From a virus (Duplodnaviria; Caudoviricetes), in the IMG/VR virus record IMGVR_UViG_3300032318_002859, positions 1 to 62,371 of that record: a stretch of 62,371 bases of DNA; one strand, 5' to 3'. The notes beneath the pieces were generated by a model. It worked only from the letters and a program-made list of their open reading frames with translations, was not told the DNA's origin and did not search any database. Made by a program: the position numbers and the translations under genes. Positions 1 to 62,371 of the stretch are shown in pieces (within the stretch, counting starts at the first letter, position 1; each line of letters begins with the position of its first letter).

Positions 1-24
1 GCCGGCTGGTGGGACGCCATCAGC
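1..24 (+). repeat. 24-nt terminal overlap (identical to 62348..62371); circular assembly junction
   Basis: gccggctggtgggacgccatcagc at both ends; ORF from 61946 continues in frame into position 1. Confidence 0.95.
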
Positions 25-819
25 GGGGCGTTCGGCAAATCACTGACGGGCGCAACCACCGCAGCCCAGGGGCGGACGCTGCTGGAGCTCGGCTCCGCAG
101 CGCAGGCGGCTACGACAGATTTCATCTCCGCCACCGCTGATCCATACGCAAGTTTGGCGGCATTGTTCGCCGGAGGAACGCGTCAGGTTGTTCTGTTCAA
201 CGGCGCTACTGGTTTTTCCAATGGCACGGGGGCGTCCACCGACACGAGCAGCGGCACCGCCACTGGACAAAAGCCAAATTATGGCATTTACATTACGGGT
301 TCAACCACGACTGGATTCGCGGGATTGTCGGTAATCCCGGTGCCGGTTGCATTCAACATAGCCAGGGGCAGGTTTGCCATAGGCAATATCGCAAGATTTA
401 GATTTAGTTGCCTAGTATGGGTGCCAGTTCTTAGCGATGCCAGTAATAGTTTTGTCTGCCACTTTGGGCTCTACGCCGATTCGGGAACCTACTCGCAGCG
501 GCGGGCCGTTGGAGCCATCCTGATCGATAATGCAATATACGCCGTTGCAACAGCGGCAGGCGTCTCCGTTCTTTCTGCGGCGTTTGCCACTGTAACGGCG
601 GATACAGTAATCCATTTAGATATAGAATACACGGGCTCGGTTGTAAGTGTTCGTGTCAACAGGGGCAGTCCGCTGACTGTAAACAGCGGCTTTCCGGCCA
701 ACACGTCAGCGAACTCGATGAATGCGGGGGCGTTCATCTCAAAGACCGCGGGCACTACATCTCGCGAAATGCACGTCGCACTTGGGGCCTATATGCTGGC
801 GCAACTGAATTTCCCATGA
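1..819 (+). CDS. C-terminal part of fibre-like protein spanning the origin (61946..62347 joined to 1..819, ~406 aa)
   Basis: Frame open from nt 1; AAQGRTLLELGSAAQAATTDF fibre-shaft motif; lower-GC beta-rich C-terminal domain. Confidence 0.75.
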   Translation, partial: AGWWDAISGAFGKSLTGATTAAQGRTLLELGSAAQAATTDFISATADPYASLAALFAGGTRQVVLFNGATGFSNGTGASTDTSSGTATGQKPNYGIYITGSTTTGFAGLSVIPVPVAFNIARGRFAIGNIARFRFSCLVWVPVLSDASNSFVCHFGLYADSGTYSQRRAVGAILIDNAIYAVATAAGVSVLSAAFATVTADTVIHLDIEYTGSVVSVRVNRGSPLTVNSGFPANTSANSMNAGAFISKTAGTTSREMHVALGAYMLAQLNFP

Positions 820-1316
820 CACAGAAACTTTTTGTCTGGAGGCAACCAGACCCATACACAATCGCATTCGTGACTCACGCAGACGCCCCTCCCGGCGATC
901 AGTGGGAGGAAATGGACCAGCAAACGTATGATGCATGGAGGGACGCCCAGCCTTTCCCTGAATCTTCGTTCCCGCCAGGTAACGGTCAGACTCAGCCGGA
1001 CGTTTATGGATTTTTTACGGAGATAGCAACCAACCCGCAGATAAACGATGCGCTCGGAGACGTGCTAAGTCGGCTGATAGCAAGAAAAACAGAGGACAAC
1101 CCTGTTCACGACCCGATTGCGGCTCTAGCGCTAAGCGCCGGCCTGCAGGACTTGGCCAAGACTGGCGAGACGGCTGTGTTCCTCGTCGGCTGGGGCAAGG
1201 CGGTTGCCACGGGATTGATTTCGCCAGGACTGATCACCGGAATGCAAGCGCTGGCGGCTGCATTCCGGCTGCCATCAGAGTTTATTGATGCTCTGCAACC
1301 GGGGGATGCGAGCTGA
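816..1316 (+). CDS. Hypothetical protein, possible fibre assembly chaperone
   Basis: ATGA-coupled to fibre gene, same lower-GC block. Confidence 0.6.
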   Translation: MTQKLFVWRQPDPYTIAFVTHADAPPGDQWEEMDQQTYDAWRDAQPFPESSFPPGNGQTQPDVYGFFTEIATNPQINDALGDVLSRLIARKTEDNPVHDPIAALALSAGLQDLAKTGETAVFLVGWGKAVATGLISPGLITGMQALAAAFRLPSEFIDALQPGDAS

Positions 1317-1361
1317 CCCCTGTTTCTACCCATACTGAATCCAGAAACCATCGAACCAGCA

Positions 1362-1634
1362 GTGGACCGACGAACCGAAATGGCGCAACTGGCAACGGAG
1401 CTGCTGAGCGAGCAGATCAGGCCCGTGCGCATCTTGTCGCTCTCGGATGAGGGGGGCGAGCCCCAGGGCGAGTTTGAATCGAACCGTCAGCGCTTTAACT
1501 TCAAGTTCACCAGGGCCGGTGAGGTGACCTACAAGCCCAAGGGCCAGGGCGGCGGCGGTCGGGAGGACAGCGACATCCAGGACGGTCTCCAGGCCCGGAT
1601 CGAGCGCATGAAGGCCCGCCTGGGGGCATCGTGA
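1362..1634 (+). CDS. Small protein homologous to the N-terminal domain of 2047..4788; putative head-associated protein
   Basis: LLSEQ..IL..EG..G..F.F..AGEVTYKP aligns with LLAEV..VL..EG..G..F.F..AGVGYRP; ends REDS...LQARIERMK. Confidence 0.7.
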   Translation: MDRRTEMAQLATELLSEQIRPVRILSLSDEGGEPQGEFESNRQRFNFKFTRAGEVTYKPKGQGGGGREDSDIQDGLQARIERMKARLGAS

Positions 1635-2050
1635 TGAACTGGATCGAGGGCCTGCTGGATCCCCTGCTGGATCGCCTCGCCACGGAGCTGGCGCTCAAGG
1701 TCCGCGCCCAGCTGGATGGTGCGATTGATGCCGCGCTGGATCGGGCGGAAGACCGGATCGCCACGGCCTCCGAGGGGCTGGAGGAGCGGCTGCAGGCAGC
1801 GGCCACGAAGCCCATCGCAGACCTGAAGCTGGGGCTGGTCCTCCAGTTGCAGCATCAGGCGCTGGCGACCCTTGCACCGGGATCTCGACTCCTCACGAAC
1901 CAGGAGGTTGAGGAGGCGGCCAAAGCTGCCGGGATGACTCCCGCCGCAGACATGAGGGCCGCAATCACCTCCGCAGCCTCTTCGGTGCGTGCTGCCGCAG
2001 CGGACCGCCTGCGCAACCGCTTGAACTGGCCAAAGCGCCGTGATCGATGA
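1631..2050 (+). CDS. Hypothetical helical/coiled-coil protein
   Basis: Overlaps both neighbours by 4 nt; phage-like codon usage. Confidence 0.7.
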   Translation: MMNWIEGLLDPLLDRLATELALKVRAQLDGAIDAALDRAEDRIATASEGLEERLQAAATKPIADLKLGLVLQLQHQALATLAPGSRLLTNQEVEEAAKAAGMTPAADMRAAITSAASSVRAAAADRLRNRLNWPKRRDR

Positions 2051-4788
2051 GCCGACACCAGGCCCTGCAGGATCGTCTCCTGGCCATCGAGGCTCAGCTG
2101 GCGGTGTCCGCCCCGGTCGCCCCGGGCGCCCTGCCCCGGCCGCGCCGGCCTGGCTCCATGCGGCACGATGCCGCCGACCAGGTTTCACCGGTGCTGCAGC
2201 AGCTGCTGGCCGAGGTGCTGCCGGGTGCGTTGGTGCTCGACTGGCGGCAAGAGGGTGCTGGCCATGCCGGGCGGATGGCGGCCGATGGCCTGGTCTTCCG
2301 CTTCCGCGTTGATGCCGCCGGTGTCGGCTACAGGCCCGCCTGGGACGGCGTGCTGGAGCGTGGCTGGGAGATCCGATCCGACTCCTTCCTTCAGCTGCGG
2401 GCCCCTGATCTGCGGATGGACTTCCGCGGCAGTCCCCCCGCCTCGGGCCAGAAACGAAAATGCAAGACGGGCTATGGCTGTGGCAGCACCTGCATCTCCC
2501 TGCAGAAGGAGTGCCGGATCAGCCCGGGCAGCGCGCTGGGGAAGGCCCGGCTGCGGCGGCTGCAGCAGCTGGCGGCCGCTGGCGACAGGGGCGCCCAGGC
2601 CACCGCCGAGCAGGTGCAGGCCTCCAGGGGTGCGGCGGCGGCAGCGCGGCAGAAGGAGCGCAACACCAAGCGGGTGGAGCAGCTGCTGGCACGGCCGGAA
2701 ATCGCCGAATTCCTGCGCACTGGCAAGCTGCCAGCCGGAGCCAACAGCTCCACAGTGCCGGGCACCGTCCGGGAGATGAAGCCAGGGGAGATCAGCTTCG
2801 ATCCCAGTCGCTTCCAGTACAAGCTCAATGCCACCGCCACCACCGGCGAGGTGGGCAGCCTCTCGGGGGTGCGGAAGTGGGACGCCAACCTCTCCGGCGT
2901 GATGAGCGTCTGGAAGGACCCGGGCGACGACAAGGTCTACGTGATCAACGGCCACAATCGGCTGGCCCTGGCCAACCGCCTGGGGGCGGAGGCCGTCACC
3001 GTGCGGTTCTTCAATGCCGCCAATGCCACGGAGGCCCGGGCGATCGGGGCCCTGCAGAACATCGCCGAGGGCGCCGGCAGCCCGATGGATGCCGCGAAGT
3101 TCTTCCGCGACACCGGCATCAAGAGCCAGGCGGATGTGGAGGCCCGTGGCCTGCCCCTCGGCAGCGGCCAGGCCGACAAGGGCCTGAAGCTCAGCCGGCT
3201 GCCTGGGGACGTGTTCAACGCCGTGGTGCGGGGCGACCTGACGGTGAACCGCGGCGCGATCATCGGCGGCAGCGGTCTCGAGGAGGCGAAGCAGCGGGAG
3301 GTGTTCAAGATGATCAGCTCCCGCAAGGGCATCGCTGATCAGACCCTCCAGGAGCTGGTGGAGCATGCCGCCGCCAGCCAGCAACGCACCCAGACCACGA
3401 TGAGCCTCTTCGGGGAGACCCAGGAGGCGAAGGACAACCTGATCACCCGGGCCAAGCTCTCCGCCGGCCTGAAGGCCAAGATCAGCCGGGAGAAGCGGCT
3501 GTTCAGCACCGTCAGCAAGGCCCGGGCAGCCACCACGCTGCAGCAGAAGGGGGGCAACGTGATCAACCAGGAGCAGAGCGCCAAGGTGGCCGGCGAGGCC
3601 AGCGAGGCCCTGGGAGTGTTCGAGCGGCTGAAGAGCTCCGCCGGCCCGATCAGCTCGGCCCTCAACCGTGCCGCCGATCGGGTGGAGGCCGGCGAATCAG
3701 AGGCCAAGGTGCGGCAGGAGCTGGAGCGGGATGTCTTCGCGGCGGTGCAGGCGGAGCTGGAGGCGGTGGGGCTGCGCAAGCGGCCCCGGGCCGACTCCCT
3801 GGAAACCCGGATTGATGCTCTCAAGCGAAAGTGCCAGACGGGCTATGGCTGCGGGTCGAGCTGCATCTCGATGAGCAAGCAGTGCCGCAAGACCCCCGGC
3901 GCCGGTCCCGGCCAGCAGAAGATGCAGCGCATCCTCGCCCTGGCAAAGCCAGGCCTGGCCATTCCGGCAACAGCCGCACCATCAGAGCAAAAAGCACAGC
4001 CCAAACGGGGTCAGCCTGCTCAGGCTGCCAAGCCCGCGAAGGCCGATCAGCCTGCCAATGCATACAACGTCGAGCAAGAGTTCGAAAAATCCACGAAAAT
4101 CCTTGGCGAAACAATGACCGCGGCTGTCAAGCTGACGAAAGGGCCACCGCCTGGTGTTGTGAAGAAAGGCCGGATTGGAGAAAACGAGGCGGAGATTCTC
4201 AAGAAGCTTGCAGATAGTGGAGTCACGCCGCAGCTACTAGGGGTGTCGATCACAGGCAAGTATTCCAGAGGCATGGGGACCGTTCTCTCTGCCAACGGCT
4301 TTCTGGCTATGTCGCAAATGGAAGGCGTCCCCTACGTGACAATGCAGTTCACGGCTTCAGACGAAGAGAAAATCAAGGCAAGTGAAGAATACATCCGAGT
4401 CAGAAAGAAGATCCACTCTGAAGGAGTGGCGCACAACGACATGCACGCTGGGAACTTTTTTTATGACCGCAAGACTGGCAAGGGCGGCGTCGTTGACTTT
4501 GGGCTCTCGGAAATCGGCTATAGAAAAGCCTTGATAGAGGCCCTGGGGACGCTTGATGGCAAGGACTTTCAAGCAAAGAGCACAGGCATCAGTAGGGACC
4601 AGTCTCCGATGATGGCTAGGCTTTGGGATAATACGAGGAAGGTAGTGAAGACTATGGAGAAAGAGCACGGGATAAGGGGGGACTTGCCCAAGCTGAGATC
4701 AAGAGAGAAAAAGGTTGACGCCTATCTGGGCTCACTTTCTGAAGACCAGGCGCGTAAGCTGGTTGCGGCTATCTACGAGGGGCTATGA
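2047..4788 (+). CDS. Polyvalent protein: N-terminal domain, Cys4 motif, ParB/Srx-like domain, second Cys4 motif, C-terminal protein-kinase-like domain
   Basis: VYVINGHNRL (ParB-like); VVKKG, HNDMHAGN, VDFGL (kinase); two KCxTGYGCGSxCISxxKxCR motifs. Confidence 0.85.
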   Translation: MSRHQALQDRLLAIEAQLAVSAPVAPGALPRPRRPGSMRHDAADQVSPVLQQLLAEVLPGALVLDWRQEGAGHAGRMAADGLVFRFRVDAAGVGYRPAWDGVLERGWEIRSDSFLQLRAPDLRMDFRGSPPASGQKRKCKTGYGCGSTCISLQKECRISPGSALGKARLRRLQQLAAAGDRGAQATAEQVQASRGAAAAARQKERNTKRVEQLLARPEIAEFLRTGKLPAGANSSTVPGTVREMKPGEISFDPSRFQYKLNATATTGEVGSLSGVRKWDANLSGVMSVWKDPGDDKVYVINGHNRLALANRLGAEAVTVRFFNAANATEARAIGALQNIAEGAGSPMDAAKFFRDTGIKSQADVEARGLPLGSGQADKGLKLSRLPGDVFNAVVRGDLTVNRGAIIGGSGLEEAKQREVFKMISSRKGIADQTLQELVEHAAASQQRTQTTMSLFGETQEAKDNLITRAKLSAGLKAKISREKRLFSTVSKARAATTLQQKGGNVINQEQSAKVAGEASEALGVFERLKSSAGPISSALNRAADRVEAGESEAKVRQELERDVFAAVQAELEAVGLRKRPRADSLETRIDALKRKCQTGYGCGSSCISMSKQCRKTPGAGPGQQKMQRILALAKPGLAIPATAAPSEQKAQPKRGQPAQAAKPAKADQPANAYNVEQEFEKSTKILGETMTAAVKLTKGPPPGVVKKGRIGENEAEILKKLADSGVTPQLLGVSITGKYSRGMGTVLSANGFLAMSQMEGVPYVTMQFTASDEEKIKASEEYIRVRKKIHSEGVAHNDMHAGNFFYDRKTGKGGVVDFGLSEIGYRKALIEALGTLDGKDFQAKSTGISRDQSPMMARLWDNTRKVVKTMEKEHGIRGDLPKLRSREKKVDAYLGSLSEDQARKLVAAIYEGL

Positions 4789-4961
4789 ACGACCAAAAAA
4801 CAAGCCAGGCGGAAAGCTACCTTGAGTTAATGGAAACGAGAAAGAATCTGCTGTTCGCAGGTGACAACGCCGCTGCGGACAGGCTTCTTGACAAGGCCCA
4901 GCAAATGCAAAAAGCTGGGCTTGTCGCGGCCGAAGAGACTCTGGCCGCTGCCTACCTCTAG
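4785..4961 (+). CDS. 58-aa helical protein coupled to kinase gene (candidate immunity/partner); absent from ORF track
   Basis: ATGA overlap at 4785-4788; MNDQKTSQAESYLELMETRKNLLFAGDNAAADRLLDKAQQMQKAGLVAAEETLAAAYL*; same lower-GC block. Confidence 0.7.
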   Translation: MNDQKTSQAESYLELMETRKNLLFAGDNAAADRLLDKAQQMQKAGLVAAEETLAAAYL

Positions 4962-4982
4962 CCGCGGCTCCAACCAAGCTGA

Positions 4983-5210
4983 TCAGAGCCCCAGCAGCAG
5001 GGCCGGGTCGATCGCCAGCAGCAGGCAGATCGAGCGGAGCTGCCCTGGGTTGGGATCACGCTCACCCGAGCACCAGCGGCTGACGGCGCTTCGATCCACA
5101 TCCAGCTGCTCCGCCAGGCGCTGCTGGGAGACGCCGCGTTGCTGCATGATCACCCCCAATCGTGCACCCAACAGGCGCCGCACCATTGCGTCTGGCAGGA
5201 GTGTCGGCAC
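4983..5210 (-). CDS. XRE/Cro-C1 HTH transcriptional regulator
   Basis: RGVSQQRLAEQLDVDRSAVSRWCSGERDP. Confidence 0.85.
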   Translation of the reverse strand: MPTLLPDAMVRRLLGARLGVIMQQRGVSQQRLAEQLDVDRSAVSRWCSGERDPNPGQLRSICLLLAIDPALLLGL

Positions 5211-5285
5211 TGTGCGTTTATGGCATCAACAGCGGAAACGTAAGGCCGGCTGACCCATCTTGCTGGCAGCTCCTGCTATCTGCCG

Positions 5286-6584
5286 GTGCAATTCCGCTTC
5301 GATCGCTCCAGCCTCTCCGGCAACTGGGTGCAGACCCCTGAGGGCTTTCTGCGCATTCGCGCCACCTTCAGCCGCAGCGGCTGCCAGACCTACACCAATC
5401 CGGATGGGTCGAAGCGGGTCGAATATCGGCCCCCGGAAGAGGTGTCCCGCCCGGACTCCCTCCTCTCGATGGGCGGCCTGCCGGTGACGCTGGAGCATCC
5501 GCCCCAGCTGCTCACTCCCGACACCGTGCGGCAGCACACCCGAGGGTACAGCGGCACCCAGGTGGAATACACCGACGGGTTTGTGCATGGCGTCGTGACC
5601 CTCACGGATCGTGAAGCCATCAATGCGGTGAAGCGCGGCGATGCCACGGAGCTTTCCAACGGCTACCGCTGCGAGTACGACCCCACCCCTGGGGTGGCGC
5701 CTGATGGCACCCGGTACGACGGGGTGCAGCGCAACATCAGCGGCAACCACCACGCGGTGACCCGCAAGGCGCGAGCGGGCTCGGAAGTGCGCCTGCACTT
5801 CGACTCCGCCGATGCCGACGACCCGCCGACCGTCGCGGTGTCCACCGATCTCATCCCTTCCTTCGAGGATCCCTCCATGGCCAACCAGTCCACCGATCGC
5901 ACCGATAAGGCCGGCCGCCAGGCCCCCCCGCCAGCCGCCACTGAAGAGGAGGGGATGGAGGACGACAACTACGAGAAGATCGAAGACCAGGGCGTGGAAG
6001 GCCAGATGGAGCCTTCCAGCGGCAAAGCACCCAAGCGCCGGCCCCGAGGCGATTCGGCCGCAGCTTCTGGCCGGACTGTCCCCTGGGAGGTCTACAAGGC
6101 CACCCTTGATGACCTGGCGGCTGCCGAGCTGCGGTTCGACAGCCTCTCGGAGCAGCTGAGCGAGCTGGAGCAACTGGTGGCCGAGCGGGCCGATTCCGCA
6201 CCGGAGCCCGATCCTGAGCTGATCCAACAGCTGGTGGCCCAGCGCGTCGACGTGTTGGAGAAGGCCGGGGAGATCATCGGCAAGCGCGAGCGGCACGACG
6301 GCCTGACCAACCGGGAAGTGATGGAGCTCGCCCTGGAAGCGGCCGAAGTGCGGATTGATGGCCTCGAAACCCGCAGCGATGAGTACGTCGCCGCGCGCTT
6401 CGACGCCGCCTACGAAGCCGCCGACAAGGTGCCGTACAAACCCGACGCCGCCGCGATCCTTGCCCGCCAGCTGCAAGGCATCACCCCGGGCCCCCGCACC
6501 GACAGCGGCGCAGACGGCATCGCGGCGGCCGCGGCTGAACACCAGGAAGCGCTGTCAACGGCCTGGCAGCAGACCAGCAGCTGA
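5286..6584 (+). CDS. DUF2213-type prohead protease fused to scaffold
   Basis: TPEGFL, YRPPEEV, PVTLEHP, ELSNGY, QRNISGNHHAV..ARAG; acidic helical C-terminus; upstream of capsid genes. Confidence 0.88.
   Translation: MQFRFDRSSLSGNWVQTPEGFLRIRATFSRSGCQTYTNPDGSKRVEYRPPEEVSRPDSLLSMGGLPVTLEHPPQLLTPDTVRQHTRGYSGTQVEYTDGFVHGVVTLTDREAINAVKRGDATELSNGYRCEYDPTPGVAPDGTRYDGVQRNISGNHHAVTRKARAGSEVRLHFDSADADDPPTVAVSTDLIPSFEDPSMANQSTDRTDKAGRQAPPPAATEEEGMEDDNYEKIEDQGVEGQMEPSSGKAPKRRPRGDSAAASGRTVPWEVYKATLDDLAAAELRFDSLSEQLSELEQLVAERADSAPEPDPELIQQLVAQRVDVLEKAGEIIGKRERHDGLTNREVMELALEAAEVRIDGLETRSDEYVAARFDAAYEAADKVPYKPDAAAILARQLQGITPGPRTDSGADGIAAAAAEHQEALSTAWQQTSS
5877..6584 (+). CDS. Probable nested in-frame scaffold protein (internal start)
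   Basis: GAGGA SD at 5865-5869 before in-frame ATG 5877, just after protease domain; analogous to lambda C/Nu3. Confidence 0.55.
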   Translation: MANQSTDRTDKAGRQAPPPAATEEEGMEDDNYEKIEDQGVEGQMEPSSGKAPKRRPRGDSAAASGRTVPWEVYKATLDDLAAAELRFDSLSEQLSELEQLVAERADSAPEPDPELIQQLVAQRVDVLEKAGEIIGKRERHDGLTNREVMELALEAAEVRIDGLETRSDEYVAARFDAAYEAADKVPYKPDAAAILARQLQGITPGPRTDSGADGIAAAAAEHQEALSTAWQQTSS

Positions 6585-6624
6585 CGCCAGCTGATCCCTT
6601 CTCACCTCCTCCCCCACACGACCC

Positions 6625-7191
6625 ATGGCCCAGACCTTCACAAACAATCCCGGCACCGTTGATGCCGGTGTCGGCCGCGACTACACGATGCTGATGGGCA
6701 TCGGCCGCGTCGGCGAGCTGTTTGACATCAGCGTCAGCGACACGATCAGCGGCAACAACGAGACCAACGCTCGCATCCCCTTTGGGGTGCCGCTGGTGCG
6801 CAACGGCTCCGGGGTGCTGCCAAACTCCGCCCAGGTGATCTCCGCCGCCGGCACCAGCATCGGCCTCTCGGTGCTCACCGACGTGCAAGAGGTGGCCCAT
6901 CGCCAGGCCGCCGTCCCGTATCAGGCCGGCATCCTGCCCGGCAGGGGGATCAACATCCTCAAGAAGGGCGCGATCTACATCGAGGTGTGGGAGGCCATCG
7001 CCCCCGGCAACGCCTTGCGCTACTTCAAAAGCGGCACCAACGCCGGCAAGTGGGGCAAAACGGCCAGCGCCGGCAACAGCCTGCTGCTCTCGGCCGGCAA
7101 CTGGGAACTCGAGCGGGGGGCCGCGGCCAATGGCCTGGCAGTCCTGCGGATCAACACTCCCGCCCTGCTGACGTTCACCGCTGACGCCTAA
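6625..7191 (+). CDS. Capsid decoration/cement protein
   Basis: Between scaffold and capsid; IPFGVPLV..INILKKGAIYIEV. Confidence 0.75.
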   Translation: MAQTFTNNPGTVDAGVGRDYTMLMGIGRVGELFDISVSDTISGNNETNARIPFGVPLVRNGSGVLPNSAQVISAAGTSIGLSVLTDVQEVAHRQAAVPYQAGILPGRGINILKKGAIYIEVWEAIAPGNALRYFKSGTNAGKWGKTASAGNSLLLSAGNWELERGAAANGLAVLRINTPALLTFTADA

Positions 7192-7243
7192 TCCTTCTCC
7201 CCTTCGCCCATCCCGCCTGATTCCCCTGCCCTCCCGGAGACCC

Positions 7244-8179
7244 ATGAGCCACCGAATGGACGACGCCTACCAATCTGGGGCGTTCCTCGCAGACCAGCTT
7301 CAGCACATCATCCCCGGTGTGCTGCGTAAACCCTATCCGGAAATCGTCTACCCCAGGATTTGCCCTGTCTCATTTGAGGTGAATCCTGGTGCCACTTCGA
7401 TCAAACAAGCGCTTTGGGATCGTACCGGCAGCTTTGATTTAATCAGTGATGCCGCCGATGATCTTCCCCGCTCCGGCGTGAAGATTGGTGAAATCGTCAA
7501 CGAAATCCGCGAATTTGGCGGTGCATTCGATTACACCCAAAAAGAGCTGCTGGCCGCGAAGACGGCGGGTGTGAGCCTGCCCACCGAGAGGGCAGACGCC
7601 GTCCGCGATGCCTACGAGCGCCGCAACAACACGACCTGCCTATTCGGCAGAGCTGGCACCGGACTGCGCGGCATGTTGAACCACCCGGCCATTGACCGAG
7701 TGGTGGTGACTGGCAACAACAACGATGCCTGGTTCAACGATCCCAACACCACCCCCCAGCAAATGCTGGATCTGATGAACTTCGGCGTTACCCAGATGGG
7801 CCTCAACTCCAAGCAGATCGAGGTGCCCAACACCGTGCTGATGGGCCTGAGCGATTACCGCATTGTGAGCACCACCTGCCGCTCCTCCACGAGCGACACC
7901 ACCGTGCTGGATCTGTTCCTGAAAATGAACACCAGCATTACATCGGTGCTGCCAATCAACGAGCTGGATCCAGCCAACAGCAACGGCAACCTTACGGCTC
8001 GCCGAATGATCATCTACAAGAAGGATCCTGAAAAGGGGAAGTTCCATATCCCCTTGCCAATTACATTCCTGCCACCCCAGCCCAAGAACCTGAAATTCGT
8101 CGTGCCGTCAATGAGCAGCTGCGGCGGTTTCATTCCGACTCATCCCCTCGCTTTCTTCTACGTCGAAGACGGCGGCTGA
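7244..8179 (+). CDS. Major capsid protein (DUF2184/encapsulin-like HK97 fold)
   Basis: 311 aa; FLADQLQHI, ADDLPR, GLRGMLNHP, NELD; position. Confidence 0.88.
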   Translation: MSHRMDDAYQSGAFLADQLQHIIPGVLRKPYPEIVYPRICPVSFEVNPGATSIKQALWDRTGSFDLISDAADDLPRSGVKIGEIVNEIREFGGAFDYTQKELLAAKTAGVSLPTERADAVRDAYERRNNTTCLFGRAGTGLRGMLNHPAIDRVVVTGNNNDAWFNDPNTTPQQMLDLMNFGVTQMGLNSKQIEVPNTVLMGLSDYRIVSTTCRSSTSDTTVLDLFLKMNTSITSVLPINELDPANSNGNLTARRMIIYKKDPEKGKFHIPLPITFLPPQPKNLKFVVPSMSSCGGFIPTHPLAFFYVEDGG

Positions 8180-8226
8180 TCCAGCCAATTTCCTGATCTC
8201 CTCATCCCCATCTCCCCAACTTCGCG

Positions 8227-8745
8227 ATGACCACGACCCCCACCAAGCCCGGCCCCAAGGACGCTTCACCCCCGGATGCCCGGCTGGCCTCTGCCCCTGC
8301 GGAGGCCCAGCCGGCCCCTGCCAGCGAGGACGTCCAGCTGGCGGTGGTCTATACCCCCGAGCTCAACGAGGCCTGCTTGCAGAGCGTGCGGGGCGGATCG
8401 CTGAGCTGGGCCTTCGGGCCCGTCACCAACCCCACCACCCTGCGGATCAACCCGGGCCTGAATGCCCCGGTGCCCCGCGAACTGTGGGAGCGGGCGAAGC
8501 AACGCCCCGACACTCAGATCCTGATGGGCCGCGGCCTGATCCAGGAGATCGAGCTGACGGACGGCGCCACCAATGCCGACGGCCAGCTCTCGCTGGCTGC
8601 TGTGCCCCCGCCGGTGGCGATGCGGCTGATCTTCGGCTGCCGCAACACCGAGCAGCTGGAGGGCTGGCTGCGCAAGGAGGACCGCCAACAGCTCCGTGAG
8701 CGCCTGGCGGCGCGGATCAAGGAAATCAACGACGGCAGGCCCTGA
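8227..8745 (+). CDS. Hypothetical head-associated protein
   Basis: Follows capsid; LRINPGLN; phage-like codon usage. Confidence 0.7.
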   Translation: MTTTPTKPGPKDASPPDARLASAPAEAQPAPASEDVQLAVVYTPELNEACLQSVRGGSLSWAFGPVTNPTTLRINPGLNAPVPRELWERAKQRPDTQILMGRGLIQEIELTDGATNADGQLSLAAVPPPVAMRLIFGCRNTEQLEGWLRKEDRQQLRERLAARIKEINDGRP

Positions 8746-8746
8746 C

Positions 8747-9052
8747 ATGGCAGCGCCCACCCTGGCCGAATTCCTCGACCGCTTTCCAGAGATGGAGGTG
8801 CACACCCACGTACAGCTGGAGCAGGCCCTGCAGACCGCCGGCCGGCGCTGCAGCGAGGCGGTCTGGGGTGATCTGCACGGCGATGGGGTGGGCCTGTTCG
8901 CCGCCCACCTCATCGCTGCGCGCATCCGAGAGGTGGGCGCCCAGGTGGGCCAGGCGGTGCCGTCCGCCGGCAGTGGCCTGGAGTCCACCCACTACGGGCA
9001 GCAGTTTGTCCAGCTGCAGTCCTGCCTGACGCTCACCGGCTTCCCGATCTGA
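8747..9052 (+). CDS. Head-tail adaptor (DUF4054-like)
   Basis: FLDRFPEM..W..GLFAAHLI..LESTHYGQQF. Confidence 0.8.
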   Translation: MAAPTLAEFLDRFPEMEVHTHVQLEQALQTAGRRCSEAVWGDLHGDGVGLFAAHLIAARIREVGAQVGQAVPSAGSGLESTHYGQQFVQLQSCLTLTGFPI

Positions 9053-9456
9053 TGACCGTTTCCCCCCAGCCAGCCAGCGCCTACGGGCACGTCGCCAACG
9101 CCACCCTGGCGTTTGACGTGGCCGGCGCCACCCTCACGGTGGATCCGGCAACCGGCAACCTGGTGGCGGCCACGGAGGTGATCACCTACCTGGCGGCCCT
9201 CAGGCTGAACCGGAGTCGCTGGGACAAGCAGGTGGGGGTGGATGAGAGCACGTTCCCATGCTCCGGCCAGGTGCTCAGTCCCGCCCGGCTGGATCCCCGA
9301 ATTGTGGGGGGCAGCAAGGCCGCGGCGGTGATCAACGGCCGCCGGGGGCGCTTTGAGCTGCAGGAGGATCTCGATGGGGATCACAACGGCCTGCCGCTGC
9401 TGCGCCGACGGATCACCGGCACCTTCCGGGTGACGGGAGGCCGCGGCGATGGATGA
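9052..9456 (+). CDS. Probable head closure/neck protein
   Basis: Position and size; overlapping stop/start. Confidence 0.6.
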   Translation: MTVSPQPASAYGHVANATLAFDVAGATLTVDPATGNLVAATEVITYLAALRLNRSRWDKQVGVDESTFPCSGQVLSPARLDPRIVGGSKAAAVINGRRGRFELQEDLDGDHNGLPLLRRRITGTFRVTGGRGDG

Positions 9457-9904
9457 GCAGCTGCTGCGCGAGGTGGTGACGGAGGCCTGGGGCCAGTTCT
9501 CCGCCTATGTGGATTCCGAGCTCACGCGGCACATCACCGAGCCGAAGTGGCCATGGCCGAATGGGGAGAGCCCCAGGGACATCGTGAATATCGGCGACCT
9601 GCGGAACTCCCAGCAGATGTCGATCGATTCCAGGCCCGGGGTGATGGAGACCAAGTACCGCTATTCAGCTCCCCATGCCCCGGCAGTGCACGATGGCGCC
9701 GTTTTCAAGGCCACCAATGCCAACGGCCAGCCCCGGACCATGACGGCCCGGCCCTGGACCCGCGAGCTGCTGAAGGACCGGGTGCGGCTGCAGAAGGCCT
9801 TCAAGCTCCACTTCACCCTGGCGGCCAAGCGGCGGGGCCTCGGCGGGAACCGGGGCGGCCGGCTGCCGGCCCCGGCGCTGCCGCCCGCCGGAGGTGCTGC
9901 ATGA
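9449..9904 (+). CDS. Neck protein (HK97 gp10-like)
   Basis: SPRDIVNIGDLRNS..YSAPHAPAVHDG..ARPWT. Confidence 0.7.
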   Translation: MDEQLLREVVTEAWGQFSAYVDSELTRHITEPKWPWPNGESPRDIVNIGDLRNSQQMSIDSRPGVMETKYRYSAPHAPAVHDGAVFKATNANGQPRTMTARPWTRELLKDRVRLQKAFKLHFTLAAKRRGLGGNRGGRLPAPALPPAGGAA

Positions 9905-10341
9905 GCCAGCCGCGCTGCCAGGTGGAGCTGGGCGCCAGCGTCCGCCAGGTGGCGGATGAACTGCGCGCGATGTTCGGCCCCTTCCTTGGCCTCTACCACC
10001 GTCCAGAAGGCCCACCGATCCAGGCTTTCTGGACGGTGGGCAAGGGGCAGGTGCGGCCCAGCTACACCGCCACCGGCATTGAGGCGGTGCTCACCCAGGC
10101 GCCGGACCGCGAGCTCCTCGGGGCGCCCACCAGGCGCATGGCAACCATGCGGACCTGGACGCTCACCTTCACGCAGTTCGACACCAGCAGCGATCTGGAG
10201 GAGGTGCGGCTGCAGGCCTTTCGGGCGTGGCCGACAGCGCCCAAGCCACGCCACCAGCCCCAGACTGACGACACCTACGAGCGACTCATCCTGGAGTTGC
10301 CGGATCCCGTCTACATCAACTCGCTGGCAGCCAGCGGTTGA
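9901..10341 (+). CDS. Probable tail terminator
   Basis: ATGA-coupled start at 9901; directly before tube gene. Confidence 0.6.
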   Translation: MSQPRCQVELGASVRQVADELRAMFGPFLGLYHRPEGPPIQAFWTVGKGQVRPSYTATGIEAVLTQAPDRELLGAPTRRMATMRTWTLTFTQFDTSSDLEEVRLQAFRAWPTAPKPRHQPQTDDTYERLILELPDPVYINSLAASG

Positions 10342-10393
10342 CCCAGCGGATCACCCCTTCTTCCCTTCTCCCTGACCCTTCACGGAAACCACC

Positions 10394-11404
10394 ATGGCTG
10401 ACATTGCGCTCGGGCAAGGCTTCGTCAAGGCGCATCGCTGCGTCCTGCTGATGACGCCACTGCGAGCCCCCTGCCGATATTTCGCCAACCGCGACAACAG
10501 CGGCTTCATCACCCGCCCCAGCTTTGACCCCGGGGACTGGCCTCGGGAGCTGCAGACCGTCAAGCAGGTGTCGTTCTCGGTCGACAACAACGACAAGGAG
10601 TTCCGGCTGATCGGCGACGGGGGCTGGAGCGATTCGGTGACCGTCGGCAGCAAGGTGAGCGCGAGCTTCGACACCTTCTTCTCGCGGTTGATCGTGCAGG
10701 GCGCCGGCGGGACCTGTCCGGAGTTCCGCGGCGACTACTCCGAGGAGTTCGCCATGGTGGAGAAGGCCCGCTACGACACCGACTCGGAGGTGTTCGTGGA
10801 GCTGTTCAAGGAGCTGGGCCGGTCCGGTGGCAACACGGGCGACTTCATCTACGACTACGCCTGTTTCAACGCCGCGCTGAGGAACTACAAAGAGCCGCAG
10901 GCGGCGGATGATCTGATCAACGTGACCTTCGACGGCATGAGCCGCGGCCGGGCGGTCTTTGGGCGGTTCAATGCCGGCAGCCAGCCGCTCGCATCGGGGG
11001 CGATCCAGAGCGTGATCCTCACCACGGCCCCTGGCAGCGGCAGCCGCCGCTATGCGGTGGTGCCGGCCGACAACGCCAGCGCCGTCGCGGTCGGCAACAA
11101 CCTGACGGTGACTTACACCAGCGATGGCACCGCCCCGCTCACCCAGCTGGCGCTGGGAGCGGCCGATGGCAGCGGCTTCCGCCTCGAGCTGGCCTCCAGC
11201 GGCATCCAGATCCCGTGCACCGTCACCTTGACGGGTGGTGTGGTGACGATCAATCCGGTGGCGGACCTGGCCGCGGCCACCATCCACCGGCTGGTGGTGC
11301 GCGATGGCGCCATCACCCAGGCGGTGAACCCCTCGCTGGTGGCCGATGCCACCGGCATCCGCCGGCCCCTGGCGGGCTTCTCCACCACCTTCCGCACCGC
11401 TTGA
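10394..11404 (+). CDS. Major tail tube protein with C-terminal Ig-like (Big_5-like) domain
   Basis: Position; C-terminal VVPADNASAVAVGNNLTVTY..VVTINPVADLAAAT..FSTTFRT. Confidence 0.75.
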   Translation: MADIALGQGFVKAHRCVLLMTPLRAPCRYFANRDNSGFITRPSFDPGDWPRELQTVKQVSFSVDNNDKEFRLIGDGGWSDSVTVGSKVSASFDTFFSRLIVQGAGGTCPEFRGDYSEEFAMVEKARYDTDSEVFVELFKELGRSGGNTGDFIYDYACFNAALRNYKEPQAADDLINVTFDGMSRGRAVFGRFNAGSQPLASGAIQSVILTTAPGSGSRRYAVVPADNASAVAVGNNLTVTYTSDGTAPLTQLALGAADGSGFRLELASSGIQIPCTVTLTGGVVTINPVADLAAATIHRLVVRDGAITQAVNPSLVADATGIRRPLAGFSTTFRTA

Positions 11405-11428
11405 TCCTGATCAGGCAGGGGGAGCATT

Positions 11429-11452
11429 GGGGGCCCTGCGGGGCCCCTTTTT
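11429..11452 (+). terminator. Rho-independent terminator
   Basis: ggggccc-tgcg-gggcccc followed by ttttt. Confidence 0.85.
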
Positions 11453-11508
11453 CGTGGCGTCACGAAAATGGCCTGAGATCAAGCGCCAAATAGAACCGCA
11501 CAATGGAA

Positions 11509-12129
11509 CTATTCCAATTGATTGCGGCAGATAGCAAAAAGATCTGTGGAGTAAAGCGCAGGGATGCTACTGCTTAAATCGCCAGCCATAATTCGCTGTA
11601 ACTCTTGTTTAACGGCTAGTGCCCATCTGGATCTACGCTGAGTTAAATACATCAGCTGTGCTCTCGCATCAAAGTAGTTACGCGTCGCTTGCTGCAAAGA
11701 TAAGCCATTCGGCGCACCGCTAGCCGCCCTTGCAATCTGGCCTTCAATGACAGCCCTCGTGCCACCATAACCTGTTGAAGCAAAATTGCTTTGCTCCACG
11801 GCATCAAGCTGAATACGCGCTGTTTGCACAGCCCACTGCTGCTGTTCTATGGCAACCTCAAGCCTTGGTATATGAGTGTGCATGGCGTACAGGAAAGCAA
11901 CGTTTGGACTGGAGCCCTTACTAATCTCTGCGCAATGCGACTCAGCGAGATCCGCTTCGGTGGGTGCTGCCACTGTGCTTGACTGCGCACAAACCGAGTC
12001 AAGGCCACTAACAGCAGCAAAAACAAGAGCCATAGCAAGAGAAGAAAACCTTCTCACTGGTGCAACTTTTCCTGTGAAAGAAAGGGCAGAAGTGACGTGG
12101 CTTAAAAAGAGAAAGCGGTGTGGGTACAT
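11509..12129 (-). CDS. Lower-GC moron encoding a predicted exported/membrane protein
   Basis: Opposite strand within tail operon; hydrophobic RRFSSLAMALVFAAVSG segment; start uncertain. Confidence 0.6.
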   Translation of the reverse strand: MYPHRFLFLSHVTSALSFTGKVAPVRRFSSLAMALVFAAVSGLDSVCAQSSTVAAPTEADLAESHCAEISKGSSPNVAFLYAMHTHIPRLEVAIEQQQWAVQTARIQLDAVEQSNFASTGYGGTRAVIEGQIARAASGAPNGLSLQQATRNYFDARAQLMYLTQRRSRWALAVKQELQRIMAGDLSSSIPALYSTDLFAICRNQLE

Positions 12130-12188
12130 TAGTTCGTGATGGTGCAGGGTGGGATTGAGACCGCTTCGGCCCTGTTTCCCTTACTGTT

Positions 12189-12292
12189 GGACCGGGGGGA
12201 GGGTCGGCCCTACCCGCAAGGGCGGGCGCCGGGAGTGGCGTTGATGTGGCGTCATTCGGGCTCCGGTATCGGAGGCCCTTCCCCTTCCACCA
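12189..12292 (+). ncRNA. Candidate cloverleaf structured RNA with 3' ACCA
   Basis: 11-bp closing stem 12194-12204/12275-12285 enclosing three hairpins (GCAA, GAUGU and GUAU loops); several G-U pairs; TACTGT -10-like box at 12182. Confidence 0.55.
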
Positions 12293-12293
12293 C

Positions 12294-12320
12294 TTGACAA
12301 AAGACGAACTGCTGTACGCT
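12294..12320 (+). promoter_or_regulatory. Possible sigma70 promoter for KilA-N gene
   Basis: Perfect TTGACA at 12294; TACGCT 15 nt downstream (short spacer). Confidence 0.35.
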
Positions 12321-12379
12321 ATCAAAGTCTGGCGGCGACGCTGGGCCCCACATCTGCCCGCTTCGAGCGGGAGCCATTG

Positions 12380-13393
12380 ATGAACAGCACCCTCACCCTC
12401 AAGGGGATGGAGTCGCGCACCTGGAACGGTGTGGCGATCCAACGGCGGCCCGCCGACGGCTACGTGAACGCCACGGCCATGTGCAAGGCCTACGGCAAGG
12501 AATTCTCCGACTACCGGCGCCTTGACCGCACAACCCAGTATTTGCAAGCCCTCTCGACGTTCCTGGGAATTCCCAGGGACCTCCTGATCCAGTCGATCAC
12601 CACCGGGTTGAACGAGCTGCGGGGCACCTGGGTCCATCCCCGCATTGCGGTGGACCTGGCCCGCTGGCTCCACCCGGAGTTCGCCGTGTGGATGGACGGC
12701 TGGTTCCTGGAGAGCTTCACTCCCAGGCTCCCCGCTGATGCCCCGCCGGCCCCCGCAGTCCTGCCGAAACGGTCCCGTCAACGGGAGGTGTGGGAGGTGG
12801 GTGGCCCCGGCGTAGTCGTTCCCGGCGCGGCCCTGCTCTCAGCGCAGCTTACCGTGGTGCTTGACGCCTACACCATGCACATGGAAGCCGAGCACGAGAT
12901 GCTGCGGTTCCCGGGATGCCGGCCGTTCCGATCGCCCCGTGCTGCGACGAAACGCTTCCTCGAGTGGTTTGCCACCACTCACGGCAAGATCTGCCACGGA
13001 CAGCTGGCCCTTTCCTCCATTGGCCTGCCAGTGGCGTCCGTGGCCGCCCCTCCCCGGCCCCCCGCGCCTTCCCGCCCGGCACCGGCAGTGCCCGGGCCGG
13101 CTCCGCGCCCCTCGCGCTATCACCAGGCTCCTCCCGCCCCCCCTTCGCCCCCGGCGCCACCGGCGCAGGCACCACAACACGACGGCTACCGCCCCGGCGA
13201 TCTGATCACCGGCCCCGATCTCTCCCACCTGTTGGGCCTTGAGCCGAAGACCATCAACAAGTGGGCCGCCGCCCGCTCGATCGGTGCGGAACGCGATGGC
13301 TGGCGGCTCATCGGCCGCGGCAAGCTCTCCGCCGGCCAGCAGTGCGCCGTCTATCCGCCAGGCTGCGCCAGTTGGCTGTTCCAGAAGCTGTGA
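12380..13393 (+). CDS. KilA-N domain protein (antirepressor-like) with Pro-rich linker and C-terminal HTH-like segment
   Basis: DGYVNATAMCKAYGKEF..GTWVHPRIAVDLARWLHPEFAVWM. Confidence 0.9.
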   Translation: MNSTLTLKGMESRTWNGVAIQRRPADGYVNATAMCKAYGKEFSDYRRLDRTTQYLQALSTFLGIPRDLLIQSITTGLNELRGTWVHPRIAVDLARWLHPEFAVWMDGWFLESFTPRLPADAPPAPAVLPKRSRQREVWEVGGPGVVVPGAALLSAQLTVVLDAYTMHMEAEHEMLRFPGCRPFRSPRAATKRFLEWFATTHGKICHGQLALSSIGLPVASVAAPPRPPAPSRPAPAVPGPAPRPSRYHQAPPAPPSPPAPPAQAPQHDGYRPGDLITGPDLSHLLGLEPKTINKWAAARSIGAERDGWRLIGRGKLSAGQQCAVYPPGCASWLFQKL

Positions 13394-13456
13394 GCAGCAC
13401 CCGCACCACGGCCCGGGCTCTGCGCCTGGGCCATCCCTCCCCATCGATCGATCCTC

Positions 13457-13792
13457 ATGCCTGTTCACCCCCTGTGGTCATCGCCACCCCCTGCTGAGTG
13501 GGAGAGCGCCATGCGCGCGGAGCTGGAGGTGCTGCGCTCCACCATCCTGCGGGTGGGGCTGTTGGCCGCCGGCATGGCCTGCTCACCTGAAGAGCGATTG
13601 CGGCTCCAGCTGCTGGCCCACGAGGATCGCGCAGGGCTGACCACGGCCAACATCCAGGAGCTGCACGACCAGGTGCTGCAGATCACCCGTTATGCGGCCG
13701 TCTACGCCCAGGCGGCTGTGAGCCAGGCCGCGGCCGCTCCTGATGATCCGCGCCGGCAGGGGCAACGCCGGCAGGGGCAACCACAGACTTGA
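13457..13792 (+). CDS. Hypothetical protein
   Basis: ORF with phage-like codon usage. Confidence 0.5.
   Translation: MPVHPLWSSPPPAEWESAMRAELEVLRSTILRVGLLAAGMACSPEERLRLQLLAHEDRAGLTTANIQELHDQVLQITRYAAVYAQAAVSQAAAAPDDPRRQGQRRQGQPQT
13751..13780 (+). repeat. 15-nt tandem duplication
   Basis: cgccggcaggggcaa x2. Confidence 0.9.
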
Positions 13793-13813
13793 GCTGACCC
13801 CAGGGGCTGATCC

Positions 13814-14062
13814 ATGGTTCACCGCCTGCTGCTCACCCCGATGCAGAACGTGGTGGCGATCGACTGCCGTGCGCCGGATTCCGCCGACCAGATGGTGGTG
13901 GGCATGCTGGTGGTGGAGGCGGGCACCACGGACACCGAAGTGCTGGTGACCGCCCCCCAGGGTGGTGCTGAGTTCTGGATGAAGCTGCCAGAGGCTGTGC
14001 TGAATCAAGGTCAGCGCTACGTTGGCTTCCAGATCCGTGCGGCCATCAGGCCCCTGCAATGA
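13814..14062 (+). CDS. Hypothetical tail-region protein
   Basis: ATGA-coupled to chaperone gene. Confidence 0.65.
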   Translation: MVHRLLLTPMQNVVAIDCRAPDSADQMVVGMLVVEAGTTDTEVLVTAPQGGAEFWMKLPEAVLNQGQRYVGFQIRAAIRPLQ

Positions 14063-14688
14063 GCCTCGACACCGTCGCGAGTCGCCTGCTGGCGTCGTTC
14101 CGCAAGGACTATCGGATCATCGGCGGGGTGTTCCGCCTGGCGGTCTACGGCAAGATCCTGCAGGGCGAAGCGGAGCTGCTGGAGCAGCACGACCGGGAGC
14201 GCTGTGTGGGCCTCGGCAGCTTCTACCGCCTCGCCGATGGCATCGCCAAGGAGAACGGCCTGCCCATCGAGGAGGTGGACAGGATGATCCAGGAGCTGGC
14301 GAAGGCGGCGAATCCAGAGGATCCCGATTCGATTCAGGGCCAACTCCAGGCCTTCGGGCTGCTGAACAGCGACCCGCAGCGCCTGATGGCCTTCCTGGCC
14401 CACCAGGCCCAGATGGACGACCAGAAGAAGGTGCTGGCCACCACCCTGCTGATCGGCCGCGGCGAGTACCTCAATGAAGCCGGCGAGTGGGTGCGCCTCA
14501 CCCCCGGCGACTGGAGCGAAGCCGACACCGCCAAGCTGCCGGCGGATCTGATCATCGAGCTCCAGGCCTTTCTGCTCGAGGAGAAGGCGGCGATGACGGC
14601 CGGGGGAAAGCCCCAGGCGTCGACGCCGACGCCGAAGCCCCAACCACAGAAGCAGCGCTCAGCCGGGAAGAGCACCGCGAACGCATAG
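14059..14688 (+). CDS. Tail assembly chaperone (gpG-like)
   Basis: Upstream of tape measure; in-frame G GGA AAG slippery site. Confidence 0.8.
   Translation: MSLDTVASRLLASFRKDYRIIGGVFRLAVYGKILQGEAELLEQHDRERCVGLGSFYRLADGIAKENGLPIEEVDRMIQELAKAANPEDPDSIQGQLQAFGLLNSDPQRLMAFLAHQAQMDDQKKVLATTLLIGRGEYLNEAGEWVRLTPGDWSEADTAKLPADLIIELQAFLLEEKAAMTAGGKPQASTPTPKPQPQKQRSAGKSTANA
14604..14610 (+). other. -1 programmed ribosomal frameshift site GGGAAAG
   Basis: Same heptamer as lambda G-T, correct X XXY YYZ phase; -1 frame open to 15101. Confidence 0.85.
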
Positions 14689-15101
14689 AGGCCTTCCTCA
14701 AGACGCCCCCCACCGACTGGGACGAGATCCAGCTGGTGCTCACCAGCGGGCTGACGTTGGATCCGCGCTGGCACGCCGATCGCTTCGCCTACCAGCCGGT
14801 GGATGCGGTGCTCAAGGCCTATCGGTGGGCCTTGCGCGAGCGCGCGAAACGCGCCAACGAGCTGAGCACCACCGTGGCGCGGTTGGCCGCGATGGTGGAG
14901 GTGGCCGCCTTCCCGGGGTTGGGCAGCAAGGGCCGCACCGAGGAGCAGTTCCTGCCGTTCAAGATCACGGATGCCCCGGGCAAGAACGCCAGGATCACGC
15001 CGGAGACCGCGGCGACGATCCGCTGGCTGATCAGCAACGGGCAGATGCCGCCACGGGTGCTGGTGCTGGCGATGGAGGAGCTGGAGCGCTCCGGCTTCTG
15101 A
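14604..15101 (+). CDS. gpT-like extension of G-T frameshift fusion
   Basis: -1 frame of gpG ORF; no convincing independent start. Confidence 0.75.
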   Translation, partial: GKAPGVDADAEAPTTEAALSREEHRERIEAFLKTPPTDWDEIQLVLTSGLTLDPRWHADRFAYQPVDAVLKAYRWALRERAKRANELSTTVARLAAMVEVAAFPGLGSKGRTEEQFLPFKITDAPGKNARITPETAATIRWLISNGQMPPRVLVLAMEELERSGF

Positions 15102-15144
15102 GCATCACCGACCCAGACTGAAGCCAGGTGGTGATGAGCAGGGT

Positions 15145-18100
15145 TTGACCCAGAGCGGCGGCGGCGAATACAGCCTTGGCACGGCCACGCTCACAATGCG
15201 TGGCGACATGCAGCCGCTGGAGCGCGACCTGGCGCGCATGCGGGCGGTGATCGCCGACATGGAAAAGCGGGGGGCGAACATCCCCCTGGGCCCCAAGCCG
15301 CCGCCGCCACCGCCGCCGGAAACGCAGCGGGGCTACGAGGGCCTGGTGAAGACCATGGAAACCCTGCGCCGCGGCATGCAGGGCGACGGCGAGGCCTTCA
15401 CCATGCTGTCGGAGCAGCTGCGGGCCTCCGGCCAGGCCGCGGCCGCTGCCGGCGGAGATGGGGGCTTCGGGGGGGCGGCTGGTGGCCTGAGCGGATTGCT
15501 GGGCATGGCGGGCAAGGCGGTGCCGATGCTGGGCCAGCTGGGCCTGGCCGCCATGGGCATTCAGGCGATCTTCGGGGGGATGAAGGGGGCGATCAGCGCT
15601 GTGCTGGGCCCGCTGGAGCAGCTATCGGCAGAAGCCGGCAGGCTGAACAAGCAGGTGGCAGAAGCAGGGATCTTCACGGCGCAGAGCTTCGCCATCCTTG
15701 GCCCTGACGGGAAACTGGTGGAGGGCACCGCCCGCCAGATGCAGATGGTGCGCGGCGCCATCCTGAAGGAGTTCAAGGGGATCCAGAAGGAAGTCGCCAA
15801 CATCAATGGCGCCACCGCCAGCGAGATTTACGAGGGCTTCAACATCATCCTCACCAACATCAGCAGCCTGGGTGAGAAGGGCACCACCGAGAACGCAGCC
15901 AAGCTGGCAACAAGGCTCGCCGCCGGCATGAACACTCTTGGGGTTCCCGGCTTCCAGCTGCGATCGGAGGTGAACGCCCTGATGATGGGCAACATCGATC
16001 GCAACGCGATGATGGCCACCAAGTTGGGCATCACCGGGGAAGACGTGCGCCAGCAGCAGGCGCAGGGCACGTACTACGACTTCCTGATGAAGAAGCTGGA
16101 GAAGCTGTACGAAGGCCAGAAGGTGCTGGCGTTGAGCCTGGCGAACGTGAAGAGCAACTTCGACGACGTGAACCAGGCGATTGCGGCGGAGTCGGGGCAG
16201 CCCCTGGAGCGGGACACCGCCCAGATGATGCAGACGATCCTGGTCACCTTCAAGAACCTCCAGGGCAGTTTCTCCGGGCTGTTCAAGTCGATCGCCGAAG
16301 CGGTGGGGCCGATCATCAAGCTGCTCGGGCCGGTGGTTTCGGCATTCACCTCCATCGGGGCGATCGCCTCATCGGTGGGGCGAGTGATCATGGATGTGTT
16401 CGGGCTGGTCACGGCCGCCCTGGCGAACGACGTGCTGCCGTTGTTCACCGCGCTGGCGCGGTCGCTGGAGCTGGTGGCCAGAACGGTGCAGCTGGTGGCC
16501 GAGGGCATCGGAGCGCTGATCAACCCGCTCAAGGCGATGCTCAACGTGGAAAGCGATGGCGATGCCGCCGGGGTGACATCCTTCTTCGATCAGATCTTCC
16601 AGGGGTTCGACAAGGCCAGCGAGGCCATCGAAGGCTTCAATCAGAAGTGGTCGAAGATGGTGCTCAACACCAGCCTGTCGAACCTGCGCGGCCGGATGAA
16701 GATGCAGGGCAAGTCTGAGGAGGAGATCGCTGCGGCTGAAAACGACATGCGCGAGCGGTTCAAGCTGCAAACCGGTCTCACGGAGGAGGTGCAGCTGCGC
16801 AGCCTCAAGCTGCCACCCAACATCACCAACTACTTGGATGAGCTGAACACCAGGCTCGGCAGCGGAGCAACCCGTGCTCTCAACATCTCCAAGGCCTGGG
16901 CGGACATCAAGCAGAAGGGCTATCAGAACGAGATCAAGAGCCTGGAGCAGGGCCTCACCCTGATGAACAAGCAGCGGGAGGTGGCCGAGGCGATGAGCTC
17001 TGTGGCGGCCGCCCGGCGCGCCCTGGCGGCCCGCAGCTTCGAGCTGGGGGTGCAGGTGGCGGCATCCCCGGAGGCCAAGGCCGCGGCCGAAGCCCGCCTG
17101 GCGGATGTGAAGCTCCGGCAGGAGAAGGAAACGATCGCCGAGCGGCGCGGGATTCTCCAGACCGAGCGGGAGATCCAGCAGCGGCAGATGCTGATCCAGG
17201 AGAAGCAGATCAAGATCCAGCAGGAGCAGCTCAAGATCCAGCTGGCCGAGGCCCGGGCTGATCAGGTGCGAGTGACGGAGGCCACGCAGGCCGTGCTCAA
17301 GGCCCGGGGCAACACCTCCCCGCGCAGCCAGGAATGGCAGGGTTTCACGCGCGAGCTGAATGTGCTGAATGCCGAGCGCGCCCGCAACGACGCCCGCGTT
17401 GCCGGCGCGCAGACCGCCCTGCGGCTGGCGTTTGAGGCCGAGGGCCAGCTGGGCACCATCAACGGCCTCGAATCCCAGCGGCTGAACCTGCAGGGGCAAC
17501 AGCTCGACATCCAGGGCCAGTCCGCCCAGTACACCCGTGAGCAGCAGGCCCTGCTGGCGCAGATCAGCCAGGCGGAACTGCGGATCACCAACGAGCTCAC
17601 CCGCGCCACCAACGAGCAGAACAGGAAGAAGCAGGCACTGGAGAACCAGACCGAGCAGATCAACCAGCAGATCAAGCTGCAGGAGCAGCAGAGCCGGCTG
17701 GAGAAGGCACAGGCGGATCTTGCCCTCACCCGAGCGAAGGCGGAGGTGGAGCAGGCGCGACGCCTGGAGGAGGTGCAGCAGTTGCAGGAGCGGGCCCGCA
17801 ATGGCGGTGGAACCGCTTCGGTGATCGAAGCGCAGATCGCGGCGGCCGCGGCCGGCGTGAGCGGAATGGAGAGCGCAGCGGACGTGCAGAAGAGGCTGTA
17901 CGACGCCCGCGAGCAGCAGATGCAGCGAGAGCACCAGCTGCAGAACCGCCAGATGGAGGTGCAGCAGATGCGGGAGCGAAGCGAGGTGCGGATCCAGGAG
18001 CTGCAGCTGCGAGGCCAGCAGGTGGCGATCGGGCTGCAGCGCGCCCAGATCCTCGCCGACATTGCCCGGCTGGGGCTTGGCCAGCAGCAGGACCGCCTCA

Positions 18101-19953
18101 GCCAGATGGTGGCAGGCGCCAGCAGGGTGCCGAGCCTGCCTTTGCCGGTCAGCAGCAGGACCGCCACAGATGCCACACAAAGCCTGCTTCAGGCTGCGAA
18201 CAGCAAGCTCGGAATCTTTGCAGGACAGACCGAGCGCTGTGCTGATGCAATCCGCGAACTCTTCAAGGTCGCAGGTATCGCCATTGGCACTACCAAGCGG
18301 GCATGGGACGGACTGGCGTCGGGGCCGCGACTGGCCAGCAGCTTCTTTGGGCAAGATATTGGCCAACGGGTCAATCGCCAGCAAGACCTCCGTCCAGGTG
18401 ATCTGGTCGGCTTTGAGCGCACCTACGGCAACTGGGGGCCAGGAGTGCAAACTCACGTCGGCCTTTATGCCGGTGACGGCATGATGTACGACCACAGCTC
18501 ACGCCGGGGCTTGGTGAAACGCCCGATGAGCACCTTTGAGGGGAAGTTCATGTACGGCGTGCGGCCTGATGCGTTGTCGATCGGTGCGACGACCAGCGAT
18601 GTGGCCACCAACACCGCCAACAAGCTGCTAACAGCGGCTGGCCCGACTGGCGCGGCCCCCTCAGTGCCAGTGACCAGCACTGCAAACCAGGTGCAGGGCC
18701 TGCAGCAAGGCCTCCAGGGGCTGAGCACGCAGGAAAGCCGCCTCTCCAAAGTGCTTGAAGACCTGCTGCAGTGGCTCAACAAGATGGGCGATGCCCAGGC
18801 GGTCGAGCGCGAGAACCTTTCAGAGCAGCAGCAGGCGGAGCGCGCACAGTTCGAGTTCGAGCAGCGCAAGGCCATGCTCACGGCCCAGGTGATGAACACC
18901 TCGGAGGGCCGGCTGGGTGTGGCCGCTGGGGATGCGCTGAGCGGTGGCATCAGCAGCTCGCTTTCCGGTGCGCTGCAGGCCCTGCTCAGCGGCGGCGATG
19001 TGCGGCAGGCGGTGAGCGGTGCGCTGGCGCAGGTGGGTCAGACGCTGATGCAAGCCACCCTCGATGCCCTGCTGAACCCTCTGCTGTCTCAGCTGCAAGG
19101 GCAGATCTTCAAGGCGATCAGTGGCGTCGACATCAATGCCATGGCACTGCAGGGGGCGGCAGGCACCCTCAACCAGGCCGGGGGGACGCTGTTCGCTGCC
19201 GGCAATGCCCTGTTGAGCGCTGCCGGGGTGCAAGGCGCTGCGGCAGGAGCCGGCGCAGTGGGCAATGCCGGAAGCATGTGGGCGTCGTTGGCCGCCAAGC
19301 TGCCCAGCCTCATCGGCGGCCTGGGGGGCTTCACCGGCGGACTGGATCTCGCAGGAGCCTTCAGCGGCACCAGCAGCTTGATCGACTTCACCGCTGCCCC
19401 CAGTCTCGTCAGCGGCCTGGGGAGCTTCACCCCGGGGCTGGCCGGGGGCAACGAGGTGCAGTACGGCCTCGATTACCTCGTGGGCGAAAAGAATGCCGAG
19501 ATCGTCCGCTTCAACAAAACCGGCGGGCGGGTCTACTCCAACCGGGCCCTCACCAAGGCGCTGGGGGTGCCGTTCCAGCGCACCCCCGGCGGCGGGGCGG
19601 CGGTTGCCGATGGCGGGGGCGACTTCCTGGGGGTGCCGTTCATGGGTGCGGGATCGACCCGGGCCGCCAGCGGCAGCCGCAGCACCCCCGGCATCCCGTT
19701 CCTGAAGGCCTCATCCGGTGGCGGCGGCGGGGGGGCAGCGGCGGGCGCTGCTGGTGGCGCCCCAGGGGCTGGGATGGCGCGTTCCTCCAGCCTGCGGCTC
19801 AGCCTGGAAACCCAGGTGATCAACGGCGTGGAATACGCCACCGTGCAGCAGGTTCGAGAAGCCGCTGAGGCCGCGGCCCAGGCCGGCCGTGACTCCGCCT
19901 ACGACGGGATGCGCAACAACCCGTCAATCCAAGCCAGCCTGGGGCTCCGATGA
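15145..19953 (+). CDS. Tape measure protein with internal NlpC/P60-like peptidase domain
   Basis: 1602 aa, Ala/Gln-rich helical; ERCADAIR..LRPGDLVGF..THVGLYAGDG at ~18230-18490. Confidence 0.9.
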   Translation: MTQSGGGEYSLGTATLTMRGDMQPLERDLARMRAVIADMEKRGANIPLGPKPPPPPPPETQRGYEGLVKTMETLRRGMQGDGEAFTMLSEQLRASGQAAAAAGGDGGFGGAAGGLSGLLGMAGKAVPMLGQLGLAAMGIQAIFGGMKGAISAVLGPLEQLSAEAGRLNKQVAEAGIFTAQSFAILGPDGKLVEGTARQMQMVRGAILKEFKGIQKEVANINGATASEIYEGFNIILTNISSLGEKGTTENAAKLATRLAAGMNTLGVPGFQLRSEVNALMMGNIDRNAMMATKLGITGEDVRQQQAQGTYYDFLMKKLEKLYEGQKVLALSLANVKSNFDDVNQAIAAESGQPLERDTAQMMQTILVTFKNLQGSFSGLFKSIAEAVGPIIKLLGPVVSAFTSIGAIASSVGRVIMDVFGLVTAALANDVLPLFTALARSLELVARTVQLVAEGIGALINPLKAMLNVESDGDAAGVTSFFDQIFQGFDKASEAIEGFNQKWSKMVLNTSLSNLRGRMKMQGKSEEEIAAAENDMRERFKLQTGLTEEVQLRSLKLPPNITNYLDELNTRLGSGATRALNISKAWADIKQKGYQNEIKSLEQGLTLMNKQREVAEAMSSVAAARRALAARSFELGVQVAASPEAKAAAEARLADVKLRQEKETIAERRGILQTEREIQQRQMLIQEKQIKIQQEQLKIQLAEARADQVRVTEATQAVLKARGNTSPRSQEWQGFTRELNVLNAERARNDARVAGAQTALRLAFEAEGQLGTINGLESQRLNLQGQQLDIQGQSAQYTREQQALLAQISQAELRITNELTRATNEQNRKKQALENQTEQINQQIKLQEQQSRLEKAQADLALTRAKAEVEQARRLEEVQQLQERARNGGGTASVIEAQIAAAAAGVSGMESAADVQKRLYDAREQQMQREHQLQNRQMEVQQMRERSEVRIQELQLRGQQVAIGLQRAQILADIARLGLGQQQDRLSQMVAGASRVPSLPLPVSSRTATDATQSLLQAANSKLGIFAGQTERCADAIRELFKVAGIAIGTTKRAWDGLASGPRLASSFFGQDIGQRVNRQQDLRPGDLVGFERTYGNWGPGVQTHVGLYAGDGMMYDHSSRRGLVKRPMSTFEGKFMYGVRPDALSIGATTSDVATNTANKLLTAAGPTGAAPSVPVTSTANQVQGLQQGLQGLSTQESRLSKVLEDLLQWLNKMGDAQAVERENLSEQQQAERAQFEFEQRKAMLTAQVMNTSEGRLGVAAGDALSGGISSSLSGALQALLSGGDVRQAVSGALAQVGQTLMQATLDALLNPLLSQLQGQIFKAISGVDINAMALQGAAGTLNQAGGTLFAAGNALLSAAGVQGAAAGAGAVGNAGSMWASLAAKLPSLIGGLGGFTGGLDLAGAFSGTSSLIDFTAAPSLVSGLGSFTPGLAGGNEVQYGLDYLVGEKNAEIVRFNKTGGRVYSNRALTKALGVPFQRTPGGGAAVADGGGDFLGVPFMGAGSTRAASGSRSTPGIPFLKASSGGGGGGAAAGAAGGAPGAGMARSSSLRLSLETQVINGVEYATVQQVREAAEAAAQAGRDSAYDGMRNNPSIQASLGLR

Positions 19954-20417
19954 ACATCGCCATCTGCGCCTACATCTCCTTCCAGGCCGATGGCGTGGCG
20001 GTGCCCGGCTACGCCTGGCAGAACCTGTTTGTGCGCCAGACACGGTCGTATGACGGCCGGGACCATGTGTTTCAGAGCTTCCGCATCAGCGATTCGGCCG
20101 GTGCCCGCGGCGGGGATCGCTCCCAGGGCCGGCTGGAGCTGAAGCGCAATCAGCTGAGCCTGAATGTGCTGGCGGAGGCCCGCGCCAACAAGTGGAAGCT
20201 CCGCGCTGATGTGGTGGTCTGCGACGTGGCCGCCGGTGCCGATCGACGCCTTCTCTCTCGCCACCTGTGGCGGCTGGGCCCGATCGAGCGACGCAACATC
20301 ATCACCGTCACCCTCAACTCGCCCCTGGATGCGCTCCGGGGCGATGCCCCCCGCCGACGGCTCACCACCGAGCTGGTGGGTCAGGTGCCGGACACCGGCC
20401 AGATCTTCATCGCATGA
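19950..20417 (+). CDS. Minor tail protein
   Basis: Coupled after tape measure; LNSPLDAL..PRRRLT. Confidence 0.7.
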   Translation: MNIAICAYISFQADGVAVPGYAWQNLFVRQTRSYDGRDHVFQSFRISDSAGARGGDRSQGRLELKRNQLSLNVLAEARANKWKLRADVVVCDVAAGADRRLLSRHLWRLGPIERRNIITVTLNSPLDALRGDAPRRRLTTELVGQVPDTGQIFIA

Positions 20418-20848
20418 ATCACCACGCCCCCCAACAAGCACCATGGCTGCGCTACATGGGCCTGCCCTACCGCTGGAACGGCGATCCGGATCGCCATGGC
20501 GGCACCGACTGCTTTCGGCTCACCATCGCTGTGCTCTCGCTCTACGACGCCCCCCGGCCGGCGGTGAAGCCCCAGTGGTACGCGGCAGCGAGGGGCCGCC
20601 GCTGGCAAGCGTTGCTTAAGGAGCTCCAGGCGATCAGCACCCCTGTGGCCGGTGGCATGCCCCTTGATGTGGCGCTGCTCAAAGGCGGTGAACCAATCGC
20701 CCTGGGTATCTGCGTTGCTGGGGGGCTGCTCACCACCTGCCAGGGCCAGGGCGTGCACTGGCGCCCCCTCGGCGCCTGCCAGGTGCGCCGCTGGTTTCGC
20801 TTCCTCCCCTCTTCCCCTGAACGGCCCCTGCCCAACCTGATCTCGTGA
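20414..20848 (+). CDS. NlpC/P60-like tail tip protein (gpK-like)
   Basis: YMGLPYRWNG..TDCFRL; ATGA start at 20414. Confidence 0.7.
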   Translation: MNHHAPQQAPWLRYMGLPYRWNGDPDRHGGTDCFRLTIAVLSLYDAPRPAVKPQWYAAARGRRWQALLKELQAISTPVAGGMPLDVALLKGGEPIALGICVAGGLLTTCQGQGVHWRPLGACQVRRWFRFLPSSPERPLPNLIS

Positions 20849-23800
20849 CCCGACACCCGGCACCCCTTCCTGGCGACGCCTATCTGGCAGAGCTGCTCGG
20901 CTGGAGCGAAGATCAGCTGCTGCGGTACCAGGTGGAACGACAGCAGGCCGCGGCGACGGAGTTCGCCCGCAATCCCCCGGCGGCCACCTGCGGCCCCGGT
21001 GCCCTGGCGGTGGTCTCGTTGGCCACCACGATCCTGTCGGTCGGCTACAGCGTGCTCAGCACCCTGCTGGCCCCCAAGCCCCGGCGGCCCGGGCAGGTGG
21101 TCAGCAGCCAGCGCCAGGGAGAGAACATCACCGATGGCGCGCGCTATGCCCCTCGGCCGGGCTTTGACTCCACCCAGGAGGTGGCGCGGCTGGGGAGCGT
21201 CATTCCCATCGTCTTCGCGCGGCGGGAGTACCTCCCGGCCCTCAACGGCCGGCCAGAGGGCTGGTACGGCGGCTGCCGCGTTGATCTTGGCCTGGTGTGG
21301 TCGCAGCTGATCAGCCTGGGGGGTTCCCAGCTGTTCCGGGGCGTCTATGTGCTGGGTGAGGGGCCGATGGCTGAGATCGACCCGGCCGGCTTCGCGATCG
21401 GGAACAACCCCCTGCGGAGCTACGACCTCGGCACCGCCGGCGCCAACGAGGCCGCGGCACGGCTCACCCTCTACGCCCGCCTGGGTGGGGGGCGGATCCG
21501 CTCCAGCGACCGGATCGCCGGCCGCCTGGCCGCCAACGACATTGGCAACGTGGAGAACGCCGGCGGCGGCGGTGAGGCCCTGCTCCAGGCTGACGTCTTC
21601 CAGATCCGCAGCTCCGGTGGCGTGATCCGCCCGGATGCCTGTGCAGCCGCCCGGCCCAGCAGCTCCACCGCCTGCGGGCTCTACGCCACGATCGGCAATG
21701 GCCTGGGCTACCGGGTCAACCCTGTGCTGCGCCCCACCAGGCAGTACGCCACCAAGCCCCAGGGCACGGAAGGGGATCAACGGATCGATCCGGTGGACGA
21801 TCCGGTGGCGCTGGGTTCGATCTGGAAGGCGCGCCGGATGTGGTCGGGCCGCAGCGGGGTGGTCTCCACATCAACCGGTATCACCAGCGGCGAGGCAAGC
21901 CTCAGCGTGGGCGCCACCTTCGAGTATCTGCTCTCGAACAGCACTGATGCTCAAACACGCCTGAAGTTCAACAGCACCAATACAGATAATGATGCTGGTG
22001 ATGCCGATCACATAGAAACCTGCACGGATGTGGCCGCGGCGATCAGCAGCCGCCAGCGTTCTGCAGATGATGCGTTGGTGGTGGGCGAACTGTTCAAATG
22101 CGGCAGCTGCCTGGCGGTGCTGGAGGAACGCACACCTTCAGATGCAATCTTCTCGTCAGATGGCGACAATCAACCGGTTGGGAATGGGCAGGCAATCACG
22201 GCACGTTTCCGTGTGGTACGCGCAGGCGTTGTGTTTGTTGCGCCTGCTGGAGACATCAATCCTGATGGGACAGGGACCCTGCAGTTCCCCTTTCAGGTCA
22301 ATGGCGACGTGGACTGGGACTGGACGACGGTTGATCCAGGCCCGCGCTATGCCACTGGCACCAGCCGAGGGCACCTCCACCGCTGCGCAATCGCCGATTT
22401 CACTCTGGCGAAACCGGCACGGATCATAGAGATCAGTCTGCGCAGCACTGTTAGCATTCGCGGCAATGGCTTCACCAACCTCAGACAGGTTCTGAGCTTA
22501 AAAGAGATCAACCGGCTGGCTGGCGGCGAAAAAGGAGGGGACATATTGGCAAGCGGCGACAGAATGGGCACTGCCATCTATCAAAGTGGCGCCAGGAGTT
22601 TTACAGAAGAGCGGTACTCATTTGTTCGCGTGAGCTATCGGGCGGAGGGCTCCTCCACCTTTGTGCAGCTTCCTTCCCTCTACGGAGTGCGGGGACTGAC
22701 GCAACAGGCGCAATACAACTCCATTCAGCTGGAGCTTCCCAGTTCGTTGCGTTGTGCTCAGATCCGGGTGGAACCGATCAGCGGCTGGGAGATCCGTTCA
22801 GGTGCAGCCACCGGCCAACTGGTGATTCTTGACGCGAAGATGGCAGCGCTGCAAAGCATTACAGACGGTGCGTGCAGCATGCGCTATGCAGGGGAGGCCC
22901 CGTTCACCCGAGCAGCGGAGCGCTTCTCGCTGAGCTCAATCGAACCCGAGACTGACACCGGGCTGGGTTGGAGCGATAGCAACACCATCACGGATCCATG
23001 GGGGAAACTGGCCGAAGCCTTTGTCTATGACGAGATCCAAGCATCCTGCCAGGGGCCAGAGCATGAGATCGTCAACGTCAACATCATCCAGACAAACCCT
23101 ACGGCTCCGACCTACCAGGACATTGCACTGGTGGGCGGAAACATTCGTTCGGCCCTGGAATTTCAGAGCATGAACCAGCTCTCAGCCCAGGTGATCGGTG
23201 GCCACATCTGCCCCACCAGGTACATCGAGCAGACCGCAGGCCCGACTCATCTGCTGCCCGACATCTGGGCTCGGCTGGCGCTGAGTCCTACGTTTGGTGC
23301 CGGTGCAGACGTCTCAGCGGAACAGATCAATTCCGCCAGCTTCTTAGCCGCGGCGCAGTGGTGCTTCTCCAGGCGGTACTTCTACGATGGCCCACTGCCG
23401 CAGCCGGAGAACCTGCGGCAGTGGGCAGCAGACCAGGCCAGCCTTCATCTGCTCAGTTTCTATGAACTGAACGGGCAATTCTATTTCAAGCCGGCTCTCA
23501 CCTTTGAGCCAGTGCAGATTGTTGATCTGTTCACCGCCGCCAACATCAAGGCCGGCAGCTTTCAGAGCACCACCAGCGATGACGACCAGCGGCGGCCCAT
23601 TCAGGTGAGCGGGCTGTTCCGCGATGAGCGGGCCAACAACGACATCCTCTCGCCAGGCATGTTCTCGACGGTTCGGGAGATCACCATCCGTGAGGCCTCG
23701 GCCAGCGACAGCGACCCGGTGGAGCCGCTGGACATGAGGGCCAGCTGCACCAACCGGTGGCACCTGATCGACGCCGCCAAACTCTTGATCCGCTGGCGGC

Positions 23801-24249
23801 GGCTGGTGGGCGATCCGATCAGCTTCGAGACCACCTACGCCGGCATGCTGCGCCCCATCGCCCCAGAAGACCACATCGCGGTGGCCTACGACGAAACCTT
23901 CAACGAGCTGTACTCCAACGGTGCCGTGCTTGCCGATGGCACCCTGGTGGCCACGGAGCCCCTGGCGGATGGCAGCTACGAGGTGCTGGCCTGGGATGGC
24001 ACCACCTCATCAGGCCCCACGGTGCAGACGCTGGTGGTGAGCGGCGGCGGCACGAGGGGCAACCTGCTCAACTGCGCCTGGACGCGCACGGGACCGCCCC
24101 CCGTGAACACGTATCGCGTCATGCGGGTGACCCCCACCGATGATGGCCGCCAGCGGATTGAGGCGGTGCTGATGCCCACCGACGATGCTGGCCGGCTGCT
24201 GCTCTCCCTAGATTGGGATGAGCCATCGGCCTGGGTAATTCGCGGGTGA
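20845..24249 (+). CDS. Central tail tip/hub protein (gpJ-like)
   Basis: 1134 aa; LLAPKP..GFDSTQEVARLGSVIPIVF; position. Confidence 0.8.
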   Translation: MTRHPAPLPGDAYLAELLGWSEDQLLRYQVERQQAAATEFARNPPAATCGPGALAVVSLATTILSVGYSVLSTLLAPKPRRPGQVVSSQRQGENITDGARYAPRPGFDSTQEVARLGSVIPIVFARREYLPALNGRPEGWYGGCRVDLGLVWSQLISLGGSQLFRGVYVLGEGPMAEIDPAGFAIGNNPLRSYDLGTAGANEAAARLTLYARLGGGRIRSSDRIAGRLAANDIGNVENAGGGGEALLQADVFQIRSSGGVIRPDACAAARPSSSTACGLYATIGNGLGYRVNPVLRPTRQYATKPQGTEGDQRIDPVDDPVALGSIWKARRMWSGRSGVVSTSTGITSGEASLSVGATFEYLLSNSTDAQTRLKFNSTNTDNDAGDADHIETCTDVAAAISSRQRSADDALVVGELFKCGSCLAVLEERTPSDAIFSSDGDNQPVGNGQAITARFRVVRAGVVFVAPAGDINPDGTGTLQFPFQVNGDVDWDWTTVDPGPRYATGTSRGHLHRCAIADFTLAKPARIIEISLRSTVSIRGNGFTNLRQVLSLKEINRLAGGEKGGDILASGDRMGTAIYQSGARSFTEERYSFVRVSYRAEGSSTFVQLPSLYGVRGLTQQAQYNSIQLELPSSLRCAQIRVEPISGWEIRSGAATGQLVILDAKMAALQSITDGACSMRYAGEAPFTRAAERFSLSSIEPETDTGLGWSDSNTITDPWGKLAEAFVYDEIQASCQGPEHEIVNVNIIQTNPTAPTYQDIALVGGNIRSALEFQSMNQLSAQVIGGHICPTRYIEQTAGPTHLLPDIWARLALSPTFGAGADVSAEQINSASFLAAAQWCFSRRYFYDGPLPQPENLRQWAADQASLHLLSFYELNGQFYFKPALTFEPVQIVDLFTAANIKAGSFQSTTSDDDQRRPIQVSGLFRDERANNDILSPGMFSTVREITIREASASDSDPVEPLDMRASCTNRWHLIDAAKLLIRWRRLVGDPISFETTYAGMLRPIAPEDHIAVAYDETFNELYSNGAVLADGTLVATEPLADGSYEVLAWDGTTSSGPTVQTLVVSGGGTRGNLLNCAWTRTGPPPVNTYRVMRVTPTDDGRQRIEAVLMPTDDAGRLLLSLDWDEPSAWVIRG

Positions 24250-24262
24250 TGAACGGCGTGCC

Positions 24263-26104
24263 ATGCCAGATCTGATCCCCTTCCCGGCCGTTGAGCCAAC
24301 GTCATTCGCGTTCGTGATGCCTCGCCATCCGGTCACGAGCGCGGTTTCGGAAAGCGGCGTCCAAGATCATCGCTTGTGGGGGACGGTGGCCGTAGATGGT
24401 GCCCTGGAATTGGAGTTTCGCAATATCAAAACCGAAGTTGCCACATTGATATTGCAAACGTTTCATGCTAGCTACTCTGGTCTGCTCCCTTTAGATCTGC
24501 CCGACATTCTCTTTGCTGGGGAGACAGCTGCCGATCGGGCATTTATCGATTCGGTAACCACTGAAGCGGGCCTGCAATGGTTTTGGCCATTGGGGCAGGG
24601 TGCACCGAACCCTCGCAAATCGCTGACATATAGGAACCGATGCACCTTGCCGGTACGGTTGGAGGCACGGCTGGAGAACACGCCCCAACCATTGCCGCCA
24701 GCGCCGATTGCATGGATTAGCCGACTTCTAACGGCAATACGAGCACCCATAACAAATGGTGGCCCACTGGGGGGCATCGCAACCAATACGAATGGTGATA
24801 GCTTTCAAGTGTTCTGGTTTGAGGCCGTAGGCGGCAGCGCAGTGAGAGTCGTTGTTGTCAAAAGGTCCAAGGCTGGGGATGTCCTGTGGACCAGATGGAC
24901 ATCTGGAGAATTTGGAAGCACAGTAACGTCGAGGGATGCCAGGTGCCCTCAGGTGCTTCCGTTACTTGACGGAGGCTGCATTGTCTTTGCCTGCGCAGAA
25001 ACCATAGTAACGCAGCAAACGTCAACTTCCGGGCATACATACAGGTCAAGAGCCTGGCGAATCAACTCGGATGGCAGTCAGCGATGGTCTCGTGAATATG
25101 TCGGTCCGTTCACAGGGGCTTACAGGGTAGCCTTGAACAATAATTCAGCCCTGGTCTACTGTAGCGCCACTTTTATAGGCTCTGGTTCAGTGACAAGGCT
25201 CCGGCCTGCGTTGCTCGTTATTGACATCGCCTCCGGCAGCTATGTTGTTGGCAGCGGCTACCAGCTCAATGGAACTGCCTCGGATCTTCTTGCCTCGCGC
25301 AGAGACGCGCTGTTGGTGGATTCTGGTTCGGTTGTTTTAAAGGCTTCACAAGACTTGCTGCTCAGACTAAACTCCTTTGGTACTAGCGTTCTGCAGGCAG
25401 CAATCCTGACCAACCTAGAAGGCGGCATCACAGCCTTGCCGTCCGGCAGCTTCGCTTGCAGGAACGGAGCTGAAACCCTGGTGATACTCGATCCTACATT
25501 CACAGTAACAAACAGCTATCGGCATATCAACGCAATGCAAGCCAGCGGCACGCTCCTTGGCAGTAAAGGCTTTGGCATGAGCGCGTCTTCTGATGGGACC
25601 ATATACCACATGGGCGACACCTATGGAAGCGGCCTATTTTTTAATGCTGGCGTCAAGATTGCTGTCTTCAGCAGCGCCGCGACGCCATTGGGCTATGGCG
25701 AGATCGGCCTTGGCTCCGGCATTGGTGGCGCGGGCAAATCTCTAGACAATGGTGGAGTGGACTTTATTGACGTCACAAATAAGCGCGGGTTAATGCATAT
25801 TGCAGGAAGCGAAGCAAACGGCGCGTCATGCCGTGTTCATGCGCTGGGGTTTGACCTCGCATTACCGACTGCTACCGCAGCCAACACCACACCAGCTCGC
25901 ACTCTGGACACAGGAGGATGCGGGAATACGCTCAGCCTGCGTGGATGGGATGCGGTTGGCTATACAAGTGCAACACCGCCAAGTATTACCCGGTCAATCC
26001 CGACGATTGCCATTAGCAGCGTGCTTGCAGCTGAATCCGTCGGCGGGCTTGACATGGTAGAAGCCAGCTCTCTCTTTTGGCAAAACGTGCAGCTAACTTC
26101 TTGA
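24263..26104 (+). CDS. Tail protein with lower-GC beta-propeller-like C-terminal domain (candidate receptor-binding protein)
   Basis: FPAVEPTS N-terminal adaptor; GDVLWTRW and SDGSQRWSREY blade-like repeats. Confidence 0.65.
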   Translation: MPDLIPFPAVEPTSFAFVMPRHPVTSAVSESGVQDHRLWGTVAVDGALELEFRNIKTEVATLILQTFHASYSGLLPLDLPDILFAGETAADRAFIDSVTTEAGLQWFWPLGQGAPNPRKSLTYRNRCTLPVRLEARLENTPQPLPPAPIAWISRLLTAIRAPITNGGPLGGIATNTNGDSFQVFWFEAVGGSAVRVVVVKRSKAGDVLWTRWTSGEFGSTVTSRDARCPQVLPLLDGGCIVFACAETIVTQQTSTSGHTYRSRAWRINSDGSQRWSREYVGPFTGAYRVALNNNSALVYCSATFIGSGSVTRLRPALLVIDIASGSYVVGSGYQLNGTASDLLASRRDALLVDSGSVVLKASQDLLLRLNSFGTSVLQAAILTNLEGGITALPSGSFACRNGAETLVILDPTFTVTNSYRHINAMQASGTLLGSKGFGMSASSDGTIYHMGDTYGSGLFFNAGVKIAVFSSAATPLGYGEIGLGSGIGGAGKSLDNGGVDFIDVTNKRGLMHIAGSEANGASCRVHALGFDLALPTATAANTTPARTLDTGGCGNTLSLRGWDAVGYTSATPPSITRSIPTIAISSVLAAESVGGLDMVEASSLFWQNVQLTS

Positions 26105-26215
26105 CCAATACAGAATGCCATCGCTGCCATTCCCGCTGGGCAATGATTTGAGCCTGGTGCTTGAGCCTACCTATGCTGCTGATAGGCCTGACCCACCCCA
26201 CTCACCCCCCCAGCC

Positions 26216-26614
26216 ATGGGCGTTCGCAACACCACCCAGAGCGACGTGTACTGGAACGGTGCCCTGGTGGGGAAAATCACCGATGTGTCCGTCTCGGTCT
26301 CCAGAGATGCTTTGGACACCACTGGTGTTGGCCAGGCGGCAAAAACTAGCGCAAAAGGTCTGCGGGAATCGCAGATCAGCTGCACCCTTCTCTACGACCC
26401 CGACAACGCGCCGGCGTCGGCGATGGCAAACAGCATCTGGGATGACAATGAGCCCCCTGATACCCTGCGCATCGTCACCCGTCGGGGCTCAACACGCGGT
26501 GACTTCACCATGGAGGTGCTCACCGCGTCCCTGGGTACTCCGGTCCGGGTGCGGGAGCTGATCTCCTGCTCGCTGTCCCTCACCGTCAACGGGGACATGA
26601 GCGGGCGGTTCTGA
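26216..26614 (+). CDS. Tail-tube-fold minor tail protein
   Basis: VGKITDVSVSVSRDALDTTGVG..KGLRESQISCTLLYD. Confidence 0.7.
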   Translation: MGVRNTTQSDVYWNGALVGKITDVSVSVSRDALDTTGVGQAAKTSAKGLRESQISCTLLYDPDNAPASAMANSIWDDNEPPDTLRIVTRRGSTRGDFTMEVLTASLGTPVRVRELISCSLSLTVNGDMSGRF

Positions 26615-26615
26615 G

Positions 26616-27698
26616 ATGGCAATCGATGGCGAGATCGGCACCCTCACCCTCAGCCGCAGCTGGCCACCGGCGGTGGTGATCACCGACGAGGCCCTCGATG
26701 CACCGGCCAGTGTCGTTCGGCTGCGAGTGGAGGAGCCAGGGTTCCTCAACGGTGACCATGTGCTGCTCACGGCTCCCCTGGGCCTGCCACTGGATGTGCT
26801 GGGCACCGGCTATGCCAACTGCCCCGATGGGCACAGCTTCTGGGGCGATGCCGCCGCCAGCGGACCGGCCAGCCTGCATCGAGTCGGCAGCGATCCGCCC
26901 TTCTGGGGCGCTGATGACAACGCCACCTTCTGGGACCATGCCGGCACAGTGGGGCTGGCGCAGCAGGCCAGCGTCTACATCCACCGGGATGCGCTCGATC
27001 GGGCCACCTTCTACTCCAGCGAGGTGGGAGCTGTGAATGGCGGCGAGAGCAACCGTCTGCCGCTGCGCCTGGTGGGCTTCGGGCAGTTGATCCTCAGCGT
27101 CGCCAGCGACCGGAGCGGCTATGCCGCGGCCCTGCTCGCCTTGGCGCCCACCCTCCCATGCCACGCAGAGCCTGAGGTGGAGCTGAAGGACCTCGCGCCA
27201 GCGCTCTCACCTGTCATTGCCGATGCCGGCGCTGACGCGGATGAGCGGGGCTGGAAGCGCCAGGCGGATCTCTCCCGCTGGGAGCTGGAGACCGATGCCA
27301 GCGTGCTGGACCAGGGCGCCATCGGCGAGGCGTTCGGGGCGGTCGTGGCGGGCCAGGCTCGCGGCGCGGGATCGTTCGCTGGCGAGATCAGCAACACCTA
27401 CCACCCAGCCGTCAGCTCCAGCGCCGCCATGCTGCGCCTCGAGATGCTCACCCACAAGGGCGCCACCGCCACCATCCGCCTGCTGGTGGCGGCTGGCTCT
27501 CGCGGCCACTCCAATGGCGAGGTGTTCATCCTTGAGGAGTGCCTCTTCTACGAGCTTGATCTGGTGCTGACCAACGTGAGGCTGTCCGCGCAGTCCGGCG
27601 ACACCATGAAAATCACAGGCCAGTTCGCGGCGGTGGGTGACGTGCGCTTCGTCATCGCTGATCTATCACATCCATTGGCAGCAATGGCCTCTGCCTAG
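26616..27698 (+). CDS. Minor tail protein with tube-like C-terminal domain
   Basis: WELETDASVLDQGAIGEAF..GAGSF. Confidence 0.65.
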   Translation: MAIDGEIGTLTLSRSWPPAVVITDEALDAPASVVRLRVEEPGFLNGDHVLLTAPLGLPLDVLGTGYANCPDGHSFWGDAAASGPASLHRVGSDPPFWGADDNATFWDHAGTVGLAQQASVYIHRDALDRATFYSSEVGAVNGGESNRLPLRLVGFGQLILSVASDRSGYAAALLALAPTLPCHAEPEVELKDLAPALSPVIADAGADADERGWKRQADLSRWELETDASVLDQGAIGEAFGAVVAGQARGAGSFAGEISNTYHPAVSSSAAMLRLEMLTHKGATATIRLLVAAGSRGHSNGEVFILEECLFYELDLVLTNVRLSAQSGDTMKITGQFAAVGDVRFVIADLSHPLAAMASA

Positions 27699-27721
27699 CC
27701 TGCAAGAAGCAGCAGCAGCAG

Positions 27722-30526
27722 ATGGCCCGGATCACTTTCGCGGATGCCCTCGGCGTAATGGCCGTGCGCGGCATCCGCAACGTCTTCGGGCCCGGTGGGC
27801 AGCTGCGCGCCAAAGACCAGCTCTCGGCCCTGGTTGATGCCGTTCTGCAGCTAGTGGGCAACGCCAACATTGCCCCGGGCAATGCCGAGCAGGCCGAGCC
27901 GCTCAACAGTCCCTTCACGGTCTACGTGAACCCCCAAACCGGCAGCGATTGGTTCGTTGGGGGGGCCTACAACTGGTTCGAGGAAGCCGCCGGGGCCAGC
28001 GACGTCGCCAAGAATGCGGCCCGGCTCAGGCGGCTGGAGAACCAGCGGCTCGCCTGCGGTTACAGCCGCGAGCGGCCGTTTCGCACAATCAACCGTGCGG
28101 CCATCGAAATCATCATCGCAACCAGCAAGAGTTACTTCGCCTCAATAGCGGAAGACGCCAATGTCGAATCTCCGTGCATTGAGCTTTCGCCCGGAACCCA
28201 CATTGTCTACAACGACCCCGGCAACAGCTCCAGCGCCATTGCGATCAGCGAGTGGCCGGCGGCAGGCTTCACCCCTACACCTGAGCATCTGATTGCCTTC
28301 AACCCCAACAGTGGCGGCCTGGTCATCCCCAGAGGCGCCACGGTTGGTTCACCCCTCAGCCTGCAGCAATGCGTCATCAGGCCGTCCTTCGTGCCGGCCC
28401 CAGCAGATGAAGCGGCCGACTACAGCAACCGGGTGGCGATCCTGAAGCTCAGCAGCGTCTGCCACACCCCGAGCCTCACCTTCCGCGACAAGCTGGGCGC
28501 CACATCCACCCATCACCTGCTCGACTGCATGCATGCCGCCAGCCAGGCAGATCTCGATCAGCTCTACGCCAAGGTGCGAACTGCCGTTGGCGGGGCCAAC
28601 AACACGGGCAACATCTCCACCACCCTGGCGGTCGCCAGGCCGGCGGAATGGGAGACGGTGGGTCCGATCGCCGGCAGCCCTTCAGAAGCCTGGGATGGCG
28701 CCAAGGGCGGCCAACCGTTCCTCGACAACTGTGCGCTGTTCACGGAATGGGGTATGGGCGGAGTGTTCTGGGACGGCTCTCGCCTGGCCGGCCTGAAAAG
28801 CCTGGTGGTCTCCCTGTTCACCAGCACATGCGAGCAGCGTGATCTCAGCTGCTGGGAGGTCTACCGGCAGGGGGCTTGGCTGCCCGCCGCGAGCTATCAA
28901 GAGCTGATCGATGCGGAGTCCGACAACGTGCGGATGAAGCCGCAGCGGATGAGCCACCACATCACCGTGACCAGTGATGCCGAGGCCCGGCTTTCCCGCA
29001 TCATCACCATCGGCGCCGGCCGTCATCTCCTGGCCGACAGTGGCGCCCAGGTGGAGTGCAGCAACTCCAGCGGCCACTTTGGCGGTTGCGTGGCGGTGGC
29101 CCGGGGCTACCGGAGCTCCAGCGTGGCCATCGACAGCGGCTGGATCCTCCGGCGCCTGCGGGTGGCCCGCAGCGTCGCCGATCAGACCGGCAACGTGCAG
29201 CAGATCACCCTGGGCGTGGTTGCGGCCATCTCCAACAGCCAGATCACGCTGGTGAATTCTCTGGCGTCGAGCGATGACCCTGCCAACCCCGCCATCCTGG
29301 CGGCCAGCGGCTTCAGCCTGCCCGCCGGCACCCTCGTGTGGGTGGACAACCCGAGCGGCGTGGACTGGCGCGCCACCCTGGCGGCCGGCGCCTGGAGCAG
29401 CGGCTCCCCGACCCGGATCAACATCACAGGGGCAGCCCTGCAGGCCGGCACGGCCGCGGCCATCGGAACCGTCAGCGGGGTGTCCCTGGCGGTCGGACAG
29501 CGGGTCTACATCCGCCGGCTCATCGACACCCGTACCACAAGCCAGCGGCGCATAACCCTCAGGTTGGCCAACACCACCAGAGGGCGGGTGCCCCTGCGCC
29601 ACAGCATCCTCCAGACCCGGCCTGGCAACAGCGGAGAGGGCATCACCCGCGTGCTGGCCCCTGGCGGAGCGGAGGTGCTGGAAGTCACCAGGGCGATCGG
29701 GATCCCGGTGGAGGGGGCCGGGGTGGTACTGGCGGCGGAGATCACAATCCGGCGTTCCTGCCCTGAAGAGGTCTATGCCGCCGGCTTGTTCTACCGCCAG
29801 GGCCAGACCGTGAAGCACGCCGGCAAGCACTTCACCGCCAGGGCCACCTTCACCGCCACTGGATCACTGCCAGATCCTGCCCTGTGGCAGGAGAGCCACG
29901 TGCAGCAGGAATCGAGCTTCAACCCAGAGGATCTCCCCACTCTGGAGGCACCGGTGATGATCTTCGACACCGATACCGATGGCAGCACCGATGTGACCGC
30001 GACATGCGGCATCAACTGGAGCACCATCTACACCGCCGCCGGCAGCGTGCGCGATCAGCTGCGCAACGCCACCGACTACCGAGGTGCCCTGGCCCTGCTG
30101 CTGGCCCTGGGCTTCTCCTCCGCAGATGCGCACAGCGCCCTGCTGCCACGCACTGAGGCCAGCCGGGAGCTTGACCCTGCTTCGGCCACCGACTTCCCAG
30201 CGGCTCCCAGTGGCGGTGCTGCCAGCGGCAGGGCCAACTGGGCTCTGGAGTTCCGCCAACCCAGCAGCATTCAACTGCTCGGGCACCGGTTCAACGCTCC
30301 AGGATTCTGGAACTACTCCCGGGCCCTGCTGCGGGCTCGCAAGCCGCTCTCAGCGCTTAATGCGTTCCATGCATTCTTCGCCGCTGTCCAGGGCGGGCGG
30401 GTGGAGGCGCAAGGCCTGAACACCGACGGTTTCGGGGTCAGCAACCAGGGGTTGTTCAACACCGACACCGGTGAGCTGACCCCGGTGAGCAGCATTGGCG
30501 TCTTGCAAAAGACGCTTCCCGATTGA
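27722..30526 (+). CDS. Large tail fibre/spike protein with CBM5/12-like motif
   Basis: VYVNPQTGSD..RPFRTINRA; YAAGLFYRQGQTVKHAGKHF..W. Confidence 0.75.
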   Translation: MARITFADALGVMAVRGIRNVFGPGGQLRAKDQLSALVDAVLQLVGNANIAPGNAEQAEPLNSPFTVYVNPQTGSDWFVGGAYNWFEEAAGASDVAKNAARLRRLENQRLACGYSRERPFRTINRAAIEIIIATSKSYFASIAEDANVESPCIELSPGTHIVYNDPGNSSSAIAISEWPAAGFTPTPEHLIAFNPNSGGLVIPRGATVGSPLSLQQCVIRPSFVPAPADEAADYSNRVAILKLSSVCHTPSLTFRDKLGATSTHHLLDCMHAASQADLDQLYAKVRTAVGGANNTGNISTTLAVARPAEWETVGPIAGSPSEAWDGAKGGQPFLDNCALFTEWGMGGVFWDGSRLAGLKSLVVSLFTSTCEQRDLSCWEVYRQGAWLPAASYQELIDAESDNVRMKPQRMSHHITVTSDAEARLSRIITIGAGRHLLADSGAQVECSNSSGHFGGCVAVARGYRSSSVAIDSGWILRRLRVARSVADQTGNVQQITLGVVAAISNSQITLVNSLASSDDPANPAILAASGFSLPAGTLVWVDNPSGVDWRATLAAGAWSSGSPTRINITGAALQAGTAAAIGTVSGVSLAVGQRVYIRRLIDTRTTSQRRITLRLANTTRGRVPLRHSILQTRPGNSGEGITRVLAPGGAEVLEVTRAIGIPVEGAGVVLAAEITIRRSCPEEVYAAGLFYRQGQTVKHAGKHFTARATFTATGSLPDPALWQESHVQQESSFNPEDLPTLEAPVMIFDTDTDGSTDVTATCGINWSTIYTAAGSVRDQLRNATDYRGALALLLALGFSSADAHSALLPRTEASRELDPASATDFPAAPSGGAASGRANWALEFRQPSSIQLLGHRFNAPGFWNYSRALLRARKPLSALNAFHAFFAAVQGGRVEAQGLNTDGFGVSNQGLFNTDTGELTPVSSIGVLQKTLPD

Positions 30527-30563
30527 TTGCCGAACCTAGAGTAAAAGCATTCGGCACGGCGCC

Positions 30564-30827
30564 ATGCCCGCTCAGGAGATCTCCCATGATCCCAACCTCC
30601 CTCAGGTGGTAACGCGCAGCTATCTGCTGCCTGTTCTGGCCACCATCTCAGCCATGTCCATCATGGCCGCGGCCAGTGCCACCATTGGCGTCTGGCGAGA
30701 CGTGTCTGTGATCAAGCAAGCGCTCAGTATCGCAGTGAAGAATAGCGAAACGATAAAAGGCGAACAAGATGACATCAGAGATACTCTGCAAGATCACGAA
30801 ATCCGTCTCACAAAGGGGGGGCTATGA
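30564..30827 (+). CDS. Small membrane protein (holin-like)
   Basis: One TM segment plus coiled coil ending DHEIRL; lysis region. Confidence 0.55.
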   Translation: MPAQEISHDPNLPQVVTRSYLLPVLATISAMSIMAAASATIGVWRDVSVIKQALSIAVKNSETIKGEQDDIRDTLQDHEIRLTKGGL

Positions 30828-31252
30828 GCCATTCCAGGCCCCAGCTCATTCGCCGCCGCGCGGCAGCCGTCTCGCCGATCCTCGGCGCTGGCCTCACCAT
30901 CGCGGGCTGGGTGGTGGTGGCCAACGTCGCCTGGCAGCTGGTGGCAGGCCTCACCCAGGCCCTGCTCTGTGAGGCGCGCAGCCGGCGGCCTCTGGAATGC
31001 CTGCCGGCCTGGTCACAGATGGGCGAGATCGGCCGCAGATCCACCGACACGCTTCTGGCTCTGGTGGTGCACAGCCCGGCAGACTCCGCCGCCGCTGCGA
31101 TGGGTGGCGTCGGTGGCGTGCTCCTGAGCCGGCGCAACGGCCGCTCTGAGGCCAGCGAGGACAGCCCGGAGGTGCTGAGCGGGCCGATCGGCATCGTGCC
31201 GTCCCCAGTGCGAGGCGGTGACGAATCGGAGGATGATCCGACTCCGGCATGA
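30824..31252 (+). CDS. Membrane protein (holin candidate)
   Basis: Hydrophobic segments; coupled to lysozyme. Confidence 0.55.
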   Translation: MSHSRPQLIRRRAAAVSPILGAGLTIAGWVVVANVAWQLVAGLTQALLCEARSRRPLECLPAWSQMGEIGRRSTDTLLALVVHSPADSAAAAMGGVGGVLLSRRNGRSEASEDSPEVLSGPIGIVPSPVRGGDESEDDPTPA

Positions 31253-31989
31253 CCCAGGCTGGGGATGGGCCGCTCCACAGACCGCCCGCTCCCAAGCCAT
31301 CTGCCAAGCCACGCATGGATCCCTCGTTGATGCGCTACGCCCTGCACACCATTGCGGGGCATCCTGGCCATGAGGCCTTTTGGTCAGCGGTCGAAGCCCT
31401 CCTCAGCCCTGAACAGCGCCAGCGGCTCGCGCACCGGGGCGACATCCGGGAATCCACCTGGTCGAAGGCTCAGGAGCCGCCCGCACCAACGGCGCCGCCT
31501 GCACCCCCCGCAACCCCTCGGGCGGTTGCCGTGGCCCTGCCTCTGGTGAAGGAGTTCGAGGGCTGCCGCTTGACGGCCTACCCCGATCCGGAAAGCGGCG
31601 GGAAGCCGTGGACCATCGGCTGGGGCAGCACCAGCTATGCCAACGGCAGCCCGGTCCAACCTGGCGACGTGATCAGCCAGGAGAAGGCTGACGCCCTGCT
31701 ACAACTCCGCCTGCACCGGGACTGGCAGGGCCTGATGGCAAGCGACTTCCATCGGATCTACAGCGGCCTCACGGCGAATCAACAGGCGGCCCTGCTGTCC
31801 TTCACCTACAACTGCGGCCCGAACTGGTTCGGCGCCGATGGCTTTGCGACGCTCACCCGCTGCCTCAAGGCAGGCCAGCTGGACAAGGTGCCCGGCATCT
31901 TGCTGCTCTACGTGAACCCGGGCGGCCCCAGCGAAGCCGGGCTGCGCCGCCGCCGCCGAGCTGAAGGTGCCCTCTGGAACGCTCAGTAG
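31249..31989 (+). CDS. Endolysin, GH24 lysozyme
   Basis: KEFEGCRLTAYPDP..WTIGWGST..ALLSFTYNCG..GLRRRRRAE. Confidence 0.92.
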   Translation: MTQAGDGPLHRPPAPKPSAKPRMDPSLMRYALHTIAGHPGHEAFWSAVEALLSPEQRQRLAHRGDIRESTWSKAQEPPAPTAPPAPPATPRAVAVALPLVKEFEGCRLTAYPDPESGGKPWTIGWGSTSYANGSPVQPGDVISQEKADALLQLRLHRDWQGLMASDFHRIYSGLTANQQAALLSFTYNCGPNWFGADGFATLTRCLKAGQLDKVPGILLLYVNPGGPSEAGLRRRRRAEGALWNAQ

Positions 31990-32759
31990 AGCCAGATCAC
32001 TGCCGGCCGCACACCAGCGCCCGGCACGAACCGGCCACCGTTGCGCCGATCGAGGTGAATGAAGCCCCGCTGGCGGCCATCCCCGAAGCCACCAGTCCAG
32101 CGGGGCAGCAGGAAGTCGTAGAGGGCCTGCAGTGGCATGCCGATCGGGTAGATGTCCATGGCCAGGCCAGTGACATGGAAGCTGTTGAGCACCCCGCCCA
32201 CCTCGCGGTTGATGGGTTCCGGCCGGTAGAAGCTGGTCACCCCCAGGGGCCGGCCCCAGGCCTGGCGGATCGCCTGGAACTCAACGGCGGTGGCCAGAAT
32301 CCGAGGGATGACGGCGCTCTGGGCGCTGGGCCGCCGCCGAGGGTCGAACTGCAACACCTCGCCCACGGTGAGGCTTGGGGTCACCATGGCCCCGAAGTCG
32401 CTCCAGTCGATCGCACCAGGCTGCAGGATGGCCGCGGCCGATGGCGCTGCGGCCGGCGCTGTGGCCTGGTGCGATCGAAAGTGGGGGGAGAAGACATGCC
32501 ACTGGCCGCCACCATGAGCCAGCTCCACGACTTCGTGGGCAGTGCCTGGGATCTCGCGCGTCTCCAGCACCTGAAGCCGCTTGCCGGCCGGAACCAGCAC
32601 CTTCTCGTTGTCAGCCAGATCGGCCGCGGCCTCGGTGGACTTCTTCAGCCACGTGTCTTGCACCGCCTGCAGCGTGAAGAGCACCGGCTTCTCCGGCGCC
32701 TGCTGGGGCGCCGCAACGGGCGGAGTATCAGCGGCCGGCTTACTGCTTCTGGATGTCAT
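31983..32759 (-). CDS. Peptidase M15 endolysin-like protein
   Basis: TSFYRPEPINREVGGVLNSFHVTGLAMDI..FIHLD; N-terminal DTWLKKS domain. Confidence 0.88.
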   Translation of the reverse strand: MTSRSSKPAADTPPVAAPQQAPEKPVLFTLQAVQDTWLKKSTEAAADLADNEKVLVPAGKRLQVLETREIPGTAHEVVELAHGGGQWHVFSPHFRSHQATAPAAAPSAAAILQPGAIDWSDFGAMVTPSLTVGEVLQFDPRRRPSAQSAVIPRILATAVEFQAIRQAWGRPLGVTSFYRPEPINREVGGVLNSFHVTGLAMDIYPIGMPLQALYDFLLPRWTGGFGDGRQRGFIHLDRRNGGRFVPGAGVRPAVIWLY

Positions 32760-32958
32760 GACGTGGCTCTGTCTTGCCTTCAGTCTGGGCATTCCGCTTC
32801 GGGCGGGGACAGCGGCGATGCGCGCGTATCCACCCCTCGGTGTGGCGCACGGCCTCATTCAGGGGCAGCGGCAACGCCAGAGTCTGGCGAGCCTGGCAGT
32901 GAAGGCACAGCATTACTGGTGGGTTGCTGTGGAAATCCAGGATGCAATGGTCAGGCAT
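32740..32958 (-). CDS. Small Cys/His protein
   Basis: CLHC..HRRC. Confidence 0.45.
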   Translation of the reverse strand: MPDHCILDFHSNPPVMLCLHCQARQTLALPLPLNEAVRHTEGWIRAHRRCPRPKRNAQTEGKTEPRHDIQKQ

Positions 32959-33030
32959 TGATCACAAGCACTAGATCAAAGTGTCGCCAAAAAGCAAGCC
33001 CATGGCTGGCGACCGATAAAGCCTTGCTGG

Positions 33031-33420
33031 TCATGGCTGCAGTCCTTCTGGACGGCTGTAATCAAACCGCCACCACCGGGCAGACACCCTATCTGCTTGA
33101 TCATCGAACAGATTTTCACGGCAAGCGACAGGAGAACCCTGTCTATCAAAGAACACTACGGCAAGTTCCACCATCCCGTGGTTGACATAGATGTGTTGTT
33201 TCCTGCACCAACCGCTGCACGGGACGGTCTCTACCATCTCTGCTATCGGCAGGGTGGTAGCAGGACCAACTACCTGCTGACCAGTCTCTGGGTCAAGCAG
33301 AATTTGCAATGAACCTGGCGGGAAGACTCGTCCCTTGATGGGAATGCCAATCCCAGGGGAGCGAGCGATTAGGACCAGATCACCTTCGTTGATGCTCAAC
33401 TTGTGCAATGTATCTTCCAT
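33031..33420 (-). CDS. Hypothetical protein
   Basis: Lower-GC ORF; likely start MEDTL. Confidence 0.5.
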   Translation of the reverse strand: MEDTLHKLSINEGDLVLIARSPGIGIPIKGRVFPPGSLQILLDPETGQQVVGPATTLPIAEMVETVPCSGWCRKQHIYVNHGMVELAVVFFDRQGSPVACRENLFDDQADRVSARWWRFDYSRPEGLQP

Positions 33421-33475
33421 TGCAATGTAGGTGCCCCATGGCCTGAGGAATAAAGAGGTTGCGTTGTAGACCGTT

Positions 33476-34045
33476 TTAAGGGAAACGTCTCCGCATCTGG
33501 TCAAGTGATTGACGGAGATCCACTCGATCCCGCTGTGCTCGATTCCGGTGACTGCTTCGCGAGTGATTCCCTCCGACAGATGCACCATCCAAGGGACAAT
33601 GCAGTGCTCGCTCCTCACCAGGGAGACCCCCGCCGCCTCCAGGGCCTGCGGTGTGTCGGCTGAGAAGCTGACGATGGGAGATGAGGTCCGCGATGAGCTG
33701 GAGCCAGAAGGGGGTGCCATCGAAGATGTGTGCATCGGACAGGGGGATGAGAACCCAGCCAGCCAGCTGGGCGAGGGTGGTCTTGGTGATGTCTCTGGTG
33801 ATGCCCCGGCCTGTGGAGTGTCCACCAGGCCGCCAGATGCCGCCGTTGATTTCGACAGCCACCTGGGCATCAGGCCAGGCAAAGTCTGCCCGGAAGGCAG
33901 TGAACTTACGCGACCGAAGCCGTTCTTGCTTCTGGTAGGAGGCCCAGGCGTCCCACACCGGCAGCACGAACTCGCGCTGAAAGGGCAGGCCAGGGAAAGA
34001 CACCAGCCACTGGTTGGCAAACGCTTCTTCCAGATGACTGGTCAT
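33476..34045 (-). CDS. PD-(D/E)XK Vsr/DUF559-like endonuclease
   Basis: SHLEEAF..FRADFAWPDAQVAVEINGGIW..GHSTG..RD..K..GW. Confidence 0.85.
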   Translation of the reverse strand: MTSHLEEAFANQWLVSFPGLPFQREFVLPVWDAWASYQKQERLRSRKFTAFRADFAWPDAQVAVEINGGIWRPGGHSTGRGITRDITKTTLAQLAGWVLIPLSDAHIFDGTPFWLQLIADLISHRQLLSRHTAGPGGGGGLPGEERALHCPLDGASVGGNHSRSSHRNRAQRDRVDLRQSLDQMRRRFP

Positions 34046-34355
34046 CCTCGATCGCGATAGGGAAGGGTCGGGCCCAGTGCATCACCATGGCAGTGGCCGG
34101 ATCAGATGGGCCATGGCACAGAGCCATCACCCGCAACACGCTATGGATGGAGGATGGTTCCGTGTACTGGAGGTCGTTGTGGCGAGCCCCCAGGGCCGCT
34201 TCAATGACCCAGAGCAGGGCCTTGAAATCGTTGGCGGGAAGATGGTCAGGCCGGCAGCGCTGAAGCTGCTGCGGGCCGTAGCCGCGTTTCAGGAAAAGGG
34301 TGCCATCGGCAAACAGGGCAAACCCTGTGATGGGCTGGTTGCTGAGGGAGTCCAT
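33906..34355 (-). CDS. Hypothetical protein
   Basis: Fills gap in leftward operon; overlaps next gene. Confidence 0.45.
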   Translation of the reverse strand: MDSLSNQPITGFALFADGTLFLKRGYGPQQLQRCRPDHLPANDFKALLWVIEAALGARHNDLQYTEPSSIHSVLRVMALCHGPSDPATAMVMHWARPFPIAIEDDQSSGRSVCQPVAGVFPWPALSARVRAAGVGRLGLLPEARTASVA

Positions 34356-34376
34356 GAGGAAACAAAATGATGCAGA

Positions 34377-34799
34377 TCAAGCGGTGGTAGTGGTCCTGTC
34401 GCTGCCGCTGCGATCGACCGCAATGGCAGTGCCAAGCCGCGGGCGCAGGGGAATGGGCGCCGCCAGGTCCAGCACCCCCTGATTGGGGTCATTCCGGCAG
34501 AGGCCTCGCTGGTCTTTGTTGTAAAACCAGATGCTGGACTCCCTGATCGGCTTGGGCGCTTTCACATCAACCTGATCCTTCACGACCAGGCGGTTTTCAT
34601 GCCCCAGCTGCGTCACGATGATCTTCAGGGTGATGGTCCCGGTGCCGCCGTTGGCGAGCACCGCCTCACTGACCTTGGCCAGGGCGTCGGACAGCTCGGT
34701 GTGGGTGAGCCCATTGCGCTGGGAGAAAAGGAACTGCCCGAAGGGAGAAGCCTCCAGGGCTTCGTCCTCGTCAAGATTCTTGTTGATCGCGTTGTCCAT
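34377..34799 (-). CDS. YfdP-like protein (partner of DUF2303)
   Basis: ELSDALAKVSEAV..GTITLKI..KAPK..SIWF..LCRNDPNQ. Confidence 0.75.
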   Translation of the reverse strand: MDNAINKNLDEDEALEASPFGQFLFSQRNGLTHTELSDALAKVSEAVLANGGTGTITLKIIVTQLGHENRLVVKDQVDVKAPKPIRESSIWFYNKDQRGLCRNDPNQGVLDLAAPIPLRPRLGTAIAVDRSGSDRTTTTA

Positions 34800-34840
34800 G
34801 GTTTGAGAGGGAACGGGGTAAATGGGGTTTGCAGTGGAGA

Positions 34841-35752
34841 TCAGACACACCCGTAGAAAACGGGCATCTCCAGAAGGCTGGAGACTTCGTCAATCACCTC
34901 CTTGAAGGCGTGCTCAATGGCCATTTCCGGGTCCACCAGGAGGACGGAGAGCTTAACGGCGCTGTCTACGACCCGATAGCGGAGGCGGGCCTTTACCGCG
35001 TAGGCCTTTCCGTATTTGAACAACGGCAGCGCGATGGTGAGTTCCTCTGGAATTGTGATGTCAGCACGCTCACCAGCGGTGGCTTGAATGTTTTCCTCGC
35101 GCTTCAGCTTGATGGCACCACTCGAAAGCCGCACAGCACTTTGAAAGTCGACTGTGCTTTTCGCCTGGAAGGTCTGGGCGATCTCCAAGATCGTGGCCGC
35201 GGCCGGCGACTGGAAGGATCCCAGGTTGAGCTCGCAAAACTCGGCGAAGTCTTGCTGGGCCATGTACTTGCCGCTCGCCTCCCGCCACCGAATCGCCTCG
35301 GGGCTCAACGCCAGCTTCAGGTCGGCGTTGACGTTGCCCCACTCATTGGGCTGCGCATCGAAGATCAGCCGGATGGTGCGGGCGTTTTCATTTGCTATGC
35401 AGAGGGCCTGGCTGCGCTGTGGCCGATAGGCATTATTTTCGCGGCATTCATCATCGTTGTTGCGGCCTTCGGGTCCGTTGAAGAGACCATTCACGTAAAA
35501 CGTGAAACTGCGCACGTCGTGAAACTCGAAGCTCAACTCAGGATTGAGCCTTTGCAAACCTGCGCGCTTCAGTTGCTGGGGCTGGGTGAGGTCAATGGTC
35601 TCATAGCCGTGATTTGTGCGGATGGCGTAGACCTTGCCAGGAAGGAGATCCACCGGTGCCACACCCAGCAGAGTCTGCTCGATGACGGCGTCGGCCTCGG
35701 TCCGGCCTAGGCACTCCTGCAACTCGACCTTGATGTCTTGAGACTTATCCAT
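34841..35752 (-). CDS. DUF2303 (YfdQ-like) protein
   Basis: QQDFAEFCELN..FQSAVRLSSG..ARLRYR. Confidence 0.85.
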   Translation of the reverse strand: MDKSQDIKVELQECLGRTEADAVIEQTLLGVAPVDLLPGKVYAIRTNHGYETIDLTQPQQLKRAGLQRLNPELSFEFHDVRSFTFYVNGLFNGPEGRNNDDECRENNAYRPQRSQALCIANENARTIRLIFDAQPNEWGNVNADLKLALSPEAIRWREASGKYMAQQDFAEFCELNLGSFQSPAAATILEIAQTFQAKSTVDFQSAVRLSSGAIKLKREENIQATAGERADITIPEELTIALPLFKYGKAYAVKARLRYRVVDSAVKLSVLLVDPEMAIEHAFKEVIDEVSSLLEMPVFYGCV

Positions 35753-35990
35753 GGTGAAAGGCAAAGAAAGGTGTTGGAAAAGTGTTGCTGCGAATGGCCT
35801 TGGTGCGGTTCAGATGGGCAGCAAGGCCTGGAGCGAAACCGCATCCCTCGACGGGGCCCGTTGCATGGGAGAGGCCGGGTTTGGCTCCACCAAGTCGTCC
35901 GCTCAGTGGCCAGCATTCCATGGGAGGCCATCAGTGCAGCACCAGCACAGGCTCAGGGGCCACGTGCTGGTGAGCGATACATGCTGCAGC

Positions 35991-36944
35991 TCATGGCCGT
36001 CCTTCCCCAGCACTGGCTGCGCTTGTCCGGACAGAGCTGGCATGCAACGCCAGAAGAGCTTTGATTTCCTGTAAGCGTTCAGGAAAGATGTCAAAATCTG
36101 CCATCTCCTCTTCAAGGGCGAGGCGCTTTTCCTTGCTGAGCCATCCCGGCGGTGGACGCTTTGGGCTGGTCTGCACATCTCCGCCAGCCCCTGCAGGCCT
36201 GGCGGGGGGCTCAGCTCGACGTCGTTGTGGATCGGCCGCTGCAGATCCTGCTTGGGACCGAAAAACTGTTTTAGAAGCGCCGGGACCATTGCCAGCAGCG
36301 TCGTCAGCACGGGCTTCAGCCAATCCCAGCACCAGTTGCAGCGCTAATCGGCGGGCCGTGGTCAGCCCTGCGGCATAAGCCTGCCCTGGCCGATCGCTTT
36401 CGTCGTCCACATAGAGCGGAACCGGCCCGCCGCCAATCGCGCCGCCAGAGATGTGAATGAGGTAGCCGGTCACGATCGGAGCGCCGGTGTCATCCAGTTC
36501 CGTGTGGGTGACGGCGCACAGACCGAAAGTGGCAGCTGTTTGCGCAACCTGCATCACCTGAGCCAGGTCTGCCCAGCCGAAGGAGACAGGAGCCCCTTTC
36601 TTGGTGGTGTATTTCGCCGACCTGTTCTCGGTCAGCGTGGGGTTTGTTGCATGCCAGGCAGCCAAGGCCTGGAACAGATCAAGCTGTTGCGAAAGCGTGG
36701 GCTTATAGCCCAAGAACTCAACCAGCCGGCGCGGCTGGTCATCCCGACCATCGCGCACTTCCTGCCGCAACTCACCAAAGGCGGTGCGCATCGCCTCAAC
36801 CCGGCGGGCCGCGTCGGCCTCAAGAGCGGAAAGACGATCCGCCAGATCTTGCACGGCAAAGCCGATGGCCTGCTCATCGGCCGGCCATGGCGTCGCCTGA
36901 GCCACCGGATCAGCCGGCACGGCAGGGAATTGGCTGCTGTCCAT
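35991..36944 (-). CDS. ERF-family single-strand annealing protein (divergent)
   Basis: WADLAQV..LIHISG..GQAYAAGLTTARRLALQLVLGLA..DD. Confidence 0.7.
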   Translation of the reverse strand: MDSSQFPAVPADPVAQATPWPADEQAIGFAVQDLADRLSALEADAARRVEAMRTAFGELRQEVRDGRDDQPRRLVEFLGYKPTLSQQLDLFQALAAWHATNPTLTENRSAKYTTKKGAPVSFGWADLAQVMQVAQTAATFGLCAVTHTELDDTGAPIVTGYLIHISGGAIGGGPVPLYVDDESDRPGQAYAAGLTTARRLALQLVLGLAEARADDAAGNGPGASKTVFRSQAGSAAADPQRRRAEPPARPAGAGGDVQTSPKRPPPGWLSKEKRLALEEEMADFDIFPERLQEIKALLALHASSVRTSAASAGEGRP

Positions 36945-37031
36945 CAAGAGCGTCCGGGATTGGGCTGGTTGCTGGTTGGCTACGCTTCGCCAGGCCCAGC
37001 AATCGAACACTAGCACCATTGTCAGAGCACT

Positions 37032-37271
37032 ATGAACCCACTCAGCAACGGCGCCCCCTCAACCCCAGACGGCCCTCCCCTGGCCTGCATCACCCGCAAC
37101 GGCACCGTCTTGGAAGTCACCGTTCTTCACGCGACAGCCGCTGACCTGCTCTGGCAGCTCCGCCAGGGCCTGGCAGCGGTGTACGGCTGCTCAGCCCTGC
37201 GCCTCACCGTGGTGGGCACCCCGATTGAGATCCAATGGCAGCGCCCCAGGGGGCCGCGCCAACGCGGCTGA
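37032..37271 (+). CDS. Hypothetical protein
   Basis: Fills gap; ATG start. Confidence 0.45.
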   Translation: MNPLSNGAPSTPDGPPLACITRNGTVLEVTVLHATAADLLWQLRQGLAAVYGCSALRLTVVGTPIEIQWQRPRGPRQRG

Positions 37272-37278
37272 TGCCGGA

Positions 37279-38154
37279 TTACTGGTCTGATGGCTTGGCG
37301 GCTTTCAGCTGGAGCTGCTTCAGCAGAACCAGGCAGGCGGCTTGTTCGTCCTCCTCCTGCAGCGGGTCCCACTGCCCCACGCCCCTGAGGACCTGCTGCA
37401 GCCTCTCCAGACGGCTCGGGTCCTTCGTGGGATACATGCTCGCGATGACCTCCCAGTCCTCCACGATGTCGAGGCCCGCGGCGGCGGCGGCCGCTCGCAG
37501 CTGGCGCGCCGGAACGCCTGTTTCTGCTGTGCTGGGTGCTGTGGCCGCCCTGGGCCATGGCGGCGGCATGAGGCGGCCGACGGCGATGGAGAGCAGCTCC
37601 TCGCAGCCCAGGGGGCCGTCTTCATCGCTGATCGTCTCGGCAGCCAGCACCAGCTCACGGAGTCGACTCTCTGCCGGTGGCTGGGCTGTTCCGGCTTTCA
37701 CGTCGGCCACCCACTCGTTCAGCCGGCCCAGCTCAAGCAGAAACGTACTGGCAAGGGTGCGGTTCCTGTTGCGCAGAAACAGGTTCAGGCCACTGGCGTG
37801 CAACCGTTTGGTAAGCGCCTTTTCTCGCCAGCCAGCGTCACCTTCGGCTGGCTCTGAGATCGGCTGGCCGATCGCCTCCCAAACATGGCCGCGATGATTC
37901 ACCCAGTCCCCAGGCTGGAGGGCCATGCCGGCGCTCCAGGGGGTCACAGGAACGTCGGAGGTGGCCAGCAGGGCCAGCTCCGATAACCGCTGAACGACGG
38001 CGAGGCTCCAGTTGTTGCGGCGAAGCCACTGCTGCAGCAGCACTCGAAAACGTTCCCTGCCAATCGCCTCTTTGGACAGCCAGTCGACCGCTTCATCAGC
38101 AGCCAGGGGTGCGGCGCCAACCGTCGAGCGAGATTTGCACTGCTGCTGGCTCAT
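37279..38154 (-). CDS. Repressor-like HTH protein with CBM5/12-like insertion
   Basis: Divergent from replication gene; WLRRNNWS..LHASGLNLFLRN HTH-like segments; function inferred. Confidence 0.55.
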   Translation of the reverse strand: MSQQQCKSRSTVGAAPLAADEAVDWLSKEAIGRERFRVLLQQWLRRNNWSLAVVQRLSELALLATSDVPVTPWSAGMALQPGDWVNHRGHVWEAIGQPISEPAEGDAGWREKALTKRLHASGLNLFLRNRNRTLASTFLLELGRLNEWVADVKAGTAQPPAESRLRELVLAAETISDEDGPLGCEELLSIAVGRLMPPPWPRAATAPSTAETGVPARQLRAAAAAAGLDIVEDWEVIASMYPTKDPSRLERLQQVLRGVGQWDPLQEEDEQAACLVLLKQLQLKAAKPSDQ

Positions 38155-38514
38155 GGCGTTTTCTGCGCGTGTCGACTGGGGTCTGTTCCGTTAGGAACCG
38201 AACATAAGACCTACCACCAGTCCCAGAAATCCCGGGGTTCACCATCCCGTGATTACCGCCCATTCCGACCAAGGTAAGCCCACGGCGGCCGCGGCCACAG
38301 ATTGAGGACACCGCTGTTTCAGGGCATCGCCAAACCGCTATGGTTGTCGTCGGCTGGTCGGTTTCCCGCCCGTACCCACAACAAAGGCCCCGCCTGAAAG
38401 ACGGAGCCGATGTTGCCCTTACGGGCTGCGACCGCCAGGCACGCTCCCCAGCGAAACTGACAGCCGCAACTCTGTCATCTTACTGCATCAGCCTCTTTCT
38501 GCAGGCCTAGGGGA

Positions 38515-39879
38515 GTGCAAGACGCCACATCCCCCCCCCCCATTCCTGCAATGCCGAGCAATGACTTCTCAGGCGAACTTCATCGGCCCTTATTCACGCA
38601 GATTCCCTTAGAGCTTTTCAATAGCTGTGCCGAACGGGGGCGCAGACGGCTTGTGTTTGTCTACGGCTGGCTCTGGTTCTACGCAGGGAGGGCAGACAAT
38701 GCATTTCCCTCAGTGCCTCGGCTGGCACTGGAGTGCGGGATGAAGGAGCGCGACATCCGCGCCGCGCTGACCACTCTGCTTGCAGAGGGCTGGATTCTTA
38801 AAACCGGCGTGAGCTCTGCCGGAACCAACGTCTACAAGGTCAGAAACGAGACCAGACGCAAAAAGCGAAGCCCCAAACCTGCAGCGGCGCAACGGAAGTC
38901 AGCCAAGCCCCTCCCCTCAGAGGGGACCCCCCTACAAGGGGAGCCCCCTACCCCTGTGGGGGAGTCCCCTGAACGGCTCCCCCTCCCCCCAGGGGGGACT
39001 CCCCCACAGGGGGACCCAATCAAGAAACCCTTAAACGAAGAAGAGAAAACCCAAGAAGGGTTAATACCTATTCCAGATCGATATATGTCCCAAGGCGACG
39101 AAAAAATCTCGGACGCCGCACCCTTGGTCACGACGGCTGAAGCCGTCGCGACAGATCGCGAAGTCGTGGTAACGTCAGCTCAGAACGACGCTCCCCAGCG
39201 ACATGCGCCCCTGGCTGCCGCCGATCCCGGTACCCGTCCACCCGAGCAGTCCCCTGCCCAGCAGGCGGCTCTCCCCGATTTCCTTAAGCCCCACCGCCCC
39301 CTTTTGGTGGAGTGGGCCCGGCAGCGCCGGAGCAAGCACCCCACTGCCCCTGCAATCCACGGCATCAGCCCGGCGGATCTCCAAGCGATCCACCACGCCC
39401 ATGCCCTGGGGGTGCTTCAGCCATTTCTCGAGGCGGCCGCCGCCTCCGGTCGCAAATCACTGGCGACGGGATACCGCCGCCAGTGTGAGCAGCTGCGAGC
39501 AGGCCCTGAGGCGTCTGCTGCCTTCGATGCTCTCAGAAGCGCCTACCTGGCGGCGCCGCGGCGGGTCACATCCCAGTCTCTGCCGGACGCCCAGCGTGAG
39601 CTGGCCTCTGTCCTGGCCGAGGGCTACACCATCGACCAGCTGCTGGGCGCCCTGGCTGCTGAGATTCGAGCTCAGGAGCAGCAACACGTCTCATCGGGGT
39701 TTGCCCCACCTCTGCCCGACATCCAGCGTTGGCTGAAGTCGCGGAGGTTTGCCGCCTACATCCAGCAGAACCAGCCAACAACCGCCTCCACTGCAGCCGA
39801 TTTCGTGGTCCCCGTCGATCCCGAGACCGGTGCACCCGACCCGTTCGCTTACCACCGTCAGCAACTCAGCAGGCAATGA
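38515..39879 (+). CDS. Replication initiator (N-terminal HTH)
   Basis: FTQIP..VYGWL..AFPSVPRLALECGM..IRAALTTL..GWI..TNVY; internal iterons. Confidence 0.8.
   Translation: MQDATSPPPIPAMPSNDFSGELHRPLFTQIPLELFNSCAERGRRRLVFVYGWLWFYAGRADNAFPSVPRLALECGMKERDIRAALTTLLAEGWILKTGVSSAGTNVYKVRNETRRKKRSPKPAAAQRKSAKPLPSEGTPLQGEPPTPVGESPERLPLPPGGTPPQGDPIKKPLNEEEKTQEGLIPIPDRYMSQGDEKISDAAPLVTTAEAVATDREVVVTSAQNDAPQRHAPLAAADPGTRPPEQSPAQQAALPDFLKPHRPLLVEWARQRRSKHPTAPAIHGISPADLQAIHHAHALGVLQPFLEAAAASGRKSLATGYRRQCEQLRAGPEASAAFDALRSAYLAAPRRVTSQSLPDAQRELASVLAEGYTIDQLLGALAAEIRAQEQQHVSSGFAPPLPDIQRWLKSRRFAAYIQQNQPTTASTAADFVVPVDPETGAPDPFAYHRQQLSRQ
38912..39090. other. Putative replication origin: five YCCCC-N5-GGGGA iterons plus AT-rich tract
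   Basis: Copies at 38912, 38928, 38949 (1 mismatch), 38984, 39000; 19-bp perfect IR 38951-38969/38994-39012; A-rich run follows. Confidence 0.75.
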
Positions 39880-40382
39880 CATCTGCCATCACCCCCATCT
39901 CGCGCTCCGGCGCTCTGGCCCCAGAGCGCAACGATGAGCGCTCTCTGGCCCCGCACAAGCGCCGTCCAGCGGCAGGCCCTGCTTTTGTGATACCGGGCTA
40001 CGCATGTTTTGCCTGTGCCGACACCGGCATCGTCAGCAACTTTGATCGGGCGATCAATGCGTTTGTTTCCGACTACGACGTTCTCCCCAGTGGGGAGATC
40101 ATGCCGGGGTCGGATCCGGCGATCATCTGCTGCTGCATGGCCGCCTACCCCACCTCCGGCTTCGGCTATCGCGATTCCTCCGGGCCGCGGCGCATCGAGA
40201 CCGCCTGCGGCCCACGCGCGATCGGCTGTGACTTGGATCCGCAGGCTGTGCAGACCATTCATCGCGAACGCCGCGCCAGAGCGCTTGCAGGGGTTAAGGC
40301 CACAGCAGAGCAAGTGAGGCGCCTCAGGCTTTCCACCCAGGAGCAGGTGGCCGGCCTCCTCCCGTCCCTTGAGAACAGCTGA
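39876..40382 (+). CDS. Zn-finger protein next to initiator
   Basis: ACFACADTG..ICCC; ATGA-coupled. Confidence 0.7.
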   Translation: MTSAITPISRSGALAPERNDERSLAPHKRRPAAGPAFVIPGYACFACADTGIVSNFDRAINAFVSDYDVLPSGEIMPGSDPAIICCCMAAYPTSGFGYRDSSGPRRIETACGPRAIGCDLDPQAVQTIHRERRARALAGVKATAEQVRRLRLSTQEQVAGLLPSLENS

Positions 40383-40723
40383 TGGCCAGCCATCACATCA
40401 CACCGGCGCACTCTCACCCCCCGCTGGGCGCGCAGGTGGCGATCACGACCCCCGGCGCTGCCTCGCATTACCTCGCCCTGGTGGACAGCTACCTGGGCCG
40501 GTACTTCTACGCCGGTGGGCACCGGTTCCATGTCTCCGACGATTGCAGCCCAACGCCTGATCACCGCAGCTGGCGCACGGCCGCGGCCATGGCGATGCTG
40601 CTGAACCCGGAGGAGTGCCAGGAAGCGGCGGCCGCTGAAGAACGTGCCCATGCCCCCGCTCACGACCCTTGGCATCCACCACCCGAGCCTGTCGGCGCTT
40701 GTGAGCCCACCGAAGCATGGTGA
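40382..40723 (+). CDS. Hypothetical protein
   Basis: Overlapping stop/start in rightward operon. Confidence 0.55.
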   Translation: MASHHITPAHSHPPLGAQVAITTPGAASHYLALVDSYLGRYFYAGGHRFHVSDDCSPTPDHRSWRTAAAMAMLLNPEECQEAAAAEERAHAPAHDPWHPPPEPVGACEPTEAW

Positions 40724-40773
40724 CTCACCCCCCCCCCATTCCCTGAACCCTTCTTCGAAAGAACCCCTCAGCC

Positions 40774-41466
40774 ATGGTGACCCTCTTGTCACGACCAGAA
40801 CCCACCACGTGGTTGTCCACCCCACCGGAGCAGGCTCCCCAGCCGTGCCTGGAAGGGCTGGGCTATCGCTCCTCCAGCGGTGAGCAGCTGCTCTCCAGCC
40901 AGACGATCCTTGACCGGGTGTTCCCCCATCCGGGATCCTTGGCGCGGTCTTGCAGCCCTGAGGCTCGCAATCCATTGGTGCTGGAGGCTTGCAGCCTCTA
41001 CGCCGCCAGCCGCTTCAATCCTGCGGCCGCTCCCTGGAACCCAAGCGAGGCCCGCTTTCACGGGTGCGCATCAACCATCACGGCGCTGATCCAGCACCCG
41101 TTCTGGGAGCAGATCGATGTGCTGGCCGCGCCACTGCATCTCCGCCACCGCCACCTGGCTGTGGCGACCACCGCCGAGCTGTTGGTGAGGTTTCGGAATG
41201 GTGGCGACATCGGTCTTGGCATCTGCCAGTGCGGCCAGCCCAATGAGCTGAACCCCCAGCGGGTGGCTGCCGAGATCGGTGCCGCCATCGCCCTGCTGGG
41301 AGACACCTACTCCTGGTGGCCGCGGCGTGCCTTCGTGCTGTTCTGCAGCCCAGGCAGCACCAAGGTCGAGACGATCGAGGCAGACACGGCAGTCCTGCCG
41401 TGGCTTGATGCCATGGATCTCTTCCGATCCATGGCGCGTCTGCGCAGCTGGGAGGAGCAGTTGTGA
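40774..41466 (+). CDS. Degenerate PD-(D/E)XK exonuclease-like protein
   Basis: LSSQTIL..VATTAELLV..AAEIGAAIALL resembles phage exonuclease layout; catalytic residues not evident. Confidence 0.45.
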   Translation: MVTLLSRPEPTTWLSTPPEQAPQPCLEGLGYRSSSGEQLLSSQTILDRVFPHPGSLARSCSPEARNPLVLEACSLYAASRFNPAAAPWNPSEARFHGCASTITALIQHPFWEQIDVLAAPLHLRHRHLAVATTAELLVRFRNGGDIGLGICQCGQPNELNPQRVAAEIGAAIALLGDTYSWWPRRAFVLFCSPGSTKVETIEADTAVLPWLDAMDLFRSMARLRSWEEQL

Positions 41467-41753
41467 TGGGCATGGGCAGATACACCGACCATGCCGGCAG
41501 GAGGTGGCTGATTACCAGCCGCGAACATGCCGGTCAGATCCTGGTGAGCTTCACCTGTTATCGAACCACCGGCCGCGGCAAGGCTCTCGATCAGACAGCG
41601 GCCTGGGGCCCCGAAGGCTGGGACATCAGCCGTTGGTTCCCGGTCTCGCCGCGGCCGGTGCCGGAGGCGATCCTGAAGATTGTCGAGCGCAAGCTCAAGG
41701 AGATGGGGCCACAGCCAGCACCGGTTGAGCACCAGGGGGTGAGCCGTGGCTGA
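41463..41753 (+). CDS. Hypothetical protein
   Basis: Coupled ORF. Confidence 0.6.
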   Translation: MMGMGRYTDHAGRRWLITSREHAGQILVSFTCYRTTGRGKALDQTAAWGPEGWDISRWFPVSPRPVPEAILKIVERKLKEMGPQPAPVEHQGVSRG

Positions 41754-42042
41754 TCTATCTGTTCCGAAGGGTGTGGTTAAGTTACTGGTTGCCGCTGACG
41801 GGCATAAGATTGCATATGCTGCATCTTTTGAGAAGGGATCTTTTTCCGGCTTCTCAGAGCGCGAAAGTCAGGAGATACTTGCGAAAGACCGACTTGCACT
41901 TGCAATGCTTCAGGAGCTTGTAGCGACTCGGCTTATTGAGTGCATTGATGTCCGCTTGGCCAAAGTGATCATGGATAGACTCTGCAAAGAGGGCGGCTGC
42001 CACGTATTAACTGTTCTGATTGGACATGAGGCTGATTCATGA
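41746..42042 (+). CDS. Hypothetical protein (lower GC)
   Basis: Overlapping ORF in accessory string. Confidence 0.6.
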   Translation: MADLSVPKGVVKLLVAADGHKIAYAASFEKGSFSGFSERESQEILAKDRLALAMLQELVATRLIECIDVRLAKVIMDRLCKEGGCHVLTVLIGHEADS

Positions 42043-42707
42043 CCCACCCATCCGCTACTGAAGAATGGGCGAGAGGCGATATGAGAAATGAAACACTGAT
42101 TAACAACGAGGCCAAGGCAAGACGTGAGCCCTATGCACTCTGGCCAAGGAAGGCCAAAGCAATCTACATTAGTGAGGTTGCCGCGCTGCAGAATGAAGAC
42201 CTGCGTAGCCTTGGAGATGACATGCAAGTTCAGCTAGCCGAGCTGAACGACGCTATCACAGCAGAATACGCCTTGCTTAATTCAATCCCAGCAGACGAGC
42301 CAGCATCGATAGCAGCGAAAAAACTGGCTATCAAGAAAATGTGCACAAAAAAAAGCGGCATTAGGCTAATCATGCTTGAAGCTGTCAGGCAAAGAAAGGC
42401 GCGAAACAGGGAAGCAAATAAGCCAAACCCGAAGCGCGTGCGGATTGTAGCAACACAGCAAGAGCACGACGACCTGGAGTCCCTAAACAATAAGATGCAG
42501 CACTTTAAGCGCAAGGAGCTACTTTCTGCAATTCGCGCCGAGATCGGAAGCTCTAGATTCTGCCAGCTAGAAAACCTCGCATCTCTGAGGGCTATTTCCC
42601 TGCTTGAGGAATGGGCGACTAGCAGTGGCATTCAACCGAAGCTGGTTCAACACGTAGTTAATCACGTAGTTAATAACGCATTAACCTCACTTCCTCGCAA
42701 CCTATGA
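42039..42707 (+). CDS. Hypothetical coiled-coil protein (lower GC)
   Basis: ATGA-coupled; contains 12-nt tandem repeat 42651-42674. Confidence 0.65.
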   Translation: MTHPSATEEWARGDMRNETLINNEAKARREPYALWPRKAKAIYISEVAALQNEDLRSLGDDMQVQLAELNDAITAEYALLNSIPADEPASIAAKKLAIKKMCTKKSGIRLIMLEAVRQRKARNREANKPNPKRVRIVATQQEHDDLESLNNKMQHFKRKELLSAIRAEIGSSRFCQLENLASLRAISLLEEWATSSGIQPKLVQHVVNHVVNNALTSLPRNL

Positions 42708-43234
42708 CCAATTCTCAGAACGCCGACCGATACCGCGCCCTGTGCGCTGAGCTGTTGAAAGCGGTCGACGAAGAAGTCATCGACACGAATGATGGTCAGA
42801 GATTTCAAGCCGTTATAGATCGCGTCCGCGCAGAGCTGGCCCATATCGGGCCAATGGTGGATGGCATGCCTTGCGACTTCACGCGCACCCTGCTGCGCCC
42901 GGCCTATGAACCTGGAGACGGGAGCGCAGACGGTGCCCAGCTAGTCAATCTGGCATGGTGGCATCCGGCCATGAAACGCGACTCGCTGCAGATCGTGGTG
43001 GAGAACGCCCGCGCCATCATCGCCCGCCAGGGCCGCTCTGCCGTGGCGCCGGTGGCAGTGGAAGCCCTGCAGCGCTTGCGCAGGTGGGGTGGGTTTACGG
43101 GATCCACGGGTTACAGCGCAGACGTGGTTCTTGGTGTCGTTGACTGGATCGATGGCGGCATGACCGGTCCGCTGCCGCCTCTGCCCGACTACATCGCTGC
43201 GCGTGCCACCACCACACAGGGATCACAGTCATGA
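42704..43234 (+). CDS. Hypothetical protein
   Basis: YRALCAELL N-terminus; ATGA-coupled. Confidence 0.65.
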   Translation: MTNSQNADRYRALCAELLKAVDEEVIDTNDGQRFQAVIDRVRAELAHIGPMVDGMPCDFTRTLLRPAYEPGDGSADGAQLVNLAWWHPAMKRDSLQIVVENARAIIARQGRSAVAPVAVEALQRLRRWGGFTGSTGYSADVVLGVVDWIDGGMTGPLPPLPDYIAARATTTQGSQS

Positions 43235-43410
43235 GCACCCCAACCGAGATCGCCGAGGCCATGGCCGAAGCCTACCGCGACCGCTACGACTACCTTCGCA
43301 CCGGCCCCCTTGAAGATCCGATCGAGCCATGCCTCGCCGCCGCCCTGCGAGCCATGCCGCCAGGGTGTGATCCGTCGGCGGTGGTGAATGCGCTGGAGGG
43401 GTTGGGATGA
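43231..43410 (+). CDS. 59-aa hypothetical protein (not in ORF track)
   Basis: MSTPTEIAEAMAEAY..NALEGLG*; ATGA overlaps at both ends. Confidence 0.6.
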   Translation: MSTPTEIAEAMAEAYRDRYDYLRTGPLEDPIEPCLAAALRAMPPGCDPSAVVNALEGLG

Positions 43411-43678
43411 TCGTAATCAAAATCCCAACCATCGCCGACGTTTACCACGCAATAGCACGCTGGGCTTATCTCAACTATGCTCGGCACGCAAAAGCCAGCG
43501 GAGTCAAACCCATTGGTGTGCCTGGAAACCGAGACCCAGAAAACCCATGCTCAGCATTTGAGCCACGCAAACGCAGGATTAGCGACTGGCCCGATTGTGA
43601 AACTGATGGCCACTACCTCTGTGCCCAATGTTGTCACAGAGCAATTGCGGATGCGATGGAGGGGTTGGGATGATCGTA
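43388..43678 (+). repeat. 28-nt direct repeats (43388-43415, 43651-43678) flanking one gene
   Basis: atgcg(c/a)tggaggggttgggatgatcgta, one mismatch. Confidence 0.85.
43407..43673 (+). CDS. Small Cys-rich protein
   Basis: C..CETDGHYLCAQCCHR; GGAGG SD. Confidence 0.65.
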   Translation: MIVIKIPTIADVYHAIARWAYLNYARHAKASGVKPIGVPGNRDPENPCSAFEPRKRRISDWPDCETDGHYLCAQCCHRAIADAMEGLG

Positions 43679-44059
43679 CCCATTGCGAACTATCCAACCT
43701 CCAGTGACTATCACAAGCTCTGGGAACTGGCCCATCACGCATCTATTGTCTGCATTGTCGATCATGAGCCCGGCAAGCCGGGAACTTGTGTCAGCACTCC
43801 CTCTCCTAAAACGGGTCTCATGGCCGTGATGCAACACGAGCTGAGCCGGCGCGCATTGTCCAGGGCGGGTCGCGCCATGGGCACAAACCGAGCCATGGCA
43901 CGACTGCAATCAGATCTTGCCCAGATCGAGCAGCTTGCTGACCCGATCCCGGCGCCGCCTGTGCTGGTGATCGATGAGGTGCTCCCCTCCCCTTCACCAT
44001 CGGCCGCCATCCCAAGGTTTGCCCAGCTGTCGTGCCTGCGGCGTCACCGGCCCCGATGA
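43670..44059 (+). CDS. Hypothetical protein
   Basis: GGAGG SD and ATGA start from the repeat. Confidence 0.45.
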   Translation: MIVPIANYPTSSDYHKLWELAHHASIVCIVDHEPGKPGTCVSTPSPKTGLMAVMQHELSRRALSRAGRAMGTNRAMARLQSDLAQIEQLADPIPAPPVLVIDEVLPSPSPSAAIPRFAQLSCLRRHRPR

Positions 44060-44898
44060 GCGGGGTGCCCGGGAGGGAGGGGGTGAACTGGCCACAAAGC
44101 TCCATCAACTGGGTGCTCCTGGGGATCCATCAGCAGTGGATCAACAAAGCGCCGCCCGAAGAGCACCACCTGGAGGCGCTGGCCATCCCAGACGATCCGC
44201 CGGCAGAAGTAGGTGCTGACCATCCGCCACTGTTGTGAGGTGGCGCCATCCCATGCCCCCCAGCTGCTGAACGTCGCCCCCCAGTTGTGGCGGATCAGGT
44301 CGGGCGGCTCGCCCAGCTGGTCCTGCGCCAACCGCACCCGGGCCGCCAGCGCCTGCGGGGCCATGCGGGGCAGGCCGGCCTCATGCAGCCGCTGCCCCAT
44401 CGCCAGGAACTCCTCCAGCTGCGCCAGCCACCGCTGCTCTCGCTCGCGTTGCAACCCTGTGCGGTACTCGCACAACCGGGCCATCTCCGGCAGCCGCCTC
44501 TGCAGCGCCTGGAACACGGCCCGCTTGATGGCCGCGGCCGACACCCACTCCCGGCGCCCATCGGTGCGACAGCGGGGGCAGGCCCAGCGATGCGGGCGGC
44601 CACAGGCGTCCCGCTGATCTGGGCGCTTCATCCGGCCGCGGCAGTTCCCGCAGAGAACCAGGCCATCGAACAACTGCGGCGAACAAAGCCCGTAGTTCGC
44701 TTGTATCAATCTCTCCGCTTGTGCCCGCTCGATCGGATCGCAGGAAAGTGAACCAGTTCGATACCACCAATTCCTCAGGCCCATCAGCGACAGTCCGCTG
44801 ATCTCTGCTGCTTCTGCCCAGCAAAACCCTGTCTCCAACAGGATCCTCAGCCTGTCCGCATGCCGTTCTGGCAAGGGTTCGCAGGAACGCAAACGCAC
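44044..44898 (-). CDS. Serine-recombinase-like Zn-ribbon/coiled-coil protein lacking catalytic domain
   Basis: LFDGLVLCGNCRGRM..WACPRC..; W..AT..QWR..YFCRRIVWDG parallels the integrase C-terminus. Confidence 0.65.
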   Translation of the reverse strand: MRLRSCEPLPERHADRLRILLETGFCWAEAAEISGLSLMGLRNWWYRTGSLSCDPIERAQAERLIQANYGLCSPQLFDGLVLCGNCRGRMKRPDQRDACGRPHRWACPRCRTDGRREWVSAAAIKRAVFQALQRRLPEMARLCEYRTGLQREREQRWLAQLEEFLAMGQRLHEAGLPRMAPQALAARVRLAQDQLGEPPDLIRHNWGATFSSWGAWDGATSQQWRMVSTYFCRRIVWDGQRLQVVLFGRRFVDPLLMDPQEHPVDGALWPVHPLPPGHPAHRGR

Positions 44899-44975
44899 CT
44901 TTCGTCAGCGGTTCATGCCGTGACAACTACGTTCTCATCCGGCTACGTTACCCACCAGCCGCAGAATGCGTATCC

Positions 44976-45629
44976 ATGCCGGGACGTCGCCGCCCTTCTC
45001 TGCAACCTGTCACCGCACCAACCGAGATCACGCTGGAGGCCCTGGTCCAGGACCCCAAGAACGCCCGGCGCCGCACCCAGCGCAGCACCGGGATGATCGA
45101 GCGATCCCTGCGAGAGTTCGGCGCTGCCCGCTCCCTGGTGATCGATGAGGAGGGCGTGATCCTGGCGGGCAACGGCACGGCGGAGGCGGCGGCTTCGATC
45201 GGGATTGACCGGGTGCTGGTGGTGCCGGCCGATGGCCGCACCCTGGTGGCGGTGCAGCGCACAGATCTTTCCCCGGCTCAGAAGGCGGAATATGGGGTGG
45301 CCGATAACCGCTCCAGCGACACCAGCGAGTTCGACGGCGCGGCGCTCAATGCCCTGCTGGAGGACCATCCGGACCTGGACATGAGCTCCTGGTTCACCCC
45401 CGAGGAATGGGGGGCTCTGGTGGATGGCCTCGACCCAGACCCGCCGGCGCCCCCAGCAGATCCAGAGCCGGCGAGCCTGACGGTGCAGCTCACCTTCCCT
45501 GACCAGCAGTCGCTGGTGAACTTCCAGCTGCTGATGGGTCGCCTGGCGGAGGCCCTGCCGGAAGAGGAGAGCACAGAGGCCCGTCTGGCCCGGGCTGTGG
45601 AGGCCCAGCTGGCCCAGCACGGCCGCTGA
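44976..45629 (+). CDS. ParB/Srx N-terminal domain protein
   Basis: DPKNARR..SLREFG..ILAGNGT..YGVADNR. Confidence 0.85.
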   Translation: MPGRRRPSLQPVTAPTEITLEALVQDPKNARRRTQRSTGMIERSLREFGAARSLVIDEEGVILAGNGTAEAAASIGIDRVLVVPADGRTLVAVQRTDLSPAQKAEYGVADNRSSDTSEFDGAALNALLEDHPDLDMSSWFTPEEWGALVDGLDPDPPAPPADPEPASLTVQLTFPDQQSLVNFQLLMGRLAEALPEEESTEARLARAVEAQLAQHGR

Positions 45630-45631
45630 GG

Positions 45632-46396
45632 GTGATGGCCACCGGGCACCCGCTGTCGCCGGTCGAGCATGGCCGCATCCAGACCTTGCATCAGCAGGGC
45701 ACGCCGGCGTGCGCGATCGCCGCGGCGATGAGCTGTTCGCTGAGCGCCGTGCATCAGTCTCTCGCCGATGCACGGATCGGCCGCGGCCGGGTGGGGGAGG
45801 TGCGGGCCCTGGTGAACAGCCTCCGGGCCGGGGGCGATGGCACTGTGCCTGCCCGGCTGCCACTGCCTGTGGAGGTGGTGGTGAACCGCTATCTGGCGGG
45901 GGAGAGCATCCTGTCGCTGGCCGGCAGTTACCAGGTGAGCCGCGGGGAGATCCGCCAGTTGCTGGCAGACGCGGACGTCACCATCCAGGGAAAACGGCAC
46001 AGGCTCTTCCGCAATGGCCAGCCCTGGGGGGAGGAGGAGGGCGCCACCGCCTTGCGCTTGCGGGCCCAGGGCCTCGACGCCTGCAGCATCGGCCTGAGGA
46101 TCTGCCGCAGCACCCGATCGGTGCAGTCCTGGCTGGAGGAGCACGACCGCCCGGTTCAGAAGGAGCGAATGGCCGCCCGGGCCCGCCGGCGGCGCGGGGA
46201 GCTGCTGCCCGATGAGCTGCCACCGGCGGAGGTGATCGAGGCCCTGCGCGCCGGCTGGCGTGGGGGCCGCACCATTGCCGCCCTGGCGCGTGAGCATTCG
46301 ATCCCCACAGCTGTGGTTTCGGGGGTCCTCAAGCACTGCGGAATTGTGGTGCGGCCGGGCCCCAGGGCTCATGTAGTGGAGCTGCCTACCTTTTGA
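45632..46396 (+). CDS. Multi-HTH DNA-binding protein
   Basis: About four HTH-like repeats (e.g. YLAGESILSLAGSYQVS, GRTIAALAREHSIP). Confidence 0.65.
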   Translation: MMATGHPLSPVEHGRIQTLHQQGTPACAIAAAMSCSLSAVHQSLADARIGRGRVGEVRALVNSLRAGGDGTVPARLPLPVEVVVNRYLAGESILSLAGSYQVSRGEIRQLLADADVTIQGKRHRLFRNGQPWGEEEGATALRLRAQGLDACSIGLRICRSTRSVQSWLEEHDRPVQKERMAARARRRRGELLPDELPPAEVIEALRAGWRGGRTIAALAREHSIPTAVVSGVLKHCGIVVRPGPRAHVVELPTF

Positions 46397-46413
46397 GCAG
46401 AAGGCACACCGGC

Positions 46414-46896
46414 GTGACCAGCAAAGGGGATGCCGGCGCGCAACGGCAGCCCCGGGACAAGCCGAAGAAAGATCGCACTCTCTCCAGGGCCGCCGAGAAG
46501 AACTATCGGGTTCACGCCCTGCTGAGCATGGCCGTGAAGAGCGGCTATGGGCCGATCGAGCTGATGAATGTGGCCACCAAAGGCTGGAAGGTCAGCCCCA
46601 CCGTGGCGGCCCGACTGGTGGCCGAGGCCTACGAGCTGTGCATCTCTGGCACCAGCCTCTACGACAAGCTCCGCATGTCGGCGATCCAGGTCGCGCGCAT
46701 GGAACACCTGCTGCGAACGGCGATGCAGCAGAAGAATCTAGCGGTTGCTCTTGGAGTCAACCGCGAGATCAACGCGCTGATCCTCAGCGTCAACAAATTC
46801 GAGAAGGCCCAAGAGGAGGCAGGTGATGGTGGCGCTGGCGCGACCCCGCTCACCCCGGAGGAGCAGGAAGCACAGGATCGGGAAGGCGATTTCTGA
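46414..46896 (+). CDS. terS: Terminase small subunit (probable)
   Basis: Immediately upstream of and overlapping TerL; helical; start uncertain. Confidence 0.6.
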   Translation: MTSKGDAGAQRQPRDKPKKDRTLSRAAEKNYRVHALLSMAVKSGYGPIELMNVATKGWKVSPTVAARLVAEAYELCISGTSLYDKLRMSAIQVARMEHLLRTAMQQKNLAVALGVNREINALILSVNKFEKAQEEAGDGGAGATPLTPEEQEAQDREGDF

Positions 46897-48449
46897 TGGC
46901 CTGGGACGACGAGGCCTGGGCCGAATACGAAGAGAAGCTTCGCCAGCAGACCCCGTGTTACGCCTGGCCCCGCCAGGGGCCCGCCGGCCTGCACCTGCCG
47001 CGGAAAACGGCGGTGCGGCCCCTGCTGCGCTACGTGCCCCGGCGCGGCCTGTTCTCCCAGGAGCGTGCGGAGCAGCCCTGGGACCAGCTCCCGAAGCGCT
47101 GGCCGGACTTTGCGGCCCGCACCTACATCGCCTCTCAGGGGAAATATCTCCCCTTCGTGCCCTGGGACTACCAGCTCTCGCTGGTCCGCACGATCCGGGC
47201 CCATCAGAACACCTACGTGCTCAAGAGCCGGCAAACCGGCGTGAGCGAGACAGTCATCTCCTACATGCTCCAGCAGGCCATCCAGAGGCCGGCATGGACC
47301 GGGATCATCTTTTCTAAAACCGGTGATGACGCCTCAGAGCTGGCAGCTCGGATCAAAGGGCAGGCCGCCTCCCTGCGCTCCGCCTGCCCGCCGCTGCCGA
47401 AGGACAGCGCCCGGAAGCTGGTGTTTCAGGGCCGCGGTTCCCTCCACTTCCTGCCTCCCACCGAGCGGGCCGCCCGGGGCATCCCGTCTGCCTCAATGAT
47501 CTTTTTCGATGAGGGCGCATACATCGAGAAGCTGTCTGGCATTGAAACCGGCGCCATGCCAACTCTGAAGATGCTTGGCACCAGGGCCCGTGCCGTGTGG
47601 GCCACCACCCCCAACGGTCGCAGCGGCCGTTTCCACGAACACTGGAGCACCGACCACGGCGAGGTGCAGATCGGTGATGAGTTCGTCAACGGCATCCCCA
47701 CCCTGCAGTGCAGCCCTAATGGTGAGTTCGCGAAGGTCGCGATCCACTGGAGCCAACACCCGATCTACGCGCTGGATCCGGATTTTGCCGAGAACACCCG
47801 CCGCAAGTTCCAGCTCACCCAGCAGCGCTACCGGCAGGAATTCGAGCTCGACTTCGCCGCCACCGACGCCGAGGTCTACCCCCACGACCTGATCGAAGCC
47901 GCCGAGGCCATCGGCGGGCTGGATCTGCCCACCAGGGGGCACATCTACGTCTTCGGGATCGACCCCAACGGCAAGGGGAACGACGAGTGGGTCACCACGG
48001 TGCTCGATGTCACCACCAACCCCTGGCAGGTGGTGGCCCGCTTCCACGACGCCCGCCGCAGCCGCGACTACGGCCTGCAGCGCACCGCGCGCCTGATCGA
48101 CCAGTTCAACCCGGAGCTGGTGCTGGTGGAGAACAACGGGGTGGGCGCCGCGGTGGCCGAATCCCTGGCCATCCTGCGGCCCGGCGTGCGGATCGACGAG
48201 TTCGCCACCAGCAAGCCCAGCAAGATCTTCATGACCGATCGGGTGCTGCTGCTGCTGGAGCAGGGCGAGTTGGGGATCCCCCCCGACGACATCTACGGCG
48301 CCCAGATGCGCAACTTCCGGCAGAAAGCGGACGGCACCCGCGAGGCCGCGGCCGGCTGCCACGACGACGCAGTGATGAGCCTGGCCGCGGCCTGCGAAGC
48401 CGGCGCCAGGATCCGGCCGATGGTGGCGGACTGGATCAACATGGTTTGA
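46896..48449 (+). CDS. terL: Terminase large subunit
   Basis: LKSRQTGVSE, FFDEGA, TTPNG, GIDP, HDDAVMSLA. Confidence 0.93.
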   Translation: MAWDDEAWAEYEEKLRQQTPCYAWPRQGPAGLHLPRKTAVRPLLRYVPRRGLFSQERAEQPWDQLPKRWPDFAARTYIASQGKYLPFVPWDYQLSLVRTIRAHQNTYVLKSRQTGVSETVISYMLQQAIQRPAWTGIIFSKTGDDASELAARIKGQAASLRSACPPLPKDSARKLVFQGRGSLHFLPPTERAARGIPSASMIFFDEGAYIEKLSGIETGAMPTLKMLGTRARAVWATTPNGRSGRFHEHWSTDHGEVQIGDEFVNGIPTLQCSPNGEFAKVAIHWSQHPIYALDPDFAENTRRKFQLTQQRYRQEFELDFAATDAEVYPHDLIEAAEAIGGLDLPTRGHIYVFGIDPNGKGNDEWVTTVLDVTTNPWQVVARFHDARRSRDYGLQRTARLIDQFNPELVLVENNGVGAAVAESLAILRPGVRIDEFATSKPSKIFMTDRVLLLLEQGELGIPPDDIYGAQMRNFRQKADGTREAAAGCHDDAVMSLAAACEAGARIRPMVADWINMV

Positions 48450-48658
48450 ACCCTGATGATCAGCCCGGATGACGATCATCTCCATCGCCAGCGGCTTTGC
48501 TGCTGCTTCCCAAGCGCTGGTGGGATGACGTGGGTCTGTACCTGGACTGAGCGTTACGACCGGTGAACGGGCCCATGGCCGCCCGCACCTTCCGCTACTT
48601 GTGCGTTACAGTATGGGGACCGGGGGCGAAGAAGCTCCCCACCTAACACCTTCCAGCC

Positions 48659-49195
48659 ATGCCGACCCCCACGGCCACACCGACGGTCATGACCACCACC
48701 ACCGACCAATTCCCCGACCACGTTGCCGGGGATCCATATTGTCTCAATCGTGAAGAGTTTATTAGATTTGCAGGATTACAGGAGGATTACGATGCTTTCC
48801 TGAAAGTGCTGCAGCAAAAGGCGGCAGGCGGCAGACTGCCTGGGAACGGGCATAATTACGAGCCCGAGAGCCAGGCCTTCTGGGCCGCCATCGCTTCGTT
48901 TGAGGCGATGCGCAGGTTTCACTCAGATTCGGATTGCTGCGACAGCTTTGTATCTATGGAGGTTGGCCACAACGCCGCCGGGCCCTCTCAGATCGAATGG
49001 AGTTACGAAAGTACTTCAGGTACGACATTTGCCGCGACTGAATGGCGAAAGTACAACGACCCAACATCAGAAGAGGACGAGCCGGCCACATTGCCGGAGC
49101 CGATGTTCGTTGTCCAAATCCCGGCCACGCGCGACACGCCAGGTCGTACCCACTATGAAGCCCTCCGCCGGGGCGGAAGTTATCGCGACTTCTGA
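48659..49195 (+). CDS. Hypothetical acidic protein (moron)
   Basis: Lower GC; own leader hairpin upstream. Confidence 0.6.
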   Translation: MPTPTATPTVMTTTTDQFPDHVAGDPYCLNREEFIRFAGLQEDYDAFLKVLQQKAAGGRLPGNGHNYEPESQAFWAAIASFEAMRRFHSDSDCCDSFVSMEVGHNAAGPSQIEWSYESTSGTTFAATEWRKYNDPTSEEDEPATLPEPMFVVQIPATRDTPGRTHYEALRRGGSYRDF

Positions 49196-49251
49196 CCCAC
49201 CCACGGCCCGCCGGTGCCTATCCGGCATCCCATCCCACCGCATTGACAGCC

Positions 49252-49401
49252 ATGTTTCGCTACGAAGTTTCCTTCACCCTCACCGGCTCGACCCGCCTGA
49301 TGGTTGAGGTCAAGGCCGGCAACGCACCGTGGGAGGCGACCGATCAGGTGCGGGCCGAATACGGCGCCGACATCAAGGTCATTCAAACCCGGTGCCTCTG
49401 A
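49252..49401 (+). CDS. 49-aa hypothetical protein
   Basis: MFRYEVSFTLTG..QTRCL*; stop overlaps next ATG. Confidence 0.5.
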   Translation: MFRYEVSFTLTGSTRLMVEVKAGNAPWEATDQVRAEYGADIKVIQTRCL

Positions 49402-49571
49402 TGACTGACCCCACCACCCCAGACCCCTGGGCAGCCCTCAGGGAAGCCCAGCAATCGCTGATCCGGGCGGCGGGTCACATCCGCGGCCGCGAGGGCCACA
49501 GCGCTGCCTACCGCGCGGCGGCGAACGCTGCGGATCGTGCCCGTGCTGTTCTGGTGGAGAGTGGTGCCTGA
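49401..49571 (+). CDS. Hypothetical protein
   Basis: MTDPTTPDPWAALREA; coupled. Confidence 0.5.
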   Translation: MTDPTTPDPWAALREAQQSLIRAAGHIRGREGHSAAYRAAANAADRARAVLVESGA

Positions 49572-49773
49572 CCCCAGCAAGTGGGCCCGCTACCGGGCCC
49601 GGCTGGACGGTGAGCTTCCCAAAGTGCCTCTGTGCCCCGAGTGCAACAGGCAGATTCGCGGCGCTGGCCGTGATGGCCTCTGTTCTCGCTGCTGGGCGGT
49701 CACGCCAGCTGGACGGGAAGACATCAGGCAGCGGGTGGCGCGTTCCCGCTCCCGCCGTCGTGCATCAGACTGA
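49564..49773 (+). CDS. Small Zn-finger protein
   Basis: CPEC..LCSRC, basic tail. Confidence 0.6.
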   Translation: MPDPSKWARYRARLDGELPKVPLCPECNRQIRGAGRDGLCSRCWAVTPAGREDIRQRVARSRSRRRASD

Positions 49774-49819
49774 CGGCAGCAACACCCCCGCGCCCGCAGG
49801 GCCGAATCCAGAGCGGGGG

Positions 49820-50173
49820 TCACTCTTCAGGCAGCTTGGTGCTGTCTCTGCCAGCCAGCCAGAGCACGGCGGAGCGCACCACCTCCGCATGGCAGGGCAG
49901 GGGGGCGCACCAGCAGAGCAGCTCCAGCTCACCGGCGCGGGCCTGGGCGACCAGGCGCCTCAGCTCTGCTTCCTGCGGTGAGCCCGGATACTGCAGTTGC
50001 GCCCAGAGCCAGCGCCGATATTTGGCGATCACCTCCTCTCGGCTGCCATCCCGGCCCAGGACATAGGGATTGCCCAGCGGGCTGGGGCGCCCCACATAGG
50101 ACTGGCCGGGCAGCAGACAGCCGGTTCCCCGTCGTGCGCGCCCGATGCTGATCTGCAGGGATTGGCTGTTCAC
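49820..50173 (-). CDS. DUF4326 protein
   Basis: YVGRPSPLGNPY..REEVIAKYRRWL..LLCWCAPLPCHAEV. Confidence 0.88.
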   Translation of the reverse strand: MNSQSLQISIGRARRGTGCLLPGQSYVGRPSPLGNPYVLGRDGSREEVIAKYRRWLWAQLQYPGSPQEAELRRLVAQARAGELELLCWCAPLPCHAEVVRSAVLWLAGRDSTKLPEE

Positions 50174-50354
50174 GGGGGCGCGGGGTGGAGAGGGGCGGTC
50201 GGCGGCGTCGGCCGTTGCTGGACCTGGCCATGGTGAGCTGACTGGGTTGTGGCCTGGCAACAGCTGCACCGCTACCTTGTGATTTCCCAAGGACACCGCC
50301 CCCGTGAGCCGTCGGCTTGCGGGGGTTTCCCTTGGGGCTTGTGAACTGAGAGCC

Positions 50355-50852
50355 TCAACCGCGTGGGGCAGCAGCAGGCCCGTGAGGATCTTCCGCCTCG
50401 AGAAGCAGCGGCGAGCTGATCACCCGCCAGCGCTTCGCGAGCACCGTCTGGTGGCCCGCCAGAAAGCCTCTCACCGTGTGGTGGGACAGCCCATAGGACG
50501 CAGCGAAGGCCCGCTCCTGGCCCACAATGATTTCCCGTCGGCGGCCGCAGGTCACCTCTCCAAGGATCCACCGCGGCGCGCTGGTGTCATCGGGCTGGGC
50601 ATCGGCAGAGCGCTTCACCCACCAGATCCACGTCCCCCCGGAGTTGCTTCTCGTCACCCGCCGAAGGAGTCCCCGTCTCTCCAGCTGGGCCAGCCCGCGG
50701 TTCAGGGTGGCACGATCTGTGCCCAGCTGCTCCGCCAGGTCGGTGAGCGTGGGCCACCAGTTGGGCACCAGCTGCTCGATCTGCACCAGCAAGATCACAA
50801 GCTCTGCCCGCAGCTCACGCCGCAGCTGGGCCAAGAAGGCCGGCTGAATCAC
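50355..50852 (-). CDS. Winged-HTH (MarR-like) protein
   Basis: WPTLTDLAEQLGTDRATLNRGLAQLERRGLL; GTGA-coupled start. Confidence 0.7.
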   Translation of the reverse strand: MIQPAFLAQLRRELRAELVILLVQIEQLVPNWWPTLTDLAEQLGTDRATLNRGLAQLERRGLLRRVTRSNSGGTWIWWVKRSADAQPDDTSAPRWILGEVTCGRRREIIVGQERAFAASYGLSHHTVRGFLAGHQTVLAKRWRVISSPLLLEAEDPHGPAAAPRG

Positions 50853-51172
50853 CGAGGCCGCCGCCACCCCATCAGAAAAACCAGCCGCTGCCATGCCCGC
50901 CGCCGGCGCCAGAACCACCTGCTGAGCCTGATGCGCCACATGGGGGGCTTGGTGGTGGCAATCGCAAGGTTGAGTTCGAGCTCGGCAATCCGATCGGTCG
51001 CTCGCCGGATGATGCTGGCCTGCATGGCGTTCTGCTTCGCCAGGCCAAGGCAGAGCGCCGTCACCTCGCTTGGTCGGTGACGAATTGCCTGCTGGAGCTC
51101 CAGCTCCAGTGCCCGCAGCCGAAAAGCCTCCTCCGGCCTTAACTCTGGAACCATCCAATCGGCCCAGGCCAT
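50849..51172 (-). CDS. Hypothetical protein
   Basis: WMVPELRPEEAFRLR..IRRATDRIAELE. Confidence 0.7.
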   Translation of the reverse strand: MAWADWMVPELRPEEAFRLRALELELQQAIRHRPSEVTALCLGLAKQNAMQASIIRRATDRIAELELNLAIATTKPPMWRIRLSRWFWRRRRAWQRLVFLMGWRRPR

Positions 51173-51173
51173 C

Positions 51174-51473
51174 TCAGCGGCCCTCTGATGCGACGCCCAT
51201 CCGCCGCGGCGGATGCCACAACACGCGCACGGAGCGGGGAACGCCGGGGATGACCGAAATGGCCCCGGCCTTTGCCAGCTTCCGGAAATGCGCCTGCACT
51301 GTGGACGTGGAGGCCAGCCCCCGTGCCCGCATCACGTCCCGAAAGCTGGGTGGGATTTTGTGCTTCTTGATGTAGCCGCGCACGGCTTCAAGGATCAGCT
51401 GCTGCGCTGGGGTGAGCCCTCGTTCCGTCTGGATCTCGGCCGCGGCCACCAACGGCTTCCCCTTCTCCAACAT
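51174..51473 (-). CDS. LexA-like DNA-binding domain only
   Basis: LTPAQQLILEAVRGYI..PPSFRDV..GLASTSTVQAHFRKL..G..PRSVRVL; no peptidase domain. Confidence 0.85.
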   Translation of the reverse strand: MLEKGKPLVAAAEIQTERGLTPAQQLILEAVRGYIKKHKIPPSFRDVMRARGLASTSTVQAHFRKLAKAGAISVIPGVPRSVRVLWHPPRRMGVASEGR

Positions 51474-51528
51474 GAACTCGCGACGTCGTGGCCCTGGGGC
51501 GAGCCTAACCCTGAATGGTGCATCAGTG

Positions 51529-52452
51529 CTATGCCGATGGTGAGAACAGGCTCAGCTGCCGCTCGACCAGCATCCCGTCGCCCTCGCCAGGGGTCAGGCC
51601 GTCATGGTTGGCCAGCACTCGCGCCAGAGCCGTCCCTTTTGCCTCCAGCCGCACCGTTGCCGCCCTGGTGAGCCCCATGGCGCGGCTGACATCCGCATGG
51701 CTCTGGCCGGACAGCAACCGTGCCATCACCTCCTGAACATCGGGCCATGGCTGGAGAACCTCCAGCACCACCTCCCAGTCGTCGTCCGTGACATCGGCGG
51801 CCGGAGCGGCAACAGTGCTGCCCCAGCTCTCGCCGTCTTCATCTCCCCCCAGGAAGGCATCGAGCGAGATCACCTGCCGGACCGCGGCAGCCTTGCGCAG
51901 CAGCAGCAAATCCGCCGCAGAAAGATCCAGGGCCTCCATCGCTTCTGCATCCGTCGGTGAGCGGCCCTCCCGGGCGGTGAAGGCCTCCACCCACTGCCGC
52001 AACCGATTCATGCTGGCCGCCCGCTTCACCGGGACCTTCACGGGGCCGGAGGTATGCAGGAGCACATTCATGCTCTGCCGGATCCACCAGACCGCGTAGG
52101 TGGAGAACGTACACCCCCGGGCCGGATCGAATTTTTCCGCCGCTCGGATCAGCCCGATCGCGCCTTCCTGAATGAGGTCTTCCACATCCAGCGCCACGAT
52201 CGTGCGGATCGAGAACGCGCGAGCCTGCCTCGCCACCAGCAGCATGTTTCGCGCCACCAGCTGATCACGGGCCCGCTGCCCCGCCCGCTTCAACCCTGGA
52301 GGCGGCTGCGTTTTCCCTTTCGCCACTTGCTCCGGTGACGGCTCCCAGTCCAACCAAGCCCGGATTGCCCGGCCCAGCAGGAGCTGCTCCTCCCGCGAGG
52401 GGATGGGCAGCCGTGCATAGGCCGCCAACAGGGAATCGAGTGACGAGCCCAT
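51529..52452 (-). CDS. RNA polymerase sigma-70 family factor (RpoD-like)
   Basis: DLIQEGAIGLIRAAEKFDPARGCTFSTYAVWWIRQ; ISLD. Confidence 0.93.
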   Translation of the reverse strand: MGSSLDSLLAAYARLPIPSREEQLLLGRAIRAWLDWEPSPEQVAKGKTQPPPGLKRAGQRARDQLVARNMLLVARQARAFSIRTIVALDVEDLIQEGAIGLIRAAEKFDPARGCTFSTYAVWWIRQSMNVLLHTSGPVKVPVKRAASMNRLRQWVEAFTAREGRSPTDAEAMEALDLSAADLLLLRKAAAVRQVISLDAFLGGDEDGESWGSTVAAPAADVTDDDWEVVLEVLQPWPDVQEVMARLLSGQSHADVSRAMGLTRAATVRLEAKGTALARVLANHDGLTPGEGDGMLVERQLSLFSPSA

Positions 52453-52554
52453 CCGGCAAGGGCTGGTGTTCGCCCAAGCCTATGGGCTGAAACGTCGCGA
52501 AGCCGTGATGTAGCCGACTCAGTTGGCCTAGCCTGGCCCTGTGCGCACCGAACC

Positions 52555-54522
52555 GTGGCGATCGGATTCCTGCAGTTTCCAGAGCAATCCGGCTACCGCT
52601 TGGATGGGGCACTCATCAATGTGCTCACCGGGCTGGGCACTGCCAAGGACCGGAACGAGGCGATCGGCGTCAAGCGCAGCCGCATCCTCTCCGAAGCTGC
52701 CGTCAACGCCCTCTACGAGCAGAGCTGGCTGATCCGGCGGATCGTTGACAAGATCCCCCAGCAGGGCACCCGCAGCGGCTGGGACCTGAGCGTGGGCGAC
52801 GAGACCTCCTCCAAGATGAAGGCCGCTCTCGATGACCTGGCCGGCTGGACGGAAAAGCTCCGTCTCCGCCGGTCCCTGGCCGCGGCATGGAGATACAGCC
52901 GCCTGTTTGGCGGCGGGGCGCTGATCCTGATCGCCGATGACCGCACGCCGATCGATCAACCGCTCAACCTCCGGCGGTTGCGCACCATCCACGGCCTCTA
53001 CCCGATCGATCGCTGGCGCCTTTACCCCGCCTCCGGCTGGTCAGGCCTGGGGGAACCGGAACTCTATTGGTTCTGGACCCAGAAGGATCGGGATCTCGAG
53101 CAGCTGAACGAGCAGGCTGGAGCCACGCAGGTGACCAGCAGCGGCCTGGGCATCACCGATGCCACCCAGGTGGAAATCCATGGCAGCAGGGTGATCCGCA
53201 TCCAGGGGCTTCCCTGCTCCTGGCGATCCGAGCAGGAGCGGCAGGGCTGGGGAATATCGGTGGTGGATCTGGTCTGGGATGTCTTCAAGAGATGGGAGAC
53301 GGGCCAGCAGTCCGCCAGCGACATCCTCCACGACTTCGACCTGGTGGTTCACACGCTGCCGGGCCTGGCCAACATGCTCGCAGCAGGGGGAGAAGACAAG
53401 CTCCGCCAGCGGCTGGAGGCCAACAGCATGGCCCGCTCCACCATCGGCGCCTACCTGCTGGACGGCAACGAAACGCTGACCAACCTCAACCGCTCCGCCG
53501 CCGGCATCGCCGACATCCTCACCTCCCTGAAGAGCGAAATCACCGGCGCCAGTGGCCTCCCGCACACCCTGCTGTGGGGCGAAAGCCCCTCGGGCCTGGG
53601 GGCTGACGGCCGCAGCGAACAGGCCGCCTTCGGGAACGAGGTGGCCGATCTGCAGGCGGAAACGCTCATGGATCCCCTCCGGCGGATCTACGAGCTCGCC
53701 ATGGCCTGCTCTGACGGGCCTTGGGAAGGGAAGGCGCCGCCGGCCGACTGGGAGATCACCTTCCGCCCCACCTACACCCCCACGGAGGACGAACAGGCCG
53801 ACTTGCGGCAGAAGGTGGCCACGGCCGACAGCCAGTACATCACGAACCAGGTGCTGCAGCCCAACGAGGTGGCGCTGGCGCGGTTCGGCAAGCCGCGCTT
53901 CAGCCTCGATACCACCCTGCTGAACCGCAATCCGGATGGGTCGATCCCCGCGCCGAAGGACACCCCACCGGTGGACTTCGGCGGCTCCCTTGAGGACGAT
54001 CCGGCGGCCGCGGGCTCAGAGGCCGCGGCGGCCGACCAGCCTCCCCCCAGCGAGCCCTCGTTCTCCGGTGCCGAACCCGCGCCAACGCCCCCCCGCAACG
54101 ATGCGGAGGAGGAGCCGTGCTGCAGCGACTGCGAAGCCCGCGCTCAGGAGCTGGCCCAGCAGATCACGGAGCACCGGGGGCGCCGGAAGCGCCGCCGCGA
54201 TGAGGTGCCCCGCAACGATGCCGCCGGCCAGGTGCATCAGATCCTGGGGGTGACCGTGCGGATGGATGGGCCGGGCATCGGCCGCCTGCAGGGCCCCTAT
54301 GGGCAGACCCTGCCCTACCCCGTGGCGGTGGGCCCGGATCTCAGCGGCATGTGGGAGGTGTTCGAGCCGGCCAGCGGCGCCTACCTGCTGGCCCTGGGCC
54401 ACCAACACCAGCGGGGCCTTCGGGATGCCATCGGCGCCGCCGCCACCATCCGCCGAATCGATGGCATCGACCTGGTGGCCATGGGCGCAGTCTGCGATTC
54501 CTACCTTGCTGGAGAGGCCTGA
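52555..54522 (+). CDS. Portal protein (DUF1073-type) with C-terminal extension
   Basis: NVLTGLGTAKD, YSRLFGG, IHGSRVI, ASGLPHTLLWGESPSGL. Confidence 0.9.
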   Translation: MAIGFLQFPEQSGYRLDGALINVLTGLGTAKDRNEAIGVKRSRILSEAAVNALYEQSWLIRRIVDKIPQQGTRSGWDLSVGDETSSKMKAALDDLAGWTEKLRLRRSLAAAWRYSRLFGGGALILIADDRTPIDQPLNLRRLRTIHGLYPIDRWRLYPASGWSGLGEPELYWFWTQKDRDLEQLNEQAGATQVTSSGLGITDATQVEIHGSRVIRIQGLPCSWRSEQERQGWGISVVDLVWDVFKRWETGQQSASDILHDFDLVVHTLPGLANMLAAGGEDKLRQRLEANSMARSTIGAYLLDGNETLTNLNRSAAGIADILTSLKSEITGASGLPHTLLWGESPSGLGADGRSEQAAFGNEVADLQAETLMDPLRRIYELAMACSDGPWEGKAPPADWEITFRPTYTPTEDEQADLRQKVATADSQYITNQVLQPNEVALARFGKPRFSLDTTLLNRNPDGSIPAPKDTPPVDFGGSLEDDPAAAGSEAAAADQPPPSEPSFSGAEPAPTPPRNDAEEEPCCSDCEARAQELAQQITEHRGRRKRRRDEVPRNDAAGQVHQILGVTVRMDGPGIGRLQGPYGQTLPYPVAVGPDLSGMWEVFEPASGAYLLALGHQHQRGLRDAIGAAATIRRIDGIDLVAMGAVCDSYLAGEA

Positions 54523-54553
54523 TGCCCTATCTCCACACCGAGGTTTCAGTGAG

Positions 54554-56674
54554 ATGAGCCAGATGATCACCCTGCAGAAGCGAATCGACGCCCTCAGGCG
54601 GAAATGCCAGACGGGCTACGGCTGCGGCTCGACCTGCATCAGCCTTCGGAAGGAGTGCCGCACCACCCCCCGCAGCGCCATGGGGAAGGAGAGGCTGACG
54701 CGCCTGCTGGCCCTCGCCGCCGGCGGCGCCTCCTCCCAGCGCGGGATCGCGCCGGTGAAGGCCAAGGAGGCAGGGGCGATCGCCGCGGGCATCACCACCC
54801 GGCGAAGCGAGAAGGCAACCCAGCTGCAGGGGGCCCGCCAGCAGGCAGCGGCCGAGAAGGCCCGGGCGGCAGAGGCCGCGCCCTCCTCCAGCGCCAGTTC
54901 CAGCAGCACGGCGCCGCCCGGCACGCCCCGGGGAGAGGCAGACCGGGCGGCCAAGCAATTCGACCCCGACTACGAATTCGCCCGGCCGTCAGCTGTGGGC
55001 AACGTCGGCGAGGACCTGAAAGGCTCCGCCCGCCACATCCGCAATCAGTGGCGCTCCTTGGCAGAAGCGGAAGCCGATGGCTCGGCCGCGGCCCTGGTCA
55101 CCAGGGACAAGCTGCTGAAGGCCGAGTCCATCGATTTGACGGAAGGGCTCACCAACGTCAACTACCTCACCCGGCTCGCTGGCCATCTGGCGCTCAAATC
55201 GTTTCCGGCGCAGCCCTACACCGAGAAGGCTTTCACGCACTACAACCTCGCCCAGATCACGGGCAAGAAAACCCCGGCGGAGATGCGCAAGCTCTACTAC
55301 GACCATCTTCAGGATGTGAAGGGGATCATCGACAGGCACCGGGATGATGCTGACCCCCGCGACATGCTCGCGGAGATCTCCAGGGCCACCGTCGACCGGA
55401 TCGGTGCCATCAGGGGCAATCGAGCCGAGGCCACATCCGACCGCTACAACCCACTGGCCAACTCGCTGGTGGACCTCAGCAAGAAGGCAAGCCAGGGCAG
55501 CTACGCCAAATCGTCCATCGCTGGGCAGATCAACACCCTGGGGGTTCGCCTGAGGCGTGCCAATGACGGGAAGAACATCACTGAGCTGGCCGATGTGATG
55601 CGCAACGCCACGGAGGAGATCCTGGGCGGCGCTTCCATCGACAAGGTCACCGGAGTGCAGCGGGGCGGGGTGACTTTCAATCCCGCCGATCTCTACGTGA
55701 AGAAGGCTATCCGCACCGGCGGCCGGGCTTTGGGAGTCGACGACAGCCCAGCTGGCTCCACCACGGTGCTGACTAGCCGGATGGGGATGCGGGGCCTGCA
55801 GTTTGGCAACAGCGTCACCGATGATGAGCGCGCCCACCACCTGCGCAAGACCGCCGAGGCCCTGGTGGACCTGGCGGACGTGACCGGTCTCCCCGATCGG
55901 GCCATCTCCCTCGACGGCCAGCTGGGCCTGGCCTTTGGTGCCAGGGGCAAGGGACGGGCCGCGGCGCACTACGAACCCGGCACGAAAGTGATCAACATCA
56001 CCCGAAAGAACGGCGTAGGCACCCTCGCTCACGAATGGGGACACGCCCTCGATGACTACATCGGGGCGCGATCTCCGAGGGGCCAATCTTTCGCGAAGAC
56101 CGGCGACATCTACCTGAGCGAGCAAACCAGCGAGCTCTACTTTGACCGCAGCGGCCGGGGCACAAAAAGCCAGGCAGACGATCCAGTCTGGAAAGCCATG
56201 GATGGGGTCCGCAAGGCCATCAAGGACACCGACTATCCCCAGACCCTCAGGGAAGGGCTGCGAGGATACGGCATCACCCCACAGTCAAGTAAAGGCCAAT
56301 GGAACTATTGGACATCAGGTCGCGAGGTCTTCGCCAGGACCTTTGAGCGGTACGTGCAGCACAAGCTGAGGAGCAAGGAGCAGGAGAACACCTATCTCTC
56401 GGGCCTGGGCGGTGAAAGTCCCCTGTGGCCTACCAAGGAGCAGATCGCGAAGATGGCGCCCGCCTTCGATGAGCTGATGAGTGCGGTGGGCGCCAACACC
56501 TTCGGCGGCATGAAGCGCCGCACGGATAGCCGTGAGGAGCGGATCCAGCGGCTGATTCGCGAGGCGATGGCACTCCATCGTGATCCCTACCCTATGAAGA
56601 ACAGCGTCAAGGCCTTGCTGGATTCCGCCTTGCAAACCCACATTGATGCTCTGCGCGCCCTTTGTGGCGCCTAA
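54554..56674 (+). CDS. Polyvalent protein: RIDAL/Cys4 N-terminal tag plus zincin metallopeptidase/LPD1 domain
   Basis: GLQFGNS, LAFGARG, AHYEP, LAHEWGHALD, YWTSGREVFARTFERYV. Confidence 0.85.
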   Translation: MSQMITLQKRIDALRRKCQTGYGCGSTCISLRKECRTTPRSAMGKERLTRLLALAAGGASSQRGIAPVKAKEAGAIAAGITTRRSEKATQLQGARQQAAAEKARAAEAAPSSSASSSSTAPPGTPRGEADRAAKQFDPDYEFARPSAVGNVGEDLKGSARHIRNQWRSLAEAEADGSAAALVTRDKLLKAESIDLTEGLTNVNYLTRLAGHLALKSFPAQPYTEKAFTHYNLAQITGKKTPAEMRKLYYDHLQDVKGIIDRHRDDADPRDMLAEISRATVDRIGAIRGNRAEATSDRYNPLANSLVDLSKKASQGSYAKSSIAGQINTLGVRLRRANDGKNITELADVMRNATEEILGGASIDKVTGVQRGGVTFNPADLYVKKAIRTGGRALGVDDSPAGSTTVLTSRMGMRGLQFGNSVTDDERAHHLRKTAEALVDLADVTGLPDRAISLDGQLGLAFGARGKGRAAAHYEPGTKVINITRKNGVGTLAHEWGHALDDYIGARSPRGQSFAKTGDIYLSEQTSELYFDRSGRGTKSQADDPVWKAMDGVRKAIKDTDYPQTLREGLRGYGITPQSSKGQWNYWTSGREVFARTFERYVQHKLRSKEQENTYLSGLGGESPLWPTKEQIAKMAPAFDELMSAVGANTFGGMKRRTDSREERIQRLIREAMALHRDPYPMKNSVKALLDSALQTHIDALRALCGA

Positions 56675-56677
56675 CAA

Positions 56678-58066
56678 ATGGCTGATCGGTCGATCGAGCT
56701 GATCGAGGAGCTGGATCAGCAGCTGCGGGGGCTGGAGGATCAGCAGCTGCGCAAGCTGCGCGGGATCTTCGATGAGGCCCTGCGCCGGACCATCCGCAGC
56801 CTCACCGATCGGCTGGAGCGGATCGCAGAGCAGCCGGAGTACGACCCGGCCACCACCCCCGGCGCATTCCTCGGCAGCACCCCCGGGGGCCCGGAGCCGA
56901 TCACCCCACTGCAGAAAAACCAGGCCAGCCTCTACCTGCAGGGTCAGCTGGCTCAGGATCTGCAGGTGATCGTCAACCGGTTTCCAGCCGATCGAGCAGC
57001 CAATGCCGCCCTGAACCGCGAGCTGTCCGATCTCTACAACCGCGCCCAGGATCTGGGGACCGAGTATGCCATCGAGCTGTCGCGAGAGATGCTGCCCCCG
57101 GCCGCCGTGCTCTCCGGCCGCCACCCGGCCCTGCAGGATCCCCAGCTGCCGCCAGCGGCCCCGCCGGCCCCCACCGATGCGCCGCCGCCAGGCAGCCCGT
57201 ACCAGGAGGGGCAGAGCTTCACCAGGCTGCTCAACCTGGGCGCCACCATCGCGGCCTCCGAGCGGGACTTCAAGACCCTCAGCGCCAACTACCGCCGCCA
57301 GCGCAACGCTGCCACCTCCGAGCGTGTCCGGGCCTCCAAGGACTACTTCTTCCGGTGGTGGCGCGACTGGGGCGACACCGTGCAGTTCGAGACCGCCGCC
57401 CAGCTGGCCACCGGCGTGGACAGCCGCAAGCTGGCGCGCACCCTCAAGCAGCGCCTGCCCCACATCAACGACGCCTTCCGCAACCGGGCCGAGACCGTCG
57501 CACGCACCGAGACCCACATCGCCGCGGGCGAGGCCCGAGAGCGCACCTTCCGCCGCGTCGGCGCCGGCTTCGTGCGGTTCGTGCCCACCGCTGACGATCA
57601 GGTCTGCGAGTTCTGCGCGCCCCGGATGGGCTCCCTCTACTACGCCGGCAGCGTGAAGACCCCGATCCATCCGAACTGCCGCTGCGCCCTCTCGCCGATC
57701 ACCCTGGAGGCGCTGGTGATCCAGAACCAGCTGGCCAGCAGCCGTGAGGAGCGTTGGGAGGCGCAGCAGCAGGCCCTGGCCGCGGCGACCCGCGAGAAGT
57801 TCGAGCAGGCCAACGGCATCAGGCCCTACCGGCCGATCGGCGGCACCGGCGAGCCCCGGGGGCCCCAGGACTATCCGCTGATGGAGCGCACCGCCCTGCC
57901 GGCCACCACCCCCAGGCCCAACCAGGCCAACAACCCGGCGAACGGCGGCGCCAGGCCCTGGCCATCGGGGGACCCGGTGTGGACGCCCTCCAGGGGCTGG
58001 ATCAACGCCGCCGCGCGCGAGGCCTACGAGGCCATGGTCATCGAGGTGGCAGGGCTGGAGGGGTGA
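56678..58066 (+). CDS. Minor head protein (Mu gpF/SPP1 gp7 family)
   Basis: RAETVARTE..DDQVCEFC..PIHPNCRC. Confidence 0.9.
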   Translation: MADRSIELIEELDQQLRGLEDQQLRKLRGIFDEALRRTIRSLTDRLERIAEQPEYDPATTPGAFLGSTPGGPEPITPLQKNQASLYLQGQLAQDLQVIVNRFPADRAANAALNRELSDLYNRAQDLGTEYAIELSREMLPPAAVLSGRHPALQDPQLPPAAPPAPTDAPPPGSPYQEGQSFTRLLNLGATIAASERDFKTLSANYRRQRNAATSERVRASKDYFFRWWRDWGDTVQFETAAQLATGVDSRKLARTLKQRLPHINDAFRNRAETVARTETHIAAGEARERTFRRVGAGFVRFVPTADDQVCEFCAPRMGSLYYAGSVKTPIHPNCRCALSPITLEALVIQNQLASSREERWEAQQQALAAATREKFEQANGIRPYRPIGGTGEPRGPQDYPLMERTALPATTPRPNQANNPANGGARPWPSGDPVWTPSRGWINAAAREAYEAMVIEVAGLEG

Positions 58067-58325
58067 TCAGTTGGTCCAGTACGGATGCGGTCTGCAGGTC
58101 AGCTGCGACGATCCATTCAGAGACTATTGAAAGATCCGGCTGGTTTGCCATGGCGCTGTGTGTGGCTGGGTGAGGTGGGGGAGCTAGAGGGGCTGGAGGG
58201 GCGCTCAGCCCATGCGGCTGCTGCGGCTGGGCCAAGTGGCGAGAGGGGTAGTCATGGCTGGCAATGGGGGGGAGCGTGCAAGAGGGGATGGGGAAGGATC
58301 GGCCGTCGTGGGTCTGGGATGCTGC

Positions 58326-58830
58326 TCAGGCCTTCAGCACCCGCTGCAGGGAGGTTTGGGAGACCCCGCAGAGGTGGGCGGCAAGCCGCTGGCTCTTGCC
58401 CTGCCGCACCATCCGGACTGCCCTGGCCATCGGGTCGCTGATGTGGATGATTCCGGTGCGGGACGGGGCAAGCAACGTTGGCGGGGGTGGTGACCGGAGC
58501 GGCATTTGGGGCCGGCAAAAGTTCGGCGCCGTTAGTGGTAGCAACGGGTTTCGGCACCACGGGGGTGGTGACCATTTCGCTGGCGCCAACAAAATGGTCT
58601 GGGGCGCCGTTGCTGCCGCCGGGCAGCCCCAGGCGAGCGAGAAGCTGAAGCTGGCACTGCTGAAGCCAGGCCAGCAGCTGATGCCAGCGCATGCCGGCCA
58701 GCAAGCCCAGCGTGTACGCCAGCGCCGCCACCGCACCCACGCGGATGGCGGCAGCTTCCAGCGCGGGGCCCCAGTCGGAGGCAAGGGCCCTGGTTAGGGC
58801 TTTCAGCTCAAGAGTGATCGTGATGCTCAT
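58326..58830 (-). pseudogene. Membrane-anchored HTH protein split by an apparent frameshift
   Basis: N-terminal TM part in one frame; HTH GKSQRLAAHLCGVSQTSLQR in the +1 frame. Confidence 0.5.
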
Positions 58831-59078
58831 CGGTTTGCTGTGGTGACCCACCGAGAGCGACGCGGGCTCAATCGATGGGTTGGAAATGGTGGTGCTCCCT
58901 GACTGCTGGGAGCGGTTCGGCCCGGTTTCACGCCTATGGCCGGCTGGCGATCGGGTTGTCTCTCCCGATGATCAAAACCTACAGGCCCCTCCCTGATCCG
59001 TCAAGCGCTATCTACGCCCTATCGAAGGAAAAGGTGCTCATAGCGCATAGGCTGGCAGGGGCCTCCCCCCAGGATCCC

Positions 59079-60392
59079 ATGCGCCTCCGTCTCGGCTACG
59101 CCCGTGTCTCCACGGATGAGCAGGCCGATGCGCTCGCCCCCCAGATCGCCCGCCTGGAGGCCGCCGGCTGTGACCAGGTGCTTTCGGACATCGAGCGCGG
59201 GAGCAATCCAGATCGGGAGGGCCTTCTCGAGGCCATGGCCATGGTTCGGGCCGGCCGGGTCGGAGAGATCATTGTCACCCGCATCGATCGCCTGGGCCGG
59301 GATGCAGCGTTCACGGATCAACTGCTGGGCCTGGCCCAGGGCATGGGGGTGATGGTGCGTGCCCTGGATGGGGGGGTCATCGAAACGCTCAGCCCCCAGG
59401 GCTTCTTGATGGCGCGCATAACCACCGGCCTGGCCGAGATGGAGTCGCGCATGCTTTCTCTCCGGATCCGGAAACAGTTCGAGCAGTACCGGGCCCAGGG
59501 CCGCCACCTCCGCCGGCGGCTGCCCTTTGGCTACGCCCGCGGCGATGGCATCCACCTGGTGCCCCATCCAGAGAACTGGGCCCATGCCCTGCGGGTGATC
59601 GAGGAGCTCCGCCGGATTGGATCGTTTGCGGGGGTGGCCTATCAGCTGCCCAGCTGGTGCCCCTGGACTCCGGCCGGCGGCAGCCTGCAGGCCTGGTTCA
59701 CCAATCCAGTGATCCGCGGCCATGTTGGCCACCTGCGCAGCGGCGGGAAGGGCTGGGACAGCACGTGGGGCGAGATCTACTACGACCAGCATCCGGCCCT
59801 GATCTCTGAGGGGGCTTGGCGCGAGCTGGCAGACATGCTGCAGCGCACTCGCAACCGCTTCGCAGGCGTCCCCACCATCGATAGCAGGCATGGGCTCACC
59901 GGCCTGCTGGTGTGCCATGGCTGCGGGCATCGCCTCAGGCGCAACACCGCCCAGGGCGTTGCCTGGTGGCGCTGCCGGCATCGCCTCTGCACCAATCGCG
60001 GTGGCGTGAAGGAAACCAAGGTCCTGCCGGTGGTGATCCAAGCCTGTATCGAGTCAGCAGATGTGCTGGCCCGGGCGGCCGCGGCGCCGGTGGAGGAGGA
60101 TCCGGCCCTGATCCTGAAACGCCGAGACCTGGATGCCACCCGAGTGCTGGCAGCTCGCAATCCAGCACTGGCGGCAGCGGTGAGCGCTCTGGATGCGGAG
60201 ATTCGCTTGCTGGAGCGACGGGATCACATCCCCCCAGACCTGGCCGCCTACGAGGCGATGATGCGCGACCCCGCGTTCTTCACCGGCGCGACGCCAGATC
60301 AGCAGCGGGTGATCGTGGCGGCGCTGATCCAACGGGTGATGGTGGGACCTGCTGGTGTGCCGCTGATCCCTGTTCTGCGCAGTAGCTCCTGA
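59079..60392 (+). CDS. Large serine recombinase (integrase)
   Basis: GYARVSTDEQ, VTRIDRLGR, LPFGY, LTGLLVCHGCG..WRC..C. Confidence 0.93.
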   Translation: MRLRLGYARVSTDEQADALAPQIARLEAAGCDQVLSDIERGSNPDREGLLEAMAMVRAGRVGEIIVTRIDRLGRDAAFTDQLLGLAQGMGVMVRALDGGVIETLSPQGFLMARITTGLAEMESRMLSLRIRKQFEQYRAQGRHLRRRLPFGYARGDGIHLVPHPENWAHALRVIEELRRIGSFAGVAYQLPSWCPWTPAGGSLQAWFTNPVIRGHVGHLRSGGKGWDSTWGEIYYDQHPALISEGAWRELADMLQRTRNRFAGVPTIDSRHGLTGLLVCHGCGHRLRRNTAQGVAWWRCRHRLCTNRGGVKETKVLPVVIQACIESADVLARAAAAPVEEDPALILKRRDLDATRVLAARNPALAAAVSALDAEIRLLERRDHIPPDLAAYEAMMRDPAFFTGATPDQQRVIVAALIQRVMVGPAGVPLIPVLRSSS

Positions 60393-60425
60393 TTCGTTGC
60401 TGGAGCGCCTCTCTCAGGGTGAGGG

Positions 60426-60662
60426 TCACTGGCGAATCCCCCCAGCGCGCTTCGCGGGGAACAGCCGATCCGGGCATTGCGGCAGCGCAGTGGCCGGCAG
60501 CGCGCCCACGGCCAGGGGGTTGCGGCTGGGGACGGCACGGCTGGACGTGGTGATCCGGCAGACGGAGTCGGCAGCCAACCAGGAGGCCGCGGCGACAAAG
60601 GCCTGAGATCCCAGCCAGGCCATCGAGGTCACGCCGAGCGTGACGGCAAGGGTGAATTTCAT
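60426..60662 (-). CDS. Small signal-peptide/membrane protein
   Basis: MKFTLAVTLGVTSMAWLG. Confidence 0.4.
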   Translation of the reverse strand: MKFTLAVTLGVTSMAWLGSQAFVAAASWLAADSVCRITTSSRAVPSRNPLAVGALPATALPQCPDRLFPAKRAGGIRQ

Positions 60663-60761
60663 CTCTGGATGAGGACGACCCAGACTGAGGATGCTCAGGA
60701 TCCTAGCCGATGCGTCGAACAGGTGTACGATGCCTCGGCCTGGCAACATCGCCAACCCGCT

Positions 60762-61043
60762 ATGTCCAAGCCCGCCCAATCCCTGCGAGAAACGGCCTCG
60801 TCGCCCAGTCGCGCCATGCGTAAAGACAGGCCAGCCTTGGCGCCCTTGGCCGGCAGCTCTGCTGCACGGATCTCCTCCGCCAGGATGGCGGCGCGTGACA
60901 GGAGATCGGAACGCAATGTGCTGGCGCTCTGCGCGGCATGCCTCCTGATCGTCTGCACTCTGACGGTCTTAACGATCTTCAGAGAGCAAGCTCGCGATCG
61001 GCTGGATCCTGCCGTCGCCCCTCTCCAGCCTGCCCACCCCTGA
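60762..61043 (+). CDS. Small membrane protein
   Basis: TM segment VLALCAACLLIVCTLTVLTIF. Confidence 0.5.
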   Translation: MSKPAQSLRETASSPSRAMRKDRPALAPLAGSSAARISSARMAARDRRSERNVLALCAACLLIVCTLTVLTIFREQARDRLDPAVAPLQPAHP

Positions 61044-61044
61044 G

Positions 61045-61236
61045 ATGGCAGCCATCACAGCCCTCCGCCGCCGCAACCTGAGACGCCGGCGGCCTGCTCC
61101 ATGGCTTCACTGGCAGCACATCTGCGGCATTGGCATTGGCGGGATCATCCTGGTTCTGTGCCTGGCTGTGACGAACCGAGGCCCCCTGTTTTCGTCATGC
61201 TCGCCCACGTCGTTTGAGAGCTGCAGAGACGCTTGA
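61045..61236 (+). CDS. Small membrane protein
   Basis: Basic N-terminus then TM segment. Confidence 0.5.
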   Translation: MAAITALRRRNLRRRRPAPWLHWQHICGIGIGGIILVLCLAVTNRGPLFSSCSPTSFESCRDA

Positions 61237-61254
61237 CCCTGGCTGGCCTGGCGA

Positions 61255-61294
61255 GGTCCCTACCCTGTGATCGCCGCATCACAGGGTAGGGACC
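61255..61294. repeat. Perfect 17-bp inverted repeat, 6-nt spacer
   Basis: ggtccctaccctgtgat-cgccgc-atcacagggtagggacc. Confidence 0.92.
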
Positions 61295-61296
61295 AC

Positions 61297-61572
61297 ATGG
61301 GCGAACGTGAGTATGCCTCCGAGCAGCTGCTGGGATTTCTGGGCCAAGTTGGCCCTATCGAAGCGCAGTGGGCGATGCAAACGGCACTCGTAGCGTTGCA
61401 GGATCTGCCCGCCAGCGAGGATCACATCGCTGCCGTCCATGCTGCTCTCCATCAGGCCCTGGAGGTGGCGACTGTCGATGATGCTGGGGACGCCAGCATC
61501 AGTAGGGAAGATGTGCCTATGCCCTCGGCATCCAAAGCCAGCCGGGAAGCGAAGAACAAGGCGCCTGCCTGA
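61297..61572 (+). CDS. Hypothetical protein
   Basis: ATG right after the inverted repeat. Confidence 0.5.
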   Translation: MGEREYASEQLLGFLGQVGPIEAQWAMQTALVALQDLPASEDHIAAVHAALHQALEVATVDDAGDASISREDVPMPSASKASREAKNKAPA

Positions 61573-61595
61573 AATGGACTGCCTAGCCTTGTGAC

Positions 61596-61949
61596 ATGGC
61601 ACAGCCGCAGACCATCCCACTACCCAGTGTCTACGAGGGCACGACGTGGGGTGGCATCGGCTCAATCACTTTGCAAAGGCCAGCTGGCACGCCACTGAAC
61701 CTCACCGGCGCCCAGCTAAGGATGACCTATCGCAGAATCGGTGAGCGTTTGGAACGGCTCACGCTGGCGTTAGGTTCTGGCATTGAGATCACGAATGCGA
61801 CTGGCGGTGTATTCAAAGTGTTGCGTCAGGTGCTGCCCCTTGTGGCCGGTCTCTATTGCTGGGAAATAGTAGTCACATTGGCGGGCGGCGAGATCATCGC
61901 CCTCTTCGTGGGTACACAGGAGATCATTAAGAAGAGGGGGGCATCATGA
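61596..61949 (+). CDS. BppU-N-like fibre adaptor protein
   Basis: GTTW..GTPLNLTGAQLRM..GIEITNATGG. Confidence 0.65.
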   Translation: MAQPQTIPLPSVYEGTTWGGIGSITLQRPAGTPLNLTGAQLRMTYRRIGERLERLTLALGSGIEITNATGGVFKVLRQVLPLVAGLYCWEIVVTLAGGEIIALFVGTQEIIKKRGAS

Positions 61950-62371
61950 GTGATGAAATACTCGCTGTCGTAAGCCTCAGCGAAACAATACTGGAAGCGA
62001 AGATTGATCAGAATGGCCCGCCTCAGGATGTGAGCCCCACTGCCACTCCTGTCTTCAACAGCGTGGCCCTCACGAGCCTGACGGAAGGCCAGCTGGTGTA
62101 TGTGGGGCCTGGCAAGGTCCTGATCCCTCTCGCTCTGGGTCCGAACCTCTCGATTACCGAAGGCTCCCTGGTGGTCGATGGAAGCGGCGAGGGGGGCGGA
62201 GGGAATGGCACGGGGATCCAGGAAGGCGACCCCCGCCTGACGGATTCCCGCGAGTGGTCAGCGGCCACGATGAGCACCGAGACGGCGGCAGCCGGGGTGA
62301 GCACCACCCGCCTGGCTACCACGGCCGCTGTGCTCCGGGCTGCCGCCGCCGGCTGGTGGGACGCCATCAGC
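61946..62371 (+). CDS. N-terminal part of origin-spanning fibre protein
   Basis: ATGA start; DPRLTDSREWSAAT..GWW fibre motif; no stop before window end. Confidence 0.75.
   Translation, partial: MSDEILAVVSLSETILEAKIDQNGPPQDVSPTATPVFNSVALTSLTEGQLVYVGPGKVLIPLALGPNLSITEGSLVVDGSGEGGGGNGTGIQEGDPRLTDSREWSAATMSTETAAAGVSTTRLATTAAVLRAAAAGWWDAIS

Follow-up and report, generated by a model that had tools for sequence, protein, structure and literature searches.

The window, by which we mean the whole 62,371-nt stretch of DNA that was analysed, is a DTR-bounded, 100%-complete record of a phage of freshwater cyanobacteria. The portal gene (52555..54522, + strand) matches PF06381 (1.1e-62, aa 50-426) and encodes a conserved C-terminal extension, kept in an alignment of 13 sequences, in which an R-N-D (54094), a CCSDC (54118-54132), a second R-N-D (54211), and an ~90-aa domain ending in CDSY follow one another. 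The slot-1 cargo gene (54554..56674, + strand) comes next and is closed off by the gene for a MuF-family head morphogenesis protein (56678..58066, + strand; PF04233, 1.6e-8, aa 234-338), a 462-aa protein with no other Pfam domain and no toxin domain fused at its C-terminus. The slot-2 genes (1362-4788) lie upstream of the gene for a DUF2213 prohead protease with a scaffold-like C-terminal part rich in R-x-D (5286..6584, + strand; PF09979, 7.1e-39), which is followed by genes for a capsid cement protein (6625..7191, + strand; PF22758, 3.1e-15) and a major capsid protein whose N-terminus, MSHRMDD, contains a conserved R-x-D (7244..8179, + strand; PF09950, 1.3e-43). The first-pass annotation had placed the cargo genes between the portal (52555-54522) and the protease and capsid genes (5286-8179) on a circle, and the DTR-bounded record bears this out. 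The same arc also contains the MuF gene, a serine integrase gene, and other genes.

Searching the window with a degenerate DNA pattern for C-x-T-G-Y-G-C-G returned exactly three sites, at 2461, 3832, and 54605, all on the + strand; the expectation from shuffled sequence is 0.01, and none of 100 shuffles reached three. The corresponding Cys4 translations are CKTGYGCGSTCISLQKEC (2461-2514), CQTGYGCGSSCISMSKQC (3832-3885), and CQTGYGCGSTCISLRKEC (54605-54658), so that the three copies described in the first-pass annotation were recovered by both pattern and translation. The RIDAL helix that it placed ahead of two copies was found there as well, copy 2 following LETRIDALKRK and copy 3 following LQKRIDALRRK. 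Copy 1 lacks a RIDAL helix and comes after a folded domain at the N-terminus and an R-M-D-F site. The related helices that had been named also lie where they were reported: LQARIERMK ends the ORF at 1362-1634, LQDRLLAI starts the ORF at 2047, and REERIQRL and LQTHIDAL are found at the end of the LPD1 protein.

A header of ~100 residues has the Cys4 motif as its core; it comprises an R-x-D site, a basic stretch, the pattern CxTGYxCGxxCIx5C, and helices. Four Cys (C15, C21, C25, and C32), two Gly, a Tyr, and an Ile are invariant in 59 header sequences, and conservation extends ~85 residues beyond the first Cys (Cys1). Between the three copies of the window, 7-12 of 38 codons differ synonymously, so it is at the protein level that the header is conserved. 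Its invariant residues persist in sequences of 38-84% identity to the first one in the alignment, and conservation spans Cyanobium phages of 65% G+C, the Planktothrix phage PaV-LD of 41% G+C, and contigs of 36-40% G+C. No Pfam or NCBIfam model matched the header, zinc-finger models included, a comparison of header residues 1-110 with the ESM Atlas gave no usable match, and the header was nowhere described in the literature searched. We conclude that it is a previously undescribed domain standing at the start of polyvalent-protein modules. Modelled in isolation with AlphaFold2, the header folds poorly (mean pLDDT 57.4), with a hairpin predicted at residues 19-26; the reading of the Cys4 core as a zinc knuckle therefore rests on the cysteine pattern and the predicted hairpin. 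The header is strongly basic around this core (for example, KRKC...K.CR...GKERLKRL). Distant members have hydrophobic, membrane-like stretches after the motif, and a bare Cys4 core was found twice in small proteins with signal-peptide-like starts.

Slot 2 opens with a small conserved protein of 90 aa (1362..1634, + strand), which ends in the helix LQARIERMKARL and, in related loci, is likewise encoded ahead of the slot-2 polyprotein. It is possibly a stand-alone copy of the anchor fold described below, lacking Cys4 and cargo: its alignment to the N-terminal domain by hhalign is weak (E 0.0015, probability 16%), and in one related locus (L017) the same domain is fused to a header-DnaJ-header-zeta toxin chain. 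A conserved helical protein of 139 aa (1631..2050, + strand), without a Pfam or PHROG match, travels with slot 2 and is kept in relatives, adjoining the 90-aa protein and the polyprotein in seven related loci, including L011, L029, L036, L047, L051, and L054. The slot-2 polyvalent cargo protein itself (2047..4788, + strand; 913 aa) has two header matches in its translation and is built from an N-terminal domain, header 1, a mid domain with the sequence NGHNR, header 2, and a kinase-like domain, in that order. The N-terminal anchor domain (2182..2400, + strand) is predicted by AlphaFold2, from 13 sequences, to consist of a helix, four strands, and a helix, with pLDDT of 81-88 over model residues 30-110 and below 50 in the next linker, which holds R-M-D-F. 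A search of the PDB with this model gave no fold match at E<=0.001, and the candidate that the anchor is a copy of the protease N-terminus was rejected (hhalign E 0.17). The R-M-D-F (2413..2424, + strand), whose R110 and D112 are invariant in the alignment, is a putative head-protease site ahead of header 1, and additional R-x-D sequences lie in the slot-2 protein at 2161, 2305, and 2374.

Header copy 1 (2461..2610, + strand; Cys4 core at 2461-2514 and the next helix) matches the header profile with an E of 4.5e-28. The mid domain that follows (2734..3726, + strand) had been labelled ParB-like in the first-pass annotation. Its NGHNR (2947-2961), invariant in 12 homologues, may resemble the ParB box, but the domain matched no Pfam model at E<=5 and no PDB sequence, either as a single sequence or as a profile. 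The C-terminal part of phrog_21, a family that includes long portal fusions, matches aa 230-558 of the 913-aa protein at 4.9e-49. Header copy 2 (3787..3981, + strand) contains R-A-D-S (3787), R-I-D-A (3808), the Cys4 core (3832-3885), and a helix, and its subtype heads an ART in L047, a DnaJ in L038, and another payload in L003. The last payload (4000..4785, + strand) has an APH/ABC1/protein-kinase fold (APH, 5.2e-7). When the domain was scanned alone, APH scored 30.1 bits against a cut-off of 23.2, and both HNDMHAGN and DFG are present (HNDMH at 4432-4446 and DFG at 4495-4503). Relatives hold up to three payloads, as in L047, which ends in an ART.

The slot-1 protein consists of header 3, a linker, a zincin domain, LPD1, and a truncated second header. 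Header copy 3 (54581..54754, + strand; profile E 1.6e-32) contains R-I-D-A (54581), the Cys4 core (54605-54658), and a helix. The payload was identified through PF18796 (1.7e-12), the zincin motif HEWGH (56030-56044), and phrog_616 (1.2e-44), and aa 405-641 of the protein are ~39% identical to a large polyvalent protein of Stx phages. Of the three payload labels given in the first-pass annotation, those of the kinase and of the zincin/LPD1 module were confirmed, and the ParB-like one was not. The truncated second header, LQTHIDALRALC (56639-56665), stops at its own first Cys when aligned to relatives. A programmed frameshift from the portal into the slot-1 gene was considered and rejected, as relatives have stop codons 27-46 codons before Cys1. 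A long open frame upstream of the slot-1 gene is present in the window and is not kept in relatives.

A search with the header profile among 1.84 billion sequences resulted in 344 cluster representatives at E<=1e-3 and 89 at E<=1e-10, with as many as six matched stretches in one protein. The HMM was then applied to 258 proteins, consisting of 255 retrieved homologues, the two window proteins, and one from PaV-LD; one header was counted in 135 proteins, two in 92, three in 28, four in 2, and five in 1. The header is rare in sequenced cyanobacterial genomes (2 of 401, one of the two being weak). Among 49 related viral loci carrying header genes, which are close kin and hence not as many independent observations, a head gene is present in the fetched stretch of 41. 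A portal or MuF match was found in 31 of the 49, and the order portal, header protein(s), MuF recurs. Header genes occupy two fixed slots in these loci, one from the portal to MuF and the other immediately upstream of the protease-scaffold gene, and the effectors here are separate header proteins encoded with portal, MuF, protease, and capsid genes. Direct fusion of the header to the portal is seen in two further types of phage, at aa 647 behind a lambda-type Phage_portal_2 (3e-114) and at aa 397 behind a Portal_Mu (4.6e-81). The phage PaV-LD, which is cultured on Planktothrix agardhii, has seven header ORFs in its structural region, between the portal and tape-measure genes, namely ORF061R, 065R, 078R-081R, and 085R, and two of the seven proteins were named virion protein by the depositors. 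The link between the motif and head modules is thus found in related loci, in two types of portal fusion, and in the PaV-LD structural region, well beyond the genome in which it was first noticed. Among 420 unique headers, 108 lie within 28 residues of the annotated N-terminus, and the genes for PaV-LD ORF080R and for a protein of L119 start right at the basic Cys4 stretch, resembling a pre-cut form. Close-relative searches for the context of two distant members gave a short unrelated domain match for P0185 and nothing for P0165.

Clustering of the payloads by BLAST collapsed into one cluster (83 of 115 segments, and 286 of 431 in a larger set), likely as a result of header conservation reaching ~85 residues past Cys1, and payload variety was therefore counted by Pfam family. 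The 33 non-redundant header proteins include eight with LPD1, six with DnaJ, three with APH, three ATLF-like, two with RIO1, two with M90, two with TCAD9, one with a zeta toxin, and one with ART. The same families appear in the Pfam annotation of the 120 homologues listed, and distant members add LRAT, HipA_2, and Lipase_3. These varied payloads agree with the earlier view of a portable unit that heads interchangeable effectors. That view had also cast the header DNA as a swap point for payloads, a proposal that finds support between genomes. In one header subtype, nucleotide identity is 80-100% over ~50 codons (about -10 to +40 around Cys1), beyond which lie a kinase, an ADP-ribosyltransferase, a DnaJ, or another payload, with flanks of ~25% identity. 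The three copies within the genome are 51-61% identical in DNA with exact runs of 12-16 nt, and they are for this reason poor exchange substrates for each other.

The tripeptide R-x-D recurs in the head genes. The protease-scaffold protein contains 14 where 2.9 are expected, a count reached in none of 2000 shuffles, and the enrichment is kept in 12 of 12 homologues and in PaV-LD (15 versus 4.1 expected). Among 16 DUF2213 proteins from cyanobacterial genomes, nine are enriched at p<=0.005 and four have no R-x-D at all; for 11 of the genomes concerned, the matches listed show G001 as tag-bearing and no match for G013 and G022. Of the 420 unique headers, 365 (87%) have an R-x-D in the 28 residues before Cys1, compared with 204 of 1963 control windows, and its R is most often at -8 from Cys1. 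The R-x-D at the capsid N-terminus is kept at identities as low as 42% and recurs in the capsid protein of PaV-LD, and another is conserved at the portal terminus, within the extension aligned in 13 sequences. No enrichment of R-x-D was seen in the LPD1 cargo protein (3 versus 4.0 expected) or in MuF (0 versus 2.3 expected), and its excess in the portal is not significant (6 versus 3.7 expected, p 0.15). In a comparison of five records in all, an R-x-D precedes the header in three of the three with DUF2213, whereas in the phages with Mu-type and lambda-type portals, which have no DUF2213, other motifs mostly take its place; one header of L091, a phage without DUF2213, still has R-G-D. Because R-x-D is enriched in the scaffold, kept at capsid and portal ends, and present ahead of most headers, it is probably a cut site of the head protease, although it could instead be a structural motif of helices. 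Mimicry of the scaffold by the header helix was rejected except as a lead: hhalign picks the expected scaffold helix at an E of 0.18, and in Smith-Waterman comparisons with shuffles 6 of 19 reached p<=0.05 and 13 of 19 were not significant.

The header is conserved as protein and followed by varied payloads. It shows a link to head genes, including fusions to portals, and the R-x-D ahead of it is both enriched and positioned as described above. From such sequence evidence we infer packaging, cleavage, metal binding, and the header's own role, and the Cys4 header is probably the mark of proteins that travel inside the virus head, where they would be cleaved from one another before injection. 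The fuller model, in which the header starts each module of virion-carried polyvalent effectors that are loaded into the procapsid, cleaved at R-x-D, and injected, we rate as evenly balanced between right and wrong. In this model, a module would run from an upstream anchor through R-x-D, a basic stretch, the CxxGxxCGxxCIx5C knuckle, two helices, and a flexible linker to the payload; the anchor may be a fused portal or, at the N-terminus, either a small folded domain or a short helix, and it may also be absent. The units would be incorporated into the procapsid alongside portal and scaffold, and the DUF2213 prohead protease would then cut R-x-D in the cargo, the scaffold, and the capsid and portal ends, releasing separate effectors. 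Each freed effector would keep the basic Cys4 header as its new N-terminus and exit with the DNA at infection. The header would also serve as the joint for payload exchange between related phages, because it is the only constant part of the module. A stronger version, which we find somewhat doubtful, is that header and R-x-D form a self-sufficient load, cut, and inject code of DUF2213 phages, the core of which was adopted by phages with lambda-type and Mu-type portals that use other cut sites. If this were true, anything placed behind the header would enter the procapsid, be released at R-x-D, and reach the host, and R-x-D would be the first cleavage code to be defined for proteases of the DUF2213 family.

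The first-pass annotation had read helix plus Cys4 as a capsid-addressing tag that would suffice to bind scaffold, portal, or capsid and to load whatever is fused behind it. The headers close to annotated N-termini are consistent with this reading, as is the T4 precedent of an N-terminal targeting sequence that works in this manner, and because some proteins begin with the header and have no other conserved part, no other shared element is a candidate for loading. The helix also resembles the scaffold helix in some lineages, but this likeness is not significant overall, and copy 1 of the window has no such helix. Moreover, the helix contains the R-x-D common to scaffold, capsid, and portal, which is more like a protease cut site, and headers stand behind covalently fused portals and are repeated up to 3-6 times within one chain, positions at which an address is not needed. 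We consider a sufficient tag of this kind unlikely.

The header might alternatively be a working part of the effector, a basic Cys4 knuckle with affinity for DNA, RNA, or membrane that tethers effectors to the genome for exit or places them in the host cell. Its basic character, the membrane-like stretches behind the motif in distant members, and the bare core found twice in small proteins that start with a signal-peptide-like stretch, which suggests that it can fold alone outside phage heads, all point this way. However, no known nucleic-acid-binding family or Atlas look-alike was matched, and binding alone does not explain why the header sits strictly at module starts or why it is tied to head genes, making this reading distinctly unlikely. 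As for a mere linker kept as recombination homology, the confinement of high nucleotide identity to about codons -10 to +40 between unrelated flanks, and the joining of differing payloads and upstream modules at the header, are what it would predict; conservation at the protein level with many synonymous differences argues instead for a protein function. The related idea that the proteins are unpackaged and act in the producing cell sits poorly with their late head-gene position and the portal fusions, and we regard both variants as very improbable.

Phage-packaged effectors are the first viral proteins that host defences meet, and to our knowledge the choice of which effectors are packaged is known for very few phages (T4, P1, and giant phages). 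With a conserved header and a likely cut site, injected effectors could be sought in metagenomes by a sequence rule, including many that belong to no known family, and R-x-D is a candidate cleavage code for a widespread, uncharacterised family of head proteases. If the header proves sufficient, it could be used to load chosen proteins into capsids. The system also shows how effector sets are reshuffled at a fixed joint between related cyanophages, and since PaV-LD is cultured, the central claims are directly testable.

The closest known systems are compared here in turn. Polyvalent proteins, as presented in the main text of Iyer et al. 2017 (PMC5512222), are multi-domain effectors whose genes lie among late and head genes; packaging and injection are proposed for them. 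The window has a 913-aa protein with multiple unrelated domains, a zincin and LPD1 hub, and a neighbourhood of virion genes, and it shares with that account (PMC5512222) a zincin metallopeptidase hub, LPD1, kinases, ART, and a neighbouring InPase. That paper also envisages cleavage into individual modules, which it assigns to the proteins' own zincin domains (PMC5512222); here the site ahead of each header tracks the prohead protease. No header is described in that main text, in which the terms 'cysteine' and 'Zn-ribbon' do not occur (PMC5512222). A polyvalent protein of Stx phage phi24B, gp47, is reported in a preprint as detected in virions by proteomics and proposed as an ejection protein (bioRxiv 10.64898/2026.04.10.717836). 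The zincin-LPD1 module of the window is homologous to Stx-phage polyvalent proteins of the gp47 kind, the match being limited to aa 405-641 of the slot-1 protein and leaving the header region unmatched.

Jamet et al. reportedly described, in 2017, MuF-fused polymorphic toxins of temperate phages. The likeness is that variable effectors ride on a head-assembly protein, as in the portal-header-payload fusions found here; unlike those toxins, the cargo genes of the window are separate from MuF and share a common Cys4 header. We know of no report of this header in MuF-fused toxins or portal-fused effectors. The internal proteins of T4 carry a short N-terminal capsid targeting sequence that is removed by the prohead protease gp21; this signal is about 10 residues long, has no cysteines, and ends in a Leu/Ile-x-Glu site. 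Our model resembles the T4 system in combining an N-terminal signal with a protease site on proteins that would be loaded into the prohead, trimmed, and injected. It differs in that the two are unrelated in sequence and that the header is a Cys4 domain of ~100 residues, which would be kept on the cargo if the cut is made at R-x-D. Unlike the T4 signal, the header is repeated in polyproteins, where many copies are internal, and it is paired with a protease of the DUF2213 type and an R-x-D site.

The window is a 62,371-base virus record with direct terminal repeats, a completeness rating of 100%, and a G+C content of 64.6%; its nearest relatives in the genome collection lie within contigs binned with Cyanobium MAGs. 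At its ends, 24 bases are repeated (1-24 and 62348-62371), and one ORF spans the junction, running from 61946 through the end to 819. The Cys4 motif, which the first-pass annotation had proposed, together with a preceding helix, as a tag on head cargo proteins, was found at exactly the positions reported there (2461, 3832, and 54605); 0.01 sites are expected by chance, and three were reached in 0 of 100 shuffles. Copies 1 and 2 both lie within the gene for a 913-amino acid protein (2047-4788), and copy 3 lies at the start of a gene (54554-56674, ATG at 54554) directly after the portal gene (PF06381, 52555-54522).

A strict DNA pattern of the motif retrieved 49 viral-contig loci, in which 64 motif-bearing open frames were reduced to 33 representative proteins (90% identity, at least 150 amino acids). 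Four Cys, two Gly, a Tyr, and an Ile are invariant in 59 distinct 64-residue stretches, and conservation extends about 85 residues beyond the first Cys (Cys1) through a helix, an R-G-I-G-like turn, and a second helix. The Cys4 motif forms the center of a longer, evidently undescribed domain, here called the header. The header matched none of the Pfam and NCBIfam models, and its single PHROG match is phrog_33618, whose function is not known. A header profile searched against 1.84 billion cluster representatives gave 344 matches at E ≤ 1e-3 and 89 at ≤ 1e-10, in proteins of up to 3,641 amino acids with up to six matched stretches each; a word-indexed search found 147 proteins, and the names among those listed were "hypothetical protein", except two annotated as "predicted ABC-type ATPase". 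Among 401 cyanobacterial genomes sampled, two gave a header match, one of which was weak. AlphaFold2 predicted a helix, hairpin, and helix for a 64-residue piece with a pLDDT of only 57.4, and a zinc-knuckle reading therefore depends on the Cys pattern. Four small proteins (P0218, P0221, P0239, and P0252) carry signal-peptide-like N-termini and two tandem bare Cys4 cores; the core therefore also exists outside phage cargo proteins.

Header genes occupy two fixed positions beside the head genes. In slot 1, the portal is followed by one or more header proteins and then MuF (PF04233, 56678-58066), and in slot 2, two small genes precede a polyprotein with an N-terminal domain and header, followed by the DUF2213 protease-scaffold (5286-6584), cement protein (6625-7191), and capsid (PF09950, 7244-8179). 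A head gene lies inside the fetched stretch in 41 of 49 loci; five of the other eight are 3.2-5.8 kb long, and L027 looks spurious. As the 49 loci are close kin, they represent one lineage and not 41 independent cases. The payloads of the 33 representatives comprise eight LPD1, six DnaJ, three APH, three ATLF-like, two RIO1, two M90-like peptidase, and two TCAD9 domains, one zeta toxin, and one ADP-ribosyltransferase (ART), and per-protein maps place every one of these families behind a header. L017, for example, reads header, DnaJ, header, zeta toxin, and L047 reads N-domain, header, mid domain, header, unknown module, header, ART. Header proteins thus vary in payload but are constant in position. 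The head region of the window is broken up by non-structural genes (49820-52452 and 58875-60392): minus-strand LexA-like (51174-51473) and sigma-70-like (51529-52452) ORFs before the portal, both judged from translation only, and a serine-recombinase-like integrase (58875-60392) between MuF and slot 2. MuF next to the integrase is also seen in relatives. In the slot-2 polyproteins of L018, L033, and L040 (e.g., L040:88-200), a stretch containing SLFGVTEYDETMPLF, which presumably resembles a sliding-clamp-binding peptide, precedes the N-terminal domain.

The headers show signs of payload exchange. Header 2 of the window and its counterparts in L047, L038, and L003 are closely similar (80-100% nucleotide identity) only between about codons -10 and +40, and identity is near 25% in the flanks. 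Different modules are joined there: on the upstream side, the mid domain, LPD1, or an unknown module, and on the downstream side, a kinase, ART, DnaJ-region protein, or another. The LPD1 protein of the window ends in a header cut off at Cys1 (56639-56674; HIDALRALC, then stop), 4 bases before the MuF start, where relatives have a full second header and a module of about 170-200 amino acids (with a DnaJ match among relatives of this type); the window protein has therefore apparently lost a module by deletion. The three header copies within the window have 51-61% DNA identity and exact runs of 12-16 nt; they are kept alike at the protein level, not through recent copying.

The header also occurs in independent lineages. 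With a looser pattern (C..G..CGD.CI), 77 loci were retrieved; among those listed, about 17 encode large proteins, many with multiple headers, about 32 encode a separate small-protein family with a terminal 9-Cys motif, and the remainder look like chance. The small proteins (L073-L148; about 50-200 amino acids; e.g., L088:10207-10635 and L131:2767-3075) end in CC.xC..G.ACGDSCI.....C..G.GCAC, which embeds the C..G..CG..CI.....C core. The lambda-type portal of L124 and L098 (PF05136, 3e-114, residues 40-383), encoded after a gpA terminase, runs into a header at residue 647 and then more sequence, and in L091, a complete 70.8-kb phage, a Mu-type portal (PF06074, 4.6e-81) runs into a header at residue 397. 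Neighbors and payloads in these phage types include InPase, LPD1, LRAT, HipA_2, and Lipase_3. The portal-header junction of L124 (3421-6609; ...DIFFDILPGLTRTFSPRKRAKNC...) is tandemly duplicated about 86 residues apart, with one Cys of the first copy lost (C to R), and L091 carries an IS605 OrfB/Cas12f-like TnpB gene (6129-7505) among its header-bearing cargo genes. The cultured Planktothrix phage PaV-LD, with a G+C content given as 41% (PMC6293099), has seven header ORFs (061R, 065R, 078R to 081R, and 085R); the gene after each of 061R and 065R is a "minor head protein" in RefSeq, and in the depositors' record 081R bears the name "virion structural protein", with 085R entered as "minor virion protein".

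R-x-D is a probable head-protease cut site ahead of headers. The protease-scaffold of the window contains 14 R-x-D versus 2.9 expected (reached in 0 of 2000 shuffles), and enrichment recurs in PaV-LD ORF071R (15 versus 4.1) and in 12 of 12 homologs with identities as low as 42%, among which several sites keep the same position. Among 16 DUF2213 proteins of cyanobacterial genomes, nine are enriched at p ≤ 0.005 and three more at p ≤ 0.055, and four lack the motif; 11 of the source genomes are listed in the header survey, where G001 has a header and G013 and G022 gave no match. Of 420 unique headers, 365 have R-x-D in the 28 residues before Cys1, compared with 204 of 1963 control windows from the same proteins, and R is most commonly at -8 (e.g., R-I-D-A-L-K-R-K-C). 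The capsid N-terminal region keeps the motif (MSHRMDD, MATRLDA; TTRLDAD in PaV-LD), as does the portal N-terminus, and two occurrences lie in the portal C-terminal extension. The N-domain before header 1 folds confidently (pLDDT 81-88) and is followed by R-M-D-F in a low-confidence linker. Headers in three DUF2213 records have R-x-D upstream, whereas the two DUF2213-less records, with lambda-type and Mu-type portals, mostly carry different conserved motifs there, apart from one R-G-D. Three counts speak against a cut site: R-x-D is not enriched in the LPD1 cargo protein (3 versus 4.0), MuF has none, and the portal excess is not significant. The portal extension (54091-54504) conserves P-R-N-D followed by CCSDC, then a helix and a basic run, and after these another R-N-D and a domain of about 90 amino acids ending in CDSY; it has four conserved Cys in all and reads like a degenerate header and small payload.

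In the leading model, each unit would run anchor, cut site, header, and payload, and the mature effector would retain its header. The header could instead be a pure address, but its presence behind fused portals and its repetition within one chain suggest that it is more than that. It might also bind nucleic acid or membrane, or be a passive joint. Some genes start directly at the header, making it the sole part common to all modules.

The header system belongs among the phage-type polyvalent proteins that were described by Iyer et al. 2017 (PMC5512222) in a paper whose main text mentions no cysteine motif, whereas the window system has the Cys4 header. The zincin-LPD1 payload of the window is homologous to Stx-phage polyvalent proteins, one of which, phi24B gp47, is reported from virions by proteomics (bioRxiv 10.64898/2026.04.10.717836). 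The targeting-sequence system of T4 is unrelated in sequence and uses a different protease type, but its working is similar to that proposed for the header system.

Follow-up and report, generated by a model that had tools for sequence, protein, structure and literature searches.

P4 CI and P22 sar are small phage RNAs whose base pairing controls either immunity or the expression of an antirepressor, the former reportedly being processed by RNase P, and the c4 RNAs are tied to the heteroimmunity of P1 and P7. The c4 RNA is reportedly excised from its operon transcript by RNase P. In plasmids, CopA/CopT and RNA I/RNA II are kissing-loop antisense controllers in which the loop sequence sets specificity and incompatibility.

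In the P1 record, c4 is annotated in the immI operon c4-icd-ant and as being cut from the icd-ant transcript, and the order of elements is promoters, the sites a1 and b1, the 77-nt C4 RNA, a2 (TTGACAG), b2 (GTTAGTGA), icd and ant1. The icd gene encodes 73 aa, the start of ant1 overlaps the end of icd, and kilA follows with its own promoter. In the structure line of C4, the closing stem is long, the first hairpin is capped by UUCG and the second stands on a 5-bp stem, with GCCGG/CCGGU as the second-stem consensus, a 7-nt J3/1 and a ..CCACC end; in P1 c4, J3/1 contains a' (CUGUCAA), and b' (UCACUAAC) belongs to the second hairpin's loop. Pfam assigns KilAC to P1 Ant1 and both KilA-N and KilAC to P1 KilA. 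The mode of action of c4 is given as repression in the P1 record annotation and in PMC8546580. In the table of PMC2864571, c4-type antisense immunity RNAs are catalogued only in Proteobacteria and their phages, and no literature linking c4-type RNAs to cyanophages or KilA-N was found, as judged by titles and abstracts.

For the locus described here, the first-pass annotation had proposed a cyanophage analogue of P1 C4 that acts on the leader of a KilA-N gene. This proposal is now supported by covarying contacts between the RNA and the leader, in addition to a c4 topology and a c4-like placement of the antisense sites. With a probability of about 0.8, positions 12194-12285 of the + strand encode a ~92-nt three-way-junction sRNA that regulates the neighbouring KilA-N operon as a bipartite antisense RNA.

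Results

The source phage and its host

The IMG/VR record IMGVR_UViG_3300032318_002859 is complete, comprises 62,371 bp and carries direct terminal repeats; the whole of this stretch, referred to as the window, has a G+C content of 64.6%. The window has genes for a large serine recombinase of the XisF-like type, for a 99-aa DNA-binding protein of the LexA type (51174-51473) and for a sigma-70-like protein, as well as siphovirus-type structural genes. The island that carries the RNA and KilA-N is flanked by a major-tail-like gene on one side and by tail chaperone and tape-measure genes on the other. The source virus is a temperate phage of picocyanobacteria, the temperate lifestyle being indicated by the recombinase and the LexA-type protein.

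For the host search, contigs from one genome per species were scanned with a degenerate core pattern, and the resulting 15 stretches were scored with R1, the covariance model of the RNA family described below. Seven of the 15 stretches score between 65 and 99 bits; six of these are from Synechococcaceae, Cyanobium or other cyanobacterial bins, and the remaining one is on a 3-kb contig from an Oligoflexales bin. The leftover pattern matches in Nocardia, Desulfatibacillum, Mesorhizobium and other genomes score at most 21 bits with R1 and are taken as chance.

Structure of the RNA element in the window

The features of the locus are listed in Table 1. All of the coordinates in the first-pass annotation agree with the window sequence, and the 11-bp closing stem, in which GGGGGGAGGGU (12194-12204) pairs with GCCCUUCCCCU (12275-12285), the GCAA loop and the G.U-rich stem are present as claimed. 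The annotation further described three hairpins within the closing stem and a tRNA-like cloverleaf. The predicted fold of the window does have a four-arm shape, but the third hairpin (UCCG-GUAU-CGGA) belongs to the window alone, and the consensus of 36 copies lacks the fourth arm. Since ARAGORN also finds neither tRNA nor tmRNA in the window (0 genes), the likeness to tRNA is not retained.

Table 1. Positions of the RNA, the leader and the putative promoter elements in the window.
Feature	Position	Strand	Remark
-10-like box TACTGT, the RNA's own putative promoter	12182..12187	+	6 nt before first P1 base
Structured sRNA core, three-way junction	12194..12285	+	Sole R1 match in the window, 76.7 bits
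P1 closing stem	12194-12205/12274-12285	+	Consensus structure
P2 hairpin, GCAA loop 12216-19	12207-12227	+	Consensus structure
P3 base, GCCGG/CCGGU	12228-32/12263-67	+	Consensus of 36 aligned copies
P3b variable hairpin	12233-57	+	
Antisense site 1, GAUGUGG, P3b apical loop, c4 b' analogue	12243..12249	+	Covaries with target
J3/1, AUCGGA, unpaired in consensus; antisense site 2, c4 a' analogue	12268..12273	+	
3' tail UCCACCA	12286..12292	+	Predicted; like the ..CCACC 3' end of P1 c4
TTGACA, -35-like	12294..12299	+	Non-canonical 15-nt spacing from -10-like box; conserved in window's subgroup
-10-like box TACGCT, putative KilA-N promoter	12315..12320	+	6 nt upstream of the first leader hairpin
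Leader hairpin 1, loop GCGA 12335-38	12327..12346	+	Inferred KilA-N mRNA 5' end; J3/1 target
Single-stranded target CCACAUC of P3b loop	12348..12354	+	
Leader hairpin 2 (CCCGCUUCGAGCGGG)	12357..12373	+	Overlaps Shine-Dalgarno-like GGGAG 12369-73
KilA-N domain gene, 337 aa, presumed regulated gene	12380..13393	+	ATG at 12380

The four-arm fold of the + strand has a predicted energy of -62.9 kcal/mol (z = -3.0; 3 of 200 shuffles are equally stable), whereas the - strand lacks this fold and yields a z of -1.1. This difference and the invariant G.U pairs bear out the statement that G-U pairs favour the + strand. GC-rich shuffles of the element region are also stable, with a mean of -51 kcal/mol. 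In the window, the consensus three-way junction is predicted at -52.7 kcal/mol and the cloverleaf at -57.3 kcal/mol, and the minimum free energy fold, which is 4.6 kcal/mol below the consensus fold, buries J3/1 in the window-specific hairpin. The cloverleaf may thus exist as an alternative in the window itself, and it is not conserved. The additional pairing of GGA (12189-91) with UCC (12286-88), which had also been pointed out, is present and is followed by a 3' ACCA (12289-92), but it is not a feature of the family and, because of the -10-like box preceding the RNA, is located upstream of the inferred start. In other long-P1 homologues, ACC is found directly 3' of P1.

The suggestion of an undescribed family is in line with the Infernal search against Rfam 15, in which no curated family is matched at the gathering score in the whole window and no C4 match is obtained around the site (11900-12700) at E <= 10. 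Likewise, RF01695 gives no match at E <= 1 in eight homologous loci, and R1 gives none at E <= 10 in 49.8 kb of P1. As a positive control, the RF01695 model scores P1 c4 at 68.8 bits. The low-scoring Rfam matches (DUF3800-XI, miRNA models, Chlorobi-1 and sX13) are sited elsewhere and below threshold, and are dismissed.

The RNA belongs to a structurally conserved family

A blastn search of the element region against the phage collection gives no match, and an exact 34-nt pattern has 0 matches in IMG/VR. Homologues were collected by searching IMG/VR with the KilA-N protein. The search yields 129 relatives that were confirmed, 80 loci were retained from these, and in most of the 80 blastn detects the element's core upstream of KilA-N. 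The structure alignment comprises 36 distinct copies. In the consensus, P1 is a closing stem of 8-12 bp followed by one unpaired G, P2 is capped by a G-Y-A-A loop, and P3 has a 5-bp base in which the first pair is an invariant G.U; P3b is a hypervariable hairpin with a 3' bulge that stacks on P3, and J3/1 is a single strand of 6 nt. One subgroup carries an extra hairpin in place of the 3' bulge of P3b. An alternative helix, UGAAACCG/CGGUUUCA, considered for the short-P1 subgroup, is broken in L031, L035, L026b and L045 and was rejected.

Standard pairs occupy 99.7% of the 972 cells formed by the 27 consensus pairs in the 36 copies, compared with only 34-47% when the partners are slid by 1-3 columns. 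Covariation among homologues, proposed in the first-pass annotation as a check, is found in the form of compensatory changes on both sides of 13 of the 27 pairs. None of 500 column shuffles matches the observed pairing, the number of changed cells or the covariation score, and 22 of 500 match the number of pairs that are changed on both sides.

R1 matches are found in 74 of the 80 KilA-N loci, all upstream of KilA-N and on the same strand. Among the six loci that lack a match, L030 and L076 end close upstream of the gene. In a search that starts from the RNA, a degenerate core pattern selects 85 IMG/VR stretches, in which R1 has 82 matches in 79 new loci. A KilA-N gene is located downstream on the same strand in 57 of the 73 RNA-first matches with at least 700 nt of downstream sequence, and a Bro-N gene with an N-terminal zinc ribbon in two of the 73; Pfam assigns Bro-N to L127. 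The 16 matches without KilA-N comprise these two with Bro-N, five cassettes that have a different small ORF as the first or only gene, five copies of a short form described below, one deletion derivative, two orphan RNAs and one weak match. Cognate leaders for the orphan RNAs are absent from the sampled RNA-first set. Every R1 match is on the strand of the downstream gene. Because the RNA-first matches precede KilA-N, Bro-N and other ORFs, the cassette of RNA and leader is a portable control module whose cargo is mostly KilA-N or Bro-N. The short form of which the RNA-first set contains five copies is a 67-nt form of the RNA that lacks P3b, which indicates that the conserved core may work beyond presenting antisense loops.

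The KilA-N gene and its leader

The protein encoded downstream of the RNA matches the KilA-N domain of Pfam (PF04383, E = 4.3e-21) and PHROG 129, "transcriptional regulator". A reading of this protein as BstA-like, and thus as an abortive-infection factor, was considered and set aside, as it is backed only by a PHROG match of the N-domain because PADLOC and NCBIfam, which were run on KilA-N and its neighbours, give no match.

The leader contains two hairpins. In hairpin 1, six of the eight pairs exhibit changes on both sides among 20 leaders. Hairpin 2 includes the CCCGCU-UCG-AGCGGG stem-loop of the first-pass annotation, which is found at 12357-71; its sequence is conserved and four of its six pairs are invariant, so that covariation neither supports nor opposes it. 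The folding stability of the leader is unexceptional, with a z of +0.2.

Contact of the P3b loop with the leader

The apical loop of P3b and the single-stranded leader site listed in Table 1, which had been reported to be complementary, match exactly, and their pairing covaries in homologues. The contact in the window comprises 7 bp with a predicted duplex energy of -11.8 kcal/mol. The 7-nt match by itself is weak evidence because the window holds 21 copies of the heptamer CCACATC, and the significance of the contact comes solely from its covariation in homologues. The loop and its target read GAUGUGG/CCACAUC in the window, UCUGU/ACAGA in L114, UUGGU/ACCAA in L158, UGAGU/ACUCA in L010, GAUCGGG/CCCGAUC in L017 and UUGGA/UCCAA in L018. 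These six matched pairs of the window's subgroup occur at the same position with almost identical flanks, and in the other subgroups the loop and the leader site likewise change together.

When the complement of the loop is sought anywhere downstream, the loop's own pairs are not separated from cross pairs between loci. The target window was therefore fixed by homology, as the 18 nt located 3' of the conserved leader hairpin. With this definition and 44 unique pairs, the longest Watson-Crick run has a mean of 5.70 in own and of 3.81 in cross pairs; a run of at least 5 is present in 39 of the 44 own pairs but in only 20.7% of 1880 cross pairs, and none of 5000 permutations reaches the observed mean. 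Four copies dropped by the hairpin rule also fit the contact when read by eye. In the RNA-first set, which shares many contigs with the first set and is not independent of it, the corresponding means for 40 unique pairs are 5.65 (own) and 3.70 (cross).

The target is situated directly 3' of hairpin 1, a homologous position in all subgroups. In the window it is 25-32 nt before the start codon and clear of the GGGAG sequence, and in other subgroups the pairing runs into GGAG or into the 10-20 nt that immediately precede the start codon. In L046, the contact extends to 10 pairs including G.U.

Contact of J3/1 with the loop of leader hairpin 1

A second covarying contact, which is absent from the first-pass annotation, joins J3/1 to the loop of hairpin 1 in the KilA-N leader. 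The J3/1 sequences AUCG, ACUG, (U)ACC, AUCC and AUGC co-occur with loops that end in CGAU, CAGU, GGU(G), GGAU and GCAU, respectively. A run of at least 3 is found in 42 of 44 own pairs as against 376 of 1544 cross pairs, and in the RNA-first set in 38 of 40 own pairs as against 155 of 1124 cross pairs. The type of this contact switches among close relatives in at least five subgroups, for example between the window and L010, between L005 and L002, and between L062 and L025. In the window itself, UCG (12269-71) pairs with CGA (12336-38), which gives only 3 bp and a predicted energy of -2.4 kcal/mol. L007 and L016 are exceptions to this contact, and the first of the two tandem RNA copies in L026 is mismatched with the adjacent leader in both contacts. 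At the level of sequence comparison, these covariations demonstrate two contacts between the RNA and the leader, which are intermolecular or long-range.

Putative promoters and terminators

A TAnnnT motif within 15 nt upstream of the RNA is present in all 50 unique homologues, compared with 0-4 of 50 in control windows, and its distance of 6 nt from the 5' end of P1 is kept in the long-P1 and short-P1 forms alike. This placement suggests that the 5' end of the RNA would be a primary one for which no 5' processing is needed. A second TAnnnT motif, ending 4-9 nt before leader hairpin 1, is found in 43 of 45 unique leaders and in 0 of 45 controls. Since such boxes precede both the RNA and the leader hairpin, the RNA and the KilA-N mRNA are probably two tandem transcripts. 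The spacing of the TTGACA motif is 13-15 nt in the window's subgroup and 19 nt in other subgroups, and the role of this motif is uncertain because the spacing is non-canonical and variable. A strict scan for sigma-70 promoters and terminators in 11900-12500 returns 0 sites. Some homologues additionally carry putative promoters farther upstream of the RNA.

By our own reading, a strong GC-rich hairpin starts within 7 nt of the RNA end in approximately 26 of 51 unique loci, and a canonical terminator follows the RNA in L026. In the window and its subgroup, no terminator-like hairpin is located between the RNA and the leader, so that read-through, and with it pairing in cis, may occur there.

Discussion

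The contacts and the putative promoters described above can be combined into the following model. The RNA would be transcribed from its own -10 box, with a start at or beside the first base of P1, and the KilA-N mRNA would start ~130 nt downstream from the second -10 box, so that its 5' end would be the hairpin. J3/1 would then pair with the loop of this 5' hairpin through 3-5 bp, and the apical loop of P3b would pair with the single strand just 3' of the hairpin through 5-8 bp. By analogy with c4, this pairing would block ribosome loading and perhaps also lower the stability of the mRNA, which would prevent production of the antirepressor-like KilA-N protein (Bro-N in relatives) both in the lysogen and by incoming phages that share its specificity. 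The parts of this model that we infer are that the RNA is a transcript of its own, that it acts in trans, that it represses the initiation of translation and that it has a role in immunity. The interacting nucleotides are hypervariable among otherwise near-identical phages, as is expected of immunity-type determinants.

The RNA and the gene are always adjacent and on the same strand, a terminator-like hairpin is missing between RNA and leader in the window's subgroup, and P1 c4 is itself annotated as cut from the icd-ant transcript, all of which would fit a single read-through transcript in which both pairings occur only in cis and the junction, as a sensor or protein-binding domain in a long structured 5' UTR and not as a diffusible sRNA, determines how the leader folds. 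Such an arrangement is very unlikely in view of the conserved -10-like box that precedes the leader hairpin by 6-7 nt in 43 of 45 leaders, the strong hairpins or terminators that follow the RNA in approximately half of the unique loci, and a spacing that varies from 41 to 308 nt. Orphan and extra copies of the RNA without a matching leader also speak against it, and the hypervariability of the contact nucleotides in near-identical relatives is what selection for trans-acting specificity predicts. A tRNA-like element, a remnant of an attachment site, a structure at the DNA level, or a chance GC-rich fold and complementarity would have the four-arm minimum free energy fold with its 3' ACCA, the strong folding of GC-rich shuffles (mean of -51 kcal/mol) and the z of +0.2 of the leader in its favour. 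These explanations are nevertheless extremely improbable, as ARAGORN is negative for tRNA and tmRNA, the fourth arm is not conserved, the compensatory changes and invariant G.U pairs indicate an RNA from the + strand, and both contacts between the RNA and the leader covary.

The direction of the effect is a separate matter. The RNA might pair as described and activate or stabilise KilA-N, either by protecting the 5' end of the mRNA or by opening hairpin 2, and the target in the window is indeed 25-32 nt before the ATG and off GGGAG, which sits in hairpin 2. In other subgroups, however, the pairing reaches GGAG or the stretch 10-20 nt long just ahead of the start codon, and constitutive-looking promoters for the activator of a kil- or antirepressor-type gene fit a temperate phage poorly. 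The c4 paradigm, according to the P1 record annotation and PMC8546580, is also one of repression. Activation is accordingly considered unlikely, and the RNA, by analogy with c4, appears to repress KilA-N.

A bolder and tentative proposal, which we regard as possible but doubtful, is that the cassette represents dozens of natural, rapidly diversifying and mutually orthogonal two-contact riboregulators that set immunity types in temperate phages of picocyanobacteria, that it is an ancient relative of c4 no longer recognisable by sequence, that orphan RNAs silence competitors and that the core has a second function. The orphan or extra copies (the first copy of L026, L169 and L118) would, on this proposal, be directed at the antirepressor of competing phages, and the 67-nt form, in which the variable arm is missing, would be a sign of the core's own second function.

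If the bipartite antisense regulator is real, it would extend the c4 mechanism to the temperate phages of freshwater picocyanobacteria, whose control of lysogeny is barely known, and would assign a concrete regulator to KilA-N and Bro-N genes, which are widespread. The more than 40 natural matched specificities of RNA and target are candidates for orthogonal riboregulators. The case would also illustrate that the architecture of a regulatory RNA can persist, or re-evolve, past the range of covariance-model searches.

Comparison with known antisense systems

Compared with the plasmid kissing-loop controllers, the cyanophage RNA has similarly short loop contacts and specificity loops that are hypervariable among relatives. 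The plasmid controllers, however, are encoded on the opposite strand and are fully complementary to their targets, whereas the gene of the cyanophage RNA lies upstream of the target on the same strand, and the complementarity is limited to two short patches. P22 sar differs likewise, in that it is a cis-antisense transcript that overlaps ant, whereas the cyanophage RNA is on the same strand as its target.

The closest resemblance is to c4 (RF01695, clan CL00128). Both RNAs form a three-way junction with a long closing stem and a tetraloop-capped first hairpin, the tetraloop being UUCG in c4 and GYAA in the cyanophage RNA. The second arm stands on a 5-bp stem with G.U as the first pair, GCCGG/CCGGU being its sequence in the window as well as in the c4 consensus, J3/1 is 6-7 nt long, and a 3' tail with ..ACC is found in both. 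The antisense sites are located in J3/1 and in the loop of the second arm in both RNAs, the target of J3/1 is upstream of the target of the loop, and the latter adjoins the ribosome-binding site of the first ORF. The downstream genes are also comparable: the 73-aa icd is followed immediately by the antirepressor gene in P1, an ORF of 62-70 aa is followed immediately by KilA-N in several homologues, and the cargo is drawn from the KilA-N/Bro-N/KilAC set of antirepressor-like proteins.

The differences are equally clear. Sequence or profile similarity is not detectable with either model against the other RNA, and the second arm of the cyanophage RNA contains the extra variable hairpin P3b with its 3' bulge. 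In the cyanophage, the upstream target is the loop of a hairpin, which would form a kissing contact, whereas that of c4 is a linear site. In contrast to c4, the cyanophage RNA has a -10-like box 6 nt before P1 and would have no 5' leader to remove, and a separate putative promoter lies between the RNA and its targets. Counterparts of the a1/b1 decoy sites were not noticed at the cyanophage loci in an unsystematic look, and the host is a picocyanobacterium rather than a proteobacterium. Judged from sequence, the cyanophage RNA is c4 architecture and logic in a new host group, combined with a distinct putative transcription layout and a predicted kissing-loop contact.

Variant, extra and orphan copies of the c4-like RNA

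The putative c4-like antisense RNA also occurs in a minimal form of 67 nt, in which the closing stem P1, hairpin P2 and the antisense strand J3/1 (AUCGGA) are retained and a short GCCGC-GUGU-GGCGG hairpin takes the place of the entire variable arm. Neither a recognisable leader hairpin nor KilA-N is found downstream of these copies, and the conserved RNA core, as in the 67-nt form, may serve a separate function. Some phages carry extra or orphan copies, in which the loop and J3/1 are mismatched to the adjacent leader or the leader is absent; no cognate leader for these copies was detected among the sampled loci. A deletion derivative of the RNA/KilA-N cassette is seen in L173, where the 3′ part of the RNA is joined directly to the final ~45 codons of a KilA-N gene, a remnant homologous to the C-terminus of the window's KilA-N; the deletion has removed the leader together with most of the gene.

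In one subgroup, a second TAnnnT-like box (e.g., TAGGGT, TATGAT or TAAGGT) lies ahead of the RNA promoter. Transcripts from this box would carry a ~30-nt 5′ leader in need of trimming, possibly by RNase P.

Coordinates of the features (L-numbers, homologous viral loci)
Feature	Location	Strand	Remark
206-aa ORF	window 11509-12129	-	directly upstream of the RNA, opposite strand
99-aa protein	window 51174-51473	-	LexA-type DNA-binding domain only
Sigma-70-like gene	window 51529-52452	-	adjoins the 99-aa gene
913-aa protein	window 2047-4788	+	matches end of PHROG 21; weak sub-threshold kinase-like Pfam hits
655-aa protein	window 52555-54522	+	matches Phage_portal_3
67-nt form	L098:12277-12343	-
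67-nt form	L130:5412-5478	-
67-nt form	L167:7708-7774	-
67-nt form	L104:9368-9434	-
67-nt form	L161:3089-3155	-
67-nt form	L146:14543-14609	+
67-nt form	L086:285-352	+
Extra/orphan copies	L026:2565-2655, 2688-2778
Extra/orphan copies	L169:483-569, 8803-8892
Extra/orphan copy	L118:5136-5223	-
Deletion derivative	L173:9997-10085 and downstream	-
Zinc-ribbon-like fusions	L108; L127 (ORF 5730-6515); L045; L051
62-70 aa first ORF	L020:2740-2925; L046:2578-2763; L148:4630-4827		plus relatives
Second TAnnnT-like box	L054, L052, L051, L047, L022, L064, L065, L055, L057, L035, L038		precedes the -10 box of the RNA by ~25-35 nt

Genomic setting and presumed regulated proteins

The 206-aa ORF lies in a lower-G+C stretch and matches nothing in Pfam, PHROGs, PADLOC or NCBIfam; along with the RNA and KilA-N, it breaks up the block of tail genes. 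The 99-aa LexA-type protein is a candidate repressor, of which the KilA-N protein might be an antagonist. Portal-type matches are obtained from two genes of the window, those for the 913-aa and 655-aa proteins, either of which may be the portal. The leader heptamer CCACATC is present in 21 copies on both strands of the whole window (11.8 expected), a count reached by none of 100 shuffles.

The proteins presumed to be under RNA control are modular, with one N-terminal segment joined to either KilA-N or Bro-N: a zinc-ribbon-like segment (C-x2-C ... WC-x3-C) is common to both types of fusion. In one subgroup, the leader is followed first by a small ORF (62-70 aa; motif RALWELGYPNDFDT) that is conserved, stops just ahead of the KilA-N start and has no match in Pfam, PADLOC or NCBIfam. 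Its position is that of icd, the small first ORF after c4, in the immI operon of coliphage P1.
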